Shown here: in pieces, positions 1 to 64,000 of the stretch | How positions within the stretch are numbered: the stretch's first letter is position 1 | How the letters are laid out: every line of letters begins with the position of its first letter | Assembly: GCA_012797975.1 (NCBI GenBank) | Contig: JAAZOD010000022.1 | Location: forward strand, 22,797 to 86,796 | Source of the DNA: Pelolinea sp. | GTDB taxonomy: Bacteria > Chloroflexota > Anaerolineae > Anaerolineales > Anaerolineaceae | DNA length: 64,000 bases | Reading direction: 5' to 3' | The notes under the pieces: generated by a model | What the model was told of the DNA's origin: nothing | What the model saw: the letters and a program-made list of their open reading frames with translations, nothing else | Database searches by the model: none | Program-made: the position numbers and the translations under genes

Positions 1-165
1 ACCGGCTGAGGTGCCTGCCACCCGCTGGATGCCAGCCAGCATACCGCGCTCCTCCAGCGCTTCCAGCGCACCGATATACGCGATGCCGCGGATCCCGCCG
101 CCTTTGAAGACCAGGTTGCGGTAGGTGATCGGTTTGGAGAACATATTGGAAAATAATGAACTCAT
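1..165 (-). CDS. patatin-like phospholipase, N-terminal 55 codons only (gene runs off left edge)
   Basis: Not in the ORF track because there is no stop in the window. Minus-strand ATG at 165-163 reads MSSLFSNMFSKPITYRNLVFKGGGIRGIAYIGALEALEERGMLAGIQRVAGTSAG. It has the G-G-G-x-R-G oxyanion loop and the G-T-S-A-G (GxSxG) nucleophile elbow typical of patatin-fold lipases. AGGAAAAG lies 6 nt upstream of the ATG. Confidence 0.75.
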   Translation of the reverse strand, partial: MSSLFSNMFSKPITYRNLVFKGGGIRGIAYIGALEALEERGMLAGIQRVAGTSAG

Positions 166-203
166 TTTTAACTTTTCCTGAAACACTTATTCTGTTCTTT
201 TAG

Positions 204-232
204 ATATTACAGTGATCGCAAAAAATTGTAAA
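204..232 (-). promoter_or_regulatory. candidate sigma70-type promoter for the patatin-like gene
   Basis: Minus strand reads TTTACA (232-227), a 17-nt spacer, then TAATAT (209-204), about 39 nt upstream of the ATG at 165. The context is AT-rich, so a chance match is possible. Confidence 0.35.
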
Positions 233-282
233 GAACATTTAATGTGGATAAAAGGAAAATCAAGATAACGAGGATTTTTATA

Positions 283-311
283 TTGACTTCATTCTAGATT
301 GTTGATATGAT
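283..311 (+). promoter_or_regulatory. near-consensus sigma70-type promoter with extended -10
   Basis: TTGACT (283-288), an exact 17-nt spacer, TATGAT (306-311), and TG at 303-304 (TGn extended -10). It points at the hairpin and U-run at 327-371. Confidence 0.4.
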
Positions 312-326
312 ATTTTTATCACGATG

Positions 327-371
327 AGAGGGCACACCTAAGGTAAGTCCGAAGGTTACTCCCTCTTTTTT
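327..371 (+). terminator. hairpin plus T-run (plus-strand orientation)
   Basis: AGAGGG (327-332) pairs with CCCTCT (361-366). The interior is partly paired (ACCT/AGGT) and a T-run follows at 366-371. On the minus strand there is no T-run after the hairpin. Confidence 0.5.
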
Positions 372-910
372 ATTCACAAAGTTTTTTACGTAAATCAGAA
401 ATATAAATGAAATATTTTCTATATCTTTTTAACAATGAAGAGTAACTATACCGGTTGGGTATTAACACTCCCCCTAATTTTCGTTGTTTTTCTAAAAAAT
501 CAATCAAACAGTAATAGTCTCCATCTCCGGCAACGATAAATGCTGCGTCATAATTAGGGAATTCAATCATTGTATGCAAAACCAATTGGCATCTACTTAC
601 CTTTTGTATTTATCTCATTTTGTTCATTTTTGAAATCCAGGGTAGGTTTAAAGATTATTTGATATCCCGCATTCTTCAAGTATGCATATAGCTTTTCATT
701 CCCTTTCTTTTTTCCGATAAACAAAAATGTTTTTGTTATATGGTATTTATCTTTTAAATAGACATGGAATTTCTGAAAATCCAATTTCCAGCCGGTATAT
801 ATGAGATTCCCAGTCTTTTTATCGTAAATATCTTGACGGATTGATAGATTGAGATTTTTACTGTCGATAAAAGCATAGAAGATTTGTTTTGAATTTTGCA
901 TCCTGTCCAC
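370..910 (-). pseudogene. NYN (LabA/DUF88-like) domain gene disrupted by frame changes
   Basis: ORF 593-910 carries the N-terminal NYN features (FYAFIDSKNLNL). ORF 370-585, with a TTG start in the track, carries the C-terminal signature FIVAGDGDYYCLIDFL. The two are in different frames. The expected K-G-x-V-D block is only readable in the third frame (GTA GAT GCC at 596-588). The region is about 30% GC by eye. Confidence 0.6.
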
Positions 911-935
911 CCTGAATAAGTTTCATGGAAAGAAT

Positions 936-2357
936 CTAAATATTGATCTTAATAATATCCCAAATTTTTAACATGGCTTGTGTGTCCAACTGGCAGTATT
1001 GCAGCAGGTTGGCGATCATGATTGTTTTCTCTTCTTCCGTGACCAGATCGTTCACAATTTGCCACCAGGCGATGGAGGCCTCATCCCCTTTGGCGATCTC
1101 CATTTCATCATACGAAAGCTCCGGAACCAGCACGGGCAGTACTTTCTTGATGGATGTGCTGCCGTGAAAATCGGGATGAATATACAGCCCCTGGCTGAAG
1201 ATCTCCATCAGGTCAAAGACACGGCTGTTGACATTTTCGAGAAAGGCAGCGTAGGCAGGATGCATCTCTGCCAGCTCATGGTGGCGCGAACACTCGAAGC
1301 CCTTGTTCCAAACGATGATGCTGCCCTGCGGCTGGATGGTGTGCGACAGCTTTTCCAGCATGGCGGGGGCGGGGTCGCTCAGCTCGCTGTGCAGGAATTG
1401 ATGATGTTCTACATCGGCTTGCGGAGAAGGAAGGATGTGCAGCGAAAATTGGAAGACGATATGCTGGTTGGGCTTATAGCCGTTGAAGAGGGGCAGGGCG
1501 GGATTGCAGGTCTCGTAATCCAGAAAATACAGCGGGTAGCGCACTTTCGATAATTTCTGCCGCAGCGCATCCCGGTCGATGAAAGGACGGTTCGCCCGCA
1601 CGACGTCGACATAAGCGCTTTGTTTTTCCGATAGCATGAAATCGGCGGGAATATTGTGGATGTCTCGAATGCCCATTTCTTCCAGTTGCAGGGCTCTGTT
1701 GCGGTGCAGGCGCGGGATCTCATAAATGGAATGGCCGGGCAGATCCGGATGGCACAGGTCGGGGAAAGGGCAGTTGTTGGGGGTTCGGCAGTGTTCCAGG
1801 TTTGTATGGTTTTCCTGCTCCAGAACAGTGCGGGCATTCAGCATCTCCGCTTTGATGGATGTCAATAATTCTTCCACAGCGGCGCTGACATCCTCGATCA
1901 GGAACAGTGCATCCATGTCCAGTTCCCCTTCCCGCCGGTAATCCTTGTTTAAATGGACAAGATGGAGTTTTCGCAGAGGAATGGTTTGCCGGCAGACCGC
2001 CGCCTGAAAGGCGATATCGTACAGGTCCTCTTTATCCACATTGCTGCCGCTTTTGATCTCGTACAGGTCGAAGCAGTTTTCGTTCTCGTCATGCACCAGC
2101 GCGTCAGTGCGCGCCAGAAACAGGTCATGGATATACGTTTGCTGCCATAACAGACTGGCATGGGCATAGGCATGGTTTGTCCATGCCTTCAAATGCTCCA
2201 GTGCCAGCGCTTCCACCTGCTGCCCCTGCTGCCTGCGGAATTCATCCATGGTGGTGGGTGCGGTGGCAGGTTCGTAAGCATGGCTTACCGCCCAGAAATG
2301 CAGCGGGCACTCCAGGTAGATGCGAAAATCGGTCTTGCTGATGGTTTGCTCGGGCAT
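936..2357 (-). CDS. DUF2779-family protein (Cas4-like PD-(D/E)xK N-terminal part plus RNase-H-like exonuclease-type C-terminal part)
   Basis: 473-aa ORF. YFLDYETCNPALPLF...HIVFQFSLH matches the DUF2779 signature as I remember it (FlDFEt...PFQySlH). The N-terminus has the Cys-containing ECPLHFW segment. Confidence 0.7.
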   Translation of the reverse strand: MPEQTISKTDFRIYLECPLHFWAVSHAYEPATAPTTMDEFRRQQGQQVEALALEHLKAWTNHAYAHASLLWQQTYIHDLFLARTDALVHDENENCFDLYEIKSGSNVDKEDLYDIAFQAAVCRQTIPLRKLHLVHLNKDYRREGELDMDALFLIEDVSAAVEELLTSIKAEMLNARTVLEQENHTNLEHCRTPNNCPFPDLCHPDLPGHSIYEIPRLHRNRALQLEEMGIRDIHNIPADFMLSEKQSAYVDVVRANRPFIDRDALRQKLSKVRYPLYFLDYETCNPALPLFNGYKPNQHIVFQFSLHILPSPQADVEHHQFLHSELSDPAPAMLEKLSHTIQPQGSIIVWNKGFECSRHHELAEMHPAYAAFLENVNSRVFDLMEIFSQGLYIHPDFHGSTSIKKVLPVLVPELSYDEMEIAKGDEASIAWWQIVNDLVTEEEKTIMIANLLQYCQLDTQAMLKIWDIIKINI

Positions 2358-2433
2358 GTTCCTTTTCCTCTTGGATGATTATAACGAAGAAAGTTCTTTA
2401 GTATGTGCGTCTGGAAAGGATTTTAATTTTGAA

Positions 2434-2477
2434 CAAAATAACAAAAGGTTCCCCTCATCGGTTCGAGAAGGGAACCT
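2434..2477 (-). terminator. intrinsic terminator downstream of degV
   Basis: AGGTTCCC (2446-2453) pairs with GGGAACCT (2470-2477). On the minus strand the stem is followed by TTTTGTTATTTT. Confidence 0.6.
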
Positions 2478-2512
2478 ATCCGTCCATACCAAAAATAACA
2501 GGTCGATGAAAT

Positions 2513-3352
2513 CTACTCTTTCAGGATATACAGAATCCCGATGGTGTCCGGCCCTGCGTGGGATGCGACCGTGCAGCCTGCGGTGGTGATGGATATATTT
2601 TCAATGGGAGTGATGTTCAACAGTTCGCTCTTGAGGTATTCGGCGTCCGCATCGCAGCCGGTGTGGGTTACAAAAACCCGTTTCAGATCAATGTTGGGCA
2701 GATGGTTTTTGAAATCAACCAGCATGGATTGCAGTGCTTTCTTGCGCGAACCGCTGATCTTTTCCTTGACGTTCATGCTGCCTTCGTCGGCTTTGACCTC
2801 GATCACCGGGTGGATCTTGAGGATGCTGCCCATCACATGTTCCATAGAAGTACAGCGTCCTCCCTTGTATAGGTAATCCAGTTTGTCGATGATGAAGGTG
2901 GTGTACACTCGCGGGATCACTGCTTCCACCCCGGCGATGATCTCATCGAAGGAGCAGCCCTGATCGCGCAGGTCGCAGGCGGTCAAGACTGAGAGGGCGA
3001 TGCCCGTGGACAGGTTGTGCGAATCGATGGCGTGGATGCGTCTTTTTTGCTGCGCTTGCGCCACCCTGCTGGCGATCTCGTGCCCTGCGGACATTTTGCT
3101 GCTGATGCCGATGTAGATGATGTCATGGGGGGAATCGAAGAATTCCTCAAATGCCGCCGGGGATGGGGCTGCCGTTTTGGGAGTGCAACCGCTTTCTTTC
3201 ACCTTTTCAAACAATTGGTGGGTGTTGATGGTCTTTCCATCCAGGTATGAGGTTTCTCCCAGCGTGACGATGAATGGAATTTGCCGGAGGTGATACTGGC
3301 TGATCAGTTCCGGGCTTAAATCCGAACAGCTATCTGTTAAGATCTCAATCAT
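2513..3352 (-). CDS. DegV family fatty-acid-binding protein
   Basis: MIEILTDSCSDLSPELI... is a typical DegV N-terminus. I trimmed the track ORF (to 3406) to the ATG at 3352, which has GGAAGGA 6 nt upstream. Confidence 0.85.
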   Translation of the reverse strand: MIEILTDSCSDLSPELISQYHLRQIPFIVTLGETSYLDGKTINTHQLFEKVKESGCTPKTAAPSPAAFEEFFDSPHDIIYIGISSKMSAGHEIASRVAQAQQKRRIHAIDSHNLSTGIALSVLTACDLRDQGCSFDEIIAGVEAVIPRVYTTFIIDKLDYLYKGGRCTSMEHVMGSILKIHPVIEVKADEGSMNVKEKISGSRKKALQSMLVDFKNHLPNIDLKRVFVTHTGCDADAEYLKSELLNITPIENISITTAGCTVASHAGPDTIGILYILKE

Positions 3353-3525
3353 GTTTTCCTTCCTTGTTTCTCTGTAATGAGGATGAGCTCTTATGGACGG
3401 ACTCAATTCGCCCGATTATAGTACAGATGAAAAAGTTGTGAAGGGTGATGAAAATCAAGTCAACTGAATAAAAGACGACGATAAAAGTAATGGATCCTTT
3501 TTGGCAGACGAGGGTCATCGGGATA

Positions 3526-3555
3526 TAAAAAATCCAGTTGTTGCTGGATTTTTTA
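3526..3555. terminator. bidirectional hairpin terminator next to tRNA-Arg
   Basis: AATCCAG (3531-3537) pairs with CTGGATT (3544-3550). It is flanked by an A-run (3526-3532) and a T-run (3549-3554). Confidence 0.6.
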
Positions 3556-3556
3556 A

Positions 3557-3630
3557 TGCCCCAGGAGGGACTCGAACCCCCAACCTAGGCGTTAGGAGTG
3601 CCTCGCTCTCTCCATTTGAGCCACTGGGGC
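3557..3630 (-). tRNA. tRNA-Arg (anticodon CCU)
   Basis: The reverse complement GCCCCAGTGGCTCAAATGGAGAGAGCGAGGCACTCCTAACGCCTAGGTTGGGGGTTCGAGTCCCTCCTGGGGCA folds by hand into a cloverleaf. It has a 7-bp acceptor stem, a GCTC/GAGC D stem, the anticodon loop CT-CCT-AA and a GGTTCGAGTCC T-arm. No CCA is encoded. Confidence 0.85.
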
Positions 3631-3744
3631 ATCTAGGAACGAATTATAGCATCCCGAAAGTGGACTGGCAAGAAGGGCGCGACCTGCCGGTTTTTTGTAC
3701 GTATATAATCAAAGAATAGATCATGGGATGGAGGGTTTGTCGCT

Positions 3745-4683
3745 ATGGAAAATGCCGTTGAAGTGAAAGGGCTAAAGAAATTTTATAAGGATGTAAAGGC
3801 GGTGAATGGGGTCGATTTCTCCATCCAAAGCGGGGAGATCTTCAGCTTGCTGGGTCCCAACGGGGCAGGCAAGACGACCACCATCAATGTGCTGACCGGC
3901 CTTTTTCCTCCGAACGCAGGGGATGCGCTGATCTTTGGGCATTCCATCAAAAAAGAACCCTTGAAAGCCAAAGCACTGATGGGGGTGGTGCCGCAGGAAA
4001 TTGCCCTGTACGAAGACCTCTCTGCCAGAGAGAATCTGGTGTTCTGGGGAAAATTATATGGTTTGCGTGGAAAGCAATTGCAGAAGCGTGTGGATGAAGT
4101 GCTGGAATTGATCGGGTTGCGCGACCGCCAGCGTCAGCGGATTTCCAAATATTCCGGGGGCATGAAACGTCGGGTGAATATTGGCATCGCGCTGCTGCAT
4201 TTGCCCAAACTGGTGATCATGGATGAACCCACGGTCGGCATCGACCCGCAAAGCCGCCGGCATATTCTGGATAATGTGTTGCAGTTGAACAAACAAGGCA
4301 TGACCGTGTTGTACACAACGCATTACATGGAAGAAGCCCAGGAACTTTCCAGCCATATTGCCATCATGGATCAGGGCAGGATCGTAGCGAACGGAACCCA
4401 CGCCGAGCTGGTCAAGCTGGTGGGGGAACAGGATCGTGTGGAATTGGCCCTCAGCCAGGATGGCGGAAAAGTTTTGAAGGAATGGAAAAAGGTGAAGGGT
4501 GTTTCAAAGGTTGACCAGGAGGGCGAGAAGATCGTCTTGCTGGTGAATGACAGCAATGCAGTGTTGCCGGAGCTTTTCAAGATTGCCAATCAGCAAAATG
4601 CGCGCATCGCTTCCATTGCCATCCACGAACCCAACCTCGAGACGGTGTTCCTGCACCTGACCGGCAAAGCGCTGCGCGATTAG
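3745..4683 (+). CDS. ABC transporter ATP-binding protein (ABC-2 type)
   Basis: Walker A GPNGAGKTT, signature SGGMKRR, Walker B LVIMDEP. GGAGGG SD upstream. Confidence 0.9.
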   Translation: MENAVEVKGLKKFYKDVKAVNGVDFSIQSGEIFSLLGPNGAGKTTTINVLTGLFPPNAGDALIFGHSIKKEPLKAKALMGVVPQEIALYEDLSARENLVFWGKLYGLRGKQLQKRVDEVLELIGLRDRQRQRISKYSGGMKRRVNIGIALLHLPKLVIMDEPTVGIDPQSRRHILDNVLQLNKQGMTVLYTTHYMEEAQELSSHIAIMDQGRIVANGTHAELVKLVGEQDRVELALSQDGGKVLKEWKKVKGVSKVDQEGEKIVLLVNDSNAVLPELFKIANQQNARIASIAIHEPNLETVFLHLTGKALRD

Positions 4684-4691
4684 GAGGGGAT

Positions 4692-5951
4692 ATGAGAAAA
4701 GTATTGGCTATTGCTTCCAAGGACCTTTTGCGTTCCATACGCAGTCTGTATTTTGTTGGCATTTCTCTGCTTGCACCGCTGCTGCTCTCGTTTCTCTTTT
4801 CCGCGGCTTTTGGAGGAGGGAAAGAGAGCACCGCCATTTCAAACATGGAGATCGCTTTGGTGAACCAGGATGCCCCTGCTCAGGGCAACCCTAACCTGGG
4901 TGAGACTGTGTTGGAAGTGCTTCGCTCGGACGGGTTGAAAGACCTGATCACCGTACATGCGGTGGGGAATGAGGAAGAAGCGCTGCAGGGCATCAATGAC
5001 CAGGATTACAGCGCAGCGCTCATCATTCCGCCGGATTTCTCACAGGTCGTGACCGGATCAGGAAAAACCACTCAGTTGCGCATTGTTTACGATCCGGCGG
5101 AAAGTATTTCACCGCACGTCCTGGAAAATATCGTTGCCGCCATTGCGGATGGTTTTTCTTCTTCGAAAATGATGGTGGACCTGGCTGTGGAAGAATTGCA
5201 GCGTCGCGGCGGCCAGGCGGATGAACAGTTTTATACCCAAGTTGTGGAGCGCATCACCGCGCAATCAGAAAACCGAGCGTACGCAACGTCCTCCTTGCTG
5301 ACCGTTTTAAATCCGCAGGGGCAGAAGGGGGAGACCGAAAATGAAATACAGCAGATCATCTCCACCATCATGGCAAGCATGATGATCTTCTTTACTTTTT
5401 ATACCGGTGCGGCGACTTCGGAATCGCTGCTGCAGGAAGAGGAAAAAGGTACGCTGGCACGCAAATTCGTCTCTCCCACCCCGGTCAGGGATATTCTGGC
5501 GGGAAAATTTCTGGGTGTGTTGATCACCTTGACGGTCCAGATTTGTGTGCTGTTGGTGGTATCGCATCTTGTCTTCCATATTGAATGGGGGGAACCGGGA
5601 AAACTGGTGCTGGCGGTTGTCGCACTTATCGTTTCCGCCGCCGGCTTTGGACTGCTGCTCATGTCGCTCTTGAGGGATACCCGTCAAACTGGAATCATCT
5701 TTGGCGGGGTGATGACCATCACCGGTATGCTGGGCGGCCTGTTCACTGGCAGCATCCAGAATATGCCCGGCTTTATGGAAGTATTGAAGAAGCTGACTCC
5801 CCAGGGTTGGGCGCAGGACCTCTGGCAGCTTTTGTTGAATGGAGCAAGTTATCGGGAGATGCTGTTCCCTTTGGCTGTTCTGTTGGGCATGGCGGTGATC
5901 TTCTTTTTCATTGCTGATTTCCGTTTTCAACGACGCTTTGCGAGAAAGTAG
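4692..5951 (+). CDS. ABC-2 family transporter permease
   Basis: It follows the ATPase by 8 nt, with AGGAGGGG SD. It has an N-terminal TM helix, a large loop, then a C-terminal cluster of TM helices. Confidence 0.8.
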   Translation: MRKVLAIASKDLLRSIRSLYFVGISLLAPLLLSFLFSAAFGGGKESTAISNMEIALVNQDAPAQGNPNLGETVLEVLRSDGLKDLITVHAVGNEEEALQGINDQDYSAALIIPPDFSQVVTGSGKTTQLRIVYDPAESISPHVLENIVAAIADGFSSSKMMVDLAVEELQRRGGQADEQFYTQVVERITAQSENRAYATSSLLTVLNPQGQKGETENEIQQIISTIMASMMIFFTFYTGAATSESLLQEEEKGTLARKFVSPTPVRDILAGKFLGVLITLTVQICVLLVVSHLVFHIEWGEPGKLVLAVVALIVSAAGFGLLLMSLLRDTRQTGIIFGGVMTITGMLGGLFTGSIQNMPGFMEVLKKLTPQGWAQDLWQLLLNGASYREMLFPLAVLLGMAVIFFFIADFRFQRRFARK

Positions 5952-5960
5952 GCTAGGGAA

Positions 5961-7190
5961 ATGAAAAGGATCTTTGATATTGTTGGGAAGGATATCTCTC
6001 AGACCCTGCGCAGCCCGATGGCTGCCTTGTTCTTGATCGCAATGCCGCTCATGTTCACCGCATTTTTTGGATTGATCTTTCAGGGAGTGGCAAAGGATGA
6101 GGGGGCGCAGGAGAAACCACTGGTGGCGGTGGTGGGTGAAGCGCAGGATGGGTCGATTTTGAACGAACTGCAAACTCTCTTTCAGGAAAGCGGCGAATTG
6201 ACGGCTGCGGTATTCACAACAGATGAGTACCCTGATTCGCTGATTCTCTTTGAAGAAAAGGAAGCCGTGGCGGTTCTATCGTTGCCTGAACATTTTCAGT
6301 TTTTGTCTCAAGATCAAACTCCTGCCACTTTGTATGTGGATGAAACCAGCAGCGAAGGGCAAACCGCACTTTACACCATTCAGCGTGTTTTCAGCCAGCA
6401 GCAGATCTTGTATTCCACCTCCCGCCTTGCAGTTCAGGTGGTGGATGAACAACTGCCGTATGCCAGTGATCAGGAGTATCAGGCGGCGCTGGAGCAGGTT
6501 CTGGCGAAGGCCGGTCAGGCATGGGATAAAAAAGCGGTTACGGTGTCGATGGAAAGAGCGGTTACCGAAACCACCGATCTCTCGCGCATTGAATCGGCTT
6601 ACGACCAGTCTTCTCCAGGTATGTTGGTTCAGTTCACCATCAGCGGCCTGATGGGCACTGCTATCATTTTCGTGCAGGAACGCCGTACGAAAACACTGCA
6701 GCGTATGCTGACCACCGCCACCAGCCGCTCTGCCATCATCATCGCCCACGCCCTTTCCATGTTTTTCATCATTGTTGCTCAGCAGATCATTCTGGTACTG
6801 AGTGGGCATTTCCTGTTTGGGGTCGATTATTTGCGGGAACCGCTGGCGATCTTGCTGGTGATCGTTGCTTTTGCCCTGTGGGTAAGCGGGATGGGTACCC
6901 TCATAGGAGTATCGGCGAAGAATGAGGATCAGGTTGTCCTGTTCTCTTTGATCGCCATGTTCCTTTTCACCGCCATGGGCGGCGCCTGGTTCACGCTGGA
7001 AAATACCAGCCCCGGTTTCTATGCCATCGCTCGCTATACGCCCGGGGCGCAAGCCATGCAGGGCTTGCAAAACATCATCGTGCGCAAGCAGGGCTTGTCC
7101 TCGGTCTTTGCTCCGGTTGGCATGCTGCTGCTATATGCGTTCCTTTTTTACGCAGCCGCTATCCTGATCTTTAAAAAGAACAAGGAATAA
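5961..7190 (+). CDS. ABC-2 family transporter permease (second subunit)
   Basis: Same architecture as the preceding gene, with a 9-nt gap. Confidence 0.8.
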   Translation: MKRIFDIVGKDISQTLRSPMAALFLIAMPLMFTAFFGLIFQGVAKDEGAQEKPLVAVVGEAQDGSILNELQTLFQESGELTAAVFTTDEYPDSLILFEEKEAVAVLSLPEHFQFLSQDQTPATLYVDETSSEGQTALYTIQRVFSQQQILYSTSRLAVQVVDEQLPYASDQEYQAALEQVLAKAGQAWDKKAVTVSMERAVTETTDLSRIESAYDQSSPGMLVQFTISGLMGTAIIFVQERRTKTLQRMLTTATSRSAIIIAHALSMFFIIVAQQIILVLSGHFLFGVDYLREPLAILLVIVAFALWVSGMGTLIGVSAKNEDQVVLFSLIAMFLFTAMGGAWFTLENTSPGFYAIARYTPGAQAMQGLQNIIVRKQGLSSVFAPVGMLLLYAFLFYAAAILIFKKNKE

Positions 7191-7206
7191 GAGAAAGACG
7201 AAAATC

Positions 7207-7236
7207 AAGCCCGTATGCGATATACGGGCTTTTTTC
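7207..7236 (+). terminator. intrinsic terminator after the ABC-2 operon
   Basis: AAGCCCGTAT (7207-7216) pairs with ATACGGGCTT (7222-7231), followed by a T-run to 7235. Confidence 0.8.
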
Positions 7237-7279
7237 CATTAATGACACGGTTTATAATCTTTCATGACAAGGAAAAAAC

Positions 7280-8827
7280 ATGAGCAAAAAACTGGTTGAA
7301 TGTATCCCCAATTTCTCCGAAGCGCGCCGCCCTGATGTGGTGGAGCAGATCGCGCAGGCCATTCTTTCAGTGAATGGAGTGCAGATCCTCGATCGCCATT
7401 CCGATCAGGATCATAACCGTACCGTCATCACCCTGCTGGGTGAACCGCAAGCGGTGGAGCAGGCCGTATTTGCTGGCATTCAAAAGGCTGCCGAATTGAT
7501 CGATATGGACCAGCATCAAGGCGAGCATCCCCGCATTGGCGCCACGGACGTTGTGCCGTTCGTGCCCATCCGCGAAATGGAAATGAGCGAGTGTGTGGAA
7601 ATGGCCCGCCGCCTGGCAAAACGGGTTGGGGAGGAATTGGGTATTCCGGTATATCTGTATGAGGAAGCCGCTGCCCGCCCTGACCGCGTGAATTTGGAAG
7701 ACGTCCGGCGCGGGCAGTATGAAGGCTTGAAAGAAGAGGTCAAGACGAATGCGGAGCGCAAGCCCGATTTCGGACCTGCCGAGTTGGGAAAAGCCGGTGC
7801 CACCGTCATCGGAGCTCGTTACCCGCTGATCGCCTTCAACGTCTATCTGACCACGGATGATGTGAGCATTGCCAAAAAGATCGCCAAACAGGTGCGCCAT
7901 TCCTCCGGCGGCATGCGTTATGTCAAAGCCATGGGTGTGCTGGTGGAAGGACGTGCTCAGGTTTCGATGAACCTGACCAATTTTCAAAAGACGCCGCTTG
8001 CGCAAGTGGTGGAGTTCGTGCGCCGGGAGGCGCAGCGTTATGGCGTGGCGATCCATCACAGCGAATTGGTGGGGTTGATCCCGCAAAAAGCGCTGACCGA
8101 TGCGGCTGTTTGGTACTTGCAATTGGACCAGTACGAAGATGAACAGCTTTTGGAAAACAAGCTGATGTCGGCTGCCTTTGAACAATCACCGGTTGCGGCG
8201 GGAGCAGACAGCTCCTTTTTGGATGAACTTGCCAGTGCCAGTCCAACACCCGGTGGCGGTTCTGCGGCTGCCTGGACGGCTGCGGAAGCGGCTGCGCTGG
8301 TGGCAATGGTTGCGCGCCTGACGGTGGGAAAGGGCAAATATAAGGATGTGGAACCCCTGATGGTTTCCCTGACGGAACAGGCGGAGAAATTGCGCGCAAA
8401 ATTGCAGCAAGCAGTGCAAGAGGATGCGCTTGCCTTTGAAAAGGTTATGGTCGCTTTCAGATTACCCAAAGATTCCGAGGAACAGCTCCAGCTTCGAAAA
8501 GAGGCCGTCCAAATTGCAACGCTTGAAGCGGCTCGTATTCCCTTGGGAACTGCGCGCATGGCACTGGAAGTGATGCGGCTGGCAGAGGTGGCCTGTGCGT
8601 CGGGCAACCTGAATGCCATCACCGATGCGGCCAGCGCTGTTCAACTGGCGGCCGCCAGTCTTTCGGGAGCGGCTGCCAATGTGAGCATTAACCTGAATGG
8701 ATTGGATGACGAGCAGACAAAGGAAGAGTTTAACCAGCAGTTGGCATCCCTCAAGCAGGAAAAAGAAGCTATACTTACGCGGGTGGCGCACAGCGTCACG
8801 GAACGTTCTCACATCACATTGATCTAA
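7280..8827 (+). CDS. ftcD: bifunctional glutamate formimidoyltransferase / formimidoyl-THF cyclodeaminase (fused FtcD)
   Basis: The N-terminus VECIPNFSEARR... is the formiminotransferase start. The C-terminal SPTPGGGSAAAWTAAEAAALVAMVARLTVGKGKY is the cyclodeaminase (FTCD_C) signature. Confidence 0.85.
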   Translation: MSKKLVECIPNFSEARRPDVVEQIAQAILSVNGVQILDRHSDQDHNRTVITLLGEPQAVEQAVFAGIQKAAELIDMDQHQGEHPRIGATDVVPFVPIREMEMSECVEMARRLAKRVGEELGIPVYLYEEAAARPDRVNLEDVRRGQYEGLKEEVKTNAERKPDFGPAELGKAGATVIGARYPLIAFNVYLTTDDVSIAKKIAKQVRHSSGGMRYVKAMGVLVEGRAQVSMNLTNFQKTPLAQVVEFVRREAQRYGVAIHHSELVGLIPQKALTDAAVWYLQLDQYEDEQLLENKLMSAAFEQSPVAAGADSSFLDELASASPTPGGGSAAAWTAAEAAALVAMVARLTVGKGKYKDVEPLMVSLTEQAEKLRAKLQQAVQEDALAFEKVMVAFRLPKDSEEQLQLRKEAVQIATLEAARIPLGTARMALEVMRLAEVACASGNLNAITDAASAVQLAAASLSGAAANVSINLNGLDDEQTKEEFNQQLASLKQEKEAILTRVAHSVTERSHITLI

Positions 8828-8841
8828 GGACCGTACGTATC

Positions 8842-10494
8842 ATGAAAGCACTGCATAAGGTTTTTCTATTGCTGTTCTGCTGTTCCCTGGGATTGGCTGC
8901 CTGCGCTCCCGGGACGGAACAGGCAGCGGTGGTGGCAACTCCCGCTTCGGAGATTGCTTCAACTCCAACTGCTGTTACGAAGAACACTTATTACGTATGG
9001 GTAGCTCCGTATTTACCGCAGGACCTTCAGGATCAACTGTTTTTGCCGCCCAATGTGGTCAGGGTGGATGCACAGGACCAGGCGGATGTCTGGCTGGATA
9101 TTGGCAGCGATCAGCCGGTCAGCCAATGGGTGTATGCTCTGGCTGCTCCCTTCTCAACCGTGGCCGATTCCATCACCTTTCAGGAGCTGTTGCAGGTGTG
9201 GAATGGACAGGCCCCGACTGATTCTCCTCTGCAAAAAATCCTGATGGATGGCAAGACCAAGGCCATCTTTGAAAAAATGTGGGGCACACCTTCCGGAGCT
9301 GCGGTGATCCTGACCAGTGAAGACGATTTGCTCAGCACCGCCTGGAGCGAAGAGAATGTCTGGGCGATCGTTCCATTTGACGCACTGGAAATCCGCTGGA
9401 AGGTGATCGCGGTGGATGGGATTTCTCCCTTGGATGATGATTTCAAGGCCGGCCAATATGCGTTGAGCGTTTCCTTTTCATTGTTGGGGAAAGCGGAATT
9501 TTTGCAAGCGGTGAACGATAGCATTGCCGCATCAGGGAGCGCGCTGGTTCCTGCCACCAATCGTGATGAGAACAAGATCACGACCGTTGTCATGACGGGT
9601 GTTACCGCCATGGTGCGGGGCACCGCCTATATGATGGAAAAATACGGCATGACCTATCCGGCTCTGGACATTGGAGATATTCTTCGAAGCGCGGATATTA
9701 CTCATATCAGCAATGAGATCCCATTTACAGAAACCTGCCCCAATCCTTTCTATAATGCCCAGAACGATGCCAATCTGGTTTTTTGCAGCAAACCGGAATA
9801 TATCCAATTGCTTGAATCGGTGGGGACGGATGTGGTGGAATTGACCGGCGATCATTTCCGCGATTGGGGTGCGGATGCCATGCTGTACACCTTGAACATG
9901 TATGATGAACGCGGCTGGAAATACTATGGGGGAGGGCATAACCTGGCCGAAGGGCAGGCACCAGCGCTTTTTGAGCATAACGGCAATAAGATCGCTTTCT
10001 TGGGTTGCAATGCCAAACCCGAAGGGTATGCCACGGCCACCTCCGATTCGCCCGGTGCCGTACACTGCGACCTGCAGGAGATGGCGGAACAGATCAAAGC
10101 CGTGAAAGAACAGGGATATATTCCCATCGTGACCTTCCAGCATATTGAGTATTACAGCTATACTGCCAGCCCCTATCTGGTGGATGATTTTCATGCGGTT
10201 GCGGATGCCGGCGCGGCCATTGTGAGCGGCAGCCAGGCACATCAACCGCACGCCTTTGAATTCTATAAAGGTGCATTCTTGCATTATGGGTTGGGAAATT
10301 TGTTCTTCGACCAATATAATGAGGGTTTGGCACAGCGCCAGGCGTTCATCGATCGCTATGTCATTTATGATGGCCGTGTGCTCAGCGTTGATCCGATCGC
10401 CATTGAGTTTGTGGATATGGCTCGCTCGCGCTTGATGACCGCGGAGGAACGCGAACAGTTATTGAAGACTGTGTTTGCCGCCAGTGGATGGTAA
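8842..10494 (+). CDS. CapA/PGA_cap family metallophosphatase-like lipoprotein
   Basis: Lipobox LGLAAC. The C-terminal part shows typical CapA-family blocks: [21 protein letters not shown]...[21 protein letters not shown]. Confidence 0.75.
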
Positions 10495-10516
10495 TTTAAT
10501 AAAAAGAGGAGAAAAA

Positions 10517-11071
10517 ATGGGTGTCTTACCGGATTATAAAATACGAGAATATGCAAAAAAGCAGGCCATGATCGAACCTTTTGTGGATGGCCAGGTTCGG
10601 GATGGCAAGATTTCTTATGGACTTTCTTCTTACGGGTATGACATTCGTGTGGCGGATGAATTCAAGATCTTCACCAACGTCTATACCACGGTGGTGGATC
10701 CCAAGAATTTCGACCTGCGCTCCATGGTCGATTTTCAAGGGGAACTGTGCATCATTCCCCCCAATTCCTTTGCCCTGGCTCGCACGGTGGAATATTTTCA
10801 CATCCCGCGCGGTGTGATGACCATCTGCGTGGGCAAAAGCACTTATGCGCGCTGCGGGATCATTGTGAACGTGACCCCTTTTGAACCGGAATGGGAAGGG
10901 TACGCTACCTTGGAGATCTCCAATACCACACCTCTGCCGGCCAAGATCTACTCGAATGAGGGTATTGCCCAGGTGCTGTTTCTGGAAGGGGATGGAATTT
11001 GCGAAACCTCGTATGCCGATAAGAAAGGGAAATATCAGGCGCAGCAGAGCATCGTACTGCCAAAACTGTAA
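10517..11071 (+). CDS. dcd: dCTP deaminase
   Basis: [12 protein letters not shown]...SSYGYDIRV...[17 protein letters not shown]...[11 protein letters not shown] trimmed to the ATG at 10517, preceded by GAGGAG. Confidence 0.9.
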
Positions 11072-11089
11072 GGCGAATACAGCGGGCAG

Positions 11090-12181
11090 CTATTCATAGT
11101 ACTGCATGTGCATGGCTTTTCTGAGATCGTTCAACGTTTGATTGGCGATCTCGTTCGCTTTTAAATTCCCTTCGCGCAAAATGTTCCAGATCAGCGCCGT
11201 TTCGGAGCGATAATGATTTCTCCGCTCGCGGATGGGGCGGAAATATTCATTGACCGCTTCGGTGAGGTGCTTTTTGAGTCCCGCAGCCCCGCTGTTCCCG
11301 ATCTGGTCAGCCAGAATTTCCGGCTCGGTGCCGGTGCAAAAAGAGTAAAGTCGCAGCAAGTTAGCCACCTCCGGACGGTTGACGGGGTCATAATGGATGT
11401 GCATATCCGAATCGGTCTTGGCCTGCTTGATCAATTTCGCCGTTTCATCCTCGCTCATTTTCAAATAAATGGCATTGTGCAAACTTTTCCCCATTTTGCG
11501 TCCGTCGACCCCCAGCAGGATGGGTGCGCTCAGCAGCAGCTCCGGCTCGGGGAAGAAGCTTTCTCCCGCGAAATACAGATGGTTGATGCGGCGCGCGATG
11601 AGCCGGGTGAGCTCAATGTGCGGCAATTGATCTTTCCCACCGGGTACCACATTGCCCTTGCAATACAGGATATCGGCCGCTTGGTGGACGGGGTAGGTCA
11701 TCATCAATCCGCTCACCGATTTTGTTCCGGAGAGGGCGATCTCATCCTTCACGGTGGGATTGCGCTGCAGCTCTGCCATGCTGACCACGCTGAGAAAGGG
11801 GAGCATCAACTGGTTGAGGGAAGGGACCATGCTGTGGCAGAAAATGGTGCTTTTTTCGGGTTGAATGCCTACCGCCAGATAGTCGAGGATGATCTCGAAA
11901 ACGCTTTCCTTGAGCATCTCGGTGGAGGTTCGATCGGTGATGGCCTGGTAATCTGCCAGCACCAGAAAGAGCTCCACACCCCAGTTCTGCAGGGTCACCC
12001 TGCTTTTCAAAGAACCGAAGTAATGCCCGATGTGCAGGGCTCCGGTGGTGCGTTCTCCGGTCAGAATGCGAAATTTGGAGGGCTGTTCTTCCAGTTCCCT
12101 CCACAGCATGGGGCTTCTGGCGATGCACTCTTTTAAAGACTCGTTTTCGTTTCCAAACAACGGCATTTCATGGTTTTCCAT
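11090..12181 (-). CDS. trpS: tryptophan--tRNA ligase
   Basis: Class I HIGH motif (TGALHIGHY) and KMSKS-type loop (KMGKS). Its size and layout fit TrpRS better than TyrRS. Confidence 0.8.
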   Translation of the reverse strand: MENHEMPLFGNENESLKECIARSPMLWRELEEQPSKFRILTGERTTGALHIGHYFGSLKSRVTLQNWGVELFLVLADYQAITDRTSTEMLKESVFEIILDYLAVGIQPEKSTIFCHSMVPSLNQLMLPFLSVVSMAELQRNPTVKDEIALSGTKSVSGLMMTYPVHQAADILYCKGNVVPGGKDQLPHIELTRLIARRINHLYFAGESFFPEPELLLSAPILLGVDGRKMGKSLHNAIYLKMSEDETAKLIKQAKTDSDMHIHYDPVNRPEVANLLRLYSFCTGTEPEILADQIGNSGAAGLKKHLTEAVNEYFRPIRERRNHYRSETALIWNILREGNLKANEIANQTLNDLRKAMHMQYYE

Positions 12182-12286
12182 ATCGCACCGTATCCCTGAA
12201 TGAAAGAAGTAAAAAGATTATATACGAATTGGGGTGGTCTTCATGGTATTTCATTTTGTGCTTTTTCCTGGAATTTCTGGTTAATG

Positions 12287-12317
12287 TTGACTCTGCTATC
12301 TTATTAGTATATACTAA
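12287..12317 (+). promoter_or_regulatory. feoAB promoter with an overlapping perfect 14-bp palindrome (candidate metalloregulator operator)
   Basis: TTGACT (12287-12292), a 17-nt spacer, TATACT (12310-12315). TTAGTATATACTAA (12304-12317) is its own reverse complement. The feoA ATG lies 7 nt after the -10 with no SD. Confidence 0.45.
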
Positions 12318-12322
12318 CCTAT

Positions 12323-12550
12323 ATGACTATTCTGGATGCGAAGAACGATACATGGTTGAGGATTATCGGCTTTCATGGCGGCAGGGGAATGGCGCGCAAT
12401 TTCATGCAGCTTGGATTCCTGCCGGGAAATACCGCACGCATCCTTCGGATGGCCCCTTTTCACGGACCTTTGTTGGTGGAAGTGGATGGGCGTGAGATCG
12501 TGATTGGGCGCAGCATTGCCGGAAAGATCATCGTGGAGGAACTGGCATGA
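12323..12550 (+). CDS. feoA: FeoA family protein
   Basis: 75 aa with the SH3-like FeoA pattern (LRIIGFHGGRGMARNFMQLGFLPGNTARIL). It overlaps the feoB start (ATGA). Confidence 0.85.
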   Translation: MTILDAKNDTWLRIIGFHGGRGMARNFMQLGFLPGNTARILRMAPFHGPLLVEVDGREIVIGRSIAGKIIVEELA

Positions 12551-14460
12551 GATTCGCTTTGGTGGGCCAACCGAACTGTGGGAAAAGCACGTTGTTCAAT
12601 CAGGTGGCCGGATATAAAGCTGCTACGGGGAATTTTTCCGGAACAACGGTGACGTTTACGGAGACGAAAGTTCATGTTCTGGGAAAGGTGATCGAGCTGG
12701 TCGATCTCCCCGGTACCTATTCCTTGCTGGGTACGAATCCGGCTGAGCGGGTGGTGTTGGATTACCTGGTCAGCAATGAAGTGGATGCCATCATCAATGT
12801 GGTGGATGCGACCCATCTGGCGCAGGGGTTGACGCTCACGCTGGAGCTGCTGGAACTGAAGCGCCCGTTGGTTTTGGCGGTGAATATGATGGATGAAGCG
12901 GCCCGTCAGGGCATTCATATTGACGGGCAGGCCTTGGGGCAGATGCTGCAAATCCCTGTGTTGCCCATTATTGCTACCAAAGGGCAGGGTGTGCGGGTGG
13001 TGTTCTCGACCGCCTACAATATTGCCAAGGATCACATCGATGCAAAACGCCAGACCTATTCATCGGAACTGGAAGAGCAGATTGCTCATATTCAACAGCT
13101 CATCGCGTCGGTTCGTTTGCCGGTGGGCGGTGAGGCGCTGGCGCTGAAACTGCTGGAAGGTGATCCTGCTTTGACCGAGCAGGTCGGCCGCCAGGTGGCG
13201 GGGATCGAGTACGAAATTCAACGATCCGTGGACACTCTCTGTCATATCACCGGTAGGCAGGCAATGTGGCTGGTCAGCAAGGAACGCCATGATCTGGCTT
13301 TGGCAATTTGTGCCAAAGTTTTTAAGAGAACCGATCAAAGGCCGGGGCTGCGGGAACGATTGGATGATTATCTGCTGCATCCTTTCTTTGGATATGTGTT
13401 CCTGGTTGCCATCCTGTTCCTGTTCTTCTGGTCGGTGAACAAGATCGGAGGGGTGATTGAAACGCCGCTGGTGCAGTTTTCAGATTATCTGGATACGAGA
13501 TTGTTGACGGCCCTGGCCGGCAAGAATTTGCTGGCGCAGATCCTGTCCGGCGCCTTGCAGGGATTCATGGGTGGATTGTCGATCGTGCTGCCCTATCTGG
13601 TGCCATTCCTGATCGGGCTTGGGCTGCTGGAAGATGTGGGCTATTTGCCGCGCATCGCGTTCCTCATGGATTCGCTCATGCACCGCATGGGACTGCACGG
13701 CAAGGCAGTGGTACCTTTCATTTTAGGGTATGGTTGCAATGTCACTTCCATCATGTCCGCACGCATCATGGAAGAAAAACGCGACCGTTTTCTGTCGGCG
13801 CTGCTTTCCAGCATGGTACCCTGTTCTGCACGCATGGCGATCATCTTCGGGCTGGCGGCTTATTACCTGGGCCCTGCTTATGGGGTGGGCATTTATTTTC
13901 TTAATATCGTTGTGATCGCGCTTACCGGTCGTGTCATCTCCCATTTTCTGCCGGATGATTCGCCGGGTTTGATCTTGGAAATGCCGGTTTACCGTTTTCC
14001 AACGCTGCGCACGGTTACCGCCAAGGCTTGGTTGCGTATCCGTGAGTTCATCGTGGAGGCCTGGCCGCTATTGATCGTCGGCAGCATCATTTTGGCGGTC
14101 ATGAATTATTTCCATCTTTCTCAGATCACCGATGTGATCTTCCGGCCGGTCACTTGGCTGTTGGATCTGCCATCGCAGGTGGGAACTCCGTTGATCTTTG
14201 GCATTTTGCGCAAAGAGTTGTCCCTCATCATGTTGGGTCAGGCACTGGGCAGCATGGATTTCAGTCAGGTTCTTAGCAAAGTCCAAATGCTCAGCTATAC
14301 CATTTTCGTGGTCTTTTATATCCCCTGCCTGGCGACCTTGATCGCGATCCGTAAGGAATTGGGCACAAAATCCATGCTTGCCATCACTGGCATTACCTTT
14401 TTGGTGGCGGTGATCACAGCTCTGGCAGTGCGGATGGTTGCGGCACCTTTGCTGGTTTGA
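12547..14460 (+). CDS. feoB: ferrous iron transporter FeoB
   Basis: N-terminal G-domain GQPNCGKSTLFN, DLPGTYSL, followed by a polytopic membrane domain. Confidence 0.95.
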   Translation: MRFALVGQPNCGKSTLFNQVAGYKAATGNFSGTTVTFTETKVHVLGKVIELVDLPGTYSLLGTNPAERVVLDYLVSNEVDAIINVVDATHLAQGLTLTLELLELKRPLVLAVNMMDEAARQGIHIDGQALGQMLQIPVLPIIATKGQGVRVVFSTAYNIAKDHIDAKRQTYSSELEEQIAHIQQLIASVRLPVGGEALALKLLEGDPALTEQVGRQVAGIEYEIQRSVDTLCHITGRQAMWLVSKERHDLALAICAKVFKRTDQRPGLRERLDDYLLHPFFGYVFLVAILFLFFWSVNKIGGVIETPLVQFSDYLDTRLLTALAGKNLLAQILSGALQGFMGGLSIVLPYLVPFLIGLGLLEDVGYLPRIAFLMDSLMHRMGLHGKAVVPFILGYGCNVTSIMSARIMEEKRDRFLSALLSSMVPCSARMAIIFGLAAYYLGPAYGVGIYFLNIVVIALTGRVISHFLPDDSPGLILEMPVYRFPTLRTVTAKAWLRIREFIVEAWPLLIVGSIILAVMNYFHLSQITDVIFRPVTWLLDLPSQVGTPLIFGILRKELSLIMLGQALGSMDFSQVLSKVQMLSYTIFVVFYIPCLATLIAIRKELGTKSMLAITGITFLVAVITALAVRMVAAPLLV

Positions 14461-14464
14461 GCGG

Positions 14465-15391
14465 TCATGTGCGGGTGAACCACTTCAAAAATTTCTCCGC
14501 TTCCTCGTAATACTGGAATTTTCTTTCCTGTTGTTTGAATTGGGCGGTGTGTGCCAATCGGTAGGTGTTCACTTCTTTTAACCCCACTCTCTTGTGCAGC
14601 ATTTCGTGGTACAGCACATATTCCACCACATAAGGAGGGATGCTTTGCTGATCCAGATAGCAGCTCAGGGTGATGGTGTCGGTGTCCGGATGGTAGTAAC
14701 CCAACCGTCGGGTGGCCCTGCGACTGCTCCAGCATAAACGCGGCTGTTCGAGGCGGTTTTGAAAATACTCGGCGTTGATCTTATGAAAAAGCTGCTGGAG
14801 GTCGTAGTAATTTCCGTGGGTTGACCGGGAAGATTGCGCGGAGTGTTGCCAGATCAGTTCCATGATGCGTTTGTACGCAGCGGATCTGCTCAGTGCCCGT
14901 AATTGTGTCAGGTTTCTGCGATTCGAGCGCACGCTGCAATCCACCAGGATCTGGACGGTTTGGGGGTCAGCGCTGACAAATCCTTCCCCGATGGTGACCG
15001 TGTACCCATCCCGGCCGGGCTTGCATTGAAACACAAAGGGACTGTTGTACATGCGTACGGAAACAACCCGGTGGGTTTTGGCTTTCCATTCCTGTAAAAA
15101 GCGGGAAAGAAACTGAAGATGTTGCTTGAAGTGATCGGGATCACTGAGAAATATCAGCCACAGAAAACCGCGATATCCGGCATCGCTCAGGTCAGCCGGT
15201 TGGCAGCCGCGTTTTTGACAGCGCTGCAGGATGGTTTGCTGTGTGGTCCGAATATCTTTCAGCAATTGTTCGGATTCGGTTGTGGGCATTGTCATGCCGC
15301 TGATGGCCTTCTCTGCGATGGCTTGAAAACGGATTTGGATATCCTCAAGGATAGAAGTAAAGTTGCGCAGTTGCAGCGTTCTGGCGGGCAT
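14465..15391 (-). CDS. DUF45/YgjP-like (SprT-like) zinc metallopeptidase domain protein with an uncharacterised N-terminal half
   Basis: The C-terminal YVLYHEMLHKRVG...AHTAQFKQQERKF fits the HExxH...H..F pattern of DUF45. I do not recognise the N-terminal ~190 aa. Confidence 0.6.
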   Translation of the reverse strand: MPARTLQLRNFTSILEDIQIRFQAIAEKAISGMTMPTTESEQLLKDIRTTQQTILQRCQKRGCQPADLSDAGYRGFLWLIFLSDPDHFKQHLQFLSRFLQEWKAKTHRVVSVRMYNSPFVFQCKPGRDGYTVTIGEGFVSADPQTVQILVDCSVRSNRRNLTQLRALSRSAAYKRIMELIWQHSAQSSRSTHGNYYDLQQLFHKINAEYFQNRLEQPRLCWSSRRATRRLGYYHPDTDTITLSCYLDQQSIPPYVVEYVLYHEMLHKRVGLKEVNTYRLAHTAQFKQQERKFQYYEEAEKFLKWFTRT

Positions 15392-15576
15392 GAGTGTGAT
15401 CCTGAAAATGGATTTTGGTGCTGCCTGATTTTAATGCGAATTCACAAAAAAACGGCAGCCGATTTACGATGTTTTCCATCTTTTCATTTCAAATAAACTG
15501 GTGTAATATTGCCCGCAATAATTCCATTGAAAAATGGATGCATACTACTTGTTCATCTAAAAGGAGATAAGAAAAG

Positions 15577-15765
15577 ATGAAAACGGCACCATGCCCGGAT
15601 TGCGGAAGTGATGTGAATGTAGGTTCGCAGCCGCGTGTCGGCAAGCAGGTTGTGTGTGATTCCTGCGGCGCAGAACTCGAGGTGGTCTGGTTGGACCCCA
15701 TCGAGCTGGATTATCCAATGATGGATATTGATGATTATGAGGAGTTATCAGACGACGAAAGATAA
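15577..15765 (+). CDS. LysW-like zinc-ribbon protein (amino-group carrier family) with an atypical C-terminus
   Basis: CPDCGSDVNV...GKQVVCDSCGAELEVVWLDPIEL followed by an acidic tail. This is the same layout as LysW (CPxCG...C..CGAELEV..LDP). AAGGAGA SD upstream. The protein ends ...DDER rather than the EDWGE I remember for LysW. Confidence 0.6.
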   Translation: MKTAPCPDCGSDVNVGSQPRVGKQVVCDSCGAELEVVWLDPIELDYPMMDIDDYEELSDDER

Positions 15766-15790
15766 TTAATCATTCGATGATTATGGAAAG

Positions 15791-15828
15791 AAAAAGGCAT
15801 TGGAATAACCGTTTCAATGCCTTTTTTC
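15791..15828 (+). terminator. intrinsic terminator after the LysW-like gene
   Basis: AAGGCATTG (15794-15802) pairs with CAATGCCTT (15815-15823), with a T-run to 15827. Confidence 0.7.
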
Positions 15829-15855
15829 AATGTTAAAATGGGTTGCTCACAATTG

Positions 15856-17607
15856 ATGAAAAATCTGATTGAATTTGACGGAGTTGACTTTTCCTATTCG
15901 CTTCCATCCGGAGAGCGTATTGATGCTGTGCGTGACCTGACCTTTTCCATTCAGCCCGGGGAATGGGTGGCGTTGATTGGGGCGAACGGTTCGGGTAAGA
16001 CCACCCTGGTTAAACTGGTCAATGGCTTGTTCGTCCCCGATGGGGGTATGGTCAGGGTGGGTGGATCCCTGACCTCCGATCGTACCCATCAGGCGGAAAT
16101 CTTCAGCAAGATCGGGCTGGTCTTTCAAAATCCGCGCGACCAGATTGTGGCTTCTTTAGTGGAAGAGGATACCGCTTTTGGACCGGAAAATCTGTGCTTG
16201 CCGCGCGCTGAGATCAATGAGCGGGTGGACGCCAGTCTTGCCATGAGCGGAGCTGCTTACCTGAAAAAACGGCCAACGTATTTCCTGTCGGCTGGCGAAA
16301 CACAGCGTATTGCGCTGGCCGGGGTGCTGGCGCTGCGCCCATCTTGTCTGATCTTTGACGAAACTACCTCCATGCTCGATCCCCGCTCGCGCTGTGACCT
16401 GCTGGAATTGATGCGCAAGTTTCATGCACAGGGTTTCACCATCCTTCATGTGACCCATGACCTGGATGAAGCGTTGCTGGCGGAACGTGTGCTGGTTCTG
16501 CACGCCGGGCGGCTGGTCATGGATGGTTCCCCGCAGCAGATCTTTCAAAAAGATGAACAATTGCGGGAATATGGATTGACGCTTCCTTTTCTGGTGCGCT
16601 TTGCGCGTGATTTGGCTTCCCTTTTTCCATCCATCGCGCCCTTTTATCGCTCTGCCGGTGAGCTTCTGATTGATCTGCGCAAGATATCCGCTGCCGGGCA
16701 GACGGCAGCGGAACCTCGTCGGGAACCATCTTCGGTCCGATCGGATATTTTGATCGATGTGACGCGGCTTGCGCATGCCTATATGGCCGGCACGCCTTTG
16801 GAGCGGACCGCACTGCAGGATGTCACTTTTTCTGTAGCAGAGGGGCAGAGTGCGGGCCTGGTCGGTCAAACCGGTTCCGGCAAGTCGACCCTGCTGCAAC
16901 ATCTGAACGGCTTGATTCGCCCTCAACAGGGAAAAGTGCGCATGGGCGATTTTGACCTCAGTCAAAAGGATGTGGATGTCAGGGCACTGCGCAGGCAGGT
17001 GGGTTTGGTCTTTCAGATCCCTGAAGCGCAGTTCTTTGAAACTTATGCGGGGGATGAGATCGCCTATGCTGCGCGCATGTTGGGATACTCCGGAAAGTTA
17101 CGTGAACTGGTGCAAACGGCCATGCAAATGGTCGGGCTGGATTTTGAGCGGTTTGTGGATCGTCCGCTGCGCAGTTTGAGCGGCGGCCAAAAGCGCAGGG
17201 TCGCGCTGGCTTCGTATCTGGTGATGCAGCCGCGGGTTCTGCTGCTGGATGAACCGTTCGCCGGGCTGGATCCGCTCATTCATCAGGAAATGATCGAACT
17301 TGTGCGCGGCTTTCATGAGGAAGGGAAGACCATTGTGCTCTCCACCCATACCATGCGCGACCTGCTGCAGATCGCGCAGAAGGTGATCGTGTTGAATGAA
17401 GGAAAGACGGCCTTTGAGGGTTCAACGATGCATCTTTTCCATCAGCCGCTCCTGCAAACCTGGGGGCTGGAGATTCCGCTGGAATTGAGCATTGCGGAAG
17501 AATTGCGCAAGAAGGGTTGGAACATTCCCGGAGATAAGGTGCAGTGGCGGGACATGCTGCAATGGCTGCGTGCAAATGCTGCGGAGGGTGGACATGCCCA
17601 CCTTTGA
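15856..17607 (+). CDS. fused energy-coupling-factor transporter ATPase (EcfA1-EcfA2 in one polypeptide)
   Basis: Two complete ABC modules (GANGSGKTT...LSAGETQR...IFDETT and GQTGSGKST...LSGGQKRR...LLDEP). I moved the start to the ATG at 15856 because the track start at 15817 lies inside the upstream terminator. Confidence 0.85.
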   Translation: MKNLIEFDGVDFSYSLPSGERIDAVRDLTFSIQPGEWVALIGANGSGKTTLVKLVNGLFVPDGGMVRVGGSLTSDRTHQAEIFSKIGLVFQNPRDQIVASLVEEDTAFGPENLCLPRAEINERVDASLAMSGAAYLKKRPTYFLSAGETQRIALAGVLALRPSCLIFDETTSMLDPRSRCDLLELMRKFHAQGFTILHVTHDLDEALLAERVLVLHAGRLVMDGSPQQIFQKDEQLREYGLTLPFLVRFARDLASLFPSIAPFYRSAGELLIDLRKISAAGQTAAEPRREPSSVRSDILIDVTRLAHAYMAGTPLERTALQDVTFSVAEGQSAGLVGQTGSGKSTLLQHLNGLIRPQQGKVRMGDFDLSQKDVDVRALRRQVGLVFQIPEAQFFETYAGDEIAYAARMLGYSGKLRELVQTAMQMVGLDFERFVDRPLRSLSGGQKRRVALASYLVMQPRVLLLDEPFAGLDPLIHQEMIELVRGFHEEGKTIVLSTHTMRDLLQIAQKVIVLNEGKTAFEGSTMHLFHQPLLQTWGLEIPLELSIAEELRKKGWNIPGDKVQWRDMLQWLRANAAEGGHAHL

Positions 17608-18436
17608 ATATTTGCGTTCCATCGGCATTGGATATTATTATTCGGGCAATTCCTTTTTGCATGCGCGCGATGCGCGCATCAAGGTGCTGGCTTTCAGTGT
17701 GCTCATTCTGGGCGTGGCGTTGACCAATTCCATGCTTGGATTACTGTTCGCTTTGGCTGCCACTTGCCTGGGCTTTTGGATTGCCAGGGTGCCGTTATTG
17801 CCCTGTTTGCGCACCATCCGTTCCGTGCTGCCGTTTATTGTTCTTTTGTTTCTCATCCAGCTTTTAATCCACCGCAGGGATGACACGCCGGTCATTTTAT
17901 GGAACTGGAAGGCCATCACCATCTATCGCAGTTCCCTGTTTGCCGCACTGCGCATGCTGGTGCGCTTTTTATCCCTCATGCTGGTATTGGGGTTGATGAC
18001 GGCCGTTCTTTCCACCCTTGAATTGCATCACGGTTTGGAGCTGCTGCTGCGGCCTTTGGAGGCGCTGGGGCTGCGCACCGGAACCTTGATCATGGTGATC
18101 CAGATCATGCTGCGCTTTCTGCCGCTCCTGGCTTTGCGCATGGAAGAGATCGCGAAATCACAGGCGGCACGTGGGGCGGCCTGGGATGCAGGGAAGGGTG
18201 GCCTTTTCCAGCGCATCCGTATGGTTTTGCCTTTGATCACGCCGCTGTTCCTCAATACACTGCAGCAGTCGGAACGGGTTGCGGATGCCATGCTCTGCCG
18301 GGGATACGGCATTCACGCGCGGCGCACGCATTATTACGAGTATCATATTGCCTTTGCGGATATTCTGTTCTTTCTGGCTGTTTTGGGGATCACCGCTGCC
18401 GTGGTTTTCCTGCCGTCTTTTCTCGGAGGTTTTTAA
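17594..18436 (+). CDS. ecfT: energy-coupling-factor transporter transmembrane protein EcfT
   Basis: Polytopic protein of CbiQ/EcfT type, following ecfA. The start overlaps the ecfA stop. The track start at 17492 lies inside ecfA and I rejected it. Confidence 0.8.
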   Translation: MPTFEYLRSIGIGYYYSGNSFLHARDARIKVLAFSVLILGVALTNSMLGLLFALAATCLGFWIARVPLLPCLRTIRSVLPFIVLLFLIQLLIHRRDDTPVILWNWKAITIYRSSLFAALRMLVRFLSLMLVLGLMTAVLSTLELHHGLELLLRPLEALGLRTGTLIMVIQIMLRFLPLLALRMEEIAKSQAARGAAWDAGKGGLFQRIRMVLPLITPLFLNTLQQSERVADAMLCRGYGIHARRTHYYEYHIAFADILFFLAVLGITAAVVFLPSFLGGF

Positions 18437-18450
18437 AAGACAGAACGAAA

Positions 18451-18481
18451 AAGAGCGGTTCACATTGAACCGCTCTTTTTA
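18451..18481. terminator. bidirectional terminator between ecfT and the convergent S-component gene
   Basis: AGAGCGGTTCA (18452-18462) pairs with TGAACCGCTCT (18466-18476). It has an A-run before and a T-run after. The last codons of the minus-strand CDS lie in the right arm. Confidence 0.7.
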
Positions 18482-19038
18482 TCTTCAAGGTCTGAACCCT
18501 TCTTTTTGGAAGGGATCTGCCAGTAGGCGCCAACGACCGCCAGTGTGATCAACGCGGAAGCTACGGCTTCCGGCAGACCGTTGGTCACCACCACCGCTCC
18601 CAGCGCTTCCCAGGGGAGGTACCCCAGCAAGCCAAGGATGCCCAGCACCAGAACGGTATTGGTCACACTGCCCACCGCACCGGCAGCCAGCAGACCGGCT
18701 GCCTTCCAGCGTTTGAGCAGACTGAAGATACCCCAGGCGGCCGGCCCGATGAAAAGGCGCGGCAGCACCGATACCAGGGGGTTGGTGAACCATACATCGG
18801 TGGGCCCATTGGGTGCAACGGCAGCTTGGATCATGCTGAAGATGCCGAAGATCAGGCCGACCACCGCGCCGGAAATAGGTCCTTCTAGCACAGCGGCGAT
18901 GATCGCCGGAATTTGCAGGATGGTCAAGGAAACACCGCCGATCCAGGGGATGAATCCCCAGCGGGTGGCTCCCAGCAGGCAGGCAATGGCTGCCATTAAA
19001 CCGGTTGTAACGATACTGCGTGTTCGCTCACGATTCAT
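18460..19038 (-). CDS. ECF transporter S (substrate-capture) component, substrate unknown
   Basis: About 190 aa with 5-6 TM helices, Gly/Ala rich, adjacent to the ECF module. ATG at 19038 is preceded by GGAGGG. Confidence 0.65.
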   Translation of the reverse strand: MNRERTRSIVTTGLMAAIACLLGATRWGFIPWIGGVSLTILQIPAIIAAVLEGPISGAVVGLIFGIFSMIQAAVAPNGPTDVWFTNPLVSVLPRLFIGPAAWGIFSLLKRWKAAGLLAAGAVGSVTNTVLVLGILGLLGYLPWEALGAVVVTNGLPEAVASALITLAVVGAYWQIPSKKKGSDLEDKKSGSM

Positions 19039-19101
19039 AATAAAGTCCCTCCAGACAGTCACCCATTGTAGCATGGTTGTGGGTGAATGGTGTGCAAATG
19101 T

Positions 19102-19827
19102 TCATTTCACTGCGCGGATGTGCAGAAAACAGGGTTCGCGCAGAAGATCCTGATAGATCGCTTCCGTCTCTGCCGTCCTCGGAAAATCGGAGGCTGGTTG
19201 CGCTTCCAGTACCCGCTCGATGCGAAAGCCGGCATCGAGCACAGGATTGAGAATGGCTTGCAGGGGGCGCCGGTAGCTTTTGATGCGTGGATAGGGTTTG
19301 CCAAATCCCTTCCATTCCATTTCGTGCAGGGTGATCTCGAAATAATTGTCTTCCGCCCAGTTGCGGTAGAAATCGGAGGCGGGGTGCCCGCAGGAGAAAA
19401 CGAATTTGCCGCCCGGTTTCAGGATGCGCTGAAATTCTTGGAACACCGGCAGCCAATCCCGGATGTAATCCATTACCAACGGACAGAGAACGAGATCAAA
19501 ACAATTCTCCTGTGCAAAGGTCAGCGGGTCTTGCAGGTCCCACTGCAGTACGATTGTTTTTTGGCGAGTGCGTTCTTTGGTCATCCGCACGAATTCGGGA
19601 GTGGCATCGATGGCGGTCACCTCCGCACCGTGTTCGACCAACCAGGCGCTGTAGATGCCCGGGCCGCACCCGGCATCCAGAATGGAGAGACCTTTTACCG
19701 GTGGAAGCAGGGATAGGGTGGCAGGCCGTTCATAATGAGCGTTGTGAGAGTTGTCCACGACGCGCTCGGCATAACGTTCCGCAAATGACGAATAATTCTC
19801 TGTTGCCAGGTTTTTCTTTTGCATCAT
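19102..19827 (-). CDS. class I SAM-dependent methyltransferase
   Basis: Motif I ILDAGCGPGIY, then VTAIDATPEF and DLVLCPLVMDY. I chose the start at the ATG-ATG at 19827, but it is uncertain. Confidence 0.8.
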   Translation of the reverse strand: MMQKKNLATENYSSFAERYAERVVDNSHNAHYERPATLSLLPPVKGLSILDAGCGPGIYSAWLVEHGAEVTAIDATPEFVRMTKERTRQKTIVLQWDLQDPLTFAQENCFDLVLCPLVMDYIRDWLPVFQEFQRILKPGGKFVFSCGHPASDFYRNWAEDNYFEITLHEMEWKGFGKPYPRIKSYRRPLQAILNPVLDAGFRIERVLEAQPASDFPRTAETEAIYQDLLREPCFLHIRAVK

Positions 19828-19928
19828 TGCTGTTATTCTATCACCGCCTTTTCCGTTCGATGGTGTGACGATCATACGATGTCTACACAATGTCCTTGGG
19901 GCTAGAACATGGAAGTTTTAAGATTTAA

Positions 19929-19944
19929 AGTTGTCCAGACCATT
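19929..19944. promoter_or_regulatory. palindromic operator-like site A (AGTTGTC-CA-GACCATT)
   Basis: It lies in the divergent intergenic region between the methyltransferase and the NCS2 permease. The half-sites are shared with sites at 47446-47460 and 52629-52644. Confidence 0.3.
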
Positions 19945-19998
19945 TACAAGAAAGGAAATGTGTGCTATATTCAAACAGTTTTGCCAGCAGGAGGACCA

Positions 19999-20073
19999 AT
20001 GAGAAAAAAGGATGCGAAATTGAAGTGCTTCATCTGGATGTTTCCCGGCCTGTTGGCCATTTCTATTTGTTAA
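19999..20073 (+). CDS. candidate 24-codon leader ORF (MRKKDAKLKCFIWMFPGLLAISIC)
   Basis: AGGAGGA (19989-19995) lies 3 nt before the ATG. The TAA stop is 4 nt before the left arm of the terminator at 20078. Not in the ORF track because it is too short. Confidence 0.3.
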   Translation: MRKKDAKLKCFIWMFPGLLAISIC

Positions 20074-20107
20074 AAAAAGACCCCCATTTTTCGGGGGTCT
20101 TTTTTTA
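20072..20107 (+). terminator. intrinsic terminator/attenuator inside the leader of the NCS2 permease gene
   Basis: AGACCCCC (20078-20085) pairs with GGGGGTCT (20093-20100), with a T-run at 20100-20106. The permease RBS (GGAG at 20121) and ATG (20131) follow directly. No upstream plus-strand gene needs this terminator. Confidence 0.65.
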
Positions 20108-20130
20108 TAAAAAAACCAAAGGAGAAAAAA

Positions 20131-21513
20131 ATGAAAAAAGAGTCCAATAATAATTATTATCTTCCCAATGACAAACCGCCGTTGGGCAGGATGCTGCTGC
20201 TGGGTTTGCAGCACGTTCTGACCATGTTCCCGGCGACGGTGCTGGTGGCGTTGCTGGTCGGTTTTCATGTCAATACCGTACTGCTGGCATCGGGCATGGC
20301 AACCCTGGTGGCCCTGATCTTATCCAAACTAAAAATCGGTACTTTCATCCCTCTGTATTATGGTTCAAGCTTTAGCTACTTGGCGGCCATCATGGCCATC
20401 ACCAAGACCCAGTATGGCGTGGTGGCATCCGACGAACTGATCCGCACGGCCCAGGCCGGCATCGTCTGCACCGGTGCCATCAATATTCTGGTTGGTCTGG
20501 TCATCCATTACTGTGGCGGCAAGAAAGTGATCAATAAGGTGCTGCCTCCGGTGGTCACCGGATCGGTGGCGTGCGTGATCGGTTTCTCGCTCGGCTTTAC
20601 CGCACTGCAGAATGCCAGCGGCGGTGCCTTTGGCATCGTGGATAACGGCCCCTGGTGGTTGGTGGCGTTCATTACGTTGCTTGCCACTATCTTTTTCTCG
20701 GTGTTCCTGCGCGGGAAGGGATTTATCGGCATGCTGCCGATCCTGCTGGGAGCTGTCGTTGGCTATGTGGTGGCCATTCCGCTGGGATTGGTGGATTTCA
20801 GCATGATCACCCAGGCGAAGATCATCGAAGCGCCCCATATCACCTTCCCGCTCTTCACCGGTGAACTCTCCATGACCGCTATTGCCAGCATTGCCATCAT
20901 GGCCATTGCCACCATTCCCGAATCCACCGCCCATCTTTATCAGATCAGTCTGTATGTCGATAAACTTGCCGAACAAAAAGGGCGTGAAAAAGAAGGGCTG
21001 AGCAAACATATCGGTTTCAATCTCATCCTGGACGGCCTGGGGGATATGATCAACGGCCTGCTGGGCGGGGCTGCCGGAACGAATTATGGAGAGAACAACT
21101 CCCTCATGGTCATCACCCAGAACTACTCCGGTTATTCCCTGATCTGTGCTGCGCTGCTTGCCATCCTGCTTTCTTTCAGCGGAACGTTGAGCGGGATCGT
21201 GCGCAGCATCCCCACCGCGGTCAGCGGCGGTCTTTCCATTTACCTGTTTGGCGTGATCGGTATGCAGGGCATTGCGCTGATGATCGAGGAGAAGGTGGAT
21301 ATGTTCGATCCGCGCAACCTGGCCGTTGGTGCGGTCATCTTCATCATCGGTGTTGGCGGGCACATCGGCTATTCCAACGGGTTGATGCCCATTCCGTTGC
21401 TGCAATCCATCTTCCCGGATGGTTGGCCGGCGATCGCCACCGGTGCTTTGCTGGGCATCGTGCTGAACCTTATCTTCCAGATTTTCAGTAAGAAAGAAAA
21501 GACAAAAGCGTAG
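20131..21513 (+). CDS. nucleobase:cation symporter-2 (uracil/xanthine permease family)
   Basis: LLLGLQHVLTMFPATVLV at the N-terminus, about 12-14 TM segments, and the ...GENNS... region typical of NCS2. Confidence 0.85.
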   Translation: MKKESNNNYYLPNDKPPLGRMLLLGLQHVLTMFPATVLVALLVGFHVNTVLLASGMATLVALILSKLKIGTFIPLYYGSSFSYLAAIMAITKTQYGVVASDELIRTAQAGIVCTGAINILVGLVIHYCGGKKVINKVLPPVVTGSVACVIGFSLGFTALQNASGGAFGIVDNGPWWLVAFITLLATIFFSVFLRGKGFIGMLPILLGAVVGYVVAIPLGLVDFSMITQAKIIEAPHITFPLFTGELSMTAIASIAIMAIATIPESTAHLYQISLYVDKLAEQKGREKEGLSKHIGFNLILDGLGDMINGLLGGAAGTNYGENNSLMVITQNYSGYSLICAALLAILLSFSGTLSGIVRSIPTAVSGGLSIYLFGVIGMQGIALMIEEKVDMFDPRNLAVGAVIFIIGVGGHIGYSNGLMPIPLLQSIFPDGWPAIATGALLGIVLNLIFQIFSKKEKTKA

Positions 21514-21520
21514 TTTGCGA

Positions 21521-21558
21521 ATTGCAGCCACAGGTTTTCCTGTGGCTGCAATTTTTTG
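21521..21558 (+). terminator. intrinsic terminator after the permease gene
   Basis: A 14-bp stem, ATTGCAGCCACAGG (21521-21534) with CCTGTGGCTGCAAT (21539-21552), a TTTT loop, and a T-run to 21557. Confidence 0.85.
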
Positions 21559-21634
21559 CAAGAAATGGCATGGATCGTTGTTTTTCTCTTCCTGATTTGT
21601 ATAATGGATGAAAGAATGTGGAAGAGGAGAATCA

Positions 21635-22663
21635 ATGAACCGAACATTTATAAAATATGCTTTCTTGTTGATCCTGGCAGCCAGTCTCTTCGCTTTTTCC
21701 GCTTGTGTCACGGTGGAAATGAACGGGTCGAATGCACAGAACGGAGAACCGACCGCTGTTGTTCTCAACGGGCAGCCGCAATCCGCTGAAGCGACCCAGC
21801 AGCCGACCCAGGATGATCGCGTGCTTCCCACCGATCCGGAATATGTTGAAGGGGAAGTGGAGGATACCGATTCCAGCAAGTTTGCCACTGAGCGGCGCGT
21901 GGTTTCAGGCGATAGTTACAAGTCGAACTTCTTTGAACGCCCCTTTACCAGTCAGACCATGGATTATTTGCCGGCTGTCGATATCCTCTATGGATATATT
22001 TCCAGCGATGATAATTTCTTCATCTATACCATCATCCTGGCCGGTGTGGATTATGAGACAAATACTTTGCTGGGTTCTTACGGCGTGGAGATGGATATTG
22101 ATGCGGATGGCCGCGGGGATTACTCCATCTGGGCGAAGGATCCGGTTTCCACCACCTGGACTTCAGAGAATGTGCGCATTTTCAAGGATACCAACAACGA
22201 CGTGGGCGGCAAGGATAAGTACACCTCCGATGCGCCTTCGGCGGGCAATGGCTATGATCAGGAATTACCCAATACCAATGCCGAGGCGGCCTTTGCACGC
22301 GTGATGCCGGAGTATCCGACCGTGGTGCAGATCGCGGTGCATCGCGCGCTGGTGGAGAACCCGGCTGAATTTCTGTGGGGCGTGTGGGCGGATAACGGGC
22401 TGCAGGACCCGGGGCAGTTCGATTATGACGATCACTACACCTACAAGGATGCCGGTTCGCCCATTTCGGGCAACCAGTATTACCCGCTCAAAGCGGTATA
22501 TGCCTGCGATAACACTTGCCGGCGTACCTATGGTTTTTATCCCGATTACCGCATCCCCAATATGTGCTGGTCGGGCGGGCCGGTGCTCACCCCCACACCG
22601 GGTTTCGGCATCATCTTTTTCCCACGGCTTATCCCGACGCCGAAACCACCCATTATCAAATAA
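21635..22663 (+). CDS. hypothetical secreted lipoprotein
   Basis: MNRTFIKYAFLLILAASLFAFSAC has a signal peptide plus lipobox. I recognise no domain. GAGGAGA SD before 21635. Confidence 0.55.
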   Translation: MNRTFIKYAFLLILAASLFAFSACVTVEMNGSNAQNGEPTAVVLNGQPQSAEATQQPTQDDRVLPTDPEYVEGEVEDTDSSKFATERRVVSGDSYKSNFFERPFTSQTMDYLPAVDILYGYISSDDNFFIYTIILAGVDYETNTLLGSYGVEMDIDADGRGDYSIWAKDPVSTTWTSENVRIFKDTNNDVGGKDKYTSDAPSAGNGYDQELPNTNAEAAFARVMPEYPTVVQIAVHRALVENPAEFLWGVWADNGLQDPGQFDYDDHYTYKDAGSPISGNQYYPLKAVYACDNTCRRTYGFYPDYRIPNMCWSGGPVLTPTPGFGIIFFPRLIPTPKPPIIK

Positions 22664-22677
22664 TTCAATTCTTGAAT

Positions 22678-22715
22678 AAAAAAAGTAGGAATGATCATCT
22701 TCATTCCTACTTTTC
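22678..22715. terminator. bidirectional terminator
   Basis: AGTAGGAATGA (22684-22694) pairs with TCATTCCTACT (22701-22711). It is flanked by an A-run and a T-run. Confidence 0.7.
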
Positions 22716-22721
22716 ATTCTG

Positions 22722-22796
22722 TCGGGGTGGGCGGATTTGAACCGCCGACCTCACGGTCCCGAACCGTGCGCTCTAGCCGGGCTGAGCCACACCCCG
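22722..22796 (-). tRNA. tRNA-Pro (anticodon CGG)
   Basis: The reverse complement CGGGGTGTGGCTCAGCCCGGCTAGAGCGCACGGTTCGGGACCGTGAGGTCGGCGGTTCAAATCCGCCCACCCCGA folds as a cloverleaf by hand. The anticodon loop is TT-CGG-GA with G37, and the T-loop is GGTTCAAATCC. Confidence 0.9.
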
Positions 22797-22861
22797 TTCT
22801 CTGCGATTATACCCCAGGCGTTCCTTTTACCGCAAGCAATTGCTCCGGCGATTCCAGAGGC

Positions 22862-23779
22862 CTAGGAATTCTTGATCTGGAACTGGTCGAAATCCTTGAC
22901 TACCACGCTATTGGGGAAGATGCTCTGCGCTTCCTTTTCCACGTCCTTGTCGCGGTAGCGGCGCGAAACGTGCGTGATGAAAAGCTGCTTGACCTCCGCT
23001 TTCGCTGCCAGCTCGGCGGCTTCGCGCACGGTCAGGTGCGCGTATTCGCGCGCCAGCTCCACCTCTTCATATAAGTAAGTGCCTTCGATCACCAGCGCAT
23101 CCGCTTTTTGGCATACTTTTTCCAGCGTTCTGGTCTCGCCGGTGTCACCCACGATCACCAGCTTGGTGCCGGGGGTGGGTTCGCCCAGGATGTCATCCGG
23201 GCTGACACGCTTGCCATCCGGCAGCACCACCGCTTTCCCCTGTACCAGGTCGCGCCGCAGCGGCCCGGAGGGGATGCCCAGCGCATCCGCTTTTTCCGCC
23301 AGAAAAGGGCGCCGGCTTTCTTCTTCGAAAGCGAACCCGAAGCAGCCCGCCCCGCGGTGTTTCACCGGAAAGGCAGAAATGCTGAAATCCTGCTCCTGTA
23401 TGATGGTGCCTTTCTTCACTGCTTTCAATTCGATGGGGAAGGGCGGGTTCACGCCGCGGATGACCACCCGGAAGAGCAGGTCCTCGATGCGCTCCAGCGT
23501 GTAATCGCCGCCGTAGATCTCCAGGTTCTCAATGGTTTCCCAGCGCAAGAATGTCGAAACCAGCCCGCCGATGCCCAGGATGTGGTCCAGATGCCCGTGG
23601 GTGATGAGCAGGCGGTTCATTTTCTTGAATCCCAGTCCCGATTGCAGGATCTGGCGCTGTGTGCCTTCCCCGCAATCCACCAGAAAGCGGTGTTCGTTGT
23701 GCTTCACCACCTGCGCGGGCAGACCTCGCTGGATGGAGGGGGCGGATGCGGAAGTTCCTAAGAAGATGAGCTCGAACAA
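22862..23779 (-). CDS. rnz: ribonuclease Z
   Basis: FLGTSASAPS...LVDCGEGTQRQ...LITHGHLDHILG (HxHxDH metallo-beta-lactamase motif). The length is typical of short-form RNase Z. Confidence 0.9.
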   Translation of the reverse strand: MFELIFLGTSASAPSIQRGLPAQVVKHNEHRFLVDCGEGTQRQILQSGLGFKKMNRLLITHGHLDHILGIGGLVSTFLRWETIENLEIYGGDYTLERIEDLLFRVVIRGVNPPFPIELKAVKKGTIIQEQDFSISAFPVKHRGAGCFGFAFEEESRRPFLAEKADALGIPSGPLRRDLVQGKAVVLPDGKRVSPDDILGEPTPGTKLVIVGDTGETRTLEKVCQKADALVIEGTYLYEEVELAREYAHLTVREAAELAAKAEVKQLFITHVSRRYRDKDVEKEAQSIFPNSVVVKDFDQFQIKNS

Positions 23780-23945
23780 AATGAATGATCCTGTCTTTTT
23801 TTGAGGTATTTATTGTACTCTATCTCTTTGCGGATTTCGTATCCAATAAACTGAGTGTATGATTAATGGTGATAAAGGAAGCAGAGTTGGTATCTAACTT
23901 GCAACGTATAGCTTGACGTTTTTGTCATTCTAAAAGGAGTATGGC

Positions 23946-24431
23946 ATGGAGATCAAAAGCATTGCTGTGGAAAAACCGGAAGAGATCAATTTCATCCTCG
24001 GCCAGTCGCATTTTATCAAAACCGTGGAAGATATCCATGAAACGCTGGTGAGTGCTGTTCCGGGCATCCAATTCGGATTGGCTTTTTGCGAGGCCTCCGG
24101 AAAATGCCTGGTGCGCTGGTCGGGCACCAATGATGCCATGATCGAACTGGCCAAAAAGAACGCATCGGCCATCGCTGCAGGGCACAGTTTCATCCTGTTC
24201 CTGGCGGAGGGTTTTTTCCCGCTCAATGTGCTCAATGCCATCAAGAACGTGCCGGAGGTCTGCCATATCTTCTGCGCCACCGCCAATCCCAGCCAGGTCA
24301 TCGTGGCGGAAGAAGCGGGCGGGCGTGCCATTCTGGGAGTGGTGGATGGAGCATCCCCCAAAGGCATCGAAGGCAAGGAGGATATTGCCTGGCGTAAGGA
24401 ATTTTTAAGAAAGATCGGGTATAAGTCTTAA
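23946..24431 (+). CDS. adenosine-specific kinase family protein (PF04008-like)
   Basis: ILGQSHFIKTVEDIHE...PGIQFGLAFCEASG...HIFCATANP matches my memory of this roughly 160-aa family. AAGGAG SD. Confidence 0.6.
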   Translation: MEIKSIAVEKPEEINFILGQSHFIKTVEDIHETLVSAVPGIQFGLAFCEASGKCLVRWSGTNDAMIELAKKNASAIAAGHSFILFLAEGFFPLNVLNAIKNVPEVCHIFCATANPSQVIVAEEAGGRAILGVVDGASPKGIEGKEDIAWRKEFLRKIGYKS

Positions 24432-24455
24432 CCCTTGGAGAAGAGGAGAAACGAA

Positions 24456-25418
24456 ATGAAGAAAACAGTTATTATCATCTTGTTGGTTGCCTTGTTTGTG
24501 TTCAGCGGCTGCACGCTTTTGAATAAGTTTGACGAGGTCAAGCAACGCTACTTGTCCGGCCGCGTCGAGCAACTGCTCACCGAAATGCCCGCGGATGGCA
24601 CAAAGGAGGAAGTGTTGCTGGAAACCGAACAAACGACCGCAGAAGAGACCACGGCAATCACGGAAACCTCCGCCGTGGCGGATGCCATCGCAACCGCGGC
24701 TGCCCAGGCGACCGAACAGGCGCAGATGGTCGCTTTGACCGAGGCGGTGACCGAGGAACCGACCACCGTTCCAACCGCCACCTCCACCGCAGCTCCCACA
24801 CCCACTCCCACCATCGCTTCCAGCGACCCCGGAGTCTATCTGGGCACGCCTGCCTGGACGGATAACATGGATGCAATCCAGAACTGGCCGGTGGATAAAA
24901 ACGACTATAGCACTGCGGTCCATACAGACGGATATTACCGCATCACTTCCCTGGCGGAGGCGGATGGTTGGCGTCTGGCCAACACCGAAGGTTTTGCGAA
25001 TGGTTATGTCGAGCTGGTGTTCACCACCGAAACATGCAGCGTGGATGACCACTACGGCATCATCTTCCGCGTTCCTCTGTTGCGCGAGGCCAATCAGGGT
25101 TACCTGTTTGGGGTCACCTGCGACGGGCGTTACAACCTGCGCAAGTGGGATGGCACCACCGGAGAATCAGGGACCATGACCACCCTCATCCGCTGGACGA
25201 ACAGCGCCATGCTCAACGTCGGCTCCAGCAAACAGAATGTGCTGGGTGTGATGACCAAAGGGAATGTCATCAGTCTGTACATCAATGGCGAGCTGGTGGA
25301 TCAGCTCACGGACGATTCCTACGCTGGCGGTTATTTCGGCGCCTTCGTGGGCTGGGAGCAAACCGAAAATTTCAGCGTGCACGTGGATAAGGCCAGCTAT
25401 TGGATAACTGCTGAATGA
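24456..25418 (+). CDS. hypothetical lipoprotein with a T/A/E-rich linker and a C-terminal beta-rich domain
   Basis: MKKTVIIILLVALFVFSGC has a lipobox, followed by a long low-complexity linker. The C-terminal ~190 aa may be a concanavalin/LamG-like fold, but that is a guess. Confidence 0.5.
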   Translation: MKKTVIIILLVALFVFSGCTLLNKFDEVKQRYLSGRVEQLLTEMPADGTKEEVLLETEQTTAEETTAITETSAVADAIATAAAQATEQAQMVALTEAVTEEPTTVPTATSTAAPTPTPTIASSDPGVYLGTPAWTDNMDAIQNWPVDKNDYSTAVHTDGYYRITSLAEADGWRLANTEGFANGYVELVFTTETCSVDDHYGIIFRVPLLREANQGYLFGVTCDGRYNLRKWDGTTGESGTMTTLIRWTNSAMLNVGSSKQNVLGVMTKGNVISLYINGELVDQLTDDSYAGGYFGAFVGWEQTENFSVHVDKASYWITAE

Positions 25419-25433
25419 TCGGATTTTGATTGC

Positions 25434-25470
25434 AAAAAGTGCCTGATCCTGCATCAGGCACTTTTTTTAT
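25434..25470. terminator. bidirectional terminator
   Basis: AGTGCCTGAT (25438-25447) pairs with ATCAGGCACT (25453-25462), with an A-run before and TTTTTTT after. Confidence 0.8.
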
Positions 25471-25547
25471 CGATTAAGAATACCCACGGGCTGTGAAAGA
25501 TTATGCTCCTGTGGAGTGCCGCTCTGCAGGAAAAGGCGGCAGGCTCC

Positions 25548-26249
25548 TTATCGTATCTCTTTCACAACTTCGATCCCGTTCAACGCCATGTGATACAGGA
25601 ACACATTATGGAAGTAGTCTGCGGGGTGTGCGAACGCTCCGATCTCCTTTGCCACGGCGATGGGAGTATCGTAGGTGTCGCAGCAGGTCGCAGGCACGAT
25701 CACCCGGCGCTGTTTTTGGAAGGCGTTAGCGTGCATGCGCAGATGCATGGCCAGCTGGTAGGTGCACAGGTCGGTGCAGTCGCCCAGCACGATGTAGGTT
25801 CGCACTTCAGGGTGTTCCGCGATCCAGGCATCCAGGCCGGTGTTCATTCCTGAGTCGATGGAATTCTTTTCCATAAGGATGAATTGATCGAAGAAGGGCA
25901 GAGCTTTGATCTCGTCCACGGTCTGTGATTCTTCGCTGCCGCGCACGCAGTGGGGCGGGAATGCCCCGAATTCCACCGCGTCGGGTTCGTGCGTATCCTG
26001 AATGAGAAAGAGATTGCGGCAGCCGGCCTGCCAGGCTTTCTGGAACAGCCCTACGATGGGCGGGATGATGGCGGCCACGCGCGGGCTGGCCAGCGGCCCT
26101 GCCTTGCAGAAACCATTGATCACATCCACACAAACCAGGGCGGTATGCTCTGCTTCTTTCCATACCGGTGTTCCATCCATTTCCGGCAGCGCCGAAACCC
26201 AATCTTGAAGATAGTGAGAAAAATCGTTTTCGTTCATGGTGTTTGCCAT
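25548..26249 (-). CDS. isochorismatase-family cysteine hydrolase (nicotinamidase-like)
   Basis: ALVCVDVINGF (catalytic Asp region) and LGDCTDLC (nucleophile Cys region). Confidence 0.75.
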   Translation of the reverse strand: MANTMNENDFSHYLQDWVSALPEMDGTPVWKEAEHTALVCVDVINGFCKAGPLASPRVAAIIPPIVGLFQKAWQAGCRNLFLIQDTHEPDAVEFGAFPPHCVRGSEESQTVDEIKALPFFDQFILMEKNSIDSGMNTGLDAWIAEHPEVRTYIVLGDCTDLCTYQLAMHLRMHANAFQKQRRVIVPATCCDTYDTPIAVAKEIGAFAHPADYFHNVFLYHMALNGIEVVKEIR

Positions 26250-26328
26250 CCTGTTCTTGTTATTTTTCCTCCATGGTGGTTAAGTAATCATAAACCACCG
26301 CAACCACTTTTAGAAGGGTTATGCTACA

Positions 26329-27006
26329 ATGTACGGCATTATGCTGCCCTCTGCTTCCATCCCTGCCATTTTCTTTTTTGCCTTCAGCATGGCCATCGGT
26401 GCGGTGCTTTCACCGGGACCGGTGACCACTGCGCTCATCTCCCAATCTCCGCGGCTGGGCTGGATCACCGGACCGCTGGTCTCCACCGGGCACGCACTGA
26501 CCGAACTGGTCATGGCGGGCTTGATCACCTTTGGCCTGTCCGGCTTCCTCTCCCAACCCGCTCTGCAGACTGCCATTGCCCTGCTGGGCGGAGCGCTGCT
26601 GTTGTGGATGGGCGCGGGTTTTGTACGGAACGGCGTCAAGGGGAAATACCATCTGCCCACCCAGGAGGAAAAGGAAGCCACCAAGCCCATGAGTCGCAAG
26701 CAGGTGCTCGGCATGGGCGTGCTGACCACCATCAGCAACCCTTTCTGGTATGCCTGGTGGATCACGGTGGCTTCGGTGTACCTGCTGGATGCCAGGGAAA
26801 TGGGCATGCTGCCGGTGCTGGCTTTTTATTTTGGACATATCAGTGTGGATTATTTGTGGAACACGCTGCTTTCCACGGTGATCGGCAGCGGGGGAAAACT
26901 GTTCAGCAACCGCGTGTACAATATCCTTATGGCGGTATGTGGAAGTTATTTATTGTATCTGGGCGTACAGTTCCTCCTGACAGGGTTCACGGGGATCAAG
27001 GGGTGA
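26329..27006 (+). CDS. LysE/RhtB family amino-acid exporter
   Basis: Small 6-TM protein with the SPGPV motif near the N-terminus. An alternative start is ATG 26341. Confidence 0.75.
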   Translation: MYGIMLPSASIPAIFFFAFSMAIGAVLSPGPVTTALISQSPRLGWITGPLVSTGHALTELVMAGLITFGLSGFLSQPALQTAIALLGGALLLWMGAGFVRNGVKGKYHLPTQEEKEATKPMSRKQVLGMGVLTTISNPFWYAWWITVASVYLLDAREMGMLPVLAFYFGHISVDYLWNTLLSTVIGSGGKLFSNRVYNILMAVCGSYLLYLGVQFLLTGFTGIKG

Positions 27007-27007
27007 G

Positions 27008-27874
27008 ATGAACAACAGGGTGTATTTCGGGGATAATCTGCCCGTCCTGCGTTCGTTTCCGGATGCGTTCGTGAACCTGATCTACATCGATCCGCCTTTC
27101 AACACCGGGCATACCCAAACGCGCACCCGCATTCGTACCATTTCCTCCGCACAGGGCGACCGCACCGGTTTCAAAGGCAAGCGCTATGAGACCATCCGGC
27201 TCAGCCGGAACGGTTATCAGGATCATTTCGATGATTATCTGGCTTTTTTGGAGCCGCGCCTGCGCGAAGCATACCGGGTTCTCAAACCGGATGGGTCGCT
27301 GTATTTCCATATTGATTACCGCGAGGTGCACTACTGCAAGGTCCTGCTGGATGAGATCTTTGGACGCGATTCTTTCATCAACGAGATCATCTGGGCCTAT
27401 GACTACGGTGCGCGCACGCAGAAGCGCTGGCCGCCCAAACACGACAATATCCTGTGGTACGCCAAAGACCCGGCGCACTACACGTTCAATTACGATGCCA
27501 TCGACCGCATCCCCTATATGGCGCCCGGGCTGGTGGGCAAAGAAAAAGCCGCGCGCGGTAAACTGCCCACCGATACCTGGTGGCATACCATCGTCCCCAC
27601 CAACAGCCATGAAAAGACCGGCTATCCCACCCAGAAACCGCTCGGCATCATCCAGCGCATCATCACCGCCAGTTCCGATCCGGGAGATTTGGTGCTGGAT
27701 TTCTTTGCCGGCAGCGGCACGGTGGGGGAGGCTTGTATTAAATTGAACCGCAATTTTGTTCTGATCGATGACAATCCCCAGGCGTTGCAGGTGATGCGGC
27801 AGCGTCTGCAAGGTGATCCTTCCATCGAATGGTTGGAAGGAACGGATGTTCAGGGTTCTTCGCATGCTTCCTGA
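27008..27874 (+). CDS. beta-class DNA methyltransferase (N6-adenine or N4-cytosine), no adjacent restriction enzyme recognised
   Basis: Motif IV NLIYIDPPFNTG lies N-terminal and motif I LDFFAGSGTVGEA lies C-terminal, which is the beta permutation (PF01555-like). The ATG is 1 nt after the LysE stop. Confidence 0.85.
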   Translation: MNNRVYFGDNLPVLRSFPDAFVNLIYIDPPFNTGHTQTRTRIRTISSAQGDRTGFKGKRYETIRLSRNGYQDHFDDYLAFLEPRLREAYRVLKPDGSLYFHIDYREVHYCKVLLDEIFGRDSFINEIIWAYDYGARTQKRWPPKHDNILWYAKDPAHYTFNYDAIDRIPYMAPGLVGKEKAARGKLPTDTWWHTIVPTNSHEKTGYPTQKPLGIIQRIITASSDPGDLVLDFFAGSGTVGEACIKLNRNFVLIDDNPQALQVMRQRLQGDPSIEWLEGTDVQGSSHAS

Positions 27875-28628
27875 TCTTCCCATCCTCGAATACGACCCCG
27901 ACCCCGCTGCCATCCTCAACCCGCAGGTCGAGGCCCTGCGCGGCAAGCTCCCGCGCAAGGCGGTGATGTGCTTCTTTCAGGATGTGCTCGGCGAACAGGC
28001 AGCCCGGGGGAAGCTGACCCGCGTGGGGGCTTTGCGTTCGGAGATCGGGGAAAACCCGCTCTACCGCATGTCCTTTGCCGGTCAGGAGTTTGTCGTTCTG
28101 CATGCCGGCGACGGTGCCTCGCTAGCCGCCAGTTTCCTGGATGATCTGGTGGCGGCCGGGGTGGGACAGGTGATGGTGTGCGGGAGCTGCGGTGCGCTGG
28201 TCGAGCATATCCCGGCCGGGCATGTGCTTATCCCAACCAGCGCGGTGCGCGATGAGGGAACATCCTACCATTATCTTCCCCCTTCGCGGGAATGTGCCCC
28301 TTCTTCCACGGCGGTACGTTGTGTTCAGGATACCCTGCAAAAAGCCGGGGTCCCTTATTTGAATGTGAAAACATGGACCACGGATGCCTTTTATCGCGAG
28401 ACGGCCGCCAAACGCGAGCGGCGCATGCGTGAGGGCTGCCAGGTGGTGGAAATGGAAGCGGCGGCGTTGTTCGCCGTGGCGCAGTTCCGCAAGGTGCAAC
28501 TGGGCATGCTGCTCTACTGTGGCGACCTGGTGGTGCCACAGGGCTGGCAAGAACGCGGCTGGCATGAACGCAACGAGAGCCGCGCGCTGCTCTTCGAGCT
28601 GGCGCTGCTGGCCTGCGCGAATCTGTAG
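27864..28628 (+). CDS. nucleoside phosphorylase family protein (PNP_UDP_1)
   Basis: VVEMEAAALFAVA and GSCGAL blocks. The start is uncertain (27846 or 27864). 27864 overlaps the methyltransferase stop by 11 nt. Confidence 0.7.
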   Translation: MLPDLPILEYDPDPAAILNPQVEALRGKLPRKAVMCFFQDVLGEQAARGKLTRVGALRSEIGENPLYRMSFAGQEFVVLHAGDGASLAASFLDDLVAAGVGQVMVCGSCGALVEHIPAGHVLIPTSAVRDEGTSYHYLPPSRECAPSSTAVRCVQDTLQKAGVPYLNVKTWTTDAFYRETAAKRERRMREGCQVVEMEAAALFAVAQFRKVQLGMLLYCGDLVVPQGWQERGWHERNESRALLFELALLACANL

Positions 28629-28666
28629 CCGCGCAGGCGATTGCTGAAATCGAACAATATGGGTTG

Positions 28667-28702
28667 AAAAAAGGTCCCGCTTTTATTTGCGAGACCTTTT
28701 TG
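28667..28702. terminator. bidirectional terminator between convergent genes
   Basis: GGTCCCGC (28673-28680) pairs with GCGAGACC (28689-28696) with one mismatch. It is flanked by an A-run and a T-run. Confidence 0.55.
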
Positions 28703-28704
28703 AT

Positions 28705-30807
28705 TTACTGAAGCGGCTGGACTTTTTCCAGCAGCAGCGCCTGAACGATCGACGGCAGAGCGTTCTTCACGATGCCCATCTGCCAGTTAGGCAGGAAGTT
28801 TTGCTTGATGGGGGTGGGCGGCGTCAATTCCAGAATGGGTTTTCCGCCGTTGTAGAGCATTGCGGCGTTCTCGATCAGTTGGGCATTGGCTTCATATTTT
28901 TGCAGCCCGCCGATCACGATCGCGTCGCGGCGTGGAGTGGAATAAGTGCTCACCGCACTGGCAGAGACCAGACTGAACTGCAGAGGGGCCGTGGTCGGGT
29001 AGCGCAGGGTCATGGTCTGGTTGCCCATCGTCCAGGAACGGCCTTTCTGCACCAGTTCCACCTGCAGCCAGTTCAAGTAGTCATTGAATAGAACATCCTG
29101 GTCTGCTCCGAAAACGGTCAGGCAGCGCGAGAGGATGGCGTTGCGTAGCCAATCGAGCCGCAGGATGTCATCGTTGGGACGGATGGCGTTCCACATGGCC
29201 TGCAGCACGGAATGGACCGGGGTTTGTTCTTTCTCCGCCCACGTTACCAGCGCGCCCAGCAGGGCATTGTCCACAACTTCGTAGCGGTAGCGCCCAAAAC
29301 CGTTCACTGCCAGATGCACCTCGAACTGTTCTTCCTTGCGCGTGTTCCGTTGGAACGAGGAATAGAGCGGGTTGAGATTCAGATATTCCAGGATGATCTC
29401 ATCATAGGTCTTGCGATGGGCGGTGAGCGACTGCCAGAAGCCGCGCACCCCTTCACTCTCGGTATCGGTGCCCACGCCGGCCCACATGGCTCCGGGCACT
29501 CCTTGCTTTCCCTGATTGGTTCGTACTGCCAGGAACTCGGCCCGTTTCTCGGGGGTGCCCATGGCCAGCAGTTCGCCGATCACATCCCCCTGCATGTCCT
29601 CCGGTTTGATCACCTTGCAGGCGGTATCGGGGAAGGTGCAGATCCAGGCGCGGCGCAGGCGTGGTAGCAGGGCGGCCGCATGCGGCAGCTTGGCGGCTTC
29701 CAGCAATGCTTCATTGCAGAAACCGCGTTTGACGAGCAGCACGAAGAACCACGCTTCGCTGGTCTCATTGTTCCCTGTGCGCTGCATCAGTTCATTATAT
29801 TTGGTGGTGGTGCTCTCTGGCTTGGCGCTCAGGCCTGCCAGACTGGAAAGGATGAACGGCTGCAGATAAGGCGGTGTGTTTTTGACCAGATTTTCGGAAA
29901 AAGTGGGGGTGAAGATGACCAGCCCCTTGTTCTCCAGTTCCGCGCCGCTATTCAGCACAACGTGCATGAGGTTGAAACGATCCAGCCACACCTGGTCGAG
30001 CCAGGCGGCTTTCGCCAGAGTTTCCACCATCTCCGCGATCAGCCGGGCAAATAATCCCTCGCGTTCTTTTTGAATATGAAAAGCCAGCAGGCGTGTGTGC
30101 AGGCGCAGTTGTTCGCTGAGCTTGCCGCTGTTGGCTGGAACGCTCAATTGCGCCAGATTGCTGCGGATTTTCTTGGCTATCCGTTCGATCAGTGCATCAT
30201 CCAGTTGGATGGCTTGTCCTTCATCTGCCAGTATTTCAAGGATCAGAGTTTCCATCTTTGCTTCCCCCAGGATGGGAAGGAGGAAAGTCCATTCGGCAGG
30301 TTCCAGTTTGGTCGCTTGGTTGAGACGTTTCAGTATATCGCCCTGCAATTTGGCCGAAAGATTCTTCATCAATGGATAAGCCACTTTGCGATCGAGCGGC
30401 AGCCAGGCATCCACCAGCGCTTTCCACACCGGTCCTTTGCCGAGCGGGTTGAAGCGTTTTTTCAAACGCGCTTCGCAATCCTGCAGCTTCGCTTTCTTTT
30501 GGTTCACATCCTCCAGCTTTTTGATCTCTTCGATCTCCGCCAGCATTTCTGCGGCGAAACCCTTCTTTTCGCTGGGAACGGATTCCTCGAAGCCGGTGCG
30601 CAGTTCGGCCAGTTCCGCCTGATTTTCCTGCGGGATGGAACGCAGCAGCGGCTGCAGCATTTGCCAGTATTTTTCCGCCCGTTCGGGGGCGAAGGTGCTG
30701 CAAAACTGGCAGAGCTTCAGCAGGAAGAATGCTTTGGGCTGGTCCAGCAGCGCATTTCCTTCCAGGGTGCTGTCGACAATGTTGAATACGTGGTTCTCTT
30801 CGCTCAT
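28705..30807 (-). CDS. hypothetical 700-aa cytoplasmic, predominantly helical protein (no domain recognised)
   Basis: Long uninterrupted ORF with coding-like composition and GGAGGATACC upstream of the ATG. Terminators on both sides suggest it is monocistronic. Confidence 0.6.
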   Translation of the reverse strand: MSEENHVFNIVDSTLEGNALLDQPKAFFLLKLCQFCSTFAPERAEKYWQMLQPLLRSIPQENQAELAELRTGFEESVPSEKKGFAAEMLAEIEEIKKLEDVNQKKAKLQDCEARLKKRFNPLGKGPVWKALVDAWLPLDRKVAYPLMKNLSAKLQGDILKRLNQATKLEPAEWTFLLPILGEAKMETLILEILADEGQAIQLDDALIERIAKKIRSNLAQLSVPANSGKLSEQLRLHTRLLAFHIQKEREGLFARLIAEMVETLAKAAWLDQVWLDRFNLMHVVLNSGAELENKGLVIFTPTFSENLVKNTPPYLQPFILSSLAGLSAKPESTTTKYNELMQRTGNNETSEAWFFVLLVKRGFCNEALLEAAKLPHAAALLPRLRRAWICTFPDTACKVIKPEDMQGDVIGELLAMGTPEKRAEFLAVRTNQGKQGVPGAMWAGVGTDTESEGVRGFWQSLTAHRKTYDEIILEYLNLNPLYSSFQRNTRKEEQFEVHLAVNGFGRYRYEVVDNALLGALVTWAEKEQTPVHSVLQAMWNAIRPNDDILRLDWLRNAILSRCLTVFGADQDVLFNDYLNWLQVELVQKGRSWTMGNQTMTLRYPTTAPLQFSLVSASAVSTYSTPRRDAIVIGGLQKYEANAQLIENAAMLYNGGKPILELTPPTPIKQNFLPNWQMGIVKNALPSIVQALLLEKVQPLQ

Positions 30808-30974
30808 AGGTATCCTCCATTTTTATTAAATTCTCGCACGGCAGGGATCGATTGGGAAGCTGCAGATTATGTTGATTCTGTAGGTTAATCTTAAGAATTT
30901 GGTCGACGTCGCAGCGCCAAAAAGCTGCGAAATGCCCTCCGTGAAGATGATCTTATTATAGGGGAAAAGCGCGG

Positions 30975-31003
30975 AATAAAAAAGTGTTCCGAAGAATGGA
31001 ACG
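30975..31003 (-). terminator. weak terminator after lipA
   Basis: Minus strand has GTTCC-ATTCTTC-GGAAC followed by ACTTTTTTATT. The stem is only 5 bp. Confidence 0.4.
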
Positions 31004-31009
31004 AATTAT

Positions 31010-31939
31010 TTAACCCTTAAAATTTCTGCCTGATGACAGTTCTCTTACTTGCTCCGCGGCGTGGTAGCTGGAGCGCACCAGCGGGGCGCTCTCGACCCAG
31101 CGAAAGCCGATGCTGTAGCCGTATTCTTTCAGGCGTTGGAACTCTTCCAGCGTGTAGTAGCGCGCGATGGGCAGGTGCTGGCGGCTGGGCTGCAGGTATT
31201 GCCCGATGGTCAGGATGTCCACCTTCCACGAGCGCAGTTCGCGCATGGTCTCTTCGAGCTCTTCCCAGCTTTCGCCCAATCCCACCATGATGCCCGATTT
31301 GGTCAATCCTTCGGGGTGGAGCTGTTTGGCGCTGGTGAGCACGTACTGCGACCATTCGTGATGGTCCTGCGGCTGCACGCGGCGGTAGAGGCGCGCGACG
31401 GTTTCGACATTGTGATTGAGGATCTCGGGGCGCTCTGCCATGATCAGACGCAGTGCCTCGGGGTCGGCCCGGAAATCGGGGATGAGCACTTCCACCGAGC
31501 AGCCGGGTGTTTCTTCGTGGATGCGGCGGATGATGCGCGCGAAAATGCGCGCCCCGCCCAGAATGTCGTCATCGCGGTCCACGCTGGTGATGACGGCGTG
31601 TTTCAGTTCCATGGTTTTCACCGCCTGTGCCACACGTTCCGGCTCCTCTTCGTCCAGCGGCAGGGGAACCCCGCGCTTCACGTCGCAAAAACCGCAGCGG
31701 CGTGTGCAGATATCGCCCAGCACCAGAAAGGTGGCGGTGCCGCTGCCCCAGCATTCGCCCATATTGGGGCAGTTGGCCTCTTCGCAGACGGTGTGCAGTT
31801 CCTTGCGCTGCATCAATTCTTTCAACCAGCCGTAGGTTTCACCATTCGGCGCGCGCACCTTGATCCATTCCGGGCGGCGTACGGGCGTGGTATCGATCTT
31901 ATCAGGGTTGACCCGCTCGCGGGTTGCTTTGGATGCCAT
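31010..31939 (-). CDS. lipA: lipoyl synthase
   Basis: [13 protein letters not shown] and the radical SAM motif [10 protein letters not shown]. Confidence 0.95.
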
Positions 31940-32027
31940 TTTTTCTCCGCAAGCATTATACTATTTCGGACTGTTTGTGTCGAATTTACCGGTGCGATCG
32001 GTTTTCGGTTTAGAATAAGGGATAACT

Positions 32028-32696
32028 ATGCTCTATATCATCTCAACCCCCATCGGCAACCTCGGCGATATGACCCTGCGCGGGCTGGAAACGCTCAGGC
32101 AGGTCGATTACGTGGTCAGCGAAGATACCCGCAAGACCGGCCTGCTGCTCAAGCATTTCGAGATCAGCAAACCGCAGATCTCCTTTCACGCGTTCAACGA
32201 ACAAAAGACCCTGCCGCGCTTGATGAACCTGCTGAAGGAAGGCAAACATATCGGGCTGGTGAGTGATGCCGGCACCCCTGCCATCTCCGATCCCGGTTTT
32301 TCGCTGGTGCGGGCGGCCATCGAGCACAATATCCCGCTTACCGCTGTTCCCGGTCCCACCGCGCTCATCATGGCGCTGGTGCTTTCAGGGCTGGCGCTGC
32401 ATTCCTTCACCTTCCGCGGTTTCCCGCCGCGCAAGAGCGCCGCGCGCCGGCGTTTCATGGAGGTGGATAAGGATTCACCACATACCCTGGTTTTCTACGA
32501 GAGCCCCTACCGCCTGCTGGAATTTCTGGAGGATGCTATCGCAGTGTATGGTGATCGCAAGGCGGCGCTGGCCAACGATCTCACCAAAAAGTTCGAAACA
32601 GTATTGCGCGGATCGCTTTCGGAAATAAAACAGCAGCTTTCCGAAGAAAAGCTGCTGGGTGAATACACCATTGTCATTGCCGGGGCTGATTCATAA
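32028..32696 (+). CDS. rsmI: 16S rRNA (cytidine1402-2'-O)-methyltransferase
   Basis: [22 protein letters not shown]...VVSEDTR...[12 protein letters not shown], the tetrapyrrole-methylase-fold RsmI signature. Confidence 0.9.
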
Positions 32697-33413
32697 CGGG
32701 TTGAAGCGCGTGTCGCGGTCGTAATAATCCTCGTTCTCCGCTTTCTTCAATCCGTTCACGATGCGGTAGGTGAAGGGCGTAAAGAGCGCCTCGACCGCCA
32801 CTTTGAAGATGTAATTGGTCAGCACCAAACTGGTGAAGATCTCCCACGGAAAGACCCCGAACAAGCTGGCGATGAGGGTGAAGATCAGCGAATCGACCCC
32901 TTCGCCCACCAACGTGCTGGTGATGGTGCGCAGCCACAGGAATTTTCCTTCCGTTTTTACCTTCATCACCGCCATGACCACCGAATTGCTGTATTCCCCC
33001 AGAAAATAAGCTACCAGACTGGCGATCACCAGTCCGCCGCTGCTCATGCCCCCCAGCACGGCATCATACGCGGCCTGTCCGGTGTACTGCTGCCAGGCCG
33101 CCTCGCCCGGCAGAACGCGCACCAGGCTCAGGGTGAGCGCGCACAACGCCATGGCGCCGAACCCGGTCCAGATCACGCGCCGCGATTTTTTGAATCCGTA
33201 CACTTCCACCAGCACATCCCCGAAGATGTAGCTGATCGGGAAGAGCAACGTGCCGCCGTCGAAGGCCATGCGCACCCCGCCGATCGAGAATCCCCAATCC
33301 ACGATCTTGGCGGATGAGGCGATATTGCTGGTGATCAGCACGGTCACAAAGAGCGCCATCACCAGGTCGAAAAAGCGGTAGCTGCGTTTCGGTTCACTTT
33401 TCTGTTGCATCAC
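32691..33413 (-). CDS. yhhQ: queuosine-precursor (7-deazapurine) transporter, YhhQ/VUT family
   Basis: [25 protein letters not shown] and [14 protein letters not shown] blocks of DUF165/YhhQ. Confidence 0.85.
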
Positions 33414-33478
33414 GCGCTTAGTATAATGTATATTTAGTGCAGCGCAGTCTTCAATTCTGCCAGAAAGCCAGGAAATTC

Positions 33479-34234
33479 ATGCATCGTTTTTTTCTGCCTG
33501 CCGGGTGCATTGCCGGTGAAACCGTCACGTTTCCGGAGCCCATCGCCCACCAGATCCGCCATGTGCTGCGTTTAAAGGAAGGCATGCCGGTGCAGGTGCT
33601 GGATGGCGCGGGGACGCTACTGCAGGTGCGCCTGCAGGAAATTTCGGAGGAAGGTGTGCTTGGGCGGGTGATGGAGCGCAGCCGGCCGCAGGATGAGCCG
33701 GCGGTGAAGCTTGCGTTGTGCGTTTCGCTCACCCAGCGCGAGAAGTTCGAGTGGATACTCCAGAAAAATGTGGAGGTGGGCTCGGCCTGCGTGTTGCCCT
33801 TCATCTCACGCTATTCCCTGGCGCGGGAAAAGACGATCGAGGCCAAACGCCGCCAGCGCTGGGAAGATATCCTGCGCGAGGCTGCCGAACAGAGCGGGCG
33901 CATCCTGATCCCCACCCTGGGGGAAGTGTGCAACTTGCCGAAGCTGATCGCCTGCTGCGCGCAGGAGTACGACCTCTGCTTGGTCGCCTGGGAAGGGGAA
34001 CGCTCAACCACCCTGCAGAATGCACTGCAAACAGTGCAAAAGAAAGGGCGCGATGCCCATTCCATCGCCATCTTCATTGGCCCCGAGGGCGGTTTTGCCG
34101 CGCAGGAAATGGAAGTTTTCGAACAGGCAGGGGTGGTGCCGGTCTCGCTGGGCAAACGCATTTTGCGCATGGAAACTGCGGCCATTGTGGCGCCGGCGCT
34201 CATTTTATATGAATTGGGACAGATGGGGCTTTAA
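33479..34234 (+). CDS. rsmE: 16S rRNA (uracil1498-N3)-methyltransferase
   Basis: MHRFFLP...HVLRLKEG...QSGRILIPTL...IFIGPEGGF...LGKRILRMETA, typical of RsmE. I trimmed to the ATG at 33479. Confidence 0.85.
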   Translation: MHRFFLPAGCIAGETVTFPEPIAHQIRHVLRLKEGMPVQVLDGAGTLLQVRLQEISEEGVLGRVMERSRPQDEPAVKLALCVSLTQREKFEWILQKNVEVGSACVLPFISRYSLAREKTIEAKRRQRWEDILREAAEQSGRILIPTLGEVCNLPKLIACCAQEYDLCLVAWEGERSTTLQNALQTVQKKGRDAHSIAIFIGPEGGFAAQEMEVFEQAGVVPVSLGKRILRMETAAIVAPALILYELGQMGL

Positions 34235-35745
34235 TACAAACGCGTTGGCAGCAGATTCTTCAGGCGATCCTTGAGCGCCTTGGCACGTCCCAGCACTCTG
34301 CCGCTTTCATCTTTGACCAGCAGTGTTTCCCCCATCCAGTCCTTGCGGATGGAAATATCGAAAATGTCCTGTCTTCCCCAATAAGCTCGGCTCTGTTCTT
34401 CGTTCAAAACCACGCACCCTTGCTGGAATGAAATGCCAAAACGGGCTGCAAATTCATGGCTGATCTGGAATCCACCGGGAATGCGCTTGAAGGCGTTCAT
34501 CCCGTAGCTGGAGAAGGGCAGGCTGAAGAATTCACTGAAAAGCCGTTCCGGCGCCAGCAAAATGCCGTTTCCATTTTCCATCAGAAGGTCTTGCTGTTTT
34601 TGCAGCACGCTTTCCAGATCGAACCCGTACAGGTCCCGCATCCAGCCGCTCAGGGTTTGCTGATCTTTCGGAGAAAGCGGATTAGCCCGCTCTACCCTCT
34701 TCCCGGTCTGCGCCGGCTTGCCTCCCGTTTCGCTTGGGATGGAAGCCAGTTTGGTGAAACGCGCGCTGAAAAAGCCGGTCGTACCAAAAAGGTGCGGCCA
34801 CAGGCGTACCGCCCGCTGCATGGCTGGCGCAAAGCACTGGTTGCCGAACTGGTTCAGGGCGGGAGCGGGTTTCGGCAATCGGGCGGAACCGTCATCCAGC
34901 CGGATGCGGTCGCCGAATTCCTGCAGGGCGCGCTGCACCACCATTTCATCTTCCTCGGGTGAAAGTGTGCAGGTGGAATACACCACCTGCCCGCCGACCT
35001 TCACCGTTTGCAGGGCGCTGCGCAGCAGCAGGAACTGGCGGTTGCTCAAACTTTGTTGTTCCCCTGGGCTCACCGCGCGCAGCGGGTGCGAAGGGGTATC
35101 GTACAGATTCTGCATGCTACAGGGGGCGTCCAGCAGCACGATGTCGAAGGTTTCGGGAAGCTGGCTGCCGAAATACTCCCCGTGCAGGCAGGTGACTGCC
35201 TGGTTGATGGCGCCCCATTTGGCCAGCACCACGCGCAGGGCGGCGATGCGCCCGCTGCTGGCGTCGTTGGCGATCACCAGCCCACGGTCGGCGGTCTTGT
35301 CGATCAGATGGGTGGTCTTCCCGCCCGGCGATGCTGCCATATCCAGCACCAGCGGGGATGGTTGGCCGGAAAGATCGAAAAGCTCCACGGGCAGCATGGA
35401 CGCGCTTTCCTGAATGTAGTAATCTCCCAGCAGATGTTCGCTGGTCTTTGCGATGCTGCCGGCGGAAGCGTCGAGGTTCCATCCGCTGGGGCAGAAGGGT
35501 ACGGCAGAGAGCTGCCATCCGTAGCGTTGCTCCAGTTGATGGATGAAATCCTTCGGTTCATGCTTCAGCAGATTGATGCGGATGGCAGCCGGCAGTTCCT
35601 GATCCAGTGTTTCACATAATCGCTGGAAATCAGCGGCGCTCAACAGGGGGCGAAAATGTTCCAGCGCTGTGCTCACGGCGGAGGGAAGAGAAAGGAGTTC
35701 TGTCAAATCAGCCGGCTCCTTTCCGGATACAGAAGACGATCTCAT
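34231..35745 (-). CDS. RsmB/RsmF-family (NOL1/NOP2/Sun) RNA m5C methyltransferase, RsmF-like length
   Basis: LDMAASPGGKTTHL, IANDAS, LLDAPCS, VYSTCTLSPEEDE. The start is uncertain. Candidates are ATG 35745, or TTG 35706 with GGAG 9 nt upstream and 1 nt after the stop of the upstream gene. Confidence 0.8.
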   Translation of the reverse strand: MRSSSVSGKEPADLTELLSLPSAVSTALEHFRPLLSAADFQRLCETLDQELPAAIRINLLKHEPKDFIHQLEQRYGWQLSAVPFCPSGWNLDASAGSIAKTSEHLLGDYYIQESASMLPVELFDLSGQPSPLVLDMAASPGGKTTHLIDKTADRGLVIANDASSGRIAALRVVLAKWGAINQAVTCLHGEYFGSQLPETFDIVLLDAPCSMQNLYDTPSHPLRAVSPGEQQSLSNRQFLLLRSALQTVKVGGQVVYSTCTLSPEEDEMVVQRALQEFGDRIRLDDGSARLPKPAPALNQFGNQCFAPAMQRAVRLWPHLFGTTGFFSARFTKLASIPSETGGKPAQTGKRVERANPLSPKDQQTLSGWMRDLYGFDLESVLQKQQDLLMENGNGILLAPERLFSEFFSLPFSSYGMNAFKRIPGGFQISHEFAARFGISFQQGCVVLNEEQSRAYWGRQDIFDISIRKDWMGETLLVKDESGRVLGRAKALKDRLKNLLPTRLY

Positions 35746-36511
35746 CTTCAAATATGATCTCTTCCACAGGCCATGTTCTGCCCTGCAGGGCATCCTGCAC
35801 CAGATGGCGCATGCGTTCGCTCAGGTCGTGTGTTTTGCCGATATCACGCTTGGGCAGCGAGACCAGCAGGGTGGTCACCGGCAGCGCATCCCATAGAATG
35901 CGGTTGCTGCCTTTGCGGCGCTGATCCATGCGGTGCGCTTCCTTGAAGAAGAAAGCCGTATCCGCTTTTTGCGTGGGCGGTGATACCAGAATGTCGCGCT
36001 GTTCGGCGCGTGCGGCTTCGAAACCTGCCCTCCGGAAAAAGGCGTTCAACAGGTTCACCCGCGGTTGGTGGATGTCATAGGCCAGATAGGTGATGTTTTG
36101 ATCCAGCCCCATTTTGGGCAGGGCAAACGGGTTCAATCCGCAGGCCAGGTCCAGAATGCTCTGGGGGGTGCCGATACGTTGAAAGAGAGCGTTGTAAAAA
36201 TCGGTCAAATAGGGCAAGCGTTCGCGGGTGGAGGTGTGCGCGCTGAGCATGCGGTTGGCAAAATCCTGCAATTCCCTTTCATCTTGCATGAGTTCAAGCT
36301 CTTCCAGTGCTTTGTCATAGTCGGGGTCGCCCAGATAAAGGGCGGTGAGCTGATGTAGTTTCTGGCGCACACTTTCCTGCATGCTCTTTTCATCGCGGAA
36401 GCGCTGGCTTTCCTGTTCGATCAGATCACGGATCGTTTCAGCGGGCAGATGCAGATCGCGGTACTTGCGCGAACGCAGCACCTTCTGGATGAATTCCTCG
36501 TTGGATGACAT
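35708..36511 (-). CDS. divergent ArmA/Rmt (FmrO-family) 16S rRNA methyltransferase paralogue B
   Basis: KVLRSRKYRDL, KLHQL, HTSTRERLPYLTDFYNALF, SILDLACGLNP are conserved. The C-terminal blocks diverge (FFFKEAHRMDQ, VSLPKRDIGKTHD). I trimmed the track ORF (to 36916) to the ATG at 36511, which is 2 nt after the stop of paralogue A. Confidence 0.7.
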   Translation of the reverse strand: MSSNEEFIQKVLRSRKYRDLHLPAETIRDLIEQESQRFRDEKSMQESVRQKLHQLTALYLGDPDYDKALEELELMQDERELQDFANRMLSAHTSTRERLPYLTDFYNALFQRIGTPQSILDLACGLNPFALPKMGLDQNITYLAYDIHQPRVNLLNAFFRRAGFEAARAEQRDILVSPPTQKADTAFFFKEAHRMDQRRKGSNRILWDALPVTTLLVSLPKRDIGKTHDLSERMRHLVQDALQGRTWPVEEIIFEDEIVFCIRKGAG

Positions 36512-36513
36512 GG

Positions 36514-37326
36514 CTATTTCCTTTTCACCCGATAGACCAGCTCGCTGGCGAACAGGAATTTTTGGTGATCCCAGCCCAGTTCTGCCGTTAATCCTTCGAA
36601 TTGCTGGGAATAGTGGGCCAGCATGCCTTTCTCTTTCCCGCCGATGCTGTGCACCGGAAAACTGACCAGCAGCCAATCCGCAGAAATGCCGCTCAGAATG
36701 CGCCGGGCGCTGTCTTTGTCCGCCTGTTCCAGGCAGGGCAGGGTTTTCAACAGCAGTGCCACCTGAGCATGTTCCTGGGGAAGTTGGCGCAGCAGATTGC
36801 AGGTGCCGGCTTTGCCGCGGATGGCAAAATGGCCGAAAAAGCTTTGCAGAAAAACTGTCATGTCCTGAAAGATATCGCAGGCGCTGTAGCTCGCTCCTTT
36901 TTCCAGCGCCATCCAATCCAGCCCCAGTGGGTTGAATCCGCAGGCTAGATCGAGGATGGAGTTCACCGGCCGGATATCCTCGAACAGGGTGCGGTAAAAA
37001 TCAGCCAGGATGGGTAACCGTTCGCGGGTGGAGGAATGTTCTTGCATCAGCCGGCTGCAAAAAGCCCGGCTTTCGGCAGCGTGGATATCGGCAGGCAGGG
37101 TTTCCAGTTCTTGCATGTGGGCGGCGTACTGCGGCTGCTGGGGGAAATAAGCCCAGCCCACCTGATGCAGTTTGTTGGTGGTGGCTTTGACTGTCTCTTC
37201 GAGGGAAGCGCGCTTTTTGATTTCTGAGTTGGCGATGAAAGCCACCAGGTCGGGGTCGAGATGCTGGTACTTTTTTTTTGCCAGCACCTGCCGGATGACC
37301 TCGCCGACTGTGAAGGGGCCGCTCAT
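36514..37326 (-). CDS. ArmA/Rmt-type (FmrO-family) 16S rRNA (guanine1405-N7)-methyltransferase homologue, paralogue A
   Basis: It matches ArmA/RmtB block for block as I remember them: LAKKKYQHLDPDLV, NKLHQVGWAYF, HSSTRERLPILADFYRTLF, SILDLACGFNPLGL, LLLKTLPCLEQAD, VSFPVHSIGGKEKGM, ELVYRV. Its ATG overlaps the TGT stop (ATGA). Confidence 0.85.
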   Translation of the reverse strand: MSGPFTVGEVIRQVLAKKKYQHLDPDLVAFIANSEIKKRASLEETVKATTNKLHQVGWAYFPQQPQYAAHMQELETLPADIHAAESRAFCSRLMQEHSSTRERLPILADFYRTLFEDIRPVNSILDLACGFNPLGLDWMALEKGASYSACDIFQDMTVFLQSFFGHFAIRGKAGTCNLLRQLPQEHAQVALLLKTLPCLEQADKDSARRILSGISADWLLVSFPVHSIGGKEKGMLAHYSQQFEGLTAELGWDHQKFLFASELVYRVKRK

Positions 37327-38408
37327 GCCGCTTCTCCGCGTAACTGGCGGATGATGTGTGCCATGAAAGAGAGGTTGTGGATGGTCGCCAGACGCGCGAA
37401 CAGGGTTTCGTTGATCTGGTGCAGATGATGGATGTAACTCATGCTGTAGTGCTGGCAGGTGGGACAGGGGCAGGTGGGGTCGATGGGTTGTGTATCGCGC
37501 ATGTGCTTTTCGTCTTGCGCATAGATGTAGTCCAGCCAGTCCAGGGAGCGGGTGTTGAACTCTCCGCGCAGCCGGTACAGCCGGCCGTGACGTGCATCGC
37601 GGGTGGGCATGGCGCAGTCAAAAAGCCGGTAGCCAAACTGAAAGGTCCTCACCAGATTATAAGGATGCCCGATGCCCAGCGCGTGCATAGGGAATTGGGT
37701 GGGGATCAATTCGCGCGTGTAGCCCACCATCTCTTCCACCAGATTGCCATCTTTATCCAGCGGCCAGCCGCCATATCCATAACCGTCAAAACCGATCTCC
37801 AGCAGGGCGCTGGCGCAGGTTTCACGATGCTGGCGGGAACCGCCGCCCTGTACCACGGCAAACAGCTTGCGCTGGCGATCCGCATCGTTTTGTGTGTTTT
37901 CCATCAGACGCTGAAATTCCTGTTTGCAGCGGCTTGCCCAATGCACGGTGCGTTGCACCGATAGCACCTGTTCACTGTCCGCGTCGTCCACATGTGTGCA
38001 ATCATCCAGGCAGAACAACACATCCGCGCCCATCTTCCATTGGATCTGTATGCTTTTTTCAGGGGTGAGCGTGATTTTCTTTCCGTGAGCGGTATTTTTC
38101 AAATGGATGCCATCATCCGAGAAGCTACCAAAGCCGCTGTTCTGGCGGATGAGGGAGTACGCTTGAAAACCGCCCGAATCGGTGAAAATGGGACCCTGCC
38201 AGCCGCTGAAGGCATGCAAGCCGCCCAGCGCGCTGATCACAGTGGTACCGGGTTTTTGCATCAGGTGGTAGGAATTCATCATGACGGCCTGCACACCGCA
38301 AGCCGCCAGGTCCTGTGCGTCCAATCCGCGCACTTGCCCGAAAGTGGCATCGGGCAAAAAAGCGGGCAGGGGGATCACTCCGTGGGAGGTCGAAAAAAGC
38401 GTATCCAT
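37323..38408 (-). CDS. TGT-family (tRNA-guanine transglycosylase-like) enzyme with a non-canonical base-selectivity segment
   Basis: Conserved blocks: IFTDSGGFQ, LDDC, LFAVVQGG, LFDCAMPTRDARHG, and the zinc site CPCPTCQHYSMSYIHH. Divergent blocks: FLPDAT where bacterial Tgt has FMPVGT, and GYGGWPLDKDG where it has GGLAVGEP. Confidence 0.85.
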   Translation of the reverse strand: MDTLFSTSHGVIPLPAFLPDATFGQVRGLDAQDLAACGVQAVMMNSYHLMQKPGTTVISALGGLHAFSGWQGPIFTDSGGFQAYSLIRQNSGFGSFSDDGIHLKNTAHGKKITLTPEKSIQIQWKMGADVLFCLDDCTHVDDADSEQVLSVQRTVHWASRCKQEFQRLMENTQNDADRQRKLFAVVQGGGSRQHRETCASALLEIGFDGYGYGGWPLDKDGNLVEEMVGYTRELIPTQFPMHALGIGHPYNLVRTFQFGYRLFDCAMPTRDARHGRLYRLRGEFNTRSLDWLDYIYAQDEKHMRDTQPIDPTCPCPTCQHYSMSYIHHLHQINETLFARLATIHNLSFMAHIIRQLRGEAA

Positions 38409-38456
38409 TGGTTGATACGCTTGATTGTAACATTGACAAAGAAAAAGCCGGAATGG

Positions 38457-39374
38457 TTAATGCAATACGCTCAATGCGTGCAGGGTTACCCATGTGTCCA
38501 CCGTATCCTGCCCGGCGGTAAAGGACCAGGTACGCTTGCGGGCTGGGCTGGCTCCCCGCCACATGCCGCTCAAGGAGCGTTTTCCGCGCAGCCAGTTCAG
38601 TGCCTGGAGGGCAGAGGGATGGTGAAGTGCGTCCAGTTCGTCCAGCACGCGCAGGGTGAAAAGGATATCCGTGCTGTAAAAGAGCGGAAAGTTCAGCGAG
38701 AACCAGCAGCGATGGATCTGTTCCTGATACGGGTAATCGGCCTTGAGCAGAGAATAGCGCTCCAGCAGGAATTCTAGACCATGCCGGATGGCATGCTCCA
38801 CCTGCGCAGAGCGTTTTTCAACCGGAATGGCAGCCAATCCCCACATCGCGCGGATCAAACCCCAGGCGCAGGGCAGTCCGTAATTCCAGTCGCAACGGGC
38901 ATCAACTTCGACCTCGCGCACCTGCAGGCAAATGGTCTCTTGAAGGATGGGGTCTTCCAGCGCGCCGCAATGGATTTGATAGCGGGCGAAGTTCCCCCAA
39001 AAGCAGATCAATCCCCTTTCGTCATTCTCGATCTGTTCATGCAGACTTTGCTGCATGCGTTTGCGCATATAGGCCGCCCCTTGCTGCATGGCTGGATGGT
39101 CGCCCGACAGGCCCAGTTCGGTCAATAATTGCATGCTCCAGTGCGTGGCTTTATATTTTGGTGTATAGTGGCTGCGTTCCCACACCCAGTACCCTTCGGG
39201 ATGCTGTTCTTTGAGGATGGAGCATACCGGTTCCTGTTCTGCCAGCAGAATTTGCTGTTGCAGAACCAGGGGATCGTCCGGTGATAATCCTTTCAGTTTT
39301 AATAAAGTGAACAGGCGGATCGAAGGTGTATCCGCCTGTTCCAATGTCTGGATCAATTCTTCACGAGTTTGCAT
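38457..39374 (-). CDS. hypothetical helical-repeat protein (possibly alpha/alpha-toroid, prenyltransferase-like)
   Basis: 305 aa starting at the ATG at 39374 (AAAGGGGAAAC upstream). Trp/Gly-rich helical repeats are present. The fold assignment is a guess. The track extension to 39806 overlaps the next gene and I rejected it. Confidence 0.5.
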   Translation of the reverse strand: MQTREELIQTLEQADTPSIRLFTLLKLKGLSPDDPLVLQQQILLAEQEPVCSILKEQHPEGYWVWERSHYTPKYKATHWSMQLLTELGLSGDHPAMQQGAAYMRKRMQQSLHEQIENDERGLICFWGNFARYQIHCGALEDPILQETICLQVREVEVDARCDWNYGLPCAWGLIRAMWGLAAIPVEKRSAQVEHAIRHGLEFLLERYSLLKADYPYQEQIHRCWFSLNFPLFYSTDILFTLRVLDELDALHHPSALQALNWLRGKRSLSGMWRGASPARKRTWSFTAGQDTVDTWVTLHALSVLH

Positions 39375-39403
39375 GTTTCCCCTTTTCTCGCTGCCACAAG
39401 CGC

Positions 39404-39907
39404 TTATTCTTTTTTCTTGGGTTTGATGAAAGCGCTGATCAATACGATTACGCCCAGGCCGATGATGAACAGCGGCCAGTATGCGCCAACCTGCCAGCCC
39501 AGCCCGTAGGTTCCGCCGAAGATGATAAATCCGGCTGCGCTGATGGCCATCAGAACCAACCCGCTGCTCTCGAATTTGGGCCCGCTGCGGTCGATCAGGC
39601 CGCTCAGCAGAATGCCCACCCCCACAAATCCGGGGATCAATGTCCAGGCATACGCCCAGGTATCCCAGGCGCCGGTCATCTCTTGATAATACAGAATGGC
39701 CCCGATGCCAGCAATGATGCAGCCGGGAATGGCTAACCCACCGGTTCTGGAGAGAAGAGCAGCCAGAAGGAAGATCGCGCCCACTCCGATGATCGAGAAT
39801 GGCCAATCCAGAAAGTTAAAGGTTTCTGGGAAAACGCGGGTGACCAAGAGGCACGCGCCGATGATGATGAGGATGATACCCCAGACCAGATCACTTCGAT
39901 TTTTCAT
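39404..39907 (-). CDS. small multi-pass membrane protein (DUF5668/LiaF-N-like)
   Basis: 167 aa with about 5 Gly-rich TM helices and a KPKKKE tail. First gene of the co-directional block. Confidence 0.6.
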   Translation of the reverse strand: MKNRSDLVWGIILIIIGACLLVTRVFPETFNFLDWPFSIIGVGAIFLLAALLSRTGGLAIPGCIIAGIGAILYYQEMTGAWDTWAYAWTLIPGFVGVGILLSGLIDRSGPKFESSGLVLMAISAAGFIIFGGTYGLGWQVGAYWPLFIIGLGVIVLISAFIKPKKKE

Positions 39908-39991
39908 TTTTATCTCCTTTTTTTCCAGTACTGATCTATTCCATATACGCAGAAAAGTGCATGGGGTTGCAGGAAAAAGGTCGTTGTCCCA

Positions 39992-41182
39992 TCACAATGC
40001 GGCTGTCAGTTCTTTGGCGAGCGCATGGATTTGCATGAGATCTTCTTGCGTGGCCTGTCCTTTGAAGTCAACCTTTCCTAGCAGTTCCCATTCCAGCACT
40101 TCACATTGCCTGTTCATGAAACGCATGGCTCCGCCGCCCCAGCCGTAACTGCCGATGTAGATGGCTTTTTTATGGGTCATGCGTTTTTTATCCGCCATTT
40201 CCAGCGTAAATTCCATGCTGGGGAAGAGTGCTCCTTCATAGGTCGGCGCACACACCACCACTCCGGCGCTGGTCCATAGGGCAGGCAGCACGTAGCTGAT
40301 GGGAGTTTGCGTCACGTCCGTGCTCTCGAATTCTATACCGTTTTCTAGCAACGCTTTTTCCACCGCGGGAAGTACTTTGTGAGTGTTGCCGTACATGGAA
40401 GCGTGCAGCACGCATACTTTCTTTGGATAGTTGCCGCCTGCGTATCCGGACCACTGCAGATAGAGCTCCAGAATGCGCGCGGGGTTGGCACGCCACACCA
40501 ATCCATGCGAAGGAGCCACCATTTTTACTGCCACACTGGATATCTTTTCAGCCGCTTTGAGCACTGGCTTGCTGAAAGCGCATACGATGTTGGAAAAGTA
40601 GCGCAGCGCTTCCCGCTCGAAGGGCTGCAGATCGGGTTGCTCATCATCGAAGATGCCGTGTTCCAGTTTTCCATACCCGCCAAAACCATCGCAGGAAAAG
40701 AGGATCCCGCTGCTTTCTTCATAGGTCATGATGGTCTCCGGCCAGTGCACCATGGGGGTGGAAAGGAAGCGCAGGGTATGGCTGCCCAGGCGGATGGTTT
40801 CATTATCTGCGACGGTTTGAAAGTGTTCGTTGATCCCGAAGAAGGATGCCAGCATATCGCGCGTTTTTTCGCTGCCCAAAATGGTGATTTGCGGGGCGAT
40901 CTGCAGCAATTCTCGGATTGCACCGGAGTGGTCGGGTTCCATGTGGTTTACCACCAGATAAGTGAGCTGGCGCGGATCGATGCAGGCCTTGATGTTTTCC
41001 ATCAGCAGTGCGCCGGTGCTGTCTTTGCACAGGTCGATCAGGGTGCTTTTTTCATCCTTGATCAAATAACTGTTGTATGAAATGCCCTCTTTTTCGATCG
41101 TCCACAGCCCTTCAAAGAGGCGAGTGGAGGTGTCATTCACACCGATCCAAAAGATGCCATCCGATAAAGCGATTGGTTTCAT
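39992..41182 (-). CDS. fprA: flavodiiron protein (FprA-type A-type flavoprotein)
   Basis: An N-terminal metallo-beta-lactamase-like domain (VNHMEPDHSGA) plus a C-terminal flavodoxin-like domain. AAGGAGAC SD. Confidence 0.9.
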   Translation of the reverse strand: MKPIALSDGIFWIGVNDTSTRLFEGLWTIEKEGISYNSYLIKDEKSTLIDLCKDSTGALLMENIKACIDPRQLTYLVVNHMEPDHSGAIRELLQIAPQITILGSEKTRDMLASFFGINEHFQTVADNETIRLGSHTLRFLSTPMVHWPETIMTYEESSGILFSCDGFGGYGKLEHGIFDDEQPDLQPFEREALRYFSNIVCAFSKPVLKAAEKISSVAVKMVAPSHGLVWRANPARILELYLQWSGYAGGNYPKKVCVLHASMYGNTHKVLPAVEKALLENGIEFESTDVTQTPISYVLPALWTSAGVVVCAPTYEGALFPSMEFTLEMADKKRMTHKKAIYIGSYGWGGGAMRFMNRQCEVLEWELLGKVDFKGQATQEDLMQIHALAKELTAAL

Positions 41183-41203
41183 CCTGTCTCCTTACTTTAA
41201 AAA

Positions 41204-41268
41204 GAAATATGACTTAATTTTAAGTCATATTTCACAGGGAACGTACAAGTACACAAAGAAATATATTT
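41204..41268. promoter_or_regulatory. two AT-rich perfect palindromes sharing a GAAATAT half-site (operator and/or terminator)
   Basis: GAAATATGACTTAA-tt-TTAAGTCATATTTC spans 41204-41233 (14-bp arms). AGAAATATATTTCT spans 41255-41268. Both lie between the VIT stop (41271) and the fprA ATG (41182). Confidence 0.4.
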
Positions 41269-41270
41269 CT

Positions 41271-41879
41271 CTAATGGCCGCCGCCCAGGAAATTGCTGAT
41301 CACGATCGAGATCAGCCCGGCTGTCAGGGTTTTTAATCCCATGACGATCCAGCTTTGCTTGGATATTTTTCCAAGGAACATGCCCAACCCGAACAGCACC
41401 AGCAGCGCAAAGCCGATGGAAACGTAATAGATGATGTGAATATCGCTGAACAGGTTGGCAAAGAAGAAGGGGATCAATACCACCAGCGCTGCCAGGAACG
41501 GTGATAAGCCGTCCACCAGCGCCACCGCCACGGCGGCGAACCGCGATGCTTTCTCGATTTTGCTGCCGTTCAGGTCGGTCAGGGTGCTGTGGCTGAGCTC
41601 ATCCATCTCGCGTTTCCGCTCTGCAGATTCGGTCAAAAATGAACCCCATAAGCCGGAGATGCCAATGGCTACCGAGGTCGTCAGTCCGGTGGTTACCACG
41701 ATCATGGCATCATCCACCCCGGCTGCATAATGCCCCATCAACACACCGATGATGGTCAACACGCCGTCGAATGCGTTCATGGCGAAATACCGTCGTGCGA
41801 TTTCGCCGATTTCTGCAATATCACTATATTCAGATATCCTCTCGATCAAACGCCTGAGAGGGTTGCTTTTCTTTTTCAT
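41271..41879 (-). CDS. VIT1/CCC1-family (vacuolar-iron-transporter-like) membrane protein
   Basis: NAFDGVLTIIGVLMG...GLTTSVAIGISGLWGSFL...EREMDE...VDGLSPFLAAL fits PF01988 as I remember it. Confidence 0.7.
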   Translation of the reverse strand: MKKKSNPLRRLIERISEYSDIAEIGEIARRYFAMNAFDGVLTIIGVLMGHYAAGVDDAMIVVTTGLTTSVAIGISGLWGSFLTESAERKREMDELSHSTLTDLNGSKIEKASRFAAVAVALVDGLSPFLAALVVLIPFFFANLFSDIHIIYYVSIGFALLVLFGLGMFLGKISKQSWIVMGLKTLTAGLISIVISNFLGGGH

Positions 41880-41897
41880 GATAGTTTATGCGGGGAT

Positions 41898-42188
41898 TTA
41901 ATCCTGAAGGGTTGCCGCATCGTCGATGATCATTTTGCCGGCAACAACTTCGTCAATGGAATGAATGGATCCACCCAGATCCCGGATCATGGCTGCGACG
42001 ACATCATAATCAAGATCATCACCTTCAATGGTGATCTTGGCATTTTCAACTTTATGGTCGATCTCGGCAATGCTGATATTGACCGCTGAAATGCCCTCTA
42101 ATACACTGATTTTTTTTGCAAGGTCCACAATACTTGGTTCGATCGGTTTCAGCACATCCAAAACCAATCTACGAATTTTTCCTATCAT
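41898..42188 (-). CDS. DUF211 family protein
   Basis: 96 aa. IRRLVLDVLKPIEPSIVDLAK...IEGDDLDYD is the DUF211 (COG1888) pattern. It lies 18 nt upstream of the VIT gene. Confidence 0.7.
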   Translation of the reverse strand: MIGKIRRLVLDVLKPIEPSIVDLAKKISVLEGISAVNISIAEIDHKVENAKITIEGDDLDYDVVAAMIRDLGGSIHSIDEVVAGKMIIDDAATLQD

Positions 42189-42279
42189 CTCTGTTTCTTA
42201 AAAAAGACTCCTTCCGATTTTTGAGAAATATCAACTGCCCAATTTATACCATACTTTGGAGGTCATTCCATATGTATAT

Positions 42280-43359
42280 CTATTTCTTATACAGTTCCTC
42301 AACCCAGGTTTTGTTCTTCCATAAAGCACAGGCGCCATCGCTCTCATCCAACCGATCACCGCTGTTGCGGATGACTTGCAGGTGAGGAGAACGCAGTGCC
42401 GAGAGCAGGCTGACTTCCTGCAGGTTGGCATCGGAGAAGGGTGAGAAGGGGCAGGGCTGCACCTCTCCCTGTGGATTGATGTGGATCAGCCCTTTTGCTC
42501 CTGCCAGACAGCCCCCCAATTCCATTTCCCCTCCCGGAAATGCCATGAATAAGGCCGGGAATTTCATGCGCAGTTCTTCCAGAATGGCCAGATGGCGCAT
42601 GACCTGTTGGGTTGTCAACGCCAGGGAACGGGTTTGCGGATCGATGGGCAGGTAATTGATGAAAAAGAACACCTTACAGCCCTTGTCCATCATATCGATC
42701 AGGTATTCTTCGTTGTTCACCAGCTCAAAGTTGCGGCTGGTCTGGGTGATGGAGGTGCCGAACAGCATCTTTTCTTGTTTCAATGCTGAAAAAACCTCCA
42801 CGGCACGTTCGTAAATTCCGCCACCGCGCCGCAGGTCCGTATCCTGCTGGTCGCCTTCAATGCTGATGACCGGCAGGATGTTGCCCTGCCGCTTGATGCG
42901 CTGAATGGCTGCCTCATCCAGCAGGGTGCCGTTGGTGAACAGCAGGAAGATGAGGTTCGGAAATTCCTGGATGGTATCCAGCAACCCCGGGCGCAGGAGG
43001 GGTTCTCCGCCTGCCAGCAGGATCACCGAAACACCCAGCTCTTTGGCTTGCTGGATGACCGCCCTGAATTGGGTAGCGGTAAGCTCCTTTTTACTATTCT
43101 GATGGAGGATCTTGGCATAACACCCTGCACAATCCAGGTTGCAGTCGTTGGTGACGCTGAAAATGATCATGGGTGGTATTTGCACACCCTGGCGCAGATA
43201 CTTCTTGCGTTTTCGTTCCGCCAGCCGGTAGGCAAAGTACAGACGGCCTGCCGAAGAAGCCAGGCGCGGATTGTTCAAACTGAAGGATACGATCTGCTTC
43301 AACCCCATTTCGAAGCTGATATTGAAGTATTGGGTGATATTGTCTATTTTGTGTGACAT
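42280..43359 (-). CDS. radical SAM protein with a partial SPASM-like C-terminus
   Basis: CNLDCAGCY (CxxxCxxC), LAGGEPLL, and C-terminal GGCLAG...INPQGEVQPCPF. Confidence 0.85.
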   Translation of the reverse strand: MSHKIDNITQYFNISFEMGLKQIVSFSLNNPRLASSAGRLYFAYRLAERKRKKYLRQGVQIPPMIIFSVTNDCNLDCAGCYAKILHQNSKKELTATQFRAVIQQAKELGVSVILLAGGEPLLRPGLLDTIQEFPNLIFLLFTNGTLLDEAAIQRIKRQGNILPVISIEGDQQDTDLRRGGGIYERAVEVFSALKQEKMLFGTSITQTSRNFELVNNEEYLIDMMDKGCKVFFFINYLPIDPQTRSLALTTQQVMRHLAILEELRMKFPALFMAFPGGEMELGGCLAGAKGLIHINPQGEVQPCPFSPFSDANLQEVSLLSALRSPHLQVIRNSGDRLDESDGACALWKNKTWVEELYKK

Positions 43360-43482
43360 CTTTTTTCCATTCTACAGTGAAATATACGCAAAAAGGTACG
43401 GCCGGTTTCTCGATGGGAGATGTTTTCACCATTCTCATATAATTAATGGATAATCAGTATGATTGTACCGGAAGGAAACATA

Positions 43483-44115
43483 ATGGGAGAAAAACTGTGT
43501 CCGAAAGTGATCTTGGAAGGTACACGCCTGACCTTGAAGACGGAGATCGCTTTTACGTTGAACGAACATGCGCGCGTGGTCGGGCCGCGCAAATATCGCT
43601 ACCATTCCCCGCTGATCTCGGCGGAATGGTGTGCCTTTACCAACTATCCCTGGGGGAGGGGCTTGATCAATTTCAACCCTGAAGAAGAGGAACTGGCGAT
43701 GGAAACCTACCGAACCTGGGTACATCTCTTTGAACTGCAGCGCTACTACTCTTGGATCGTGGACCGTTTTCATCTTTCCACCGTCATGTACCAGTGGATG
43801 GCACATCACAAGCGCTGTGACTTTGGCTGGCTTGAAGAGCGCCTGCTGCCGCTGAATTTTCGTCTGGTTTTTTGCACACGTTCTGCCGACTCCTTCCGGG
43901 CAGCGCGTGCGGAGCGCTTGAAGATCTCCGGAAATCCCGCCCAGTATGATGATTTACAGTTGTTCATGGATGAACAGGACCTGCTGCGTGAACTGGTGGC
44001 TGCTTCCCGCCTGCCATCGCTGGAGGTGGATGTGTCGGATAACAGCGTGGCGCATGCCGCCGATACCATCGCTGATTGGCTGCAAGCCAGCGGTGGTTTG
44101 TATATGAACCAGTGA
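43483..44115 (+). CDS. hypothetical protein, thymidylate/deoxynucleoside-kinase-like with a degenerate P-loop
   Basis: ILEGTRLTLKTE occupies the position of the (I/V)xxEGxxGxGK(S/T) Walker A, with Gly replaced by Leu. DRFHLS resembles the kinase DRY/F..S block. ATG 43483 has GGAAGGA upstream, whereas the track start 43459 has none. Confidence 0.4.
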   Translation: MGEKLCPKVILEGTRLTLKTEIAFTLNEHARVVGPRKYRYHSPLISAEWCAFTNYPWGRGLINFNPEEEELAMETYRTWVHLFELQRYYSWIVDRFHLSTVMYQWMAHHKRCDFGWLEERLLPLNFRLVFCTRSADSFRAARAERLKISGNPAQYDDLQLFMDEQDLLRELVAASRLPSLEVDVSDNSVAHAADTIADWLQASGGLYMNQ

Positions 44116-44182
44116 GGAAAAATCCTTGTAGCAAAAAGAACTTCTTCCATTTCTTTTATGAGAAGCGTTCTCTTATAAATGG

Positions 44183-44210
44183 TCGATAAACGGCCTAATG
44201 CGGTTATAAT
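44183..44210 (+). promoter_or_regulatory. candidate promoter of the riboswitch-controlled transcript
   Basis: TATAAT at 44205-44210 and a weak -35 (TCGATA at 44183-44188, 16-nt spacer). Confidence 0.35.
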
Positions 44211-44216
44211 AAAAAC

Positions 44217-44318
44217 AACAAAACGAAAAGGCAAACTCGGCGAAAGCCGGGGACGCAAAGCCATGGGTCTACCGGTGGAAACACCTACGACTGCCAGGTT
44301 GCCGAAAGTGGAATCATG
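44217..44318 (+). promoter_or_regulatory. c-di-GMP-I (GEMM-I) riboswitch aptamer
   Basis: AAAGGCAAAC-UCGGC-GAAA-GCCGG-GGACGCAAAGCC-AUGGGUCU...GGUG-GAAA-CACC...GACUGCCAGGUUGCCGAAAG. This reproduces the conserved GCAAAC / GNRA hairpin / GGACGCAAAGCC / ..GGUUxCCGA core of GEMM-I (compare Vc2 as remembered). Confidence 0.8.
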
Positions 44319-44325
44319 AGTTCCG

Positions 44326-44358
44326 GCAGCTGGCATTTTGCCAGCTGTTTTCGTTTTG
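44326..44358 (+). terminator. riboswitch expression-platform terminator
   Basis: CAGCTGGC (44327-44334) pairs with GCCAGCTG (44340-44347), then TTTTCGTTTT. The left arm CTGGCA can alternatively pair with TGCCAG (44292-44297) in the aptamer 3' part. Confidence 0.7.
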
Positions 44359-44388
44359 AAAACAAACGAAAGGAGACGATATACTCAA

Positions 44389-45018
44389 ATGAAAAGGATC
44401 ACAACGGTCGTCTTGGCAATTTTACTGTTGATCGGCTTCACCAAACCGGTGTTTGCAGAAGGGGAGCCGGAACCTACGCTGGAACCGACCGTGGAACCGG
44501 AGGAAGAACAGGAGAAATTGAATCCGGTTGTCCGGTGGATCGCAGATTTTTTCAAAGATCTCTTCCTGGTTGAAACACCACAGGAGCCGGTTGAAACCAC
44601 GACCCCCGAAACAACCCCTGAAACGGATGAAACGCCGGTGCCTACCGAGGAAGTGCCCACTCCGCAGCTTACGTTGAGTGTGGAAGAGCAAATTGCTGCC
44701 TATCATGAGGATGAGCTGGGTTTTGGCGTGCTGGTGAAACTCTTGAGCATCGCCGAAGCCGCCAAAGCGGAATGCACTGCAACCGGTGTTAATTGTGATG
44801 TGACCATTGATACGCTGGTTGAACAGTTCAAAGCCGGTGTGGGTATTGGTGACTTGGAGGCACTCTATGGGAAACCGGATGTCTCGGGTGTGGGCCAGGT
44901 CAAAGGTACGCCGGAGCCGGAACAGAATCAGAACAGAGTGCAAAACGAGAACAGGAACACCAATCAGAAAAATTTGCAGAACGAGCATAAAACGGAAAAT
45001 AAGAACAAGAATAAATAA
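44389..45018 (+). CDS. small secreted low-complexity protein (209 aa)
   Basis: AAGGAGA SD 12 nt upstream. Signal peptide MKRITTVVLAILLLIGFTKPVFA/EG, an E/P/T-rich region, a roughly 70-aa ordered core with 2 Cys, and an N/Q/K-rich tail. I rejected the track start 44338 because it lies inside the terminator. Confidence 0.6.
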   Translation: MKRITTVVLAILLLIGFTKPVFAEGEPEPTLEPTVEPEEEQEKLNPVVRWIADFFKDLFLVETPQEPVETTTPETTPETDETPVPTEEVPTPQLTLSVEEQIAAYHEDELGFGVLVKLLSIAEAAKAECTATGVNCDVTIDTLVEQFKAGVGIGDLEALYGKPDVSGVGQVKGTPEPEQNQNRVQNENRNTNQKNLQNEHKTENKNKNK

Positions 45019-45051
45019 AAAAAACGCTTGTTCAATTTTCCTTGCTGACCT

Positions 45052-45082
45052 AAAAAGCGCCTGCTTCAAGCAGGCGCTTTTC
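45052..45082. terminator. bidirectional terminator
   Basis: GCGCCTGCT (45057-45065) pairs with AGCAGGCGC (45069-45077). It is flanked by A- and T-runs. Confidence 0.8.
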
Positions 45083-45099
45083 ATTCCTATAGATTTACC

Positions 45100-46422
45100 T
45101 TATTCCGCGGCTTGCACATGATTTCCCTGGCCGATGCCAAAATAGGTGAATCCCAGCTTGCGCATTGCTTGGCTATCCCACTGATTACGACCGTCGATCA
45201 GCACCGGCGTGCGCATGATGCTGTATATGCGTTTGAAATCGAGTTGTTTGAACTCGTTCCATTCGGTGACCAGGATCAGCCCGTCGGCATCCTGCGCAAC
45301 CTCATAGGGATTGGTGCAAAGTTGCAATTCCGGGATGGCTTTGGAGGTATTCTCCATGGCCTGGGGATCATAGGCTCTGACATGCCCGCCTTCGTTGCGC
45401 AGCAGGTGGATGATCTCCAGCGCAGGGGCTTCGCGGATATCATCGGTGTTGGGTTTGAAGGATAGCCCCAAAATGCCGATAGTCTTGTCCACCAGTGACC
45501 CGCCCACCAGGTTGCGCAGTTTCATCACCACGCGTCGGCGCTGGTTGCGATTGATATCCATGACCGCTTGCAGCAGTTGCGGATGGGTGCCATGCAGTAC
45601 TGCCATGTGCGCTAACGCTTTCACATCCTTGGGGAAACAGCTTCCCCCCCAACCCAGGCCGGCATCCAAAAAGGCATGCCCGATGCGTTTGTCCAACCCC
45701 ATGCCCTGTGCCACTTCCCTCACATCCGCGCCCAATTCGTCGCAAATGTTGGCGATCTCATTAATGAATGAGATGCGCGTTGCCAGGAAAGCGTTGGAAG
45801 CGTATTTGATCATTTCAGCCGTGCGCAGATCGGTGATCAGCGTGGGGGCGCGCAGTGGCTGATAGAGGGCCGCCACCGCTTCTGCGGCTTTCTGGTGTAC
45901 TGAGCCCAGCACCACGCGGTCGGGCTGCATGAAATCGTGGATGGCAGACCCTTCGCGCAGGAATTCGGGGTTGGAAACCACGTAATACTCCAGGGTGTTC
46001 TTGCCGCGCTTCTTACGGATGATGTCCGCTACCCAGTCACCGGTCCCTACCGGCACAGTGGATTTATTGACGATAATGATGGGGTGATCGATCACTTCGG
46101 CGATCTTTTCCGCAGCGTCCCGCACATAGCTCAGATCTGCTTCGCCGTCCACTCCGGAGGGGGTCCCCACGGCGATGAATGCGAATTCCGCGTTGTGCAA
46201 TGCCTCGCTGTAGTCTGTGGTGAAGAACAATCGGTTTGCTGCCACGTTCCTTTCAACCAGTTCTTCCAAACCGGGTTCGTAGATCGGCATGATGCCTTTC
46301 TGTAGATTGATGATGCGTTCTTGGTTGATATCCAGGCAATGAACGGTATTGCCCATATCCGCGAAGCACACACCTGTCACCAATCCAACATAACCGGTTC
46401 CGATCACACAAATAGCGCTCAT
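45100..46422 (-). CDS. ugd: UDP-glucose 6-dehydrogenase
   Basis: [14 protein letters not shown] Rossmann start, catalytic-region GGSCFPKD, and the UDPG_MGDP_dh C-terminal domain. I trimmed to the ATG at 46422. Confidence 0.9.
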
Positions 46423-46529
46423 AAGTTTCTCTCCGAAGGTAAGATTATAGCCCAAGAATCGGCTGGTTTCTTCGTAAAAGTTCCTGATTATTGTATAATC
46501 CTTTTACTCTTTTGTGTTGGGAGTTGGAA

Positions 46530-47405
46530 ATGACCGCAGCGATGATTGACGGAAAACAGATTGCAGCCGATATCCGCGCGCAAGTGGCGGATCGGGTGGC
46601 CGAACGGAAGCGGCTTGGTAAAACGGTTCCCGGTCTGGCAACCGTGCTGGTGGGCGAGGATCCTGCCTCCCAGGTGTATGTTCGTTCCAAACATAAGGCC
46701 TGTGAGCAATTGGGCATTGCCTCTTTCAGCCATGTTCTGCCCGCTTCCACCCCGCAAAAAGAGCTGGTGGAGCTGGTGGATTTGCTTAACCACGATGACA
46801 AGGTGCATGGGATTCTGGTGCAGCTTCCCCTGCCATCCGGGTTTGATGAAGAGGAAGTGCTGTTGAAGGTCTCGGTGAACAAGGACGTGGATGGATTCCA
46901 TCCCATCAACATTGGCAAGCTGGCGCAAAAAGGGCGCACTCCCAGTTTCGTCCCCTGTACCCCGGCGGGTGTGATCGAATTGCTCAAAACAACCGGGATT
47001 TCGCTGGAAGGGAAGCATGCGGTGGTGTTGGGGCGTTCGAATATTGTCGGCATGCCGGTGGCACTGTTGTTGGTGAAAGAGAATGCCACGCTTACCATCT
47101 GCCATTCACGCTCCCACAATTTGCCCGAGATCACCCGCCAGGCGGATGTGCTGGTGGCCTGTGTTGGCAAAGCCGAGATGGTGCGTGGTGATTGGGTGAA
47201 ACCCGGTGCAGTGGTCATTGATGTAGGCATTAACCATGTGGATGATCCTGCCAGTGAGAAAGGGTATCGCCTGGTTGGGGATGTGGCGTTTGATGAGGTG
47301 AGCGAAGTTGCTTCTGCCATCACCCCCGTCCCGGGGGGTGTGGGGCCCATGACCATTGCCATGTTAATGAAGAACACCCTGCGCGCTGCTGAATTGGCGG
47401 ACTAG
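46530..47405 (+). CDS. folD: bifunctional methylenetetrahydrofolate dehydrogenase/methenyl-THF cyclohydrolase
   Basis: IDGKQIA...[21 protein letters not shown]...[10 protein letters not shown]...GRSNIVGMP...PGGVGPMT. Confidence 0.95.
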
Positions 47406-47445
47406 TTTAATAAATATTCCTGAAAAAAAGGTGAAAAAAGCCATT

Positions 47446-47460
47446 AATTGTCCGACAAAT
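47446..47460. promoter_or_regulatory. palindromic operator-like site B (AATTGTC-C-GACAAAT)
   Basis: It lies 51 nt upstream of the deaminase ATG. The TTGTC/GACAA half-sites are shared with the sites at 52629 and 19929. Confidence 0.3.
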
Positions 47461-47510
47461 GATGGTATGATTAATTCGTTGAGAAAACCATACCGTCGAG
47501 AGGTACAGCT

Positions 47511-48899
47511 ATGGCCACCTTGCTTATCAAGAATATTCATACACTGGTCACCATGGACCCTGCGCGCCGGGAGATCAGCAATGGGGGAATGTTCATCAAG
47601 GACGGTTTTGTTCAGCAAATAGGGAATTCACAGGAATTGCCTGCGACTGCAGATGAAATCTACGATCTTGGCGGTCACCTTGTCCTTCCCGGTTTCATCA
47701 ATACTCACCATCACTTTTATCAAACGCTCACCCGTGCGGTGCCTGCCGCCCAGGATGCCAACCTCTTCAATTGGCTGAAGACGCTTTATCCCATTTGGGC
47801 GCGCATGACCTCGCAGGATATCTATCTTTCCACCAAAACTGCGCTGGCGGAGCTGGCGCTTTCGGGTTGCACCACCGCCTCCGATCACCTGTATCTTTTC
47901 CCCAATGGTTCCAGTCTGGATGATGAGATCAGAGCTGCTCAGGAGATGGGAATGCGCATTCATGCTTCACGCGGCTCCATGAGTCTGGGTGAAAGCAAGG
48001 GCGGTCTGCCGCCTGATAGCGTGGTGGATGATGAGGATTTTATCCTCAAAGACAGCCAGCGGCTGATCGAACGATACCATGACGCTTCTGTCGGTTCGAT
48101 GGCGCAGGTGGTGCTTGCTCCCTGTTCACCCTTCAGCGTGACCGGTGATTTGATGCGCGAAAGTGCCCATCTGGCCAGGCAGTATGGTGTGCATTTGCAT
48201 ACTCACCTGGCTGAAACCGAAGACGAACAGCAGTTCACGCTGGAAAAGTTCGGATTGCGTCCGTTGGCATATATGCAGTCGCTGGAATGGGTGGGTGAGG
48301 ACGTGTGGTTTGCCCATTCCGTCTATATCAATCCGGAAGAACAGAAAGTGTTTGCCGATACCGGCTGTGGGGTTGCACACTGCCCGAGTTCTAACATGCG
48401 CTTGGCTTCGGGTATCGCCCCGGTTCGTGAATATATGCAACTGGGGGTAAAAGTGGGGCTTGGCGTGGATGGATCGGCCAGCAACGATAGTTCGCATATG
48501 CTCGAGGAAGTGCGCCATGCCATGCTGGTGGCTCGTGTGAGGGCAGGGTTGGAGGGCGCTTCTCTTTCCGATTCGGGCGCTTCGCCCATCATGACGGCAC
48601 GTCAGGCACTGGAATTGGCGACCCTGGGTGGTGCCCGCGTTTTGGGACGAAAGGATATTGGCTCTCTGGAAGTGGGAAAATGTGCCGATTTCACCGCCAT
48701 TGATTTGAATCGCATCTCTTATGCGGGAGCGCTGCATGATCCGGTGGCGGCGGTTGTGTTCTGCAATCCCCAAAATGTCGATTACACATTCGTTCATGGA
48801 AAAGCGATTGTCGAGAAGGGAGAACTGCGTACCATGGATCTGGCTGAACATGTTCGGGCGCATAACCGGGCAGCCGCCAGATTGCTTAATGATGATTAG
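47511..48899 (+). CDS. COG0402-type amidohydrolase (8-oxoguanine/guanine/pterin deaminase-like)
   Basis: [13 protein letters not shown]...[15 protein letters not shown] (HxH metal site), ...HTHLAET..., ...GVDGSASND. Confidence 0.75.
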
Positions 48900-48904
48900 A
48901 AGAG

Positions 48905-49642
48905 GTGAATTCATTGCAAACTTTTACTCCATATCAACGATTACAGATAGAACTGGAAAAGATCATTAATTCTCAAAGGGCAGGGGCAAAGTTGCCTTCT
49001 GAACCGGAACTGGCAAAAAAACTGGGAGTTTCCCGCTCCACCCTGCGTGAAGCCATGCGCACGTTTGAAGTGCAGGGCTTGATCCGGCGCAGGCAGGGGC
49101 AGGGCACTTTTGTGGTTGGTAAACAAAAAACTTTTGAAGGAGGTCTGGAAGTATTAGAGAGTATTGAAACCCTGTCACAAAAAATCGGATTGAATGTGAG
49201 CATGGGAGAGTTGCAGGTCAAGCGCTTCAAAGTGGAAAAAGAGAATCAAGCATTTGTGAACTTCCCTTTGCGCTCCACGGTGATACAGGTCGACCGCACC
49301 ATCATCGCAGAAGGTCGCCCCATTGCCTATCTGATCGATATTGCACCCATTACCATCATGGATGAGGACGATCTGCAGGAAGGATTTGACGGTTCGGTGC
49401 TGGATTGGATGTTGAAACGCGGAGACCCGATCTTGGGCCAGTCCAAGTCGCGGGTTGATTCGATCGCAGCTTCCAGCGTAATTGCACATAAATTGCAGGT
49501 TCAACGCGATGCTCCTCTGCTGTTCTTCGAATCGGATGTGTATGATACGGCCGGTCAATTGGTCACCCACTCCTATAGTTACTTCATTCCCGGTTTCTTT
49601 GATTTTCATATCGTTAGAAAAGTTGCCAATAAAAAATTCTAG
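48905..49642 (+). CDS. GntR-family transcriptional regulator, HutC/UTRA subfamily
   Basis: w[44 protein letters not shown] plus a C-terminal UTRA-like domain. The track uses a GTG start. TTG 48914 with AGAGGTGA upstream is an alternative. Confidence 0.85.
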
Positions 49643-49660
49643 AATAATTGGAGGTATACG

Positions 49661-50614
49661 ATGAGAAGTTTTTTAGGACGTGATATTTTATCTTTGAAAG
49701 ATTTTGAACGATCGGAATTCTTCCGCTTGTTCGAAGTCGCCTTGGAAATGGATGAGATCGCCCGCAGCCGGCGGAATTCGGACATGCTGAAGGAAAAGAC
49801 ACTGGTGACAGCGTTCTATCAACCCAGCACCCGCACCCGCTTGGCTCATGAAGCTGCCATGCACCGCTTGGGCGGCCATGTCACCGGTTTCTCCGATGCC
49901 AAGATGACCCGTGCCGGTGACTGGTATCAGGAATCCATCAAAGATACCGTGCATATGCTTGAATACTATGGCGATGCCATTGTGATGCGCCATTTCCAGC
50001 AGGGCGCGCCTGCTGAAGCTGCCAAATGGTCCAGTGTTCCGATCATCAACGCCGGTGATGGTTGGGGTGAACACCCCACCCAGGTGTTGACCGATCTCTA
50101 TACGGTTTGGAATGAATTGGGCACCATCGACGGATTGACCTTCCTGTGCATTGGCGATATGCGCATGCGCACCATGCACTCCATTTCTTATGCCTTGACC
50201 CAATTCGACAGCAAGGTTTACTATGTCTGCCCGCCGGAAATGTCATTGACCCCTGAATTCAAGAAAGAACTGGACGAAAAGAACCTGGTCTATTACGAAG
50301 CCGATCATGTGGCGGATGTGATCGATAAAGCGGACGTGATCTACATGGAACCTGTGGTCCAACCCGATTACACCAAAGCCCGCCAGGAGGCTTCTGCCGA
50401 TAAGGGCTTTACCCCCGATAATTACAAGGTCACCCGCCAGTTATTAAAAGAGAAAGCCAAACCCGATTCCATTATTCTGCATTCTCTGCCCCGCATGGAT
50501 GAGCTGCCGCCCGATGTGGATGGCACCCGCCATGCCCGCTATTGGGAAGAAGCTTTCAATGGCGTTGTGATGCGCATGTCCATTCTGGCTTTGATCTTGG
50601 GTGCCATGGAATAA
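49661..50614 (+). CDS. aspartate-carbamoyltransferase-like transcarbamylase lacking the canonical aspartate-binding motif
   Basis: STRTR, MRH, HPTQ and HSLPRMDEL are present. Where ATCases have R-x-Q-x-E-R (TRVQKER in E. coli, LRIQNER in B. subtilis, from memory), this protein reads MEPVVQPD. Confidence 0.8.
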   Translation: MRSFLGRDILSLKDFERSEFFRLFEVALEMDEIARSRRNSDMLKEKTLVTAFYQPSTRTRLAHEAAMHRLGGHVTGFSDAKMTRAGDWYQESIKDTVHMLEYYGDAIVMRHFQQGAPAEAAKWSSVPIINAGDGWGEHPTQVLTDLYTVWNELGTIDGLTFLCIGDMRMRTMHSISYALTQFDSKVYYVCPPEMSLTPEFKKELDEKNLVYYEADHVADVIDKADVIYMEPVVQPDYTKARQEASADKGFTPDNYKVTRQLLKEKAKPDSIILHSLPRMDELPPDVDGTRHARYWEEAFNGVVMRMSILALILGAME

Positions 50615-50622
50615 TCATAGGT

Positions 50623-50646
50623 GGGGCGGGAGCTATATCCCGCCCT
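50623..50646 (+). other. GC-rich intercistronic hairpin without a U-run
   Basis: GGGCGGGA (50624-50631) pairs with TCCCGCCC (50638-50645). It lies between the two transcarbamylase genes. Confidence 0.4.
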
Positions 50647-50664
50647 ATCGGTTAAGGAGATACG

Positions 50665-51645
50665 ATGCAAACGAATTTACACGGAAGAGATTTGATCGGT
50701 GATCTTGATTTCACCAAAGAAGAAGTGGAAACCGTGCTGGATGTTGCCTGGGACCTGAAACGCAAACGCGCGTTGAATGAACCGCATGCTTATTTGCGCG
50801 ATAAGGTGCTGGCAATGCTGTTCTTCTTCAGCAGCACCCGCACTCGCGGTTCCTTTGAAGCGGGCATGGCGCAATTGGGCGGTCATGCTGCTTTTATCGA
50901 GAGCAAAACTACCCAGATTGCACATGGCGATACCGAAAAAGAGATCGGTGACATCTTCGGGCGTTATTTCGATGGCATTGCCATCCGCCATGTGGAATGG
51001 GGAACCGGCAACCGCTATTTGAACCTGGTCGCTCAGGCATCCCGCGTTCCGGTGCTCAACATGCAGTGCGAGATTTACCATCCTTTCCAATGCCTGGCAG
51101 ATCTGATGACCGTCATGGAGAAAAAAGGGCGTGATCTGCGCAAGAAGAAAATGGTGGTCTCCTGGGCGTATGCCGAATCCTATTCCAAACCCATTTCGGT
51201 GCCGCAGAGCTTGATCTTGCAGATGCCGCGTTTTGGACTGGATGTCACGCTGGCGCATCCGCCAGAGTTCGTTCTTATGCCTGAGATCATGGAACAGGCC
51301 AAAGAACAGGCGAAAAAATATGGTACGCACTTTGAGGTCGTCAACGATATGGACGAGGGTTTCAAAGATGCGGATATCGTTTATGCCAAATCCTGGGGAC
51401 CGCTGGTGTATACCGCGGATGCCGAAAAAGGTGCGGAGATCACGAAAAAATATTCCAGTTGGATCACCAATGAAAAACGCATGGAACTGGCGAAAGAAGA
51501 TGCCATCTACATGCATCCGCTGCCGGCGGATCGCAATATTGAGGTGACCGATGGTGTGATCGATGGGCCACACTCTGTGGTGTTTGATGAAGCCGAAAAC
51601 CGGCTGCATGCACAAAAAGCCGTCATGGCATTGACAATGGGATGA
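50665..51645 (+). CDS. ornithine-carbamoyltransferase-superfamily enzyme of the non-OTC (AOTC/SOTC/YgeW-like) type
   Basis: STRTR, HPFQ and FDEAENRLHAQKAVM are conserved. The ornithine-binding DxxxSMG is replaced by YAKSWG, and HCLP by HPLPADRN. Confidence 0.75.
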   Translation: MQTNLHGRDLIGDLDFTKEEVETVLDVAWDLKRKRALNEPHAYLRDKVLAMLFFFSSTRTRGSFEAGMAQLGGHAAFIESKTTQIAHGDTEKEIGDIFGRYFDGIAIRHVEWGTGNRYLNLVAQASRVPVLNMQCEIYHPFQCLADLMTVMEKKGRDLRKKKMVVSWAYAESYSKPISVPQSLILQMPRFGLDVTLAHPPEFVLMPEIMEQAKEQAKKYGTHFEVVNDMDEGFKDADIVYAKSWGPLVYTADAEKGAEITKKYSSWITNEKRMELAKEDAIYMHPLPADRNIEVTDGVIDGPHSVVFDEAENRLHAQKAVMALTMG

Positions 51646-51652
51646 CAAATCT

Positions 51653-52609
51653 ATGAAAAAACAGGTAGCGGTTGTGGCGATCGGCGGAAATTCGCTGATC
51701 AAAGATAATAAGAATGTTTCGGTGGAAAGCCAATACGAAGCGGCCAGGGAAACCACCTACCATATTGCCGATATGATCGAATCGGGGTGGGATGTTGCCA
51801 TTGGCCATGGGAACGGCCCGCAGGTTGGTTTCATCCTGCGTCGCTCAGAAATTGCCCACAAAGCGGCTGGCATGCATGAGGTGCCGCTGGATGTCTGTGG
51901 TGCGGATAGCCAGGGCGCCATCGGCTATTCTTTGCAGCAGACTCTGCAAAATGAACTGTATCGCCGCAAGATCAACAAACCGGTTGCCACGCTCATCACC
52001 CAGGTTTTGGTCGATAAAAATGACAAAGCTTTCAGCAGTCCAACCAAACCCATTGGCGGCTTCATGGAAGAAGCCGAGGCAAAGCAAAAAGAAAAGGACT
52101 TGGGCTGGAATGTGGTCGAGGATGCAGGCAGAGGGTGGCGGCGTGTGGTTGCTTCACCCATCCCGCAAGAAGTGGTCGAATTGGAAGCGGTGAAAGATCT
52201 GATCGCTGCGGGTGTGATCGTGATCACCGTCGGTGGCGGCGGCATTCCCGTGATCGATGCAGGCGATCGGCAGTTGATCGGCACTGCGGCTGTGATCGAT
52301 AAGGATTATGCCAGCAGCTTGCTGGCACGTGAGATCAAAGCGGATCTGTTCCTGATCTCCACGGCAGTGGAAAAGGTCGCATTGGATTTCGGCAAACCGA
52401 CCCAGCGCGATGTGGACCACATGACGCTCTCTGAGGTCAAAAAATATCTTGCCGAAGGGACCCATTTTGCCAAGGGGTCTATGGCCCCCAAGATACAGGC
52501 CATCATCTGGTATTTGGAGGCCGGCGGCAAGAAAGCCATTATCACGAACCCCGAAAATATCGGGCGTGCCTTGAAAGGCGAAACGGGAACCGTCATCGAG
52601 CCGGACTAA
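51653..52609 (+). CDS. arcC: carbamate kinase
   Basis: VAIGGNSL...VAIGHGNGPQVG...GGGGIPV, and the length fits. It starts 7 nt after the preceding gene. Confidence 0.9.
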   Translation: MKKQVAVVAIGGNSLIKDNKNVSVESQYEAARETTYHIADMIESGWDVAIGHGNGPQVGFILRRSEIAHKAAGMHEVPLDVCGADSQGAIGYSLQQTLQNELYRRKINKPVATLITQVLVDKNDKAFSSPTKPIGGFMEEAEAKQKEKDLGWNVVEDAGRGWRRVVASPIPQEVVELEAVKDLIAAGVIVITVGGGGIPVIDAGDRQLIGTAAVIDKDYASSLLAREIKADLFLISTAVEKVALDFGKPTQRDVDHMTLSEVKKYLAEGTHFAKGSMAPKIQAIIWYLEAGGKKAIITNPENIGRALKGETGTVIEPD

Positions 52610-52628
52610 AGGATTTTTAATCTTAAAT

Positions 52629-52644
52629 AATTGTCTGGACAATT
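52629..52644. promoter_or_regulatory. palindromic operator-like site C (AATTGTC-TG-GACAATT)
   Basis: Perfect 7-bp arms, 20 nt after the carbamate kinase stop and 132 nt before the BMP gene start. Confidence 0.35.
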
Positions 52645-52651
52645 GAATAAT

Positions 52652-52757
52652 AAGACCTGTTGATGTACAATGCCGAATTGTGTTTCGCGAAATTGGCGAA
52701 AATAATTCAGGAGGAGAGGTGCATTATCGAACGATCAACAGGTCTTTACTTTTTTAA
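52652..52757 (+). promoter_or_regulatory. structured leader: 13-bp long-range stem plus U-run, enclosing an SD and a 12-codon mini-ORF
   Basis: AAGACCTGTTGAT (52652-52664) pairs with ATCAACAGGTCTT (52734-52746), then TACTTTTTT. AGGAGG (52709-52714) precedes GTG 52719. The mini-ORF (V/M)HYRTINRSLLF runs through the right arm and stops at TAA 52755-52757. Confidence 0.35.
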
Positions 52758-52775
52758 ATTCCAATGGAGGAGAAA

Positions 52776-54002
52776 ATGGTTTCAAAAAATATCAAGGTAG
52801 TATTTGCGCTGGTTTTGGTGGCGACCCTGCTGCTGACCGCTTGCGCAAAAGGAACAAGTGAACCGGCAGCGAACTCGGAGGAGAGCGAAAAATTCGTTTT
52901 TGGCATGCTGCTGGTGGGTGCCTATAATGATCAGGGTTGGAACCAGGCACATTACGAAGCGGGTCTGTATGTGCAGGATCACATCCCCGGAACAGAAATG
53001 ATCTATATCGACAAGGTCAATACGGCTGACCGTCCCGGAACAACCCCCGACCAACTGGCGGAAGAACTGGTTGCCCAGGGTGCGAAGCTCATCATCTTTG
53101 ATTCTGATGATATGAAAGATGGTGCGCACGCGTTTGCTGCCGCACATCCTGATATTCCCGTGATCCATGCATCCGGTGATGGTGCTTGGGTGGATGGGAA
53201 TGCCTATCAAAACCTGCCCAATTTGGCCAATGTCATGGGCCGTATGGAGTATGGTAAGGAAATCGCTGGCTGTGCCGCTGCACTATCCTCAACTACCGGT
53301 AAGATCGGATACCTTGGCCCACTGATCAACGAAGAAACGCGCAGATTGACCGCTTCTGCGTATTTAGGTGCCAAGTACTGCTGGGAAAATGTAGCCGGCA
53401 AGGATCCTGCCGATCTGACATTTGAAGTGACGTGGATCGGTTTCTGGTCAAATATCCCTGGCGTTACCCTGGATCCAACCCAGGTTGCGGATGATTTCTT
53501 CAACCGTGGTTATGATGTGGTCATCTCAGGTATCGATACCACCGAAGCGTTGACCGAGGCCCAGAAATATGCCGATGAAGGTAATACCGTCTTCGCGATC
53601 CCCTATGATTTCAAAGGTGGTTGCGGTCAGACTTCCGGTGTTTGCCTGGGCGTTCCCTATTACAACTGGGGTCCGAGCTATACGAGCTATGTCCAGTCTG
53701 CCATCGATGGCAACTTTACCCCAAGCTGGGATTATCTGGCTCCAAATTGGGAAGATCTCAACAATCCTGATACTTCTGCGCTGGGGTTCGTCAAAGGCGA
53801 CGCTCTTCCGGAAGAGAATGGCGCAAAATTGGATGATTTCATCGCTGAATTGGCGGGCGGGTTGAACCTTTGGAAGGGTCCCCTGAATTTACAGGACGGG
53901 ACCGTTTTCTTGGCCGAGGGCGAAACTGCTACCGATTATCAGGTCTGGTATCTGCCCCAATTGCTGGAAGGTATGCTTGGATTAAGCACTGCGGCTGAAT
54001 AA
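52776..54002 (+). CDS. BMP-family (PnrA-like) ABC transporter substrate-binding lipoprotein
   Basis: Lipobox LLLTAC. FVFGMLLVGAYNDQGWNQAHYEAG is typical of BMP/nucleoside-binding SBPs. I preferred ATG 52776 (GGAGGAG 3-5 nt upstream) over 52764. Confidence 0.85.
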   Translation: MVSKNIKVVFALVLVATLLLTACAKGTSEPAANSEESEKFVFGMLLVGAYNDQGWNQAHYEAGLYVQDHIPGTEMIYIDKVNTADRPGTTPDQLAEELVAQGAKLIIFDSDDMKDGAHAFAAAHPDIPVIHASGDGAWVDGNAYQNLPNLANVMGRMEYGKEIAGCAAALSSTTGKIGYLGPLINEETRRLTASAYLGAKYCWENVAGKDPADLTFEVTWIGFWSNIPGVTLDPTQVADDFFNRGYDVVISGIDTTEALTEAQKYADEGNTVFAIPYDFKGGCGQTSGVCLGVPYYNWGPSYTSYVQSAIDGNFTPSWDYLAPNWEDLNNPDTSALGFVKGDALPEENGAKLDDFIAELAGGLNLWKGPLNLQDGTVFLAEGETATDYQVWYLPQLLEGMLGLSTAAE

Positions 54003-54018
54003 TATCGGATCAGTATAA

Positions 54019-54060
54019 AGAAGGGAAGAACGAGGTGTGTTTTTCCCTTCTTTCTCATTT
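54019..54060 (+). terminator. partial terminator / stabiliser hairpin after the SBP gene
   Basis: AGAAGGGAA (54019-54027) pairs with TTCCCTTCT (54043-54051), then TTCTCATTTTT. This arrangement is common between SBP and ATPase genes. Confidence 0.45.
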
Positions 54061-54067
54061 TTAGATC

Positions 54068-55534
54068 ATGGAAATAGAAATTCGAAATATTCATAAGTCG
54101 TTCGGTGCGGTGCATGCCAATGCCGGTATTTCTTTGACAGTCCATGCAGGTGAGATCCTGGGTGTTTTGGGCGAGAACGGTGCCGGAAAAACCACACTCA
54201 TGAAGATCTTGGCGGGATTGCAGCCCTGTGATGCAGGAGAAATCTACGTCGATGGCAAACTGGTGCATTTTCAATCTGCCGATTCGGCACTGGCCTTGGG
54301 CATTGGAATGCTTTCTCAAGATCCGCTTGATTTTCCCATGCTGACGATTTTTGACAATCTTTATCTGGGCCGAAAAAAAGGTTTTTTTATCCAGAAGAAC
54401 AGCTTTCGCAAGGAAGTGGAAAAAGTGGAAGATTTGCTCGCTTTCCATTTTAAGCTGAGCGAACTGGTTGGAACGCTCAGTATCGGAGAACGACAGCAAC
54501 TGGAGATCTTGCGCCTTCTTGTGTATGGGTCGGAGTTGATCATTTTGGATGAACCCACCACCGGCATCAGCACGCAGCAGAAAAAGCAATTATTCGATTT
54601 ATTGAAACGGTTGGCTGAACTTGGCAAGACGGTCATTTTTGTCACCCACAAACTGGCTGAAGTGAATGAACTGTGCCGGCGAACCATCGTTTTACGACAG
54701 GGAAAACTGGTGGGTGATGTGGCCTTGCCCTGCGGATCAGCATCCTTGATCCAGGCCATGTTTGGCAAAGCGGTTGACCTTCAAGATCCGCTGGATGTTT
54801 CTCGCTCGGAGGAGCAGTTCGAAGTGAGGCACCTGGTCATCAAGGATGCTCATTTTTTCTCCAACCCGGTGAATTTGAGCGTTCGCAAGGGTGAGATTCT
54901 GGGGTTGGCAGGCATGGAAGGATCGGGGCAAAAGGCATTTTTACGGACCCTGGCAGGCCTTGAGAAACCTTTGGATGGTGCTTTTTTCGATGAGGGGGAT
55001 GCCCTTCGTTGGGGTTCCACTCATTCTTTCACGAAACGCGGGGTCTATTTTATGCCTGCAGCGCGCATGGAAGAAGGATTGATCCAGGGCATGACCGTGC
55101 AGGAGCATTTCATCCTTTCGCAGCCGGCAGAGGAGATCATGATTGACCGCGAACGGTCGTGCAGGATCAGCGAAACGCGCATCAAGGAATTTTCCATCCA
55201 TGGTTCTTCTTCTTCCAACGCGGAAGAGTTGTCGGGTGGAAACCAGCAGCGTTTGTTGATCGCCATGCTGCCGGAGAGGGCTAGATTGTTGCTGCTGGAG
55301 AACCCGACCCGTGGGTTGGACATCGAGTCTACGAACTGGATCTGGGAAAAATTGCATGAACGCTGTAAGAAAGGGGCCAGCATTCTTTTTGCTTCTCCCG
55401 ATATGGAAGAATTGCTGCGCTTCAGCAATCGTATCCTGGTCTTTTTTGCCGGAAAGATATCTGAACCATTTTTCTCACGCGACCTGAATTCCGAGAAATT
55501 AGGTGCATTGATCGGAGGGGAAGGATGGCGGTAA
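54068..55534 (+). CDS. ABC transporter ATP-binding protein with duplicated NBDs (sugar/nucleoside type)
   Basis: GENGAGKTT...LSIGERQQ...ILDEPT, followed by a second, more degenerate NBD (GMEGSGQKA...LSGGNQQR...LLENPT). Confidence 0.9.
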   Translation: MEIEIRNIHKSFGAVHANAGISLTVHAGEILGVLGENGAGKTTLMKILAGLQPCDAGEIYVDGKLVHFQSADSALALGIGMLSQDPLDFPMLTIFDNLYLGRKKGFFIQKNSFRKEVEKVEDLLAFHFKLSELVGTLSIGERQQLEILRLLVYGSELIILDEPTTGISTQQKKQLFDLLKRLAELGKTVIFVTHKLAEVNELCRRTIVLRQGKLVGDVALPCGSASLIQAMFGKAVDLQDPLDVSRSEEQFEVRHLVIKDAHFFSNPVNLSVRKGEILGLAGMEGSGQKAFLRTLAGLEKPLDGAFFDEGDALRWGSTHSFTKRGVYFMPAARMEEGLIQGMTVQEHFILSQPAEEIMIDRERSCRISETRIKEFSIHGSSSSNAEELSGGNQQRLLIAMLPERARLLLLENPTRGLDIESTNWIWEKLHERCKKGASILFASPDMEELLRFSNRILVFFAGKISEPFFSRDLNSEKLGALIGGEGWR

Positions 55535-56610
55535 AAGAGAAAAAAATTGGGTTTGCTAAACGCTTACCTTCTTCTGCGGTGTTTTCGATCGCTTCTACGG
55601 TTGGCGCTTTGCTTTTTACCTCGTTCATTCTCTGGATGGCTGGCGCCCAACCGGGCTTGACCTTTGAAAAGATCCTGGCAGGTGCATTTGGTGATTCTGT
55701 AAAAATTGCCAATGGATTGGTGGTGTGGGTTCCGCTTTCCCTGACAGCAGGGGCCTTGATCATTACCTTCACGGCTGGCTTGTGGAACTTGGGTATTGAA
55801 GGGCAGATCATGCTGGGAGCTATTGCGGCAACCGGTACCTTGCGCGTTCTGCAGAATTCCTTGCTCTCACCCGTGCTGATCATCCTCTTTGCCTGCCTGA
55901 TGGGCATGGTGGGTGGGGCGCTGTGGGCTGCGCTGACGGGCATTTTGCGGTTGTTTGGTGGGGTGAGTGAGATTTTTGCAGGGGTTGGGCTGAATTTTGT
56001 CGCTACCGCACTTTCCCTGTGGCTCATTTTTGACCCCTGGAAGCGTCCCGGGGTTGGCTCGATGAGCGGTACGGAACCATTTGATGAACGGCTGTGGCTT
56101 GCAACGATACCCGGATATCGCTTGAGTCTCTGGTCGCTCGTTCTGGTGGTGGTTGTTTTTATCGGTTTGTTTATTTTGCTGAAGAAGACTCGCTTTGGCA
56201 TCCAGATCAAAGCCATTGGGAAAAACCTGGAAGCAGCGCGCTTGATGGGCATTCAGACTCGAAAACAGATGATGGCTGCCATGCTGCTGTGCGGTGGATT
56301 GGCCGGTTTGGCGGGTGCTTTGCAAGTTGTGGCGGTGTATCACCGCCTGATCCCATCCATTTCGTCCGGTTACGGATTCCTCGCCATGCTGGTTGCCATG
56401 TTGGCGAACAACAATTTGATGCTTGCCTTGCTGGTGGCATACCTCTTTGCCATTTTGAACATTGGTGGGATCCAGCTCCCGATTGTCCTTCATTTGGATT
56501 CAACGCTTTCGGGGGTTTTGCAGACGGCGCTGGTGCTTTTCTTTTTGATCATGAATGGAGTGAAGCAGCATTTGACGGAAAGAAAAGAAAGGAACAGGCA
56601 TGCAGAGTGA
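55525..56610 (+). CDS. ABC transporter permease (BMP/ribose-type)
   Basis: Polytopic. It overlaps the ATPase stop by 10 nt. Confidence 0.85.
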   Translation: MAVKEKKIGFAKRLPSSAVFSIASTVGALLFTSFILWMAGAQPGLTFEKILAGAFGDSVKIANGLVVWVPLSLTAGALIITFTAGLWNLGIEGQIMLGAIAATGTLRVLQNSLLSPVLIILFACLMGMVGGALWAALTGILRLFGGVSEIFAGVGLNFVATALSLWLIFDPWKRPGVGSMSGTEPFDERLWLATIPGYRLSLWSLVLVVVVFIGLFILLKKTRFGIQIKAIGKNLEAARLMGIQTRKQMMAAMLLCGGLAGLAGALQVVAVYHRLIPSISSGYGFLAMLVAMLANNNLMLALLVAYLFAILNIGGIQLPIVLHLDSTLSGVLQTALVLFFLIMNGVKQHLTERKERNRHAE

Positions 56611-57592
56611 TGTTCTTGTTGGGCTGGCTGGTGTGATCGCGTCTGCGGCTCCGATCGTGATCGCTGCGATCGGTGAAACGCTGACAGAAAAATCGGGAAT
56701 GCTGAACCTTTCTGTCAATGGCATCATCCTTTTGTCGGCCATGGGTGGTTTTGCAGTGTCTTACCGAACGGACAACCTGGCTGCAGGGTATCTGGCGGGA
56801 ATTCTCATCGGTGCCCTGATCGGTCTTATCCTGGCTTTCTGTACGCTCACCTTATATCAATCGCAGGTGGCAGTTGGTCTGGTGCTGGCTTTCCTTTGTC
56901 GTGATCTTTCCTATTTTCTGGGGAATGGTTTTATGGGATTGACCGCACCGGTCATGCATTCTGCAACGCTTCCGTTTCTTAGCGAACTGCCGGTTTTGGG
57001 CTCTTTGTTCTTTGACCAAACCGTGATGACGTATCTGAGTTTGCTGTGCATCCCGACTGCCCTAGTTTGGATCAACCACACCAGGTATGGGCTGGTCTTG
57101 CGGTCGGTGGGCGAAAGGCCCGAAGCGGCATTTGCGCGGGGGATTGATGTGAAGAAGGTGCGCTATCTGTATACGATTGTGGGAAGCGCATTGGTTGGGT
57201 TGGCCGGCCCGATCTATACCCTGGGATTGAAACCTGGTTGGAAGGGTTCCATGACCGGCTTGGATGGCATTGGTTGGATCGTTCTGGCGATCACCATTTT
57301 TGGCGGCTGGAATTCGTTTCGGGTGGCTTTGGGTGCCTATCTGTTCGAACTGCTGCGCTGGTTGGGTCTGGTCTATCAGGCCCAATGGAGTGGAGTGCCT
57401 TCTCAGGTTCTTCAGGTGGCGCCATTCCCGCTGATGATTTTGACCCTGGTGTTTGTGAATATGAAGAATTCGGAATGGTTTGAGAGTTTGATCAGCCTGC
57501 TGCCGCCCCCATTGTACAGATTCTTCTCCCTGAAAGGAAAACGGAACAAAGCCGCTCCCTCTTCACTAGGCATTCCATTTAGGAACGTGTAG
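56600..57592 (+). CDS. ABC transporter permease (second subunit)
   Basis: Polytopic. It overlaps the preceding gene by 11 nt. Confidence 0.85.
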   Translation: MQSDVLVGLAGVIASAAPIVIAAIGETLTEKSGMLNLSVNGIILLSAMGGFAVSYRTDNLAAGYLAGILIGALIGLILAFCTLTLYQSQVAVGLVLAFLCRDLSYFLGNGFMGLTAPVMHSATLPFLSELPVLGSLFFDQTVMTYLSLLCIPTALVWINHTRYGLVLRSVGERPEAAFARGIDVKKVRYLYTIVGSALVGLAGPIYTLGLKPGWKGSMTGLDGIGWIVLAITIFGGWNSFRVALGAYLFELLRWLGLVYQAQWSGVPSQVLQVAPFPLMILTLVFVNMKNSEWFESLISLLPPPLYRFFSLKGKRNKAAPSSLGIPFRNV

Positions 57593-57601
57593 AATATAGG
57601 C

Positions 57602-58843
57602 ATGAAAAAATTTCATGCCTATCGCTGCTCTGTTTGTCAGACAATCTTCGAACCCCAGGATGTTTTTTACACCTGCCCGCATGATGGCGGCAATGTTGAC
57701 GTATTGCTGGATTATGATTCGTTAAAGACGCAATCGCTGGTCGATCCGATCACGCAATCCCGCGATTTTTCGATCTGGCGCTACCTGCCTTTATTGCCTG
57801 TGGCAGATCCCGGATTCGAAAGAACGCCGCTGCATTCCGTGGGCTGGACCCCTGTCTATGAATCTCCTGTCTTGTCACGGCAGGCCGGTCTGAAGAAGCT
57901 GTGGATCAAAGATGACGGGCGCAACCCGACTGCATCGTATAAAGATCGTGCCAGTGCTGTGGTGGTTGCCAGGGCAGGCGAAGTGCATGCGGATGTGGTG
58001 GTCACCGCTTCTACCGGAAATGCCGGCGCGGCTCTGGCAGGTATGGCAGCCGCCTGTGGCCGCAAAGCCATCATTTTTGCACCCAAAACCGCACCGCAAG
58101 CCAAGATCGCTCAACTGCTCGTTTTTGGTGCGCAGGTCATTCTGGTGGATGGAAATTATGACCAGGCCTTTGACCTGTCCGTAGCAGCATCGCAAGAATT
58201 TGGTTGGTATTGTCGCAATACCGGCTACAATCCGTTCACCGCCGAAGGCAAAAAAACGGCTGCTTTCGAGATCTGGGAACAGATATTGCTTTCCCATGAA
58301 AAATTTGATAAAGATATTTGCGTTTTTGTCTCCGTCGGGGATGGGAATATCATTTCCGGTATTCATAAGGGCTTTAAGGATCTGAAAGAGCTGGGGTTGA
58401 TCGCATCGTTGCCCAGGATTTTCGGTATTCAATCCGAAGGGTCGTCAGCCATTGCCAATGCTTTTGATGCAAAGACCGAGGAGATCAAACCGGTGCATGC
58501 CACCACGCTGGCCGACAGTATTTCCGTTGACCTTCCCAGAGATGGCCTGCGTGCTGTGCGTGCCGCTACCCAAACGAATGGTGCTTTTATCAAGGTGAGT
58601 GACCAGGAGATCCTGGCTGCTATTGGAAAATTAGGGAAAGCCGGCATTTTCTCCGAGCCGGCGGGTGCCACGGCGTATGCGGGAGTGCTGAAGGCTTCTG
58701 CAGAAGGCCTTGTTGATGAAAATGATCCGGTGGTGTGTATGATCACCGGAAGCGGATTGAAAGATGTGAAAGCAGCTATGCAGGCGGTTCCACAGGCCCC
58801 CATTATTGAACCGAACATGGCTGCCTTGAAAAAGATTATCTGA
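57602..58843 (+). CDS. threonine-synthase-like PLP enzyme with an N-terminal zinc ribbon
   Basis: YRCSVCQ...YTCPHDGG ribbon, PLP-lysine region NPTASYKDRAS, and SAGNAGAA-like TGNAGAALA. Confidence 0.7.
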   Translation: MKKFHAYRCSVCQTIFEPQDVFYTCPHDGGNVDVLLDYDSLKTQSLVDPITQSRDFSIWRYLPLLPVADPGFERTPLHSVGWTPVYESPVLSRQAGLKKLWIKDDGRNPTASYKDRASAVVVARAGEVHADVVVTASTGNAGAALAGMAAACGRKAIIFAPKTAPQAKIAQLLVFGAQVILVDGNYDQAFDLSVAASQEFGWYCRNTGYNPFTAEGKKTAAFEIWEQILLSHEKFDKDICVFVSVGDGNIISGIHKGFKDLKELGLIASLPRIFGIQSEGSSAIANAFDAKTEEIKPVHATTLADSISVDLPRDGLRAVRAATQTNGAFIKVSDQEILAAIGKLGKAGIFSEPAGATAYAGVLKASAEGLVDENDPVVCMITGSGLKDVKAAMQAVPQAPIIEPNMAALKKII

Positions 58844-58856
58844 AAAGGAAAACAGC

Positions 58857-59816
58857 GTGCCAGAACGTAAACCGAAATATTCTGTGATCGCCCCGGTTTT
58901 TAATGAAGTGGAAGGGTTGGGGGAATTCTACAAGGTATTGAGATCGGTGATGGAAACGGTGGATGGTGCATGGGAACTGTTGCTGGTGGATGACGGTTCA
59001 TCGGATGGTTCGCGTGAGGTCATTTTAGATCTTGCTGCAAAGGATGAGCGCGTCGTTCCGCTCATCTTTACGCGCAACTTCGGACATCAAATTGCGGTGA
59101 CCGCGGGGATGGACCATGCTCGCGGTGATGCTATTGTGATCATTGATTCTGACCTGCAGGACCCTCCGCAGGTTATCCCGGAGTTGATTGCCAGATGGAA
59201 AGAGGGATATGAAGTGGTGTATGCGGTGCGCCGTGAACGGGAAGGAGAAACCTGGTTCAAACGCGTCAGCGCCTCTGCTTTCTATCGCCTGATCGACCGC
59301 ATTACCGATGTGCGCATCCCATTGGATACCGGTGATTTTCGCCTGCTTGATCGCGAAGTTTTAACAACGCTCAATGCCATGCGTGAAAAACAGCGCTTTT
59401 TACGCGGCATGTCTGCTTGGGTTGGTTTCAATCAGATTGGTGTGGAGTATGATCGAAAATCGCGTTTTGCCGGGAAATCGAAATACCCTTTCAAAAAAAT
59501 GCTGAAACTGGCGTTGAATGCCATCACCGGCTTTTCAACGCTGCCTTTGCAGCTTGCAGAATACAGCGGGATCGCTTTGCTGACGCTCAGTGCAGTCTAT
59601 GCTGTTCTGGCACTTGTCTACGCTGTCCTTAAAAAACCCCTTCTGCCTGGTCAATCGTTGACAGTATTTTTATTGCTGTTTTTGGGAGGATTGACATCGC
59701 TATTTTTAGGCATAATGGGGGAATATCTCAGCCGAATTTATGATGAAGCGAAAGGAAGACCGCTTTATATCCTTCGGACAAATCCAAAAAAACTGAAAGT
59801 CAAGGAGACAAAATGA
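58857..59816 (+). CDS. family 2 glycosyltransferase (polyprenyl-phosphate glycosyltransferase-like, 2 C-terminal TM helices)
   Basis: YSVIAPVFNE, LLVDDGSSDGS, VIIDSDLQDPP. GTG start. Confidence 0.85.
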   Translation: MPERKPKYSVIAPVFNEVEGLGEFYKVLRSVMETVDGAWELLLVDDGSSDGSREVILDLAAKDERVVPLIFTRNFGHQIAVTAGMDHARGDAIVIIDSDLQDPPQVIPELIARWKEGYEVVYAVRREREGETWFKRVSASAFYRLIDRITDVRIPLDTGDFRLLDREVLTTLNAMREKQRFLRGMSAWVGFNQIGVEYDRKSRFAGKSKYPFKKMLKLALNAITGFSTLPLQLAEYSGIALLTLSAVYAVLALVYAVLKKPLLPGQSLTVFLLLFLGGLTSLFLGIMGEYLSRIYDEAKGRPLYILRTNPKKLKVKETK

Positions 59817-61279
59817 CACGAATTGATCTGACTGTCCATGAAGATCGCCTGAAAAATTCAATCCAGCGAGCCCGGGAACGCAACATCATCATCCCCACTT
59901 TTGCACAGATGCGTGATCCTGACCGGATGCCGGAAAAGATCAAGGAGGAGCTTGCCGGTTTGGGGTTGTGGGATGTCAATCCGCGCAATTTGTACCGCAT
60001 TACTTGGAAGAACGAACCTAAGGAAAAGGGCGGAAGGTTTGATGGGGTGAATTTTATTGAGTTTCCTAAGGAATTAACCGGCGTCAATGCCCGCATCATT
60101 GCCTTGGTAGGGAAATGGTTCCCAACTGGCGCTCATAAAGTGGGAGCATCCTTTGGCTGTCTGGTCCCCCGCCTGGTGACCGGCCAATTCGATCCCATTC
60201 ATCAGAAAGCAGTCTGGCCTTCTACCGGCAATTTTTGCCGGGGCGGCGCCTATAATTCCACCCTGCTGGGGTGCAAGTCCATCGCCATTTTGCCGGAAGG
60301 CATGAGCAAGGAACGTTTCGATTGGTTGAAATCGGTGGCGGGGGAGATCATCGCCACACCTGGCAGTGAATCGAATGTAAAAGAGATCTACGATAAATGC
60401 TGGGAGCTGCGCAATTCGGGTGAAGATCTCATGATCTTTAACCAATTTGAAGAATTTGGGAATTACCTCTGGCATTATGAGATCACCGGCCATGCCATGC
60501 AGGAAGTGCTGGAACAGGTCATGGGACCGAACGATGAATTCTGCGGTGTCACCCTCACCACCGGTTCTGCCGGTACCATTGGTTGCGGCGATTACCTGAA
60601 GCAGGCTTTCCCGGGCAGCAAGATCGCGGCTGGCGAAGCGGTGCAGTGCCCGACATTATTGGAAAATGGTTTTGGCGCTCACCGCATTGAAGGCATTGGC
60701 GATAAACATGTGCCCTGGATTCACAATATCAAGAATACTGACTTGGTGATTGCCATTGATGATAATGTGGTGGTGAATATGGCACGCCTGTTCAACGAAC
60801 CGGAAGGGCGCAAATATCTGGCAGAGAAGGGTGTTCCGGAAGAAACCGTGTCCAAATTGGGATATCTTGGTTTCTCAGGCATTGCCAATATGTCCATGGC
60901 CATCAAGATGTCGAAGTATTATGAATTGGGTGAAAATGATGTGGTGTTGACCGTTTTGACCGATTCGATGGATCTGTACCAGAGCCGCTTGAAAGAAATG
61001 CATGCTGAATTTGGCGATTTTACCCGCACCGATGCAGCGGTGATCTTTGCGCGTGACCTGCACGGGCTGGCAACTGATTATATGCAGGAACTTTCTTATG
61101 CCGATCGCCGCAGAGTGCATAATTTGAAATATTTCACCTGGGTTGAACAGCAGGGTAAAACGTATGAAGAGATCTGCGACCAGTGGGAGAATCGGACTTA
61201 CTGGACCGAACTGCAAAGTCAGATCCCTGAGATTGATGCCCTCATCACAGAATTCAATAAGAAGGTTGGGCTTTTGTAA
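59813..61279 (+). CDS. fold-type II (Trp-synthase-beta-like) PLP-dependent enzyme, 488 aa, function unknown
   Basis: FPTGAHKVGASFG resembles the TrpB HTGAHK lysine motif, and STGNFCRGGAY follows. ATGA overlap with the GT2 stop. Confidence 0.6.
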   Translation: MTRIDLTVHEDRLKNSIQRARERNIIIPTFAQMRDPDRMPEKIKEELAGLGLWDVNPRNLYRITWKNEPKEKGGRFDGVNFIEFPKELTGVNARIIALVGKWFPTGAHKVGASFGCLVPRLVTGQFDPIHQKAVWPSTGNFCRGGAYNSTLLGCKSIAILPEGMSKERFDWLKSVAGEIIATPGSESNVKEIYDKCWELRNSGEDLMIFNQFEEFGNYLWHYEITGHAMQEVLEQVMGPNDEFCGVTLTTGSAGTIGCGDYLKQAFPGSKIAAGEAVQCPTLLENGFGAHRIEGIGDKHVPWIHNIKNTDLVIAIDDNVVVNMARLFNEPEGRKYLAEKGVPEETVSKLGYLGFSGIANMSMAIKMSKYYELGENDVVLTVLTDSMDLYQSRLKEMHAEFGDFTRTDAAVIFARDLHGLATDYMQELSYADRRRVHNLKYFTWVEQQGKTYEEICDQWENRTYWTELQSQIPEIDALITEFNKKVGLL

Positions 61280-61289
61280 GAGATATGCA

Positions 61290-61880
61290 ATGAACGATGT
61301 TCCTTCTTCAACCGATCTGGTGCTGGTTTGCCTGATCCCGCAGCCGCGCGATCTGGAGATCGCCCGGGTCCTGGGTTGGTATCGCATCCCGCTCAGGCAT
61401 GCGCCCAAGGTCGTTTTCGTTGATTGCCTGGCATTCTACCAGCCAGCCTCTTTTGGGAAGGAACATCAGTGGATGATCGAATATGTTGCCCCTGTGCGTG
61501 GTGTGGAATTGACCAGGCGCAGGGACTTGTTAAAGGAAGAGATCGATCATCCCAGAGCAGGGGATGAATATTACAAAATTGGCCTGGGTGATCTGGTGAA
61601 GCTTTCCAAACCCATCCCCGCTGATGTCTGGAAACGGATCACTTTTTTCTACACCAGCGGCGAACAGGTCCTTTGTGCAAATTCTATCTCTGACCTGCTC
61701 ATCGGACAGGCGCGAAAGGACCTTTTTCAAAACATTGGAATGGAACGCCGCAGCAGGTTTGCTGATATTCCAACAGGTGATATGGCAAAACTGCAGCAGG
61801 AATTTTTGCAGTATATTCTTGAAGTGAATGATGCTGTAAAGAAGAACGACCATGCCGTTCAGGAAGTTGACTTTGAGTGA
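61290..61880 (+). CDS. hypothetical protein (196 aa)
   Basis: I trimmed to ATG 61290, 10 nt after the preceding stop. The GWYRIP motif recalls a conserved uncharacterised family that I cannot name. Confidence 0.5.
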   Translation: MNDVPSSTDLVLVCLIPQPRDLEIARVLGWYRIPLRHAPKVVFVDCLAFYQPASFGKEHQWMIEYVAPVRGVELTRRRDLLKEEIDHPRAGDEYYKIGLGDLVKLSKPIPADVWKRITFFYTSGEQVLCANSISDLLIGQARKDLFQNIGMERRSRFADIPTGDMAKLQQEFLQYILEVNDAVKKNDHAVQEVDFE

Positions 61881-61898
61881 ATGGAAGGCGGATGACGG

Positions 61899-63317
61899 AT
61901 GAAAACATTATTGAAATCAGGAAAAATCATTACCGCCTCCGACCAGTTTATCGGCGATGTGCTCATCGAAGGTGAAAAGATCAGTGCGGTCGGTTCCGAT
62001 CTTCATCCCGATGCGGATACCGTGATTGTGAATGCATCCGGTAAGTTCATTACCCCGGGTGGGGTGGATGCACATGCCCATTTTGATCTGCCTATGGCTG
62101 GAACGGTTTCATCCGATGACCATTACACCGGTTTGAAGGCTGCTGCCTTCGGTGGCACCACCACAGTGTTTGACTTTGTGTCGCAGGATGGACCATCGTT
62201 GAAAAAATGTGTGGATGCCTGGCATGCCAAGGCGGATGAAAAAGCGGCGGTTGATTTTGGCTGCCATATGAATATCACCGCTTTCAATGACCAGGTGGCG
62301 GGGGAAATTCCTGATCTGCGCGAGATGGGGATCAACAGCGTAAAAGTCTTCACTGCCTATAATGGGCGGCTGCGCCTGCAGGATGGCGAGATCTTTCAGG
62401 TTCTGCGTATTGCAAAAGAGAACCGCCTCCTGGTCATGGTGCATGCGGAAAACGGGGATGTGATCGATATTCTTACCGATGAAGCGGTGAAAGCGGGCCA
62501 TCATGCTCCCGAATGGCATGCTCTCACCCGCCCGGCGGAAGGTTCCATTGAAAATGTTTTTCGAACCATATCCCTGGCGCAACAGGCCCAGGCGCCGGTC
62601 TACATCGTTCACATGAATACCGCCGGTGAAGTGCAGATTCTGAAGAAAGCCAGGGAAAAGGGATTTCCGGTGATGGGAGAGACTTGCCCGCAGTATCTGT
62701 ATTTTACGGTCGATGATTTGCGAAAAGCGGATGGGGCAAAATGGATCTGCTCTCCGCCCATGCGGACCCGCGCGGACAATGAAGGTATTCAAAAGTTCTT
62801 GGGAGAGGGTGTTTTGCAGGTGATCGCAACGGATCATTGCCCATTCTTCTTTGATGGCACACATCCCATCCTTTATGAGGGGAAAGAGGTTCTCATTCCT
62901 GGGAAAGAACTGGGAAAGGATGATTTTACAAAGATCCCCAATGGCTTGCCAGGTGTGGGAGATCGCATGCTGGTGCTGTGGAATTATGGTGTGCGGAAGC
63001 AGATGATCACCCCCCAGCAATTTGTTGCCATGACCTCTACAAACCCGGCAAAGATCTTCGGCTTGTATCCTCAAAAAGGGACGCTTATGCCGGGTGCGGA
63101 TGCCGACGTGCTCGTCTGGAATAAAAATGCTCCGATTCGCTATGGAGTACGGTATGCGCAGCATCGCACCGATTACAACCTGTATGAAGGTTGGGAAATG
63201 CAGGATACGATCCAGAAAGTGTACTTGAGAGGAAAACTGATCGTGGATGATGGCAACTGGTTGGGGAGCAGAGGTCAGGGAAAATTCCTGGCCTGTTCTG
63301 ATCCAACGGTGATCTAG
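61899..63317 (+). CDS. dihydropyrimidinase / D-hydantoinase family cyclic amidohydrolase
   Basis: GGVDAHAHFDLP (HxH), KVFTAYNG (carboxylated-Lys region), VHAENGD, ATDHCPF. Confidence 0.85.
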   Translation: MKTLLKSGKIITASDQFIGDVLIEGEKISAVGSDLHPDADTVIVNASGKFITPGGVDAHAHFDLPMAGTVSSDDHYTGLKAAAFGGTTTVFDFVSQDGPSLKKCVDAWHAKADEKAAVDFGCHMNITAFNDQVAGEIPDLREMGINSVKVFTAYNGRLRLQDGEIFQVLRIAKENRLLVMVHAENGDVIDILTDEAVKAGHHAPEWHALTRPAEGSIENVFRTISLAQQAQAPVYIVHMNTAGEVQILKKAREKGFPVMGETCPQYLYFTVDDLRKADGAKWICSPPMRTRADNEGIQKFLGEGVLQVIATDHCPFFFDGTHPILYEGKEVLIPGKELGKDDFTKIPNGLPGVGDRMLVLWNYGVRKQMITPQQFVAMTSTNPAKIFGLYPQKGTLMPGADADVLVWNKNAPIRYGVRYAQHRTDYNLYEGWEMQDTIQKVYLRGKLIVDDGNWLGSRGQGKFLACSDPTVI

Positions 63318-63328
63318 GAGTCTTGCTT

Positions 63329-64000
63329 GTGCTGATCGGATTTGGTTTGCTCTGCTATGCAATCGCCCCTATAGCAGCTTTCTTCTTGAAACGCAGGAAA
63401 AAAGAGGAAGGACAGATCTGGCTGGTATTCTTGGCCGGTGCTCTGCTGGGCTCTCTGTTGATCTTTCTGAATCCGCTGTCCAGTGCGCAAAGTGACTCTC
63501 CTTTGCTGTGGTTTTCTTCGAATGCCATGCTGATCCCTGTGGACATGTACTGGGAAAAATCAGGCTGGGTTCTGGCTCAGTGCATTGCTCTTTTTATCTT
63601 GGTTTTTGTTGTCAAGAACTATCGGGAACGGGAAACTCGACCCATACCGTTCCGTTCGATTGTTTTTTTCATTTACACCGGAATTTTTAGCATTCTCTTG
63701 CTCAGTCTCCATAAAGAATTTGTGGTGGCGATCATACTATTGGGCTTGGATGGTTTGCGGCTGTGGCTGCGCTTTGCAAGGAATGAGGAGATCTTCTCTG
63801 CCAGAGGGAGTACCATTTCTCTGTTGTTACGGCTCATTTCCATTGTTCTCCTGATCTTGTTGGCGTCTCTTCTTGATGGCGGTATCACGGATGCCGCTTT
63901 CCATACCCTCTGCGCTTTGATGATCGGGATCATTTTTTTACGGGTGGGGGCAAACGGTATCGATCAGAGTTCCGTTGATCGCACAGTTTTTCGTGAAGAG
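63329..64000 (+). CDS. multi-pass membrane protein, 5' part only (runs off right edge)
   Basis: Not in the ORF track. GTG at 63329 has GGAG 8 nt upstream. I read 224 stop-free codons to the window end. The product is hydrophobic (VLIGFGLLCYAIAPIAAFFLKRRKK...). Confidence 0.5.
   Translation, partial: MLIGFGLLCYAIAPIAAFFLKRRKKEEGQIWLVFLAGALLGSLLIFLNPLSSAQSDSPLLWFSSNAMLIPVDMYWEKSGWVLAQCIALFILVFVVKNYRERETRPIPFRSIVFFIYTGIFSILLLSLHKEFVVAIILLGLDGLRLWLRFARNEEIFSARGSTISLLLRLISIVLLILLASLLDGGITDAAFHTLCALMIGIIFLRVGANGIDQSSVDRTVFREE

Follow-up and report, generated by a model that had tools for sequence, protein, structure and literature searches.

Two FmrO-family methyltransferase paralogues in a conserved RNA-modification gene cluster of Anaerolineaceae

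Resistance or self-resistance is the role of every characterised FmrO-family member. What, then, might two adjacent paralogues of this family do in an uncultured Anaerolineaceae bacterium (Chloroflexota), where they lie among genes for RNA modification? The window analysed here, a whole stretch of 64,000 nucleotides, carries the pair fmrO-A and fmrO-B (hereafter A and B; Table 1). A first-pass annotation had read them as intrinsic, chromosomal FmrO-family paralogues in a housekeeping context, and had left three options for B: a different target nucleotide, a non-catalytic partnership or decay. The core of that reading is supported by profile, PDB and Foldseek matches, by the flanking genes and by synteny. 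On balance, we lean towards a vertically inherited housekeeping operon in which A would be an m7G1405 enzyme and B an active enzyme with a different target nearby.

The locus and the family of its paired genes

Both open reading frames lie where they had first been placed and encode proteins of 270 aa (A) and 267 aa (B). Their TAG-cc-ATG junction is likewise as described, with the A stop TAG (36516-36514) followed by cc and the B start ATG (36511-36509). The pair belongs to a packed block in the order tgt-A-B-rsmF, which adjoins rsmE, a queuosine-precursor transporter gene and rsmI. The rsmF-like gene starts either at TTG 35706, one base past the B stop, or at ATG 35745, and the top NCBIfam match of its protein is RsmF (NF008898; 256 bits, under the cutoff). 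Shine-Dalgarno-like GGAG, AAGGA and AAGGAG sites are located 7, 7 and 9 nt ahead of the A, B and rsmF starts, each within the coding gene of the upstream neighbour. The four genes are probably co-transcribed and translationally coupled, the coupling being judged solely by gene spacing and Shine-Dalgarno positions.

Table 1. Features of the locus, numbered from the first letter of the window.
Feature	Position	Strand	Remark
tgt, divergent 'GGWP' subfamily	37323..38408	-	first gene of packed block; Pfam TGT 319 bits
ATGA overlap, tgt stop / fmrO-A start	37323..37326	-	read from sequence
fmrO-A, canonical-type FmrO methyltransferase, probable 16S rRNA m7G1405 enzyme	36514..37326	-	PF07091 153.6 bits
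A/B junction TAG-cc-ATG	36509..36516	-	AAGGA 7 nt upstream of ATG
fmrO-B, 'His-type' FmrO clade member	35708..36511	-	PF07091 140.2 bits
rsmF-like 16S rRNA m5C methyltransferase (C1407 family)	34231..35706	-	Pfam RsmF_N + RsmB-F domains
rsmE (16S rRNA m3U1498 methyltransferase family), convergent with rsmF	33437..34234	+	Pfam Methyltrans_RNA; TIGR00046 147.8 bits vs cutoff 41
queuosine-precursor transporter (YhhQ / Vut_1 family)	32691..33413	-	Pfam Vut_1; TIGR00697 110.5 bits vs cutoff 50.95
rsmI (16S rRNA Cm1402 2'-O-methyltransferase)	32028..32696	+	Pfam TP_methylase; TIGR00096 229.5 bits vs cutoff 167.9

The FmrO profile search proposed by the first-pass annotation matched both proteins above the PF07091 cutoff of 27 bits, over profile positions 3-254 of 255 for A (E 8e-45) and 1-253 of 255 for B (E 1e-40). 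The two proteins share 32% identity (E 1e-36), and both align over their full length to the PDB structures of Sgm, RmtB, RmtF and RmtC, the best PDB match of A being Sgm (6e-43, aligned to its residues 17-280). The motifs named earlier for A all occur in its translation (KKYQHLDPDLV, KLHQ, HSSTRERL, DFYRTLF, SILDLACGFNP, LLKTLPCLEQ, VSFPVHSIGGKEKGM and ELVY), as do FFFKEAHRMDQ and VSLPKRDIGKTHD in that of B. An AlphaFold2 model of B (pLDDT 91.7, pTM 0.88) contains the three-part FmrO fold, that is, the N1 and N2 helical subdomains and a class I SAM methyltransferase domain, and its top Foldseek matches are RmtC, RmtB, Sgm and RmtF (TM 0.76-0.81 over 263-284 columns). Against the NCBIfam Rmt m7G1405 equivalog model NF000466, both A (213.1 bits) and B (181.4 bits) score below the curated cutoff of 250, and A-like and B-like proteins of Cytophagales score 254.2 and 201.3 bits. 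Individual Rmt models give only 41-118 bits for A and B.

We count 399 GTDB species genomes with a B-type gene. Among the best 80 of these 399 records, titles name Anaerolineaceae or Chloroflexota, with one bin labelled Anaerovoracaceae, and cultured carriers such as Longilinea arvoryzae, Ornatilinea apprima and Leptolinea sp. HRD-7 are included. The order tgt-A-B-rsmF/rsmE/yhhQ/rsmI is kept in relatives at 47-75% identity, and synteny holds in many species on contigs of chromosome size. Across 84 loci, the gene immediately upstream of B is A in 67, and the one immediately downstream is rsmF in 83. The median gap is 17 nt from the A stop to the B start (74 loci) and -4 nt from the Tgt stop to the A start (69 related loci). 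rsmE is syntenic in most loci, and a QueT gene occupies the transporter's position in one. In some genomes the Tgt-A and B-RsmF modules are found apart, and one Cytophagales operon holds both paralogues in the order B-like, rsmI, tgt, A-like. These conserved links, of A to a divergent tgt and of B to rsmF, had not figured in the first-pass annotation.

Mean identity within the families is 0.49 for A and 0.51 for B, and dN/dS is 0.12-0.17 for A, 0.14-0.24 for B and 0.14-0.26 for rsmF and rsmE. The high dN/dS that would have marked relaxed selection on B did not appear, its values being low like those of its neighbours; together with the match of the window B to 72 of 72 conserved B-family columns, they refute the option of decay. 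It is hardly credible that we are dealing with an acquired resistance island or with the self-resistance of a producer, or that B is a decaying duplicate. The role of the characterised family members speaks for resistance; against these readings stand the selection on B, synteny conserved over hundreds of species, a GC content continuous with the flanking genes and surroundings of RNA-modification and ordinary metabolic genes. No aminoglycoside-biosynthesis or mobile genes (transposase, integrase) were seen within ~10 kb, in line with the first-pass annotation, which had noticed neither kind. These readings are refuted as far as sequence analysis goes. Since the pair is intact, class-wide and inside an inherited RNA-modification operon, the FmrO family here looks like one with a housekeeping function.

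Residues and likely targets of A and B

Mutagenesis and cryo-EM of RmtC identified K20, Y21, H54, Y60 and K204 as essential docking and catalytic residues, and R241 and M245 are essential as well (PMC10054953). We mapped the residues of the A and B families onto the RmtC positions tested in that work. A keeps the equivalents of K20, Y21, H54, Y60, R111, D160, K204, Pro207, G239, K/R241 and M245, and in its family the pincer loop (RmtC 237-246) has Arg (73%) or Lys (17%) at position 241 and Met at 245 (100%), with P207 of the β4-β5 loop at 100%. The position of RmtC K236 is His in the window A. At motif III, 86 of the 121 A-family members carry Asp and 35, the window A included, carry Asn. Of the 64 A-family columns with conservation of 90% or more, the window A matches 63. 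Since every tested RmtC determinant is kept, A probably makes m7G1405.

The docking and catalytic residues K20, Y21, H54, Y60 and K204 are conserved at 89-100% in both families, and the SAM-binding R111 and D160 at 100% in both, which also have the GxG-like LDLACG of motif I. The motif III Asp is present in 121 of 121 B-family members, and conservation of the SAM-binding and catalytic residues in B is 100%. The differences lie in the loops. Positions 207 and 212 (RmtC numbering) of the B family are His and Arg (100% each), the helix-44 pincer loop is shorter by one residue, position 241 varies among T, Q and R, and position 245 is Leu (65%), Met (23%) or Lys (9%). His193 and Arg198 of the β4-β5 loop are diagnostic of the B-like clade (30 of 30 members). 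In simple, unrooted neighbour-joining trees, the B-like sequences of Anaerolineae and Cytophagales form a group separate from A-like sequences, Sgm, RmtB, RmtF and RmtC (198 of 200 bootstraps), and the clade holds no characterised enzyme. We infer that B is a SAM-competent methyltransferase of a separate, uncharacterised FmrO branch with remodelled RNA-gripping loops.

Could B instead be a non-catalytic partner or regulator of A or RsmF, like the inactive subunits of some two-subunit RNA methyltransferases? The tandem, tightly spaced genes and the near-constant rsmF neighbour would fit such a role. We consider it very unlikely, and the corresponding earlier option is disfavoured, since B has kept motif I, R111, D160, the motif III Asp and K204, as an inactive subunit would not be expected to do. 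Moreover, the Tgt-A and B-RsmF modules are separable, and RmtC engages the 30S subunit as one polypeptide chain (PDB 8GHU; PMC10054953).

That B probably has a different target nucleotide is the best supported of the three original options, the altered loops being the whole of the argument. B-like genes have rsmF, rsmI or rsmH as neighbours, and three such arrangements are seen. Action of a B-like enzyme on G1405 is still conceivable, because RmtC itself has Thr and not Pro at position 207 and because the FKMYHC flavour of the B-like clade keeps an RmtC-like loop, as long as that of RmtC, in which a basic residue lies close to 241 and Ile/Leu close to 245. B might then be a second m7G1405 isoenzyme that works on another substrate state, e.g., an assembly intermediate with helix 44 unpacked, where the pincer loop would be unneeded. 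We regard this as unlikely. Such an isoenzyme would agree with the retention in B of Lys204, Tyr60, His54 and the SAM-binding residues, with the RmtC-like loop of some relatives and with the proven G1405 activity of RmtC without Pro207. However, one would not expect two enzymes of identical product to be maintained together in one operon across two phyla, nor each paralogue to have invariant residues of its own, and the two pincer residues essential in RmtC are not conserved in the Anaerolineae B family.

In the housekeeping operon that we favour, enzymes for the decoding centre (C1402, C1407 and U1498) and a tRNA wobble-base enzyme would be encoded at one site, since rsmE, the transporter gene and rsmI adjoin the four-gene block. 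A would dock on the 30S subunit via its N-terminal domain, flip out G1405 of helix 44 and methylate its N7 in the manner of Sgm and the Rmt enzymes, with resistance to 4,6-disubstituted aminoglycosides as a constitutive by-product. The sole phenotypic datum found is the insensitivity of Thermomarinilinea SW7, an Anaerolineae isolate, to 50 μg/ml of kanamycin and streptomycin (PMC4070665); for a strict anaerobe this is uninformative. B would most likely bind the same 30S region and modify a different nucleotide or atom near 1400-1410 or 1490-1500, in concert with RsmF, since the cofactor site, the catalytic Lys, the stacking Tyr and the docking residues are kept and the His/Arg loop and the pincer are rebuilt. 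Acquired G1405 enzymes are reported to disturb the action of RsmF (C1407) or RsmI (C1402) in E. coli (PMC3923132), and both of these methyltransferases are encoded in the cluster here.

The divergent Tgt next to A

The Tgt of the window scores 317.2 bits with TIGR00430, just over the cutoff of 306.75, and its Cytophagales counterpart falls under it (294.2). It has GGWPLDK where E. coli Tgt has GGLAVGE, and TDSGGFQ, FDCAMPTRDAR and CPCPTC are retained. GGWP occurs in all Tgt proteins of the related loci and is invariant in the subfamily, whose swaps are GGLAVGE to GGWP(L/I)D and PVGT to PDAT, with the catalytic Asp motifs retained. No PADLOC model, and hence no DpdA model, matched the GGWP Tgt. 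Among 80 metagenome loci picked via GGWP Tgt alone, 71 had enough downstream DNA, and an FmrO gene follows directly in 68 of them at a median gap of -1 nt. Cytophagales share this adjacency. In one MAG, Tgt and FmrO are fused into a protein of 628 aa, which a frameshift error at an ATGA overlap in this one assembly could also produce. A model of independent enzymes in one operon leaves this tight, cross-phylum coupling of A and Tgt unaccounted for.

In canonical Tgt, the backbone NH of Leu231-Ala232 touches the base on its N7 side, and the enzyme needs a U-G-U context; that of G1405 is C-G-U. A small chance falls to a single pathway in which A and the GGWP Tgt, perhaps with B, act on the same guanine to give a new hypermodified nucleotide in rRNA or tRNA. 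N7 methylation by A would make a good leaving group, and Tgt would recognise or exchange the base, possibly for a salvaged 7-deazaguanine precursor. The distinct subfamily with its intact catalytic motifs, the near-constant adjacency in metagenomes and in Cytophagales, the fusion and the queuosine-precursor transporters (YhhQ or QueT) in the cluster are consistent with such a pathway. In the GGWP pocket, Trp-Pro would remove the N7-side NH and add an aromatic ring that could stack on cationic m7G. However, the window Tgt passes TIGR00430 and may be the lineage's only tRNA Q34 enzyme, A keeps all RmtC 30S-docking residues, the sequence context differs from that needed by canonical Tgt, and the fusion could be an artefact of its single assembly. 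In a bolder form, to which we give only slim credence, A and the GGWP Tgt would be a two-step base-exchange machine, B and RsmF would add nearby marks, and the m7G1405 resistance enzymes would be escaped parts of it. If so, the decoding centre of the ribosome, or a new tRNA position, would carry a hypermodified base, and the clinically important m7G1405 resistance methyltransferases would derive from an ancient RNA base-exchange pathway.

Relation to known systems

The existence of Chloroflexi FmrO homologues is already on record: they were placed in a tree only, as 'uncharacterized homologs', in 2019 (bioRxiv 10.1101/712810) and are presumably the A and B proteins or close relatives. In the literature searched, this is the sole mention of Chloroflexota homologues, and nothing was found there on the existence of two paralogous lineages, the tgt/rsmF operon, the B-like clade signature or the Tgt link.

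Sgm, GrmA and KgmB of producer actinomycetes (PDB 3LCU/3LCV) have the same LLKTLPCLE and SLGxRxKGM motifs and domain order as A, and Sgm scores 233 bits with the A-family HMM. Their genes lie in or near aminoglycoside clusters and serve self-resistance, whereas the window has no such cluster and A is one of a pair in an RNA-modification operon inherited vertically across a class of anaerobes. The acquired ArmA and RmtA-H enzymes (RmtB 3FRH, RmtF 6PI9, RmtC 6PQB/8GHU) share their fold with B and their docking, SAM-binding and catalytic residues with both A and B. Unlike the A/B pair, they are encoded by single genes on plasmids or transposons of Gram-negative pathogens, and B differs from them in lacking conserved R241 and M245 and in having His for Pro/Thr207.

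RsmF, RsmI, RsmH and RsmE work within the same limited part of 16S rRNA and belong to folds and families unrelated to FmrO. The genes of RsmF, RsmI and RsmE are in the window cluster, and genes of this set adjoin B-like genes elsewhere. In E. coli such housekeeping methyltransferases are hindered by acquired G1405/A1408 enzymes (PMC3923132), whereas here their genes and those of the FmrO pair are inherited together. Finally, the window Tgt has a TIM-barrel TGT domain, catalytic Asp motifs and a zinc site in common with the Tgt of E. coli and Zymomonas mobilis; it differs from them in its GGWPLDK instead of GGLAVGE pocket and in the FmrO gene that almost always follows it and is once fused to it.

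The tandem FmrO pair and its operon

The minus-strand FmrO-family methyltransferase genes fmrO-A and fmrO-B (hereafter A and B) are joined as the first-pass annotation had read them, with the TAG stop of A, then cc, then the ATG of B and no other bases, and all the motifs it quoted are found in the two proteins. Their assignment to the FmrO family is borne out by PF07091 scores of 153.6 bits (A) and 140.2 bits (B) against a threshold of 27. A and B share 32% identity, and each can be aligned over its entire length with Sgm, RmtB, RmtF, and RmtC, all m7G1405 methyltransferases of solved structure. Since their scores in the NCBI general Rmt equivalog model (213 and 181 bits, respectively) are below the curated cutoff of 250, we file both as FmrO family and not as Rmt. 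Their nearest protein relatives belong to Anaerolineaceae and Chloroflexota metagenome-assembled genomes, and the locus is also found on a JGI metagenome contig, whose proteins are 97-99% identical to those of the window.

Coordinates of the genes and features discussed (L numbers denote loci from relatives or metagenomes)
Source	Feature	Position	Strand	Remarks
Window	tgt	37323-38408	minus	overlaps the start of A by ATGA
Window	fmrO-A	36514-37326	minus	270 aa
Window	fmrO-B	35708-36511	minus	267 aa
Window	rsmF-like gene	34231-35706	minus	in-frame TTG one base past the TGA of B; alternative start ATG 35745
Window	305-aa protein	38457-39374	minus	without Pfam or NCBIfam match
Window	700-aa protein	28705-30807	minus	without Pfam or NCBIfam match
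Window	N6/N4 DNA methylase	27008-27874	plus	PF01555, 180 bits
Window	c-di-GMP-I riboswitch	44220-44306	plus	Rfam RF01051, 88 bits
Window	226-aa ORF	44338-45018		no Pfam match
L087	QueT-family transporter gene	8895-9368
L090, L091	B-like, rsmI, tgt, A-like	6001-9368 (both)		Cytophagales
L090, L091	zinc-site region of tgt	7499-8578 (both)		Cytophagales
L092	rsmH, B-like	5095-6819
L173	Tgt-FmrO single ORF	5001-6887		P0309, 628 aa; GCA_048633415.1

Shine-Dalgarno-like sequences (GGAG, AAGGA, and AAGGAG) lie 7, 7, and 9 nt before the starts of A, B, and the rsmF-like gene, each inside the preceding gene. Beyond the rsmF-like gene follow a convergent rsmE, a gene for a YhhQ-type queuosine-precursor transporter, and rsmI. 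The enzymes for 16S C1402 (RsmI), C1407 (RsmF), and U1498 (RsmE) and for the tRNA wobble base (Tgt) are therefore gathered with both FmrO genes. The earlier reading of a context free of mobile elements and aminoglycoside biosynthesis holds for about 10 kb around A and B, and the GC content of the locus is continuous with its flanks. Since a promoter and terminator consensus scan of 31.5-41.5 kb gave the match counts of shuffled sequence, no operon boundaries are drawn from it.

At their stop codons (34231-34234), the rsmF-like gene and the convergent rsmE share 4 nt. The longest rsmF ORF, from ATG 35793, would overlap B by 86 nt. TTG 35706 or ATG 35745 is the likelier start; gene callers differ on this start among relatives (L001 versus L086). 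In distant relatives (L001, L086, and L174), the genes for the 305-aa and 700-aa proteins keep synteny with the operon. Among the ORFs examined, none is an obvious restriction partner for the N6/N4 DNA methylase; L174 has a similar gene at its edge. The c-di-GMP-I riboswitch is located just 5' of the 226-aa ORF.

Selection, fold, and active-site residues of B

One option raised for the diverged second copy was that it is a decaying duplicate. Nei-Gojobori dN/dS against four relatives is 0.14-0.24 for B, which lies beside 0.12-0.17 for A and 0.14-0.26 for rsmF and rsmE, and the mean identity within the B family (0.51) is slightly above that within the A family (0.49). At columns at least 90% conserved among 120 homologues, the window B matches 72 of 72 and the window A 63 of 64. 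The AlphaFold2 model of B is confident (pLDDT 91.7) and superposes as a whole on RmtC, RmtB, Sgm, and RmtF with TM scores of 0.76-0.81. With this purifying selection, intact conserved columns, and fold, B is not a decaying duplicate as far as sequence analysis can tell.

Residue roles known from RmtC mutagenesis and the 30S-RmtC cryo-EM structure, in which K204 contacts N7 of G1405 (PMC10054953; bioRxiv 10.1101/712810), were mapped onto both families in RmtC numbering. The A and B families both keep K20, Y21, H54, the stacking Y60, the SAM ligands R111 and D160, and K204. From the loop that forces helix 44 open, the A family also retains Pro207, G239, R/K241, and Met245 (100%). In the B family, His is invariant at position 207 and Arg at 212. 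The pincer loop that grips helix 44 is shorter by one residue in B, position 241 varies, and 245 is occupied by Leu, Met, or Lys. Further residues invariant in B surround the active site and comprise YLGDPDY past the KLH motif, FKEAHRxEQR following the catalytic Lys, and a GxH within the loop. This pattern indicates that B is not dead and would be an active enzyme with redesigned target-gripping elements.

Inheritance across Anaerolineae and a B-like clade in two phyla

The order tgt-A-B-rsmF, mostly continued by rsmE, yhhQ, and rsmI, is found again in relatives at only 47-75% identity, on contigs of chromosome size. In a scan of one genome per GTDB species, B-type genes were found in 399 species; the best 80 of these genomes are labelled Anaerolineaceae or Chloroflexota, apart from one bin labelled Anaerovoracaceae. 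Cultured carriers include Longilinea arvoryzae KOME-1, Ornatilinea apprima P3M-1, and Leptolinea sp. HRD-7. Among 84 B loci, rsmF is directly 3' of B in 83 (median gap 14 nt), and A is within 150 nt upstream in 67 and farther upstream in 7. Seven of the 84 carry B-rsmF with no A found in at least 3 kb of upstream DNA, and one locus shows tgt-A and no B within the stretch searched. The operon therefore consists of two modules, tgt-A and B-rsmF.

The Anaerovoracaceae (Firmicutes) bin (L037, CAVCBG010000064.1) contains an Anaerolineae-type A-B-rsmF block at about 48% identity, and its label is probably a binning error rather than a sign of gene transfer. In L027, what looks like an A-B fusion ORF is produced by a stretch of N that separates the two genes. 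In L087, the position of YhhQ (Vut_1) is taken by a QueT-family transporter, a swap of the queuosine-precursor transporter type.

A profile search of 1.84 billion cluster representatives returned 1823 FmrO-like clusters, and about 55 of the best 150 are B-like, in two flavours carrying FKEAHR or FKMYHC. The latter is found in genomes of Cytophagales (Bacteroidota). By neighbour-joining, the Anaerolineae B and the B-like sequences are united in a single clade (198 of 200 bootstraps), and the Anaerolineae A, the Cytophagales A-like protein, and all four characterised enzymes fall on the opposite side of the split. The diagnostic residues His193 and Arg198 are present together in 30 of 30 members of the B-like clade; on the opposite side, 0 of 16 have His193, and Arg198 does not rank with the common residues. 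This His193/Arg198 clade has no characterised member. A first neighbour-joining tree of A, B, and the four references gave three clades only and was superseded after Cytophagales-type B-like sequences were added; since it was unrooted, sister status of A and B could not be read from it. RmtC, considered as a B-like member for its FKLYT motif and slightly higher B-HMM score, grouped there in only 0-4 of 200 bootstraps.

On the two Cytophagales contigs (L090 and L091), the genes are ordered B-like, rsmI, tgt, and A-like, with tgt overlapping the A-like gene, whose product, at 254 bits, clears the NCBI Rmt cutoff. A second phylum therefore has the paralogue pair with its partners, in a different gene order. 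In L092, a B-like gene comes directly after rsmH, which encodes the 16S m4C1402 methyltransferase (TIGR00006, 292 bits). In three different arrangements, B-like genes thus adjoin a methyltransferase gene for C1402 or C1407, which points to the top of helix 44 as the field of action of B. A changed target for B is likely rather than certain, since the loop in the FKMYHC flavour is as long as that of RmtC and carries one basic and one hydrophobic residue near the expected positions, and since position 207 is Thr in RmtC itself.

Coupling to a divergent Tgt and a possible role of the operon

Compared with E. coli Tgt, the window Tgt keeps the catalytic Asp motifs and the zinc site, and its pocket GGLAVGE is changed to GGWPLDK. 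The Tgt subfamily preceding A in the window, L001-L089, and L093-L172 has GGWP(L/I)D for GGLAVGE and PDAT for PVGT, and GGWP is present in 68 of 68 tgt genes of the Anaerolineae loci. The Cytophagales Tgt also carries GGWP, at 48% identity to the window Tgt and below the TIGR00430 cutoff. An apparent loss of its zinc site (CDSHT-S) occurs in L090 only and is probably a sequence error, as L091 has CDCHTC. A metagenome scan seeded with Tgt only returned 80 loci, 79 of which have GGWP. In 68 of the 71 with at least 900 nt downstream, an FmrO gene directly follows tgt (median gap -1 nt), and most FmrO genes behind Tgt in the metagenome loci carry Pro207 and the Met loop; rsmI is directly upstream of tgt in 15 of 62 loci. 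One single ORF (P0309), preceded by rsmI, joins a GGWP TGT domain to an A-like FmrO domain, which may be a frameshift artefact because it occurs in one assembly only.

Both enzymes act at position 7 of guanine: FmrO methylates N7, and Tgt exchanges guanine for a 7-deaza base. This shared position may reflect coincidence, co-regulation of decoding fidelity, or a shared pathway. A pathway in which A would methylate N7 and the GGWP Tgt would then bind or exchange that base is the least supported among the rival readings, and our literature search found no pairing of FmrO with a transglycosylase or queuosine. The idea that Tgt is a DpdA-like defence enzyme was dropped, as neither the Tgt nor the FmrO proteins matched the PADLOC defence models.

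From sequence, predicted structure, and comparative genomics, we infer functions of A, B, and Tgt under which the operon would be an inherited set of decoding-centre modification genes. A probably makes m7G1405 constitutively, which would bring intrinsic resistance to 4,6-disubstituted aminoglycosides as a by-product that strict anaerobes hardly need. The chances are about even that B is an active methyltransferase that docks like its relatives and modifies another nucleotide or atom nearby. Being encoded beside RsmF, B may allow the neighbouring marks to be made in a compatible order. Among antibiotic phenotypes of Anaerolineae isolates, we found a single usable record, which is non-discriminating for an anaerobe.

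In searches for 16S methyltransferases of Chloroflexi, Anaerolineae, or Chloroflexota, the sole mention of homologues was the 2019 RmtC preprint, where they appear once, in a tree, as "uncharacterized homologs" (bioRxiv 10.1101/712810); we found no published record of two paralogous lineages with such an operon, of the clade defined by the His/Arg signature, or of a coupling to Tgt. Since the cultured strains carry the operon, these proposals can be tested directly. The coupling of FmrO to a divergent Tgt occurs in at least two phyla, once as a fusion, and no current model explains it. The His193/Arg198 clade probably writes a novel decoding-centre mark.

A 2026 MMBR review still treats m7G1405 as a resistance mark belonging to antibiotic-producing actinomycetes and to plasmids. 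The present locus suggests a housekeeping role for the FmrO family throughout an entire class of strict anaerobes, on which aminoglycosides exert hardly any selection. When E. coli acquires an enzyme for G1405 or A1408, RsmF or RsmI is blocked, at a fitness cost (PMC3923132). Here, the FmrO genes are co-inherited with RsmF and RsmI, the very enzymes disturbed on such transfer, which suggests mutual adaptation. The locus also points to a natural reservoir of 16S-RMTase resistance genes together with a natural solution to their fitness cost.

Follow-up and report, generated by a model that had tools for sequence, protein, structure and literature searches.

A hitherto undescribed clade of tRNA-guanine transglycosylases with a rebuilt base pocket, encoded beside 16S rRNA methyltransferase homologues

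Introduction

tRNA-guanine transglycosylase (Tgt) is among the best-studied RNA-modifying enzymes, and its base pocket is treated as a fixed signature from which the queuosine precursor used by an organism can be predicted. In the E. coli enzyme the amine of preQ1 binds the carbonyl of Leu215/231, and Cys158 of eubacterial TGT acts there as a preQ1-selective determinant (PMC3074131). Queuine-salvaging TGTs feature a GG[LS][AS]G pocket (PMC11570991) and a valine in the place of Cys158 (PMC3074131), and the presence of tgt in the absence of other Que genes is the pattern used to predict direct salvage (PMC11570991). Here we describe a transglycosylase from a Pelolinea sp. contig, encoded in a 64,000-nucleotide stretch of DNA (the window), together with its clade, its pocket and its genomic partners.

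Results

The gene at positions 37323..38408 lies on the minus strand, a correction to the sequence-only reading that this analysis follows up, and encodes a 361-aa variant tRNA-guanine transglycosylase (variant TGT) matched by Pfam PF01702 (TGT; 319 bits, residues 5-357) and, narrowly above the cut-off of 306.75 bits, by NCBIfam TIGR00430 (317.2 bits). It aligns along its whole length with E. coli and Z. mobilis TGT at 33-40% identity, and the full-length TIM barrel and Zn subdomain are present, as seen from the Pfam span, the alignment of the zinc ligands and an AF2 model; the latter, a step already suggested alongside the sequence-only reading, has the bacterial TGT fold (pLDDT 93; TM 0.88 and rmsd 1.8 Å to the RNA-bound Z. 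mobilis TGT, 1q2r). The N terminus is 13-25 aa shorter than in the Z. mobilis and E. coli enzymes, and the C terminus about 20-24 aa shorter, because the alignment ends 23-28 residues before the reference C termini and 3-4 before the protein’s own. Every catalytic and zinc motif quoted in the earlier reading was recovered from the ORF translation and alignment (TDSGGFQ at 76-82, LDDC at 134-137, LFDCAMPTRDARHG at 262-275 and C313-x-C315-x-x-C318...H344), and residue-by-residue alignment to the two references likewise bears out the C-terminal shortening and both segment replacements it had described, FMPVGT by FLPDAT and G-G-L-A-V-G-E by G-G-W-P-L-D-K.

With residues numbered after Z. mobilis TGT and the Z. 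mobilis and E. coli enzymes as references, the variant TGT keeps D102, D156, Q203, G229/230, D280 and the Zn site, whose ligands C313, C315, C318 and H344 align with C318, C320, C323 and H349. Across the 123 relatives (clade members) to which our conservation figures refer, D77, D135, Q187, G214 and D264, corresponding to Asp102, Asp156, Gln203, Gly230 and Asp280, are invariant, and Cys158 (C137) is at least 90% conserved. The alignment further shows retention of the RNA-contacting Arg286 and Arg289 and of the dimer hot spot (W326Y, Y330, H333 and K52R-E339).

Other positions are exchanged: V45D, G46A, L231W, A232P, V233L, G234D and E235K are accompanied by I201V, Y258H and M260L relative to canonical Tgt, such that the canonical set of the Leu231/Ala232 switch, Glu235, Val233, Tyr258, Met260 and Val45 is absent and gives way to W, P, K, L, H, L and D, respectively. 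In canonical Tgt, eight positions (V45, I201, L231, A/S232, V233, G234, Y258 and M260) show 76-100% fixation, and the same eight (45, 201, 231-234, 258 and 260) are fixed in the variant TGT too, with different residues; most of them (45, 231-234 and 260) line the pocket for the base and ribose 34. Human TGT, though queuine-using, keeps Y258, M260, V45 and G234. Apart from position 235, which is variable across the clade while the neighboring Asp234 is conserved, the residues that replace this canonical set are fixed throughout the clade and do not occur in canonical sequences. Chance does not account for these exchanges: in the protein’s own numbering, all 123 relatives carry W215 and P216, and L217 and D218 reach 97-98% conservation. 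Signature stretches of the variant TGT are LPDAT, GGWPLD, LGxGHP and PTRDARxGRLY, and Pro232 is compatible with a pocket locked in its preQ1-binding state.

The variant TGT represents a large clade of tRNA-guanine transglycosylases that had not been described before and in which the base pocket has been rebuilt. The clade is monophyletic in the tree and falls outside ordinary bacterial Tgt, in line with the earlier view of the protein as an unusual Tgt, and its range includes Chloroflexota, Armatimonadota, one cyanobacterium and other phyla, with members in Anaerolineae, Caldilineae, Ktedonobacteria and Chthonomonadia. Only 31 of the 123 members reach the Tgt equivalog cut-off (TIGR00430, equivalent E-value), and Pfam TGT scores are 260-320 bits vs. 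450-510 for canonical members. A protein search with a profile built from those canonical sequences that lie closest to the variant TGT gave matches in Patescibacteria only.

In the window, the variant TGT, ending in TGA, and the following gene, starting with ATG, share 4 bases (ATGA; ...GCG GCA TGA GCG...), and the junction thus confirms the coupling to a methyltransferase gene noted from the sequence. This gene, FmrO_A (36514..37326, minus strand), encodes a 270-aa Sgm/Rmt-like homologue of 16S rRNA m7G1405-type methyltransferases (Pfam FmrO, 153.6 bits; NF000466, 213 bits, under the cut-off of 250) with a full-length match to Sgm 3lcu (150 bits, residues 7-268) and the Sgm-conserved motifs HxSTRERLP, LDLACGxNPL and LLLKTLPCLE. 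It is followed after a gap of 2 bases by FmrO_B (35708..36511, minus strand; 267 aa), a more divergent second paralogue 32% identical to FmrO_A (Pfam FmrO, 140 bits; NF000466, 181 bits, again under the 250 cut-off); in both, the Pfam FmrO model is matched from end to end. Next comes an RsmF/YebU-like 16S rRNA m5C (C1407-type) methyltransferase gene (34231..35745, minus strand; Pfam Methyltr_RsmB-F and RsmF_N), whose start is uncertain between 35745 and 35706 and whose NF008898 score of 256 bits is under its cut-off. Convergent with this operon is a gene for an RsmE-family 16S rRNA m3U1498 methyltransferase (33479..34234, plus strand; Pfam Methyltrans_RNA; TIGR00046, 147.8 bits vs. a cut-off of 41). 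The 7-deazapurine importer previously proposed at 32691..33413 (minus strand) is indeed assigned to the YhhQ/QPTR family by Pfam Vut_1 (157 bits) and TIGR00697, “queuosine precursor transporter” (110.5 vs. 50.95), and beyond it lies rsmI for the 16S rRNA C1402 2'-O-methyltransferase (32028..32696, plus strand; TIGR00096, 229.5 bits vs. a cut-off of 167.9). Directly upstream of the variant TGT, and possibly on the same transcript, is a gene for a 305-aa protein (38457..39374, minus strand) that matches no Pfam or NCBIfam family; the order LiaF-like gene, 305-aa protein, variant TGT recurs in five other loci (L012, L090, L091, L109 and L125). No preQ1 riboswitch or any other Rfam match was found in the 31.5-40.5 kb region of the window.

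The partnership with FmrO extends far beyond this contig. An FmrO gene lies directly downstream of the variant TGT in 75 of 80 genome loci and, in a metagenome search started from FmrO, the variant TGT lies directly upstream in 70 of 72 loci; in many other lineages RsmI directly precedes it. The order RsmI, variant TGT, FmrO is kept across Chloroflexota classes, Armatimonadota, the cyanobacterium, Acidobacteria, Zixibacteria and Latescibacteria, the operon in Anaerolineae adding a second FmrO and RsmF, while in Chloroflexales the variant TGT and FmrO form an isolated bicistron. There are three TGT-FmrO fusion clusters, single-ORF fusions of this type occur in L080, P0121, P0123 and P0240, and P0251 is a single-ORF RsmI-TGT fusion; a canonical TGT, in turn, is fused to an MnmC-like wobble-base methyltransferase domain in P0339. 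YhhQ is clustered with the variant TGT in 15 of the genome loci. No gene family other than RsmI and FmrO recurs beside it, as judged with a set of probes without queA and yajC, and we found no paper linking a TGT with FmrO or RsmI. The suspicion that the link between transglycosylase and methyltransferases is meaningful has thus gained ground through FmrO coupling across phyla, in both search directions and up to gene fusion.

Class-level counts of TGT, QueA and QueG, made with IPR004803 for TGT and thus liable to miss some variant TGTs, are 210/248/208 for Anaerolineae (with 18 QueC and 6 QueE), 33/45/36 for Caldilineae, 39/50/30 for Ktedonobacteria and 4/7/6 for Chthonomonadia (PMC11570991 Table S1). 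They amount to about 0.6-0.85 TGT per QueA in the classes bearing the variant, never two, and fit a role for the variant TGT as the single tgt in organisms that carry queuosine synthesis to its end, a situation that the sequence-only reading had itself named among those that would refute it. The order Chloroflexales has 23 TGT, 2 QueA and 1 QueG, and almost no QueA/G/H/C/E/F altogether. Within 82 kb of the source contig there is no second tgt, queA or queG.

Discussion

In light of these results, we favor a reading in which the variant TGT is its lineage’s only Tgt and inserts salvaged preQ1 at tRNA G34 with the 231/232 “peptide switch” frozen, a view that we regard as having about an even chance of being correct. 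It is preferred because there is approximately one TGT per QueA/QueG, because Cys158, Arg286/289 and the dimer interface have been retained, and because YhhQ is clustered with the gene. The Zn-containing TIM-barrel homodimer would bind the anticodon loop of tRNA-Asp/Asn/His/Tyr, Asp264 (Z. mobilis Asp280) would attack C1' of G34 with departure of guanine, and preQ1 (7-aminomethyl-7-deazaguanine), imported by the clustered YhhQ, would be inserted in its place, leaving QueA and QueG, presumably encoded elsewhere, to complete queuosine. The GGWPLD segment may then represent a different solution for the same base: Pro232 would remove the amide NH that canonical enzymes turn to guanine N7, and the 231/232 peptide would be fixed with the carbonyl of residue 231 pointing into the pocket, i.e. 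in the preQ1-binding state, which would make Glu235 unnecessary. The gene itself would be part of an ancient operon of enzymes modifying decoding-site RNA. The sequence-only reading had proposed that a non-canonical base or nucleic-acid target might be involved; its sense of something unusual holds in that the clade is separate and coupled to FmrO, whereas the proposed change of base or target finds no support in the retained Cys158, Arg286/289 and dimer interface or in the near-parity of TGT with QueA/QueG in Anaerolineae, Caldilineae, Ktedonobacteria and Chthonomonadia.

Set against the preQ1 reading, nonetheless, are the exchange of eight canonically fixed positions, most of which line the base/ribose-34 pocket, and the persistence of the TGT-FmrO bicistron in Chloroflexales with almost no queuosine genes; moreover, without a substrate common to the enzymes, it is difficult to account for the near-obligate pairing with FmrO from both directions and for the observed fusions. 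It is conceivable, albeit unlikely, that the target of the variant TGT is the small ribosomal subunit, either by itself or besides tRNA, where as a neighbor or fusion partner of FmrO and RsmI it would exchange a decoding-site guanine in h44, possibly the N7-methylated G1405, for a 7-deazaguanine, the three enzymes jointly modifying the top of helix 44 (Cm1402 by RsmI and m7G1405 by FmrO). The conserved gene order across phyla, the 70 of 72 FmrO loci with the variant TGT directly upstream and the TGT-FmrO and RsmI-TGT single-ORF fusions all speak for such a target, with the reservation that fusions are rare and that a small indel or an assembly error is enough to join genes with a 4-base overlap; so does P0339, which suggests that TGT-family fusions can join enzymes acting on one substrate. 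The tgt-yajC-secDF operon, in turn, is a case of conserved tgt adjacency without a shared substrate and counts against an rRNA target. All other enzymes of the cluster aim at h44/h45 of 16S rRNA, Chloroflexus retains the TGT-FmrO pair without a queuosine pathway, and the pocket is remodelled in a co-ordinated manner; against these points stand the unchanged RNA-contacting arginines and dimer interface, as well as the apparent presence of one TGT only in QueA/QueG lineages, where the enzyme must therefore at least also serve tRNA. No U-G-U loop resembling the target of Tgt is known from the decoding site of E. coli 16S rRNA, and our literature search returned no report of 7-deazaguanine in rRNA, both of which weigh against this target as well.

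The exchanged pocket could also reflect a change of base rather than of nucleic acid, and we deem it improbable that the variant TGT targets tRNA G34 with a base other than preQ1, be it queuine or another salvaged 7-deazaguanine, at least in tgt-only lineages. Chloroflexales, with a TGT but almost no QueA/G/H/C/E/F, would suit such a role, and the changed part of the pocket is the side of the 7-substituent, where the new acidic Asp45 and Asp234 together with His258 could accommodate a side chain of greater size or basicity; yet Trp231 and Leu233 are bulkier, not smaller, than Leu and Val, the queuine signature GG[LS][AS]G and Cys158Val are absent, and the GGWPLD pocket is identical in lineages with and without QueA/QueG. 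A very improbable further scenario would couple exchange to methylation: FmrO would make m7G, and the variant TGT would bind the cationic base and swap in a 7-deazaguanine or, as an eraser, restore G. Cap-binding proteins and alkylpurine glycosylases hold m7G in aromatic and acidic pockets, which the invariant Trp and new Asp may by analogy resemble; Pro232 would abolish the sole main-chain NH able to hydrogen-bond N7, and pairing with an m7G methyltransferase is strict. Canonical TGT requires no activation of G, however, and the scenario, a pure inference that lacks experimental precedent, leaves both the RsmI link and the co-occurrence with QueA/QueG unexplained.

The variant TGT appears to be the sole Tgt of several large phyla and breaks the pocket signature at eight positions; thousands of environmental genomes are consequently beyond the reach of the rules GGLAVGE for preQ1 and GG[LS][AS]G for queuine. 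Its coupling, and occasional fusion, to homologues of the enzymes behind pan-aminoglycoside resistance in pathogens, the m7G1405 methyltransferases, suggests that Chloroflexota and their allies possess m7G1405-type methylation as a native trait encoded on the chromosome, and their FmrO genes may represent a reservoir or origin of m7G1405 resistance genes. It also makes conceivable a functional link between modification of the wobble base and of the decoding site, or even an rRNA substrate for the variant TGT. The latter, if true, would make the enzyme the first rRNA-guanine transglycosylase; base exchange would for the first time count among the modifications of ribosomal RNA, and the queuosine-precursor pool would be newly connected to the aminoglycoside-binding site.

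Comparison with Known Systems

Archaeal TgtA, which makes archaeosine, and DNA-modifying DpdA have the superfamily and the covalent base-exchange chemistry in common with the variant TGT. An archaeosine-type assignment was rejected (TIGR00432, 80.7 bits vs. a cut-off of 350; no C-terminal PUA or extra domains), as was a role of the DpdA type in DNA modification or defence (no PADLOC match, no dpd or restriction-type neighbors). Queuine-salvaging TGTs, of the Chlamydia trachomatis type or eukaryotic QTRT1, belong to the same family, share the association with a YhhQ-family transporter and occur in “tgt only” organisms, as which the order Chloroflexales likewise appears; a queuine-type pocket was rejected in view of GGWPLD and Cys158 in the place of GG[LS][AS]G.

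Among the methyltransferases, FmrO_A is similar over its full length to the Sgm/Kgm/Rmt/ArmA m7G1405 enzymes of the FmrO family, whereas the genes linked to the variant TGT are chromosomal and lie outside aminoglycoside biosynthesis clusters and resistance plasmids, and their predicted products, under the NCBIfam Rmt cut-off, are always encoded downstream of the transglycosylase. The closest described relative remains bacterial Tgt (E. coli, Z. mobilis; TIGR00430, PF01702), with which the variant TGT shares its fold, catalytic set, Cys158, Arg286/289, Zn site and dimer hot spot, and from which it differs in V45D, I201V, L231W, A232P, V233L, G234D, Y258H, M260L and the loss of Glu235, as well as in its genomic partners, RsmI and FmrO.

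Genomic Coupling of TGT* to FmrO and RsmI

The strongest result of our analysis is the genomic coupling of TGT*, the variant tRNA-guanine transglycosylase encoded in the window at 37323-38408 (-), to genes for FmrO-family methyltransferases and RsmI. In 75 of 80 genome loci recovered with a TGT* profile, spanning Chloroflexota classes, Chthonomonadaceae, Zixibacteria, Latescibacteria and others, an FmrO gene directly follows TGT*, often overlapping it, and RsmI directly precedes TGT* in about half. The association also holds in the reverse direction: among 80 metagenome loci collected with a profile of FmrO_A, the first of two FmrO paralogues downstream of TGT* in the window, TGT* lies upstream of FmrO in 70 of the 72 with upstream room, in a sample biased toward FmrO genes near that profile. 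In the window itself FmrO_A (36514-37326, -) overlaps TGT* through the ATGA junction described in the sequence-only reading, with the TGT* stop codon overlapping the next gene’s ATG (GCA TGA GCG); the second paralogue, FmrO_B (35708-36511, -; 32% identical to FmrO_A), follows after 2 bases and is succeeded by a tightly packed RsmF-like m5C methyltransferase gene (-), beyond which RsmE, the YhhQ queuosine-precursor transporter and RsmI lie on the opposite strand or nearby.

This whole order (TGT*, FmrO_A, FmrO_B, RsmF, RsmE, YhhQ, RsmI) is repeated in many Anaerolineae, while the cyanobacterium PCC 7367 carries RsmI, TGT*, FmrO, RlmH and a second FmrO, and Chloroflexus a bare TGT*-FmrO bicistron amid unrelated genes. 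Single open reading frames further join TGT* to FmrO (P0122 at locus L080, P0121, P0123 and P0240) or RsmI to TGT* (P0251), and every RsmI-like partner scores above the RsmI equivalog threshold. No other gene family among those probed, which did not include QueA, recurs near TGT*, and our literature search found no mention of a TGT association with FmrO or RsmI. In an Acidobacteria metagenome-assembled genome (GCA_018269055.1; 633-kb contig, 8001-11633; L170), TGT*, FmrO, RsmI and FmrO sit between transposase-like genes (UPF0236, DDE_3 and HTH_29), an arrangement suggesting that the entire module was transferred horizontally; it seems to enter other phyla as one unit.

Over its full length FmrO_A aligns with Sgm (150 bits), a resistance enzyme from a gentamicin producer, and the two paralogues score 213 (FmrO_A) and 181 bits (FmrO_B) against the NCBI Rmt model, both below its cut-off of 250. 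FmrO_B and its counterparts elsewhere keep the SAM motif, have FFFKEAHRMDQ in place of the conserved LLLKTLPCLE segment, and in Anaerolineae nearly always accompany the RsmF-like gene; their target may be other than G1405. In several Anaerolineae clusters (L081 at 7243-7971 and 14486-15190, L073, L079, L087, L043 and L037) there are two genes of the RsmI family: a divergent one directly upstream of TGT*, which at 178 bits still clears the TIGR00096 cut-off, and a standard one at the cluster’s far end.

Directly upstream of TGT* in the window, 38457-39907 (-) encodes a 305-aa protein that matches no family, together with a LiaF-TM-like membrane protein, an order also seen in L012, L090, L091, L109 and L125. 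Farther out, an ODP/flavodiiron-like protein (39992-41182) adjoins a group comprising a radical SAM/SPASM protein, DUF211 and a VIT1 iron-transporter homolog (41271-43359, -), which does not recur near TGT* at other loci. A c-di-GMP-I riboswitch (Rfam RF01051, 88 bits; 44220-44306, +) lies directly upstream of an ORF (44338-45018) whose Pro/Thr/Glu-rich product has a hydrophobic N-terminal segment, and a 700-aa ORF without a Pfam match (28705-30807, -) separates a PNP_UDP_1 nucleoside phosphorylase gene from lipoyl synthase.

The TGT* Clade and Its Pocket Signature

The 361-aa TGT* protein gives a full-length match to Pfam TGT (319 bits) and narrowly passes the NCBI Tgt equivalog TIGR00430 (317.2 bits; cut-off 306.75), falling well short of the archaeal TgtA model (80.7 against 350). 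Its nearest solved relatives are the E. coli and Z. mobilis enzymes (E ~1e-70, 33-40% identity), and an AlphaFold model built from 123 relatives (pLDDT 93) superposes on RNA-bound Z. mobilis TGT (1q2r) with a TM score of 0.88 and an rmsd of 1.8 Å. Residue-by-residue alignment bore out every detail of the sequence-only description: the catalytic and zinc features are intact (Asp102, Asp156, Cys158, Gln203, Gly229/230, Asp280, Arg286 and Arg289; Cys318/Cys320/Cys323/His349; Z. mobilis numbering throughout), FMPVGT has become FLPDAT (V45D, G46A), L231-A232-V233-G234-E235 reads W-P-L-D-K, and the protein stops ~20-24 residues before the reference enzymes. The homodimer hot spot is likewise retained.

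Judged by sequence comparison, TGT* is a member of a distinct clade and no oddity. The best 120 of thousands of relatives (55-99% identity; Anaerolineae, Caldilineaceae, Ktedonobacterales and PCC 7367) share the motifs LPDAT, GGWPLD, LGxGHP and PTRDARxGRLY, and when representatives at 50% identity were searched exhaustively, a neighbor-joining tree of 134 of them placed the 37 motif-bearing proteins in a single group, a split supported by 15 of 20 bootstrap replicates, with E. coli and Z. mobilis Tgt outside. The clade's Pfam TGT scores (260-320 bits) are below those of canonical enzymes (450-510), and the Tgt equivalog cut-off is reached by only 31 of the 123 members. Comparing these 123 with 63 canonical representatives yields 24 signature positions (at least 90% in the clade, at most 5% outside), eight of which are also 76-100% fixed in canonical Tgt: V45D, I201V, L231W, A/S232P, V233L, G234D, Y258H and M260L. 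Most of these (45, 231-234 and 260) line the base/ribose-34 pocket. Human TGT retains V45, G234, Y258 and M260 despite using queuine. Canonical enzymes flip the 231/232 amide NH toward guanine N7, with Glu235 servicing the flip; Pro232 in TGT* would eliminate that NH and lock the pocket in a carbonyl-in state, which would in turn explain why Glu235 is no longer conserved.

Two canonical TGTs in the same sampling carry additional domains, an MnmC-like Methyltransf_30 fusion (P0339) and a DUF559 endonuclease-like insertion that interrupts the TGT domain midway (P0313).

Likely Function

Indirect evidence on whether TGT* is the sole tgt or a second one comes from Quaiyum et al. 2024 (PMC11570991), whose Table S1 counts IPR004803 TGT, QueA and QueG per taxon: 210, 248 and 208 in Anaerolineae, where QueC and QueE are few and precursors are therefore salvaged; 33, 45 and 36 in Caldilineae; 39, 50 and 30 in Ktedonobacteria; 4, 7 and 6 in Chthonomonadia, which have the full de novo gene set; and 4, 7 and 4 in Herpetosiphonales. 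The resulting TGT:QueA ratios (0.6-0.85) are similar to the values that the table gives for single-copy phyla (0.79-0.95) and lie below expectation for a canonical tgt coexisting with a partly counted TGT*. These counts are most simply read as a single TGT in each genome, which would be TGT* and must then supply the preQ1-tRNA used by QueA. We accordingly give roughly even chances to a predicted ordinary function on tRNA G34 with preQ1. In eubacterial TGT the preference for preQ1 is tuned by Cys158, and the residue-231 carbonyl binds the amine of that base (PMC3074131); an ordinary role agrees with the retention of Cys158, Arg286/Arg289 and the homodimer hot spot, as well as with YhhQ clustering and the absence from TGT* of the queuine signature GG[LS][AS]G (PMC11570991).

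Several points fit this prediction poorly and keep three alternatives alive: that TGT* shares a 16S rRNA target with FmrO or acts on both tRNA and rRNA, which we consider unlikely; that it inserts another base, which is more doubtful; and that it performs an m7G-coupled exchange, which is highly improbable. Eight coordinated pocket replacements exceed what an unchanged substrate would lead one to expect, and Chloroflexales keep TGT* and FmrO, yet the order counts 23 TGT against only 2 QueA and 1 QueG (PMC11570991, Table S1). The module’s seeming movement between phyla as a unit and the fusion of TGT* to two different 30S-specific methyltransferases point the same way. Fusions are, however, rare beside thousands of unfused pairs, and genes with four-base overlaps fuse easily. 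Conserved adjacency, moreover, does not require a common substrate, as tgt itself exemplifies in tgt-yajC-secDF. The sequence-only interpretation thus stands in part: the enzyme is distinct and its coupling real, as clade, synteny and fusions attest, whereas a non-canonical substrate is not shown.

Compared with bacterial Tgt, TGT* would share the same predicted mode of action while departing from the canonical pocket signature, and it is set apart from known Tgt by a new and conserved genomic partnership.

Follow-up and report, generated by a model that had tools for sequence, protein, structure and literature searches.

The window analysed here is a stretch of 64,000 nucleotides from a metagenome-assembled genome of the Anaerolineae (Chloroflexota), for which gene families were assigned by open reading frame calls and by scans with the Pfam and NCBIfam models. 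It contains a string of plus-strand genes with two transcarbamylases (TCases), one ATCase-like (pATC) and one OTC-like (xOTC), a carbamate kinase (CK) and a hydantoinase (hyd). The following features were identified:

46491..47405, plus strand: FolD, methylene-THF dehydrogenase/cyclohydrolase, directly 5' of the cluster (Pfam THF_DHG_CYH, THF_DHG_CYH_C)
47461..47497, no strand: imperfect inverted repeat GATGGTATGATT / AACCATACCGTC, 14 nt 5' of the first gene
47511..48899, plus strand: 8-oxoguanine/guanine-type deaminase, a COG0402 amidohydrolase (NF006055, 672 bits, cutoff 532)
48905..49642, plus strand: GntR/HutC-type regulator with UTRA effector domain (Pfam GntR, UTRA)
49661..50614, plus strand: pATC, a TCase of the pseudo-ATCase type (TIGR00670 ATCase, 253 bits, cutoff 237)
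50665..51645, plus strand: xOTC, a compact knotted TCase of the OTC superfamily (under every NCBIfam cutoff)
51653..52609, plus strand: CK, carbamoyl phosphate + ADP -> ATP (TIGR00746, 372 bits, cutoff 358; NF009007, 401 bits)
52764..54002, plus strand: substrate-binding lipoprotein of the Bmp/PnrA family (Pfam Bmp)
54017..54053, plus strand: 16-bp stem-loop with T-rich tail, directly 3' of the substrate-binding-protein gene
54068..55534, plus strand: ABC ATPase with two NBDs (Pfam ABC_tran, twice)
55525..56610 and 56600..57592, plus strand: two ABC permeases (Pfam BPD_transp_2)
57602..58843, plus strand: ThrC-like fold-type-II PLP enzyme with N-terminal Zn ribbon (PALP, 249 bits; TIGR00260, 189 bits)
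58857..59816, plus strand: GT2 polyprenyl-phosphate glycosyltransferase-like protein with two C-terminal TM helices (Pfam Glycos_transf_2)
59813..61279, plus strand: PALP2, a 488-aa CysK/CBS-like PLP enzyme with a TGAHK lysine motif (PALP, 51 bits)
61290..61880, plus strand: soluble 196-aa protein (gene call in locus L006)
61899..63317, plus strand: hyd, D-hydantoinase/dihydropyrimidinase (TIGR02033, 508 bits, cutoff 393)
63329..64000, plus strand: polytopic membrane protein of 522 aa with 14 TM helices, running off the window (gene calls, TM prediction)

All genes named in the initial annotation were recovered on the plus strand, at or near the places assigned to them, and the 50-nt and 7-nt gaps it had given between pATC, xOTC and CK are exact. 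Its outer limits, 47446 and 63317, have to be shifted: the first gene starts at 47511, and the same-strand string continues past 63317. For comparison, about 126 related loci were used, 87 anchored on xOTC and 39 on pATC. One of them, L006, matches the window letter for letter from 51899 onward, with gene calls extending past the window end. The same gene order was seen again in more than 120 independent loci, so that the arrangement is not due to chance. At the 5' border, FolD precedes the deaminase gene in 18 related loci as well and is possibly only a syntenic neighbour; a minus-strand open reading frame overlapping it (46445-47377) is without a family match and is probably spurious. A formiminotransferase-cyclodeaminase is also encoded within the window. 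At the 3' border, the gene for the 522-aa membrane protein has, beyond the window end, those for a 6-TM protein and a NuoN/MnhD-like protein next to it, and the same genes lie 3' of hyd in L014 and L036; whether the membrane protein belongs to the pathway is uncertain.

With solved 8-oxoguanine deaminases, the first enzyme of the cluster scored 572 bits (PDB 3HPA) and 541 bits (7WW2); its identity to E. coli SsnA and GuaD is 25% and 29%, respectively. An 8-oxoguanine deaminase was identified in 47 of the 87 xOTC-anchored loci, and it would represent a feeder step that supplies urate or xanthine from 8-oxoguanine or guanine. The GntR gene is located directly 5' of the TCases in 62 of 87 loci, and its product is predicted to repress the operon until a pathway metabolite is bound. 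From its sequence, the inverted repeat is a candidate GntR operator; a search for it in strict form gave no match 5' of the related loci. The stem-loop 3' of the binding-protein gene is a possible attenuator, the terminator-like sites of the window overall not being above shuffled controls. The binding protein itself carries an N-terminal hydrophobic segment followed by a cysteine, and the Bmp-type ABC system may serve the uptake of a purine or a pathway intermediate. In related loci the transporter is of differing type or missing.

Both TCases are atypical, as had been proposed initially: pATC is devoid of the aspartate-site signatures, and xOTC, as a compact knotted enzyme, is devoid of the ornithine motifs. 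In pATC, the carbamoyl-phosphate site (STRT, R105, HPTQ) and also R167 are intact. However, Lys84 is replaced by Tyr, HPLP is changed to HSLP, the R-x-Q register is missing and the 80s loop is a conserved RAGD[WF]Y. The retained and altered features are constant over 61 orthologues and agree with the pseudo-ATCase table of Barba et al. (PMC4016543). P0419, a representative of the pseudo-ATCases, originates from Cytobacillus firmus. For xOTC, the DxxxSMG and HCLP motifs and the acetylornithine-binding 80s loop were not present. With E. coli YgeW it has 37% identity and shares the WAYxxSYxKPxSVPQ loop, an extended 120s loop, KSW[GA]P, a short 80s loop and the indels of knotted TCases; it is considered the putative counterpart of YgeW.

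A role in housekeeping anabolism would make pATC the PyrB and xOTC the ArgF or acetylornithine TCase, with CK in the role of carbamoyl-phosphate synthase and hyd as a dihydroorotase analogue. The narrow passing of the ATCase cutoff by pATC fits this, as does the unusual conservation of xOTC, with 82-95% identity over 80 GTDB species. However, the second-substrate-site residues of both TCases argue against a PyrB or ArgF function, the operon includes a GntR/UTRA regulator, an importer and deaminases, and SsnA, xanthine dehydrogenase (XDH) and YgeY are found in cis in related loci. Such a role is regarded as extremely improbable.

The pseudo-ATCase motifs would also be in line with a route via allantoin and allantoate, with hyd as allantoinase, pATC as ureidoglycine carbamoyltransferase (allantoate + Pi -> ureidoglycine + carbamoyl phosphate) and xOTC cleaving the second ureido group or oxalurate. 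Allantoate carries two ureido groups, and for a pseudo-ATCase encoded beside CK, carbamoyltransferase activity on this diureido acid was measured (Barba et al. 2013, PMC4016543); this enzyme, Rxyl_2847, adjoins an allantoinase and CK (PMC4016543). However, hyd reached only 240 bits with the allantoinase model (cutoff 358), compared to its 508 bits as D-hydantoinase. Uricase, HIU hydrolase, OHCU decarboxylase and enzymes of the glyoxylate pathway are absent from the families annotated, without dedicated queries, in the related loci, where the accessory genes are the set of the reductive pathway (SsnA, YgfK, YgeY, F420 enzymes). The carriers are anaerobic, as judged by lineage, and the PLP enzymes would be left unaccounted for, so that the allantoate route is very unlikely.

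The closest solved structures to hyd are dihydropyrimidinases and D-hydantoinases (400 bits with PDB 3SFW), and with 37% identity it is the counterpart of E. coli HyuA. This profile, together with the full score for TIGR02033, would suit reductive pyrimidine catabolism, in which dihydrouracil or dihydrothymine is opened by the dihydropyrimidinase and N-carbamoyl-beta-alanine is phosphorolysed by a TCase. The initial annotation had given this reaction, in place of beta-ureidopropionase, as an example. It was not borne out, since the accessory enzymes identified are all purine-specific. Among the about 126 related loci, no cytosine- or uracil-specific genes were identified, and PydA/PreTA (dihydropyrimidine dehydrogenase) is absent from the families annotated there without dedicated queries, YgfK with its DHODH-B/glutamate-synthase match under cutoff being the only related hit. 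Further, one TCase would be enough and PLP lyases would be unnecessary. A pyrimidine pathway is thus highly improbable.

CK has 51% identity to E. coli YqeA and was identified in 78 of the 87 xOTC-anchored loci and in 36 pATC-anchored ones. Of the two PLP enzymes, the ThrC-like protein scored 181 bits with B. subtilis ThrC and 244 bits with NF006050, under the cutoff of 303, and its similarity to E. coli YgeX is weak. PALP2 scored 89 bits with the cysK model, far under the cutoff, and 66 bits with cysteine synthases, limited to residues 132-332. Both are still found 3' of CK in loci that lack the transporter or have one of another type. A YgeX orthologue was not found at the locus, the two PLP enzymes there belonging to other subfamilies. 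The GT2 gene, which overlaps the PALP2 gene by 4 nt, was identified in 35 of 87 loci as well as in L096 and L097, two distant ones, and its product matched the PgfS and ArnC models under cutoff. The 196-aa protein gave no match in the Pfam or NCBIfam scans; in 10 loci, and also in L096, its gene keeps its place between those of PALP2 and the ring-opening hydrolase.

Across the 87 + 39 loci, the conserved core consists of GntR, pATC, xOTC, CK and the ThrC-like and CysK-like PLP enzymes; both TCases occur together in 78 of 86 genome loci anchored on xOTC and, among the metagenome loci anchored on pATC, in 36 of 39. Around this core the purine genes vary, with 8-oxoguanine deaminase, adenine deaminase, XDH subunits, YgfK, SsnA, F420 enzymes, YgeY and hydantoinase, and at least one purine marker is present in 28 of the 39 pATC-anchored loci. 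Near orthologous cores, adenine deaminase (TIGR01178, 485-615 bits, 45 loci), YgeY (TIGR03526, 440 bits, 9 + 3 loci), SsnA (NF005540, 523-563 bits) and YgfK (TIGR03315, 893 bits, cutoff 835) were identified, the YgfK reading frame also matching a DHODH-B/glutamate-synthase model under cutoff. Se-type XDH, an LLM-class F420 oxidoreductase, npdG and CofC/D/E were likewise found in cis, and XdhD in some loci. In L096/L097, one string comprises deaminase, hydantoinase, adenine deaminase, pATC, xOTC, CK, the ThrC-like enzyme, GT2, PALP2, the 196-aa protein, SsnA, npdG and CofE; in the metagenomic operon L096, every enzyme family of the window cluster is represented by a homologue, in addition to SsnA and F420 genes.

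The gene families and their linkage, the second-substrate sites of the TCases and the co-location with purine genes were obtained by computation, and all substrates and reactions are assigned by analogy with the pathway of E. coli and C. sporogenes. On this basis, the cluster is probably a purine (urate) fermentation operon of anaerobic Anaerolineae, a Chloroflexota variant of the reductive uric-acid/2,8-dioxopurine pathway, and most likely represents the lower half of anaerobic uric-acid breakdown. Once the pyrimidine ring has been reduced and opened by enzymes that would be encoded outside the window, hyd would open the remaining hydantoin/dihydropyrimidine ring to give 2,3-diureidopropionate. 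By analogy, phosphorolysis of the two ureido groups would be shared between pATC and xOTC, with pATC acting on the alpha (2-) group of a diureido or ureido amino acid and xOTC on the other. The assignment of either group is a guess, because two 2025 papers conflict on which one is cleaved by YgeW (bioRxiv 10.1101/2025.04.24.650524; PMC12507026). Each carbamoyl phosphate would be converted to ATP by CK, raising the yield per purine from 1 ATP to as many as 2, and in the place of YgeX the ThrC-like and CysK-like enzymes may form pyruvate and ammonia from 2,3-diaminopropionate or albizziin. Through the twin TCases and CK, ATP could in this way be gained from both urea-like groups left after opening of the purine ring. 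Single-TCase variants, with YgeY beside pATC (L122) or beside xOTC (L088), fit one ureido group per TCase. The second TCase appears to act in addition to the hydrolase YgeY or in its place; since YgeY occurs alongside both TCases in several loci, it is no simple replacement. Against the purine reading count the lack of a YgeX orthologue, the 30% identity between the hydantoinase of L096 and hyd, and GT2 and the 196-aa protein, which fit nowhere in the scheme.

Neither XDH, a dearomatising reductase nor SsnA was identified in the window and the 10 kb downstream, which implies that the operon alone is insufficient for the conversion of urate to the diureido acid by the known route. In L095, the fullest operon of the hyd type, XDH is present, but reductase and SsnA are absent. 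These absences would be expected for a non-reductive, hydrolytic route, xanthinase-like or hybrid, in which xanthine or urate has its pyrimidine ring opened directly by the dihydropyrimidinase-type hydrolase. The ureido-imidazole(one) carboxylate would then be phosphorolysed by one TCase, and a hydantoin would yield glycine and a second carbamoyl phosphate through the hydantoinase and the other TCase. By our stoichiometry, urate + 5 H2O -> glycine + 3 CO2 + 3 NH3 is redox-balanced, and FolD and formiminotransferase-cyclodeaminase are both enzymes of clostridial purine fermentation. Work by Tong et al. (2023) on a xanthinase cluster is reportedly linked to the genus Cytobacillus. The source organism of P0419 would also fit, the xanthinase pathway occurring in Clostridia and Bacilli (PMC12507026). 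However, the TCases of hyd-type and SsnA/F420-type loci are 81-84% (xOTC) and 70-75% (pATC) identical, which together with the YgfK, SsnA and XdhD neighbours argues for the same aliphatic ureido substrates. Glycine as product would leave two core PLP enzymes without a role, and a UbiD-type decarboxylase and imidazolonase are absent from the annotated families of the related loci, as far as these can tell without dedicated queries. The hydrolytic route is therefore considered unlikely.

In E. coli, the reductive purine pathway is represented by the cluster ygeW-ygeX-ygeY-hyuA-yqeA; here two other PLP enzymes would take the place of YgeX. The initial proposal of a catabolic, probably ATP-yielding, ureide-cleaving cluster akin to the E. 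coli ygeW-yqeA-hyuA-ssnA region is upheld by the identities to YgeW, YqeA and HyuA and by SsnA, YgfK, YgeY and XDH beside orthologous TCases in related loci. The uric-acid pathway was solved in 2025 (bioRxiv 10.1101/2025.04.24.650524; PMC12507026), and YgeW with YqeA was shown to generate ATP from 2,3-diureidopropionate in vitro (bioRxiv 10.1101/2025.04.24.650524). This compound was described by Percudani as structurally reminiscent of allantoic acid and, by our comparison of both structures, is its one-carbon homologue; the activity measured on allantoate for the pseudo-ATCase beside CK counts in favour of the purine reading as well. Chloroflexota SsnA clusters with F420 reductase and PF00185 neighbours have already been reported (Li et al., PMC12507026). 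The pairing of two TCases, believed at first to be undescribed in such an operon, was noted in 2013 for Nocardioides sp. JS614, where a homologue of ygeW lies beside a pseudo-ATCase gene, xdhABC and hyuA being present as well (Barba et al. 2013, PMC4016543).

The cluster on the plus strand of the window is probably a variant of the reductive uric-acid (2,8-dioxopurine) pathway, which is encoded in E. coli by the ygeW-ygeX-ygeY-hyuA-yqeA region. By ORF calls and Pfam and NCBIfam profile searches of the window, all genes named in the initial annotation were identified on this strand, and the gaps of 50 nt between the two transcarbamylase (TCase) genes and of 7 nt between the second TCase gene and the carbamate kinase (CK) gene were exact. 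The borders had to be corrected: the first gene begins at 47511 and not at 47446, and the gene string does not end at 63317 but runs on to three polytopic membrane proteins, a coiled-coil protein and SelB. The following genes were identified:

47511-48899, plus strand: COG0402 amidohydrolase; 8-oxoguanine deaminase equivalog NF006055, 672 bits (cutoff 532)
48905-49642, plus strand: GntR/UTRA regulator (Pfam)
49661-50614, plus strand: ATCase-like TCase, here pATC; TIGR00670, 253 bits, marginally over the cutoff of 237, with atypical motifs
50665-51645, plus strand: TCase of the OTC superfamily, here xOTC; under every NCBIfam cutoff
51653-52609, plus strand: CK; TIGR00746, 372 bits (cutoff 358), and NF009007, 401 bits (cutoff 266)
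52764-57592, plus strand: Bmp-type ABC importer (Pfam)
57602-58843, plus strand: ThrC-like PLP enzyme (Pfam and NCBIfam)
58857-59816, plus strand: GT2, with a 4-nt overlap with the following gene (Pfam and NCBIfam)
59813-61279, plus strand: PALP2, a CysK-like PLP enzyme of 488 aa with PALP fold (Pfam and NCBIfam)
61290-61880, plus strand: 196-aa protein without a Pfam or NCBIfam family
61899-63317, plus strand: D-hydantoinase/dihydropyrimidinase, here hyd; TIGR02033, 508 bits (cutoff 393)

The COG0402 protein is predicted to be an 8-oxoguanine deaminase, both by the equivalog model and by its similarity to the solved enzymes 3HPA (572 bits) and 7WW2 (541 bits), and the protein encoded at 51653-52609 is assigned as a carbamate kinase by its equivalog scores. 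For the 196-aa protein, the single-sequence AlphaFold2 model was unusable, with a mean pLDDT of 38.5. One imperfect inverted repeat 5' of the first gene is a candidate GntR operator, the strict form of which was not conserved 5' of the related loci. A scan of the window for promoters and terminators gave counts no higher than those of shuffled controls, the sole standout being a hairpin at 54017-54053 with a 16-bp perfect stem and a T-rich tail. It is located between the genes for the substrate-binding protein and the ABC ATPase, a position typical of differential expression within ABC operons.

Immediately upstream of the cluster, FolD is encoded on the same strand (46491-47405, plus strand; Pfam 238 and 141 bits). 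Overlapping it is a minus-strand ORF (46445-47377) without a family match, which is probably spurious. The same probably holds for a 359-aa ORF antisense to xOTC (50677-51756, minus strand), the recurrence of which in related loci merely reflects the conservation of xOTC. A bifunctional formiminotransferase-cyclodeaminase (FTCD) of 515 aa with FTCD_N, FTCD and FTCD_C domains is encoded 40 kb from the operon (7280-8827, plus strand), and together with the cluster-adjacent FolD it could point to the handling of formimino-C1 units as in clostridial purine or histidine fermentation. An FmrO-type rRNA methyltransferase, from an aminoglycoside-resistance family, and a queuine tRNA-ribosyltransferase at 35708-38408 (minus strand) are unrelated to the cluster.

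The region 3' of hyd was followed in L006, a related locus identical to the window from 51899 onward. After a gap of 11 nt, this region (L006 11431-16134, window 63329 onward) codes for four proteins: one of 522 aa with 14 TM helices, one of 189 aa with 6 TM helices, a NuoN/MnhD-like Proton_antipo_M protein of 463 aa and a coiled-coil protein of 408 aa. In L014 and L036, the hydantoinase gene is likewise followed by the genes for the first three. SelB, the selenocysteine elongation factor, is encoded about 5 kb 3' of the operon (L006 16149-18053), and the organism thus makes selenoproteins; selenium-dependent XDH-like enzymes are present in sister clusters.

The active site of pATC differs from that of PyrB. 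While the carbamoyl-phosphate site is retained (STRT, Arg105, HPTQ), only Arg167 is kept among the further residues which characterize PyrB (Lys84, Arg167, Arg229/Gln231 in R-x-Q-x-ER, and HP[LG]P). Lys84 is replaced by Tyr within a conserved RAGD[WF]Y loop, HSLP stands in place of HPLP, and R-x-Q-x-ER is missing in both alignment registers. These substitutions in the second-substrate site are kept across 61 orthologues. A charge reversal at Arg229 was considered and dropped, since two aligners disagree over the placement of the 240s region, and the claims are therefore limited to the lost RxQxER register and the Lys84-to-Tyr exchange. The set STRT, HPTQ, HSLP and V-Q-P corresponds to the pattern of the pseudo-ATCases (Table 1, PMC4016543), and pATC is predicted to belong to this group, in which STRT and HPTQ are kept, the third motif is H[ST]LP or HPLA and R-x-Q is replaced. 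In a search of 1.84 billion representatives, identities fell from at least 66% within the pATC clade to at most 50% outside it. The 80s-loop motif RAGD[FYW]Y was common to many other non-ATCase representatives, while true ATCases contained KGE[ST] and R[VI]QKER instead. The closest relatives outside the Chloroflexota were singletons on short contigs, and a metagenome scan seeded with one of these outsiders, P0370, gave back the Chloroflexota clade only.

The second TCase, xOTC, scored below the cutoffs of the ArgF/ArgI models (257 bits, cutoff 306; 250 bits, cutoff 281), and it contains AKSWGP where OTC has DVWxSMG and HPLP where OTC has HCLP. DxxxSMG, HCLP and the long 80s loop of acetylornithine TCases are all missing. 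By alignment, an extended 120s loop, WAYxxSYxKPxSVPQ and KSW[GA]P are shared with E. coli YgeW and Xanthomonas campestris AOTCase, and these motifs place xOTC among the predicted knotted TCases (the AOTCase/SOTCase/YgeW group). The YgeW models (TIGR03316/NF005538; 197 bits, cutoff 500, and 205-206 bits, cutoff 453) did not recognize the protein, which comprises 326 aa as compared to 396 aa for YgeW, with the N- and C-terminal helices and the 240s insertion missing in the alignment. As judged from active-site residues, and for xOTC also from family scores, the two TCases are predicted not to be PyrB and ArgF. Relatives of xOTC were identified in at least 497 species-representative genomes; the best 80 of these are 82-95% identical and nearly all labelled Chloroflexota, two of the 80 records being labelled Eisenbacteria and Zixiibacteriota. 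A JGI metagenome contig of 170 kb includes a stretch identical to the window, and the proteins of the window match Anaerolineae/Chloroflexota MAGs.

The conservation of the cluster was analyzed by tblastn with the proteins of the window in two samples. The first consisted of 87 non-redundant loci, 79 from an xOTC-anchored genome scan and a further 8 retrieved around homologues of xOTC, hyd, SsnA and XDH-FeS, and the second of 39 pATC-anchored metagenome loci of at least 8 kb each. xOTC was identified in 86/87 and 36/39 loci, pATC in 78/87 and 39/39, and CK in 78/87 and 36/39, respectively, and GntR was located 5' of the TCases in 62/87 loci. The ThrC-like enzyme and PALP2 come after CK even in loci without the transporter (L014, L015, L036) or with another transporter type, and the shortest clusters (L066, L071) terminate with this pair. 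The core thus consists of GntR, pATC, xOTC, CK, the ThrC-like enzyme and PALP2.

Several loci contain additional genes. In L047, pATC and xOTC are separated by a second GT2 and a large membrane protein. Taken together, the inserts in L047 (pATC-xOTC) and L088 (YgeY-xOTC) comprise a second GT2 and/or an 8-TM protein of 666-689 aa without a known family, which is ArnT/GT-C-like by size and TM count only. Envelope-type glycosyltransferase genes are repeatedly associated with the operon. In L092, a third PLP enzyme of 332 aa (1790-2788), threonine/serine dehydratase-like and scoring 341 bits on ilvA_1Cterm, below its cutoff, is encoded between pATC and xOTC. Other family-less large membrane proteins (563-569 aa, 448 aa) lie within the SsnA-type clusters, the sister loci with SsnA, L091/L092. 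Apparently selfish small ORFs were also identified in SsnA-type clusters (L032 17408-18211; PF05635 ORFs in L091/L092), including 23S-rRNA-IVP four-helix-bundle proteins, PDDEXK_3, and a 267-aa protein without a family match which by eye resembles a homing endonuclease or an HTH protein.

The genes around the core, in varying combinations, are purine genes as assigned by curated models. Adenine deaminase (TIGR01178, 485-615 bits), 8-oxoguanine deaminase, and selenium-type and three-subunit XDH flank the core, and an XDH-type molybdoenzyme adjoins orthologous cores in L024, L032, L095, L109, L112, L156, L169 and others. SsnA (NF005540, 523-563 bits) was identified in L025, L032, L091-L093 and L096/L097, YgeY (TIGR03526, 440 bits) in 9 and 3 loci of the two samples, and YgfK, the partner reductase of YgeY, in L156 (TIGR03315, 893 bits, cutoff 835). 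YgfK, SsnA and an XdhD-like enzyme occur beside the core in L156, L169 and L112, and an LLM F420 oxidoreductase with npdG and CofC/D/E in L091/L092/L096. In L096/L097, a single string contains the deaminase, a hydantoinase, adenine deaminase, pATC, xOTC and CK, and also the ThrC-like enzyme, GT2, PALP2, the 196-aa protein, SsnA, npdG and CofE; the hydantoinase of L096 shares only 30% identity with that of the window. A mutual exclusion of SsnA with either the deaminase or hyd was considered. It held in the first sample, where 0/52 loci contained both, and was rejected because L096/L097 carry all three.

L095 is an operon of the window type which ends with the hydantoinase gene and into which, before the gene for the ThrC-like enzyme, a second paralogue of adenine deaminase and an XDH of three subunits are inserted; XDH is present in L095, but no reductase or SsnA. 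The second paralogue, about 35% identical to the first, is located directly 5' of the three XDH subunits in L060, L062, L075, L076, L094 and L095, an order which parallels ssnA-ygfM-xdhD of E. coli. It may act on another aminopurine or have a role in ring opening.

In the reductive pathway of E. coli and Clostridium sporogenes, urate is reduced to 2,8-dioxopurine, which is dearomatized by YgfK, and both rings are then opened by SsnA and HyuA to give 2,3-diureidopropionate. One ureido group is phosphorolysed by YgeW, with YqeA converting the carbamoyl phosphate to ATP, and the remaining one is hydrolysed by YgeY, after which YgeX releases pyruvate and ammonia from diaminopropionate (Liu et al. 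2025; Li et al. 2025). By analogy, the deaminase of the window would supply urate or xanthine, the hydantoinase would open a ring of the hydantoin or dihydropyrimidine type, one ureido group of 2,3-diureidopropionate would be phosphorolysed by xOTC and the other by pATC, CK would yield up to two ATP per purine, and the two PLP enzymes would finish the carbon skeleton. Two points support the proposed split of the ureido groups between the TCases: a pseudo-ATCase was measured to act on allantoate, a diureido acid (Barba et al. 2013, PMC4016543), and single-TCase variants pair YgeY with only one TCase (pATC in L122, xOTC in L088).

Several observations do not fit this mechanism. YgeY occurs together with both TCases in several loci. 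There are two PLP enzymes, and GT2 and the 196-aa protein are retained even in the distant L096/L097. The inserts between the TCases of L047, the combination in L095 of XDH with neither reductase nor SsnA, and the divergent hydantoinase of L096 likewise do not fit. XDH, the reductase and SsnA are missing from the window: no homologue of the urate-reducing molybdoenzyme (XdhD-YgfM/XdhAC) was identified by tblastn in the window or in the 10 kb downstream, no dearomatizing reductase (YgfK, UacX or F420-dependent LLM) is present in the window, and the score of the COG0402 protein against the SsnA models is only 155 bits, with cutoffs of 444 and 455. The most serious alternative is that the hyd-type operon, the window-like form with a hydantoinase, serves a non-reductive, hydrolytic purine route. 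This conflicts with the high identity of the TCases across hyd-type and SsnA-type clusters (81-84% for xOTC, 70-75% for pATC) and would leave the PLP enzymes idle. Readings of the cluster as an allantoate, pyrimidine or anabolic system each clash with family scores, active-site residues or accessory genes. The hyd-type operon (the window, and in its fullest form L095) might be a self-contained purine route distinct from that of E. coli, a reading which, taken as a whole, is rather unlikely. Here, a dihydropyrimidinase-type hydrolase occupies the operon position of SsnA in the sister clusters, a YgfK-, UacX- or F420-type reductase may be unneeded in cis, both ureido groups may be converted to carbamoyl phosphate with two ATP per purine, and the chemistry of the paired ThrC-/CysK-like enzymes, of the membrane GT2 and of the 196-aa protein may have no counterpart in the published pathway.

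In anaerobic digesters, sediments and the subsurface, Anaerolineae are among the most widespread fermenters, and few have been cultured. The core module is present at 82-95% identity (best 80 xOTC relatives) among at least 497 species-level genomes; if it yields ATP from purines, Anaerolineae would routinely draw energy from the nucleobases of dead biomass. The cluster further offers two uncharacterized TCase specificities, that of a pseudo-ATCase with conserved aspartate-site substitutions and that of a minimal knotted TCase, and a natural experiment on which ureido group of 2,3-diureidopropionate undergoes phosphorolysis. Energetically, both ureido groups instead of one could be conserved as ATP. 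This could inform the design of urate-degrading probiotics, in which flux and energy yield are traded off (PMC12507026).

Among other known systems, the xanthinase (Rabinowitz) pathway of Clostridia and Bacilli, compared via secondary descriptions, is likewise anaerobic and O2-independent, and its first step is the hydrolytic opening of the pyrimidine ring; on the same basis, FolD and FTCD of the window, both folate C1 enzymes, are a further likeness. An aminoimidazole-carboxylate decarboxylase, an aminoimidazole deaminase and an imidazolonase were absent from the families annotated in the window and the related loci. Like the arginine deiminase, agmatine/putrescine and oxalurate modules, the cluster has adjacent TCase and CK genes, and it shares with them the proposed coupling of N-carbamoyl phosphorolysis to substrate-level phosphorylation by CK. 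In contrast to these modules, two different TCases are present per kinase, neither with ornithine or putrescine recognition motifs, and a deiminase is not part of the window cluster.

[quoted passage not shown] 2025, Li et al. 2025). The resemblance to the ygeW-yqeA region put forward in the initial annotation was borne out, with identities of 37% for xOTC and YgeW, 51% for CK and YqeA, and 37% over the full length for hyd and HyuA, which fall into the same NCBIfam family, so that hyd is assigned as HyuA-type. A predicted YgeW-related TCase thus adjoins a YqeA-like CK, and a guanine-type deaminase and an importer are located alongside, as in E. coli. Related Chloroflexota loci likewise contain the core beside SsnA, YgfK or an F420 reductase, XdhD-like molybdoenzymes and YgeY. 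The window differs in that a second TCase of the pseudo-ATCase type accompanies xOTC, GT2 and the 196-aa protein are embedded in the cluster, GntR replaces the sigma-54 regulator YgeV, and a Bmp ABC system serves for import instead of NCS2 permeases. Neither YgeY nor YgeX is encoded in the window, and YgeX was identified in none of the related loci searched; in its place are the ThrC-like enzyme, a weak match to E. coli YgeX, and the CysK-like enzyme. Chloroflexota SsnA clusters with F420 reductase and PF00185 neighbours were already noted by Li et al., who did not describe the paired TCases and the different PLP enzymes (PMC12507026).

For pATC, the closest parallel is the pseudo-ATCases, of which Rxyl_2847 of Rubrobacter xylanophilus is a ureidoglycine carbamoyltransferase (Barba et al. 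2013, PMC4016543). Like these, pATC keeps STRT and HPTQ, has HSLP for HPLP and a replaced R-x-Q (V-Q-P in the register of Barba et al.), and is located among purine genes, beside a cyclic amidohydrolase and carbamate kinase. Its motifs are those of group 3 of Barba et al., known from marine bacteria in another gene context, while its own gene context is closer to that of groups 1 and 2. Outside the Chloroflexota clade, relatives reach at most 50% identity, and the substrate proposed for pATC has a propionate backbone, as compared to allantoate for the enzyme of Barba et al. The initial annotation knew of no operon with two different TCases; full-text searches turned up no account of paired TCases in this pathway. 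The pairing has one precedent, the pseudo-ATCase of Nocardioides sp. JS614, which adjoins a ygeW homologue, xdhABC and hyuA (Barba et al. 2013, PMC4016543) and is thus paired, like pATC, with a YgeW-related TCase.
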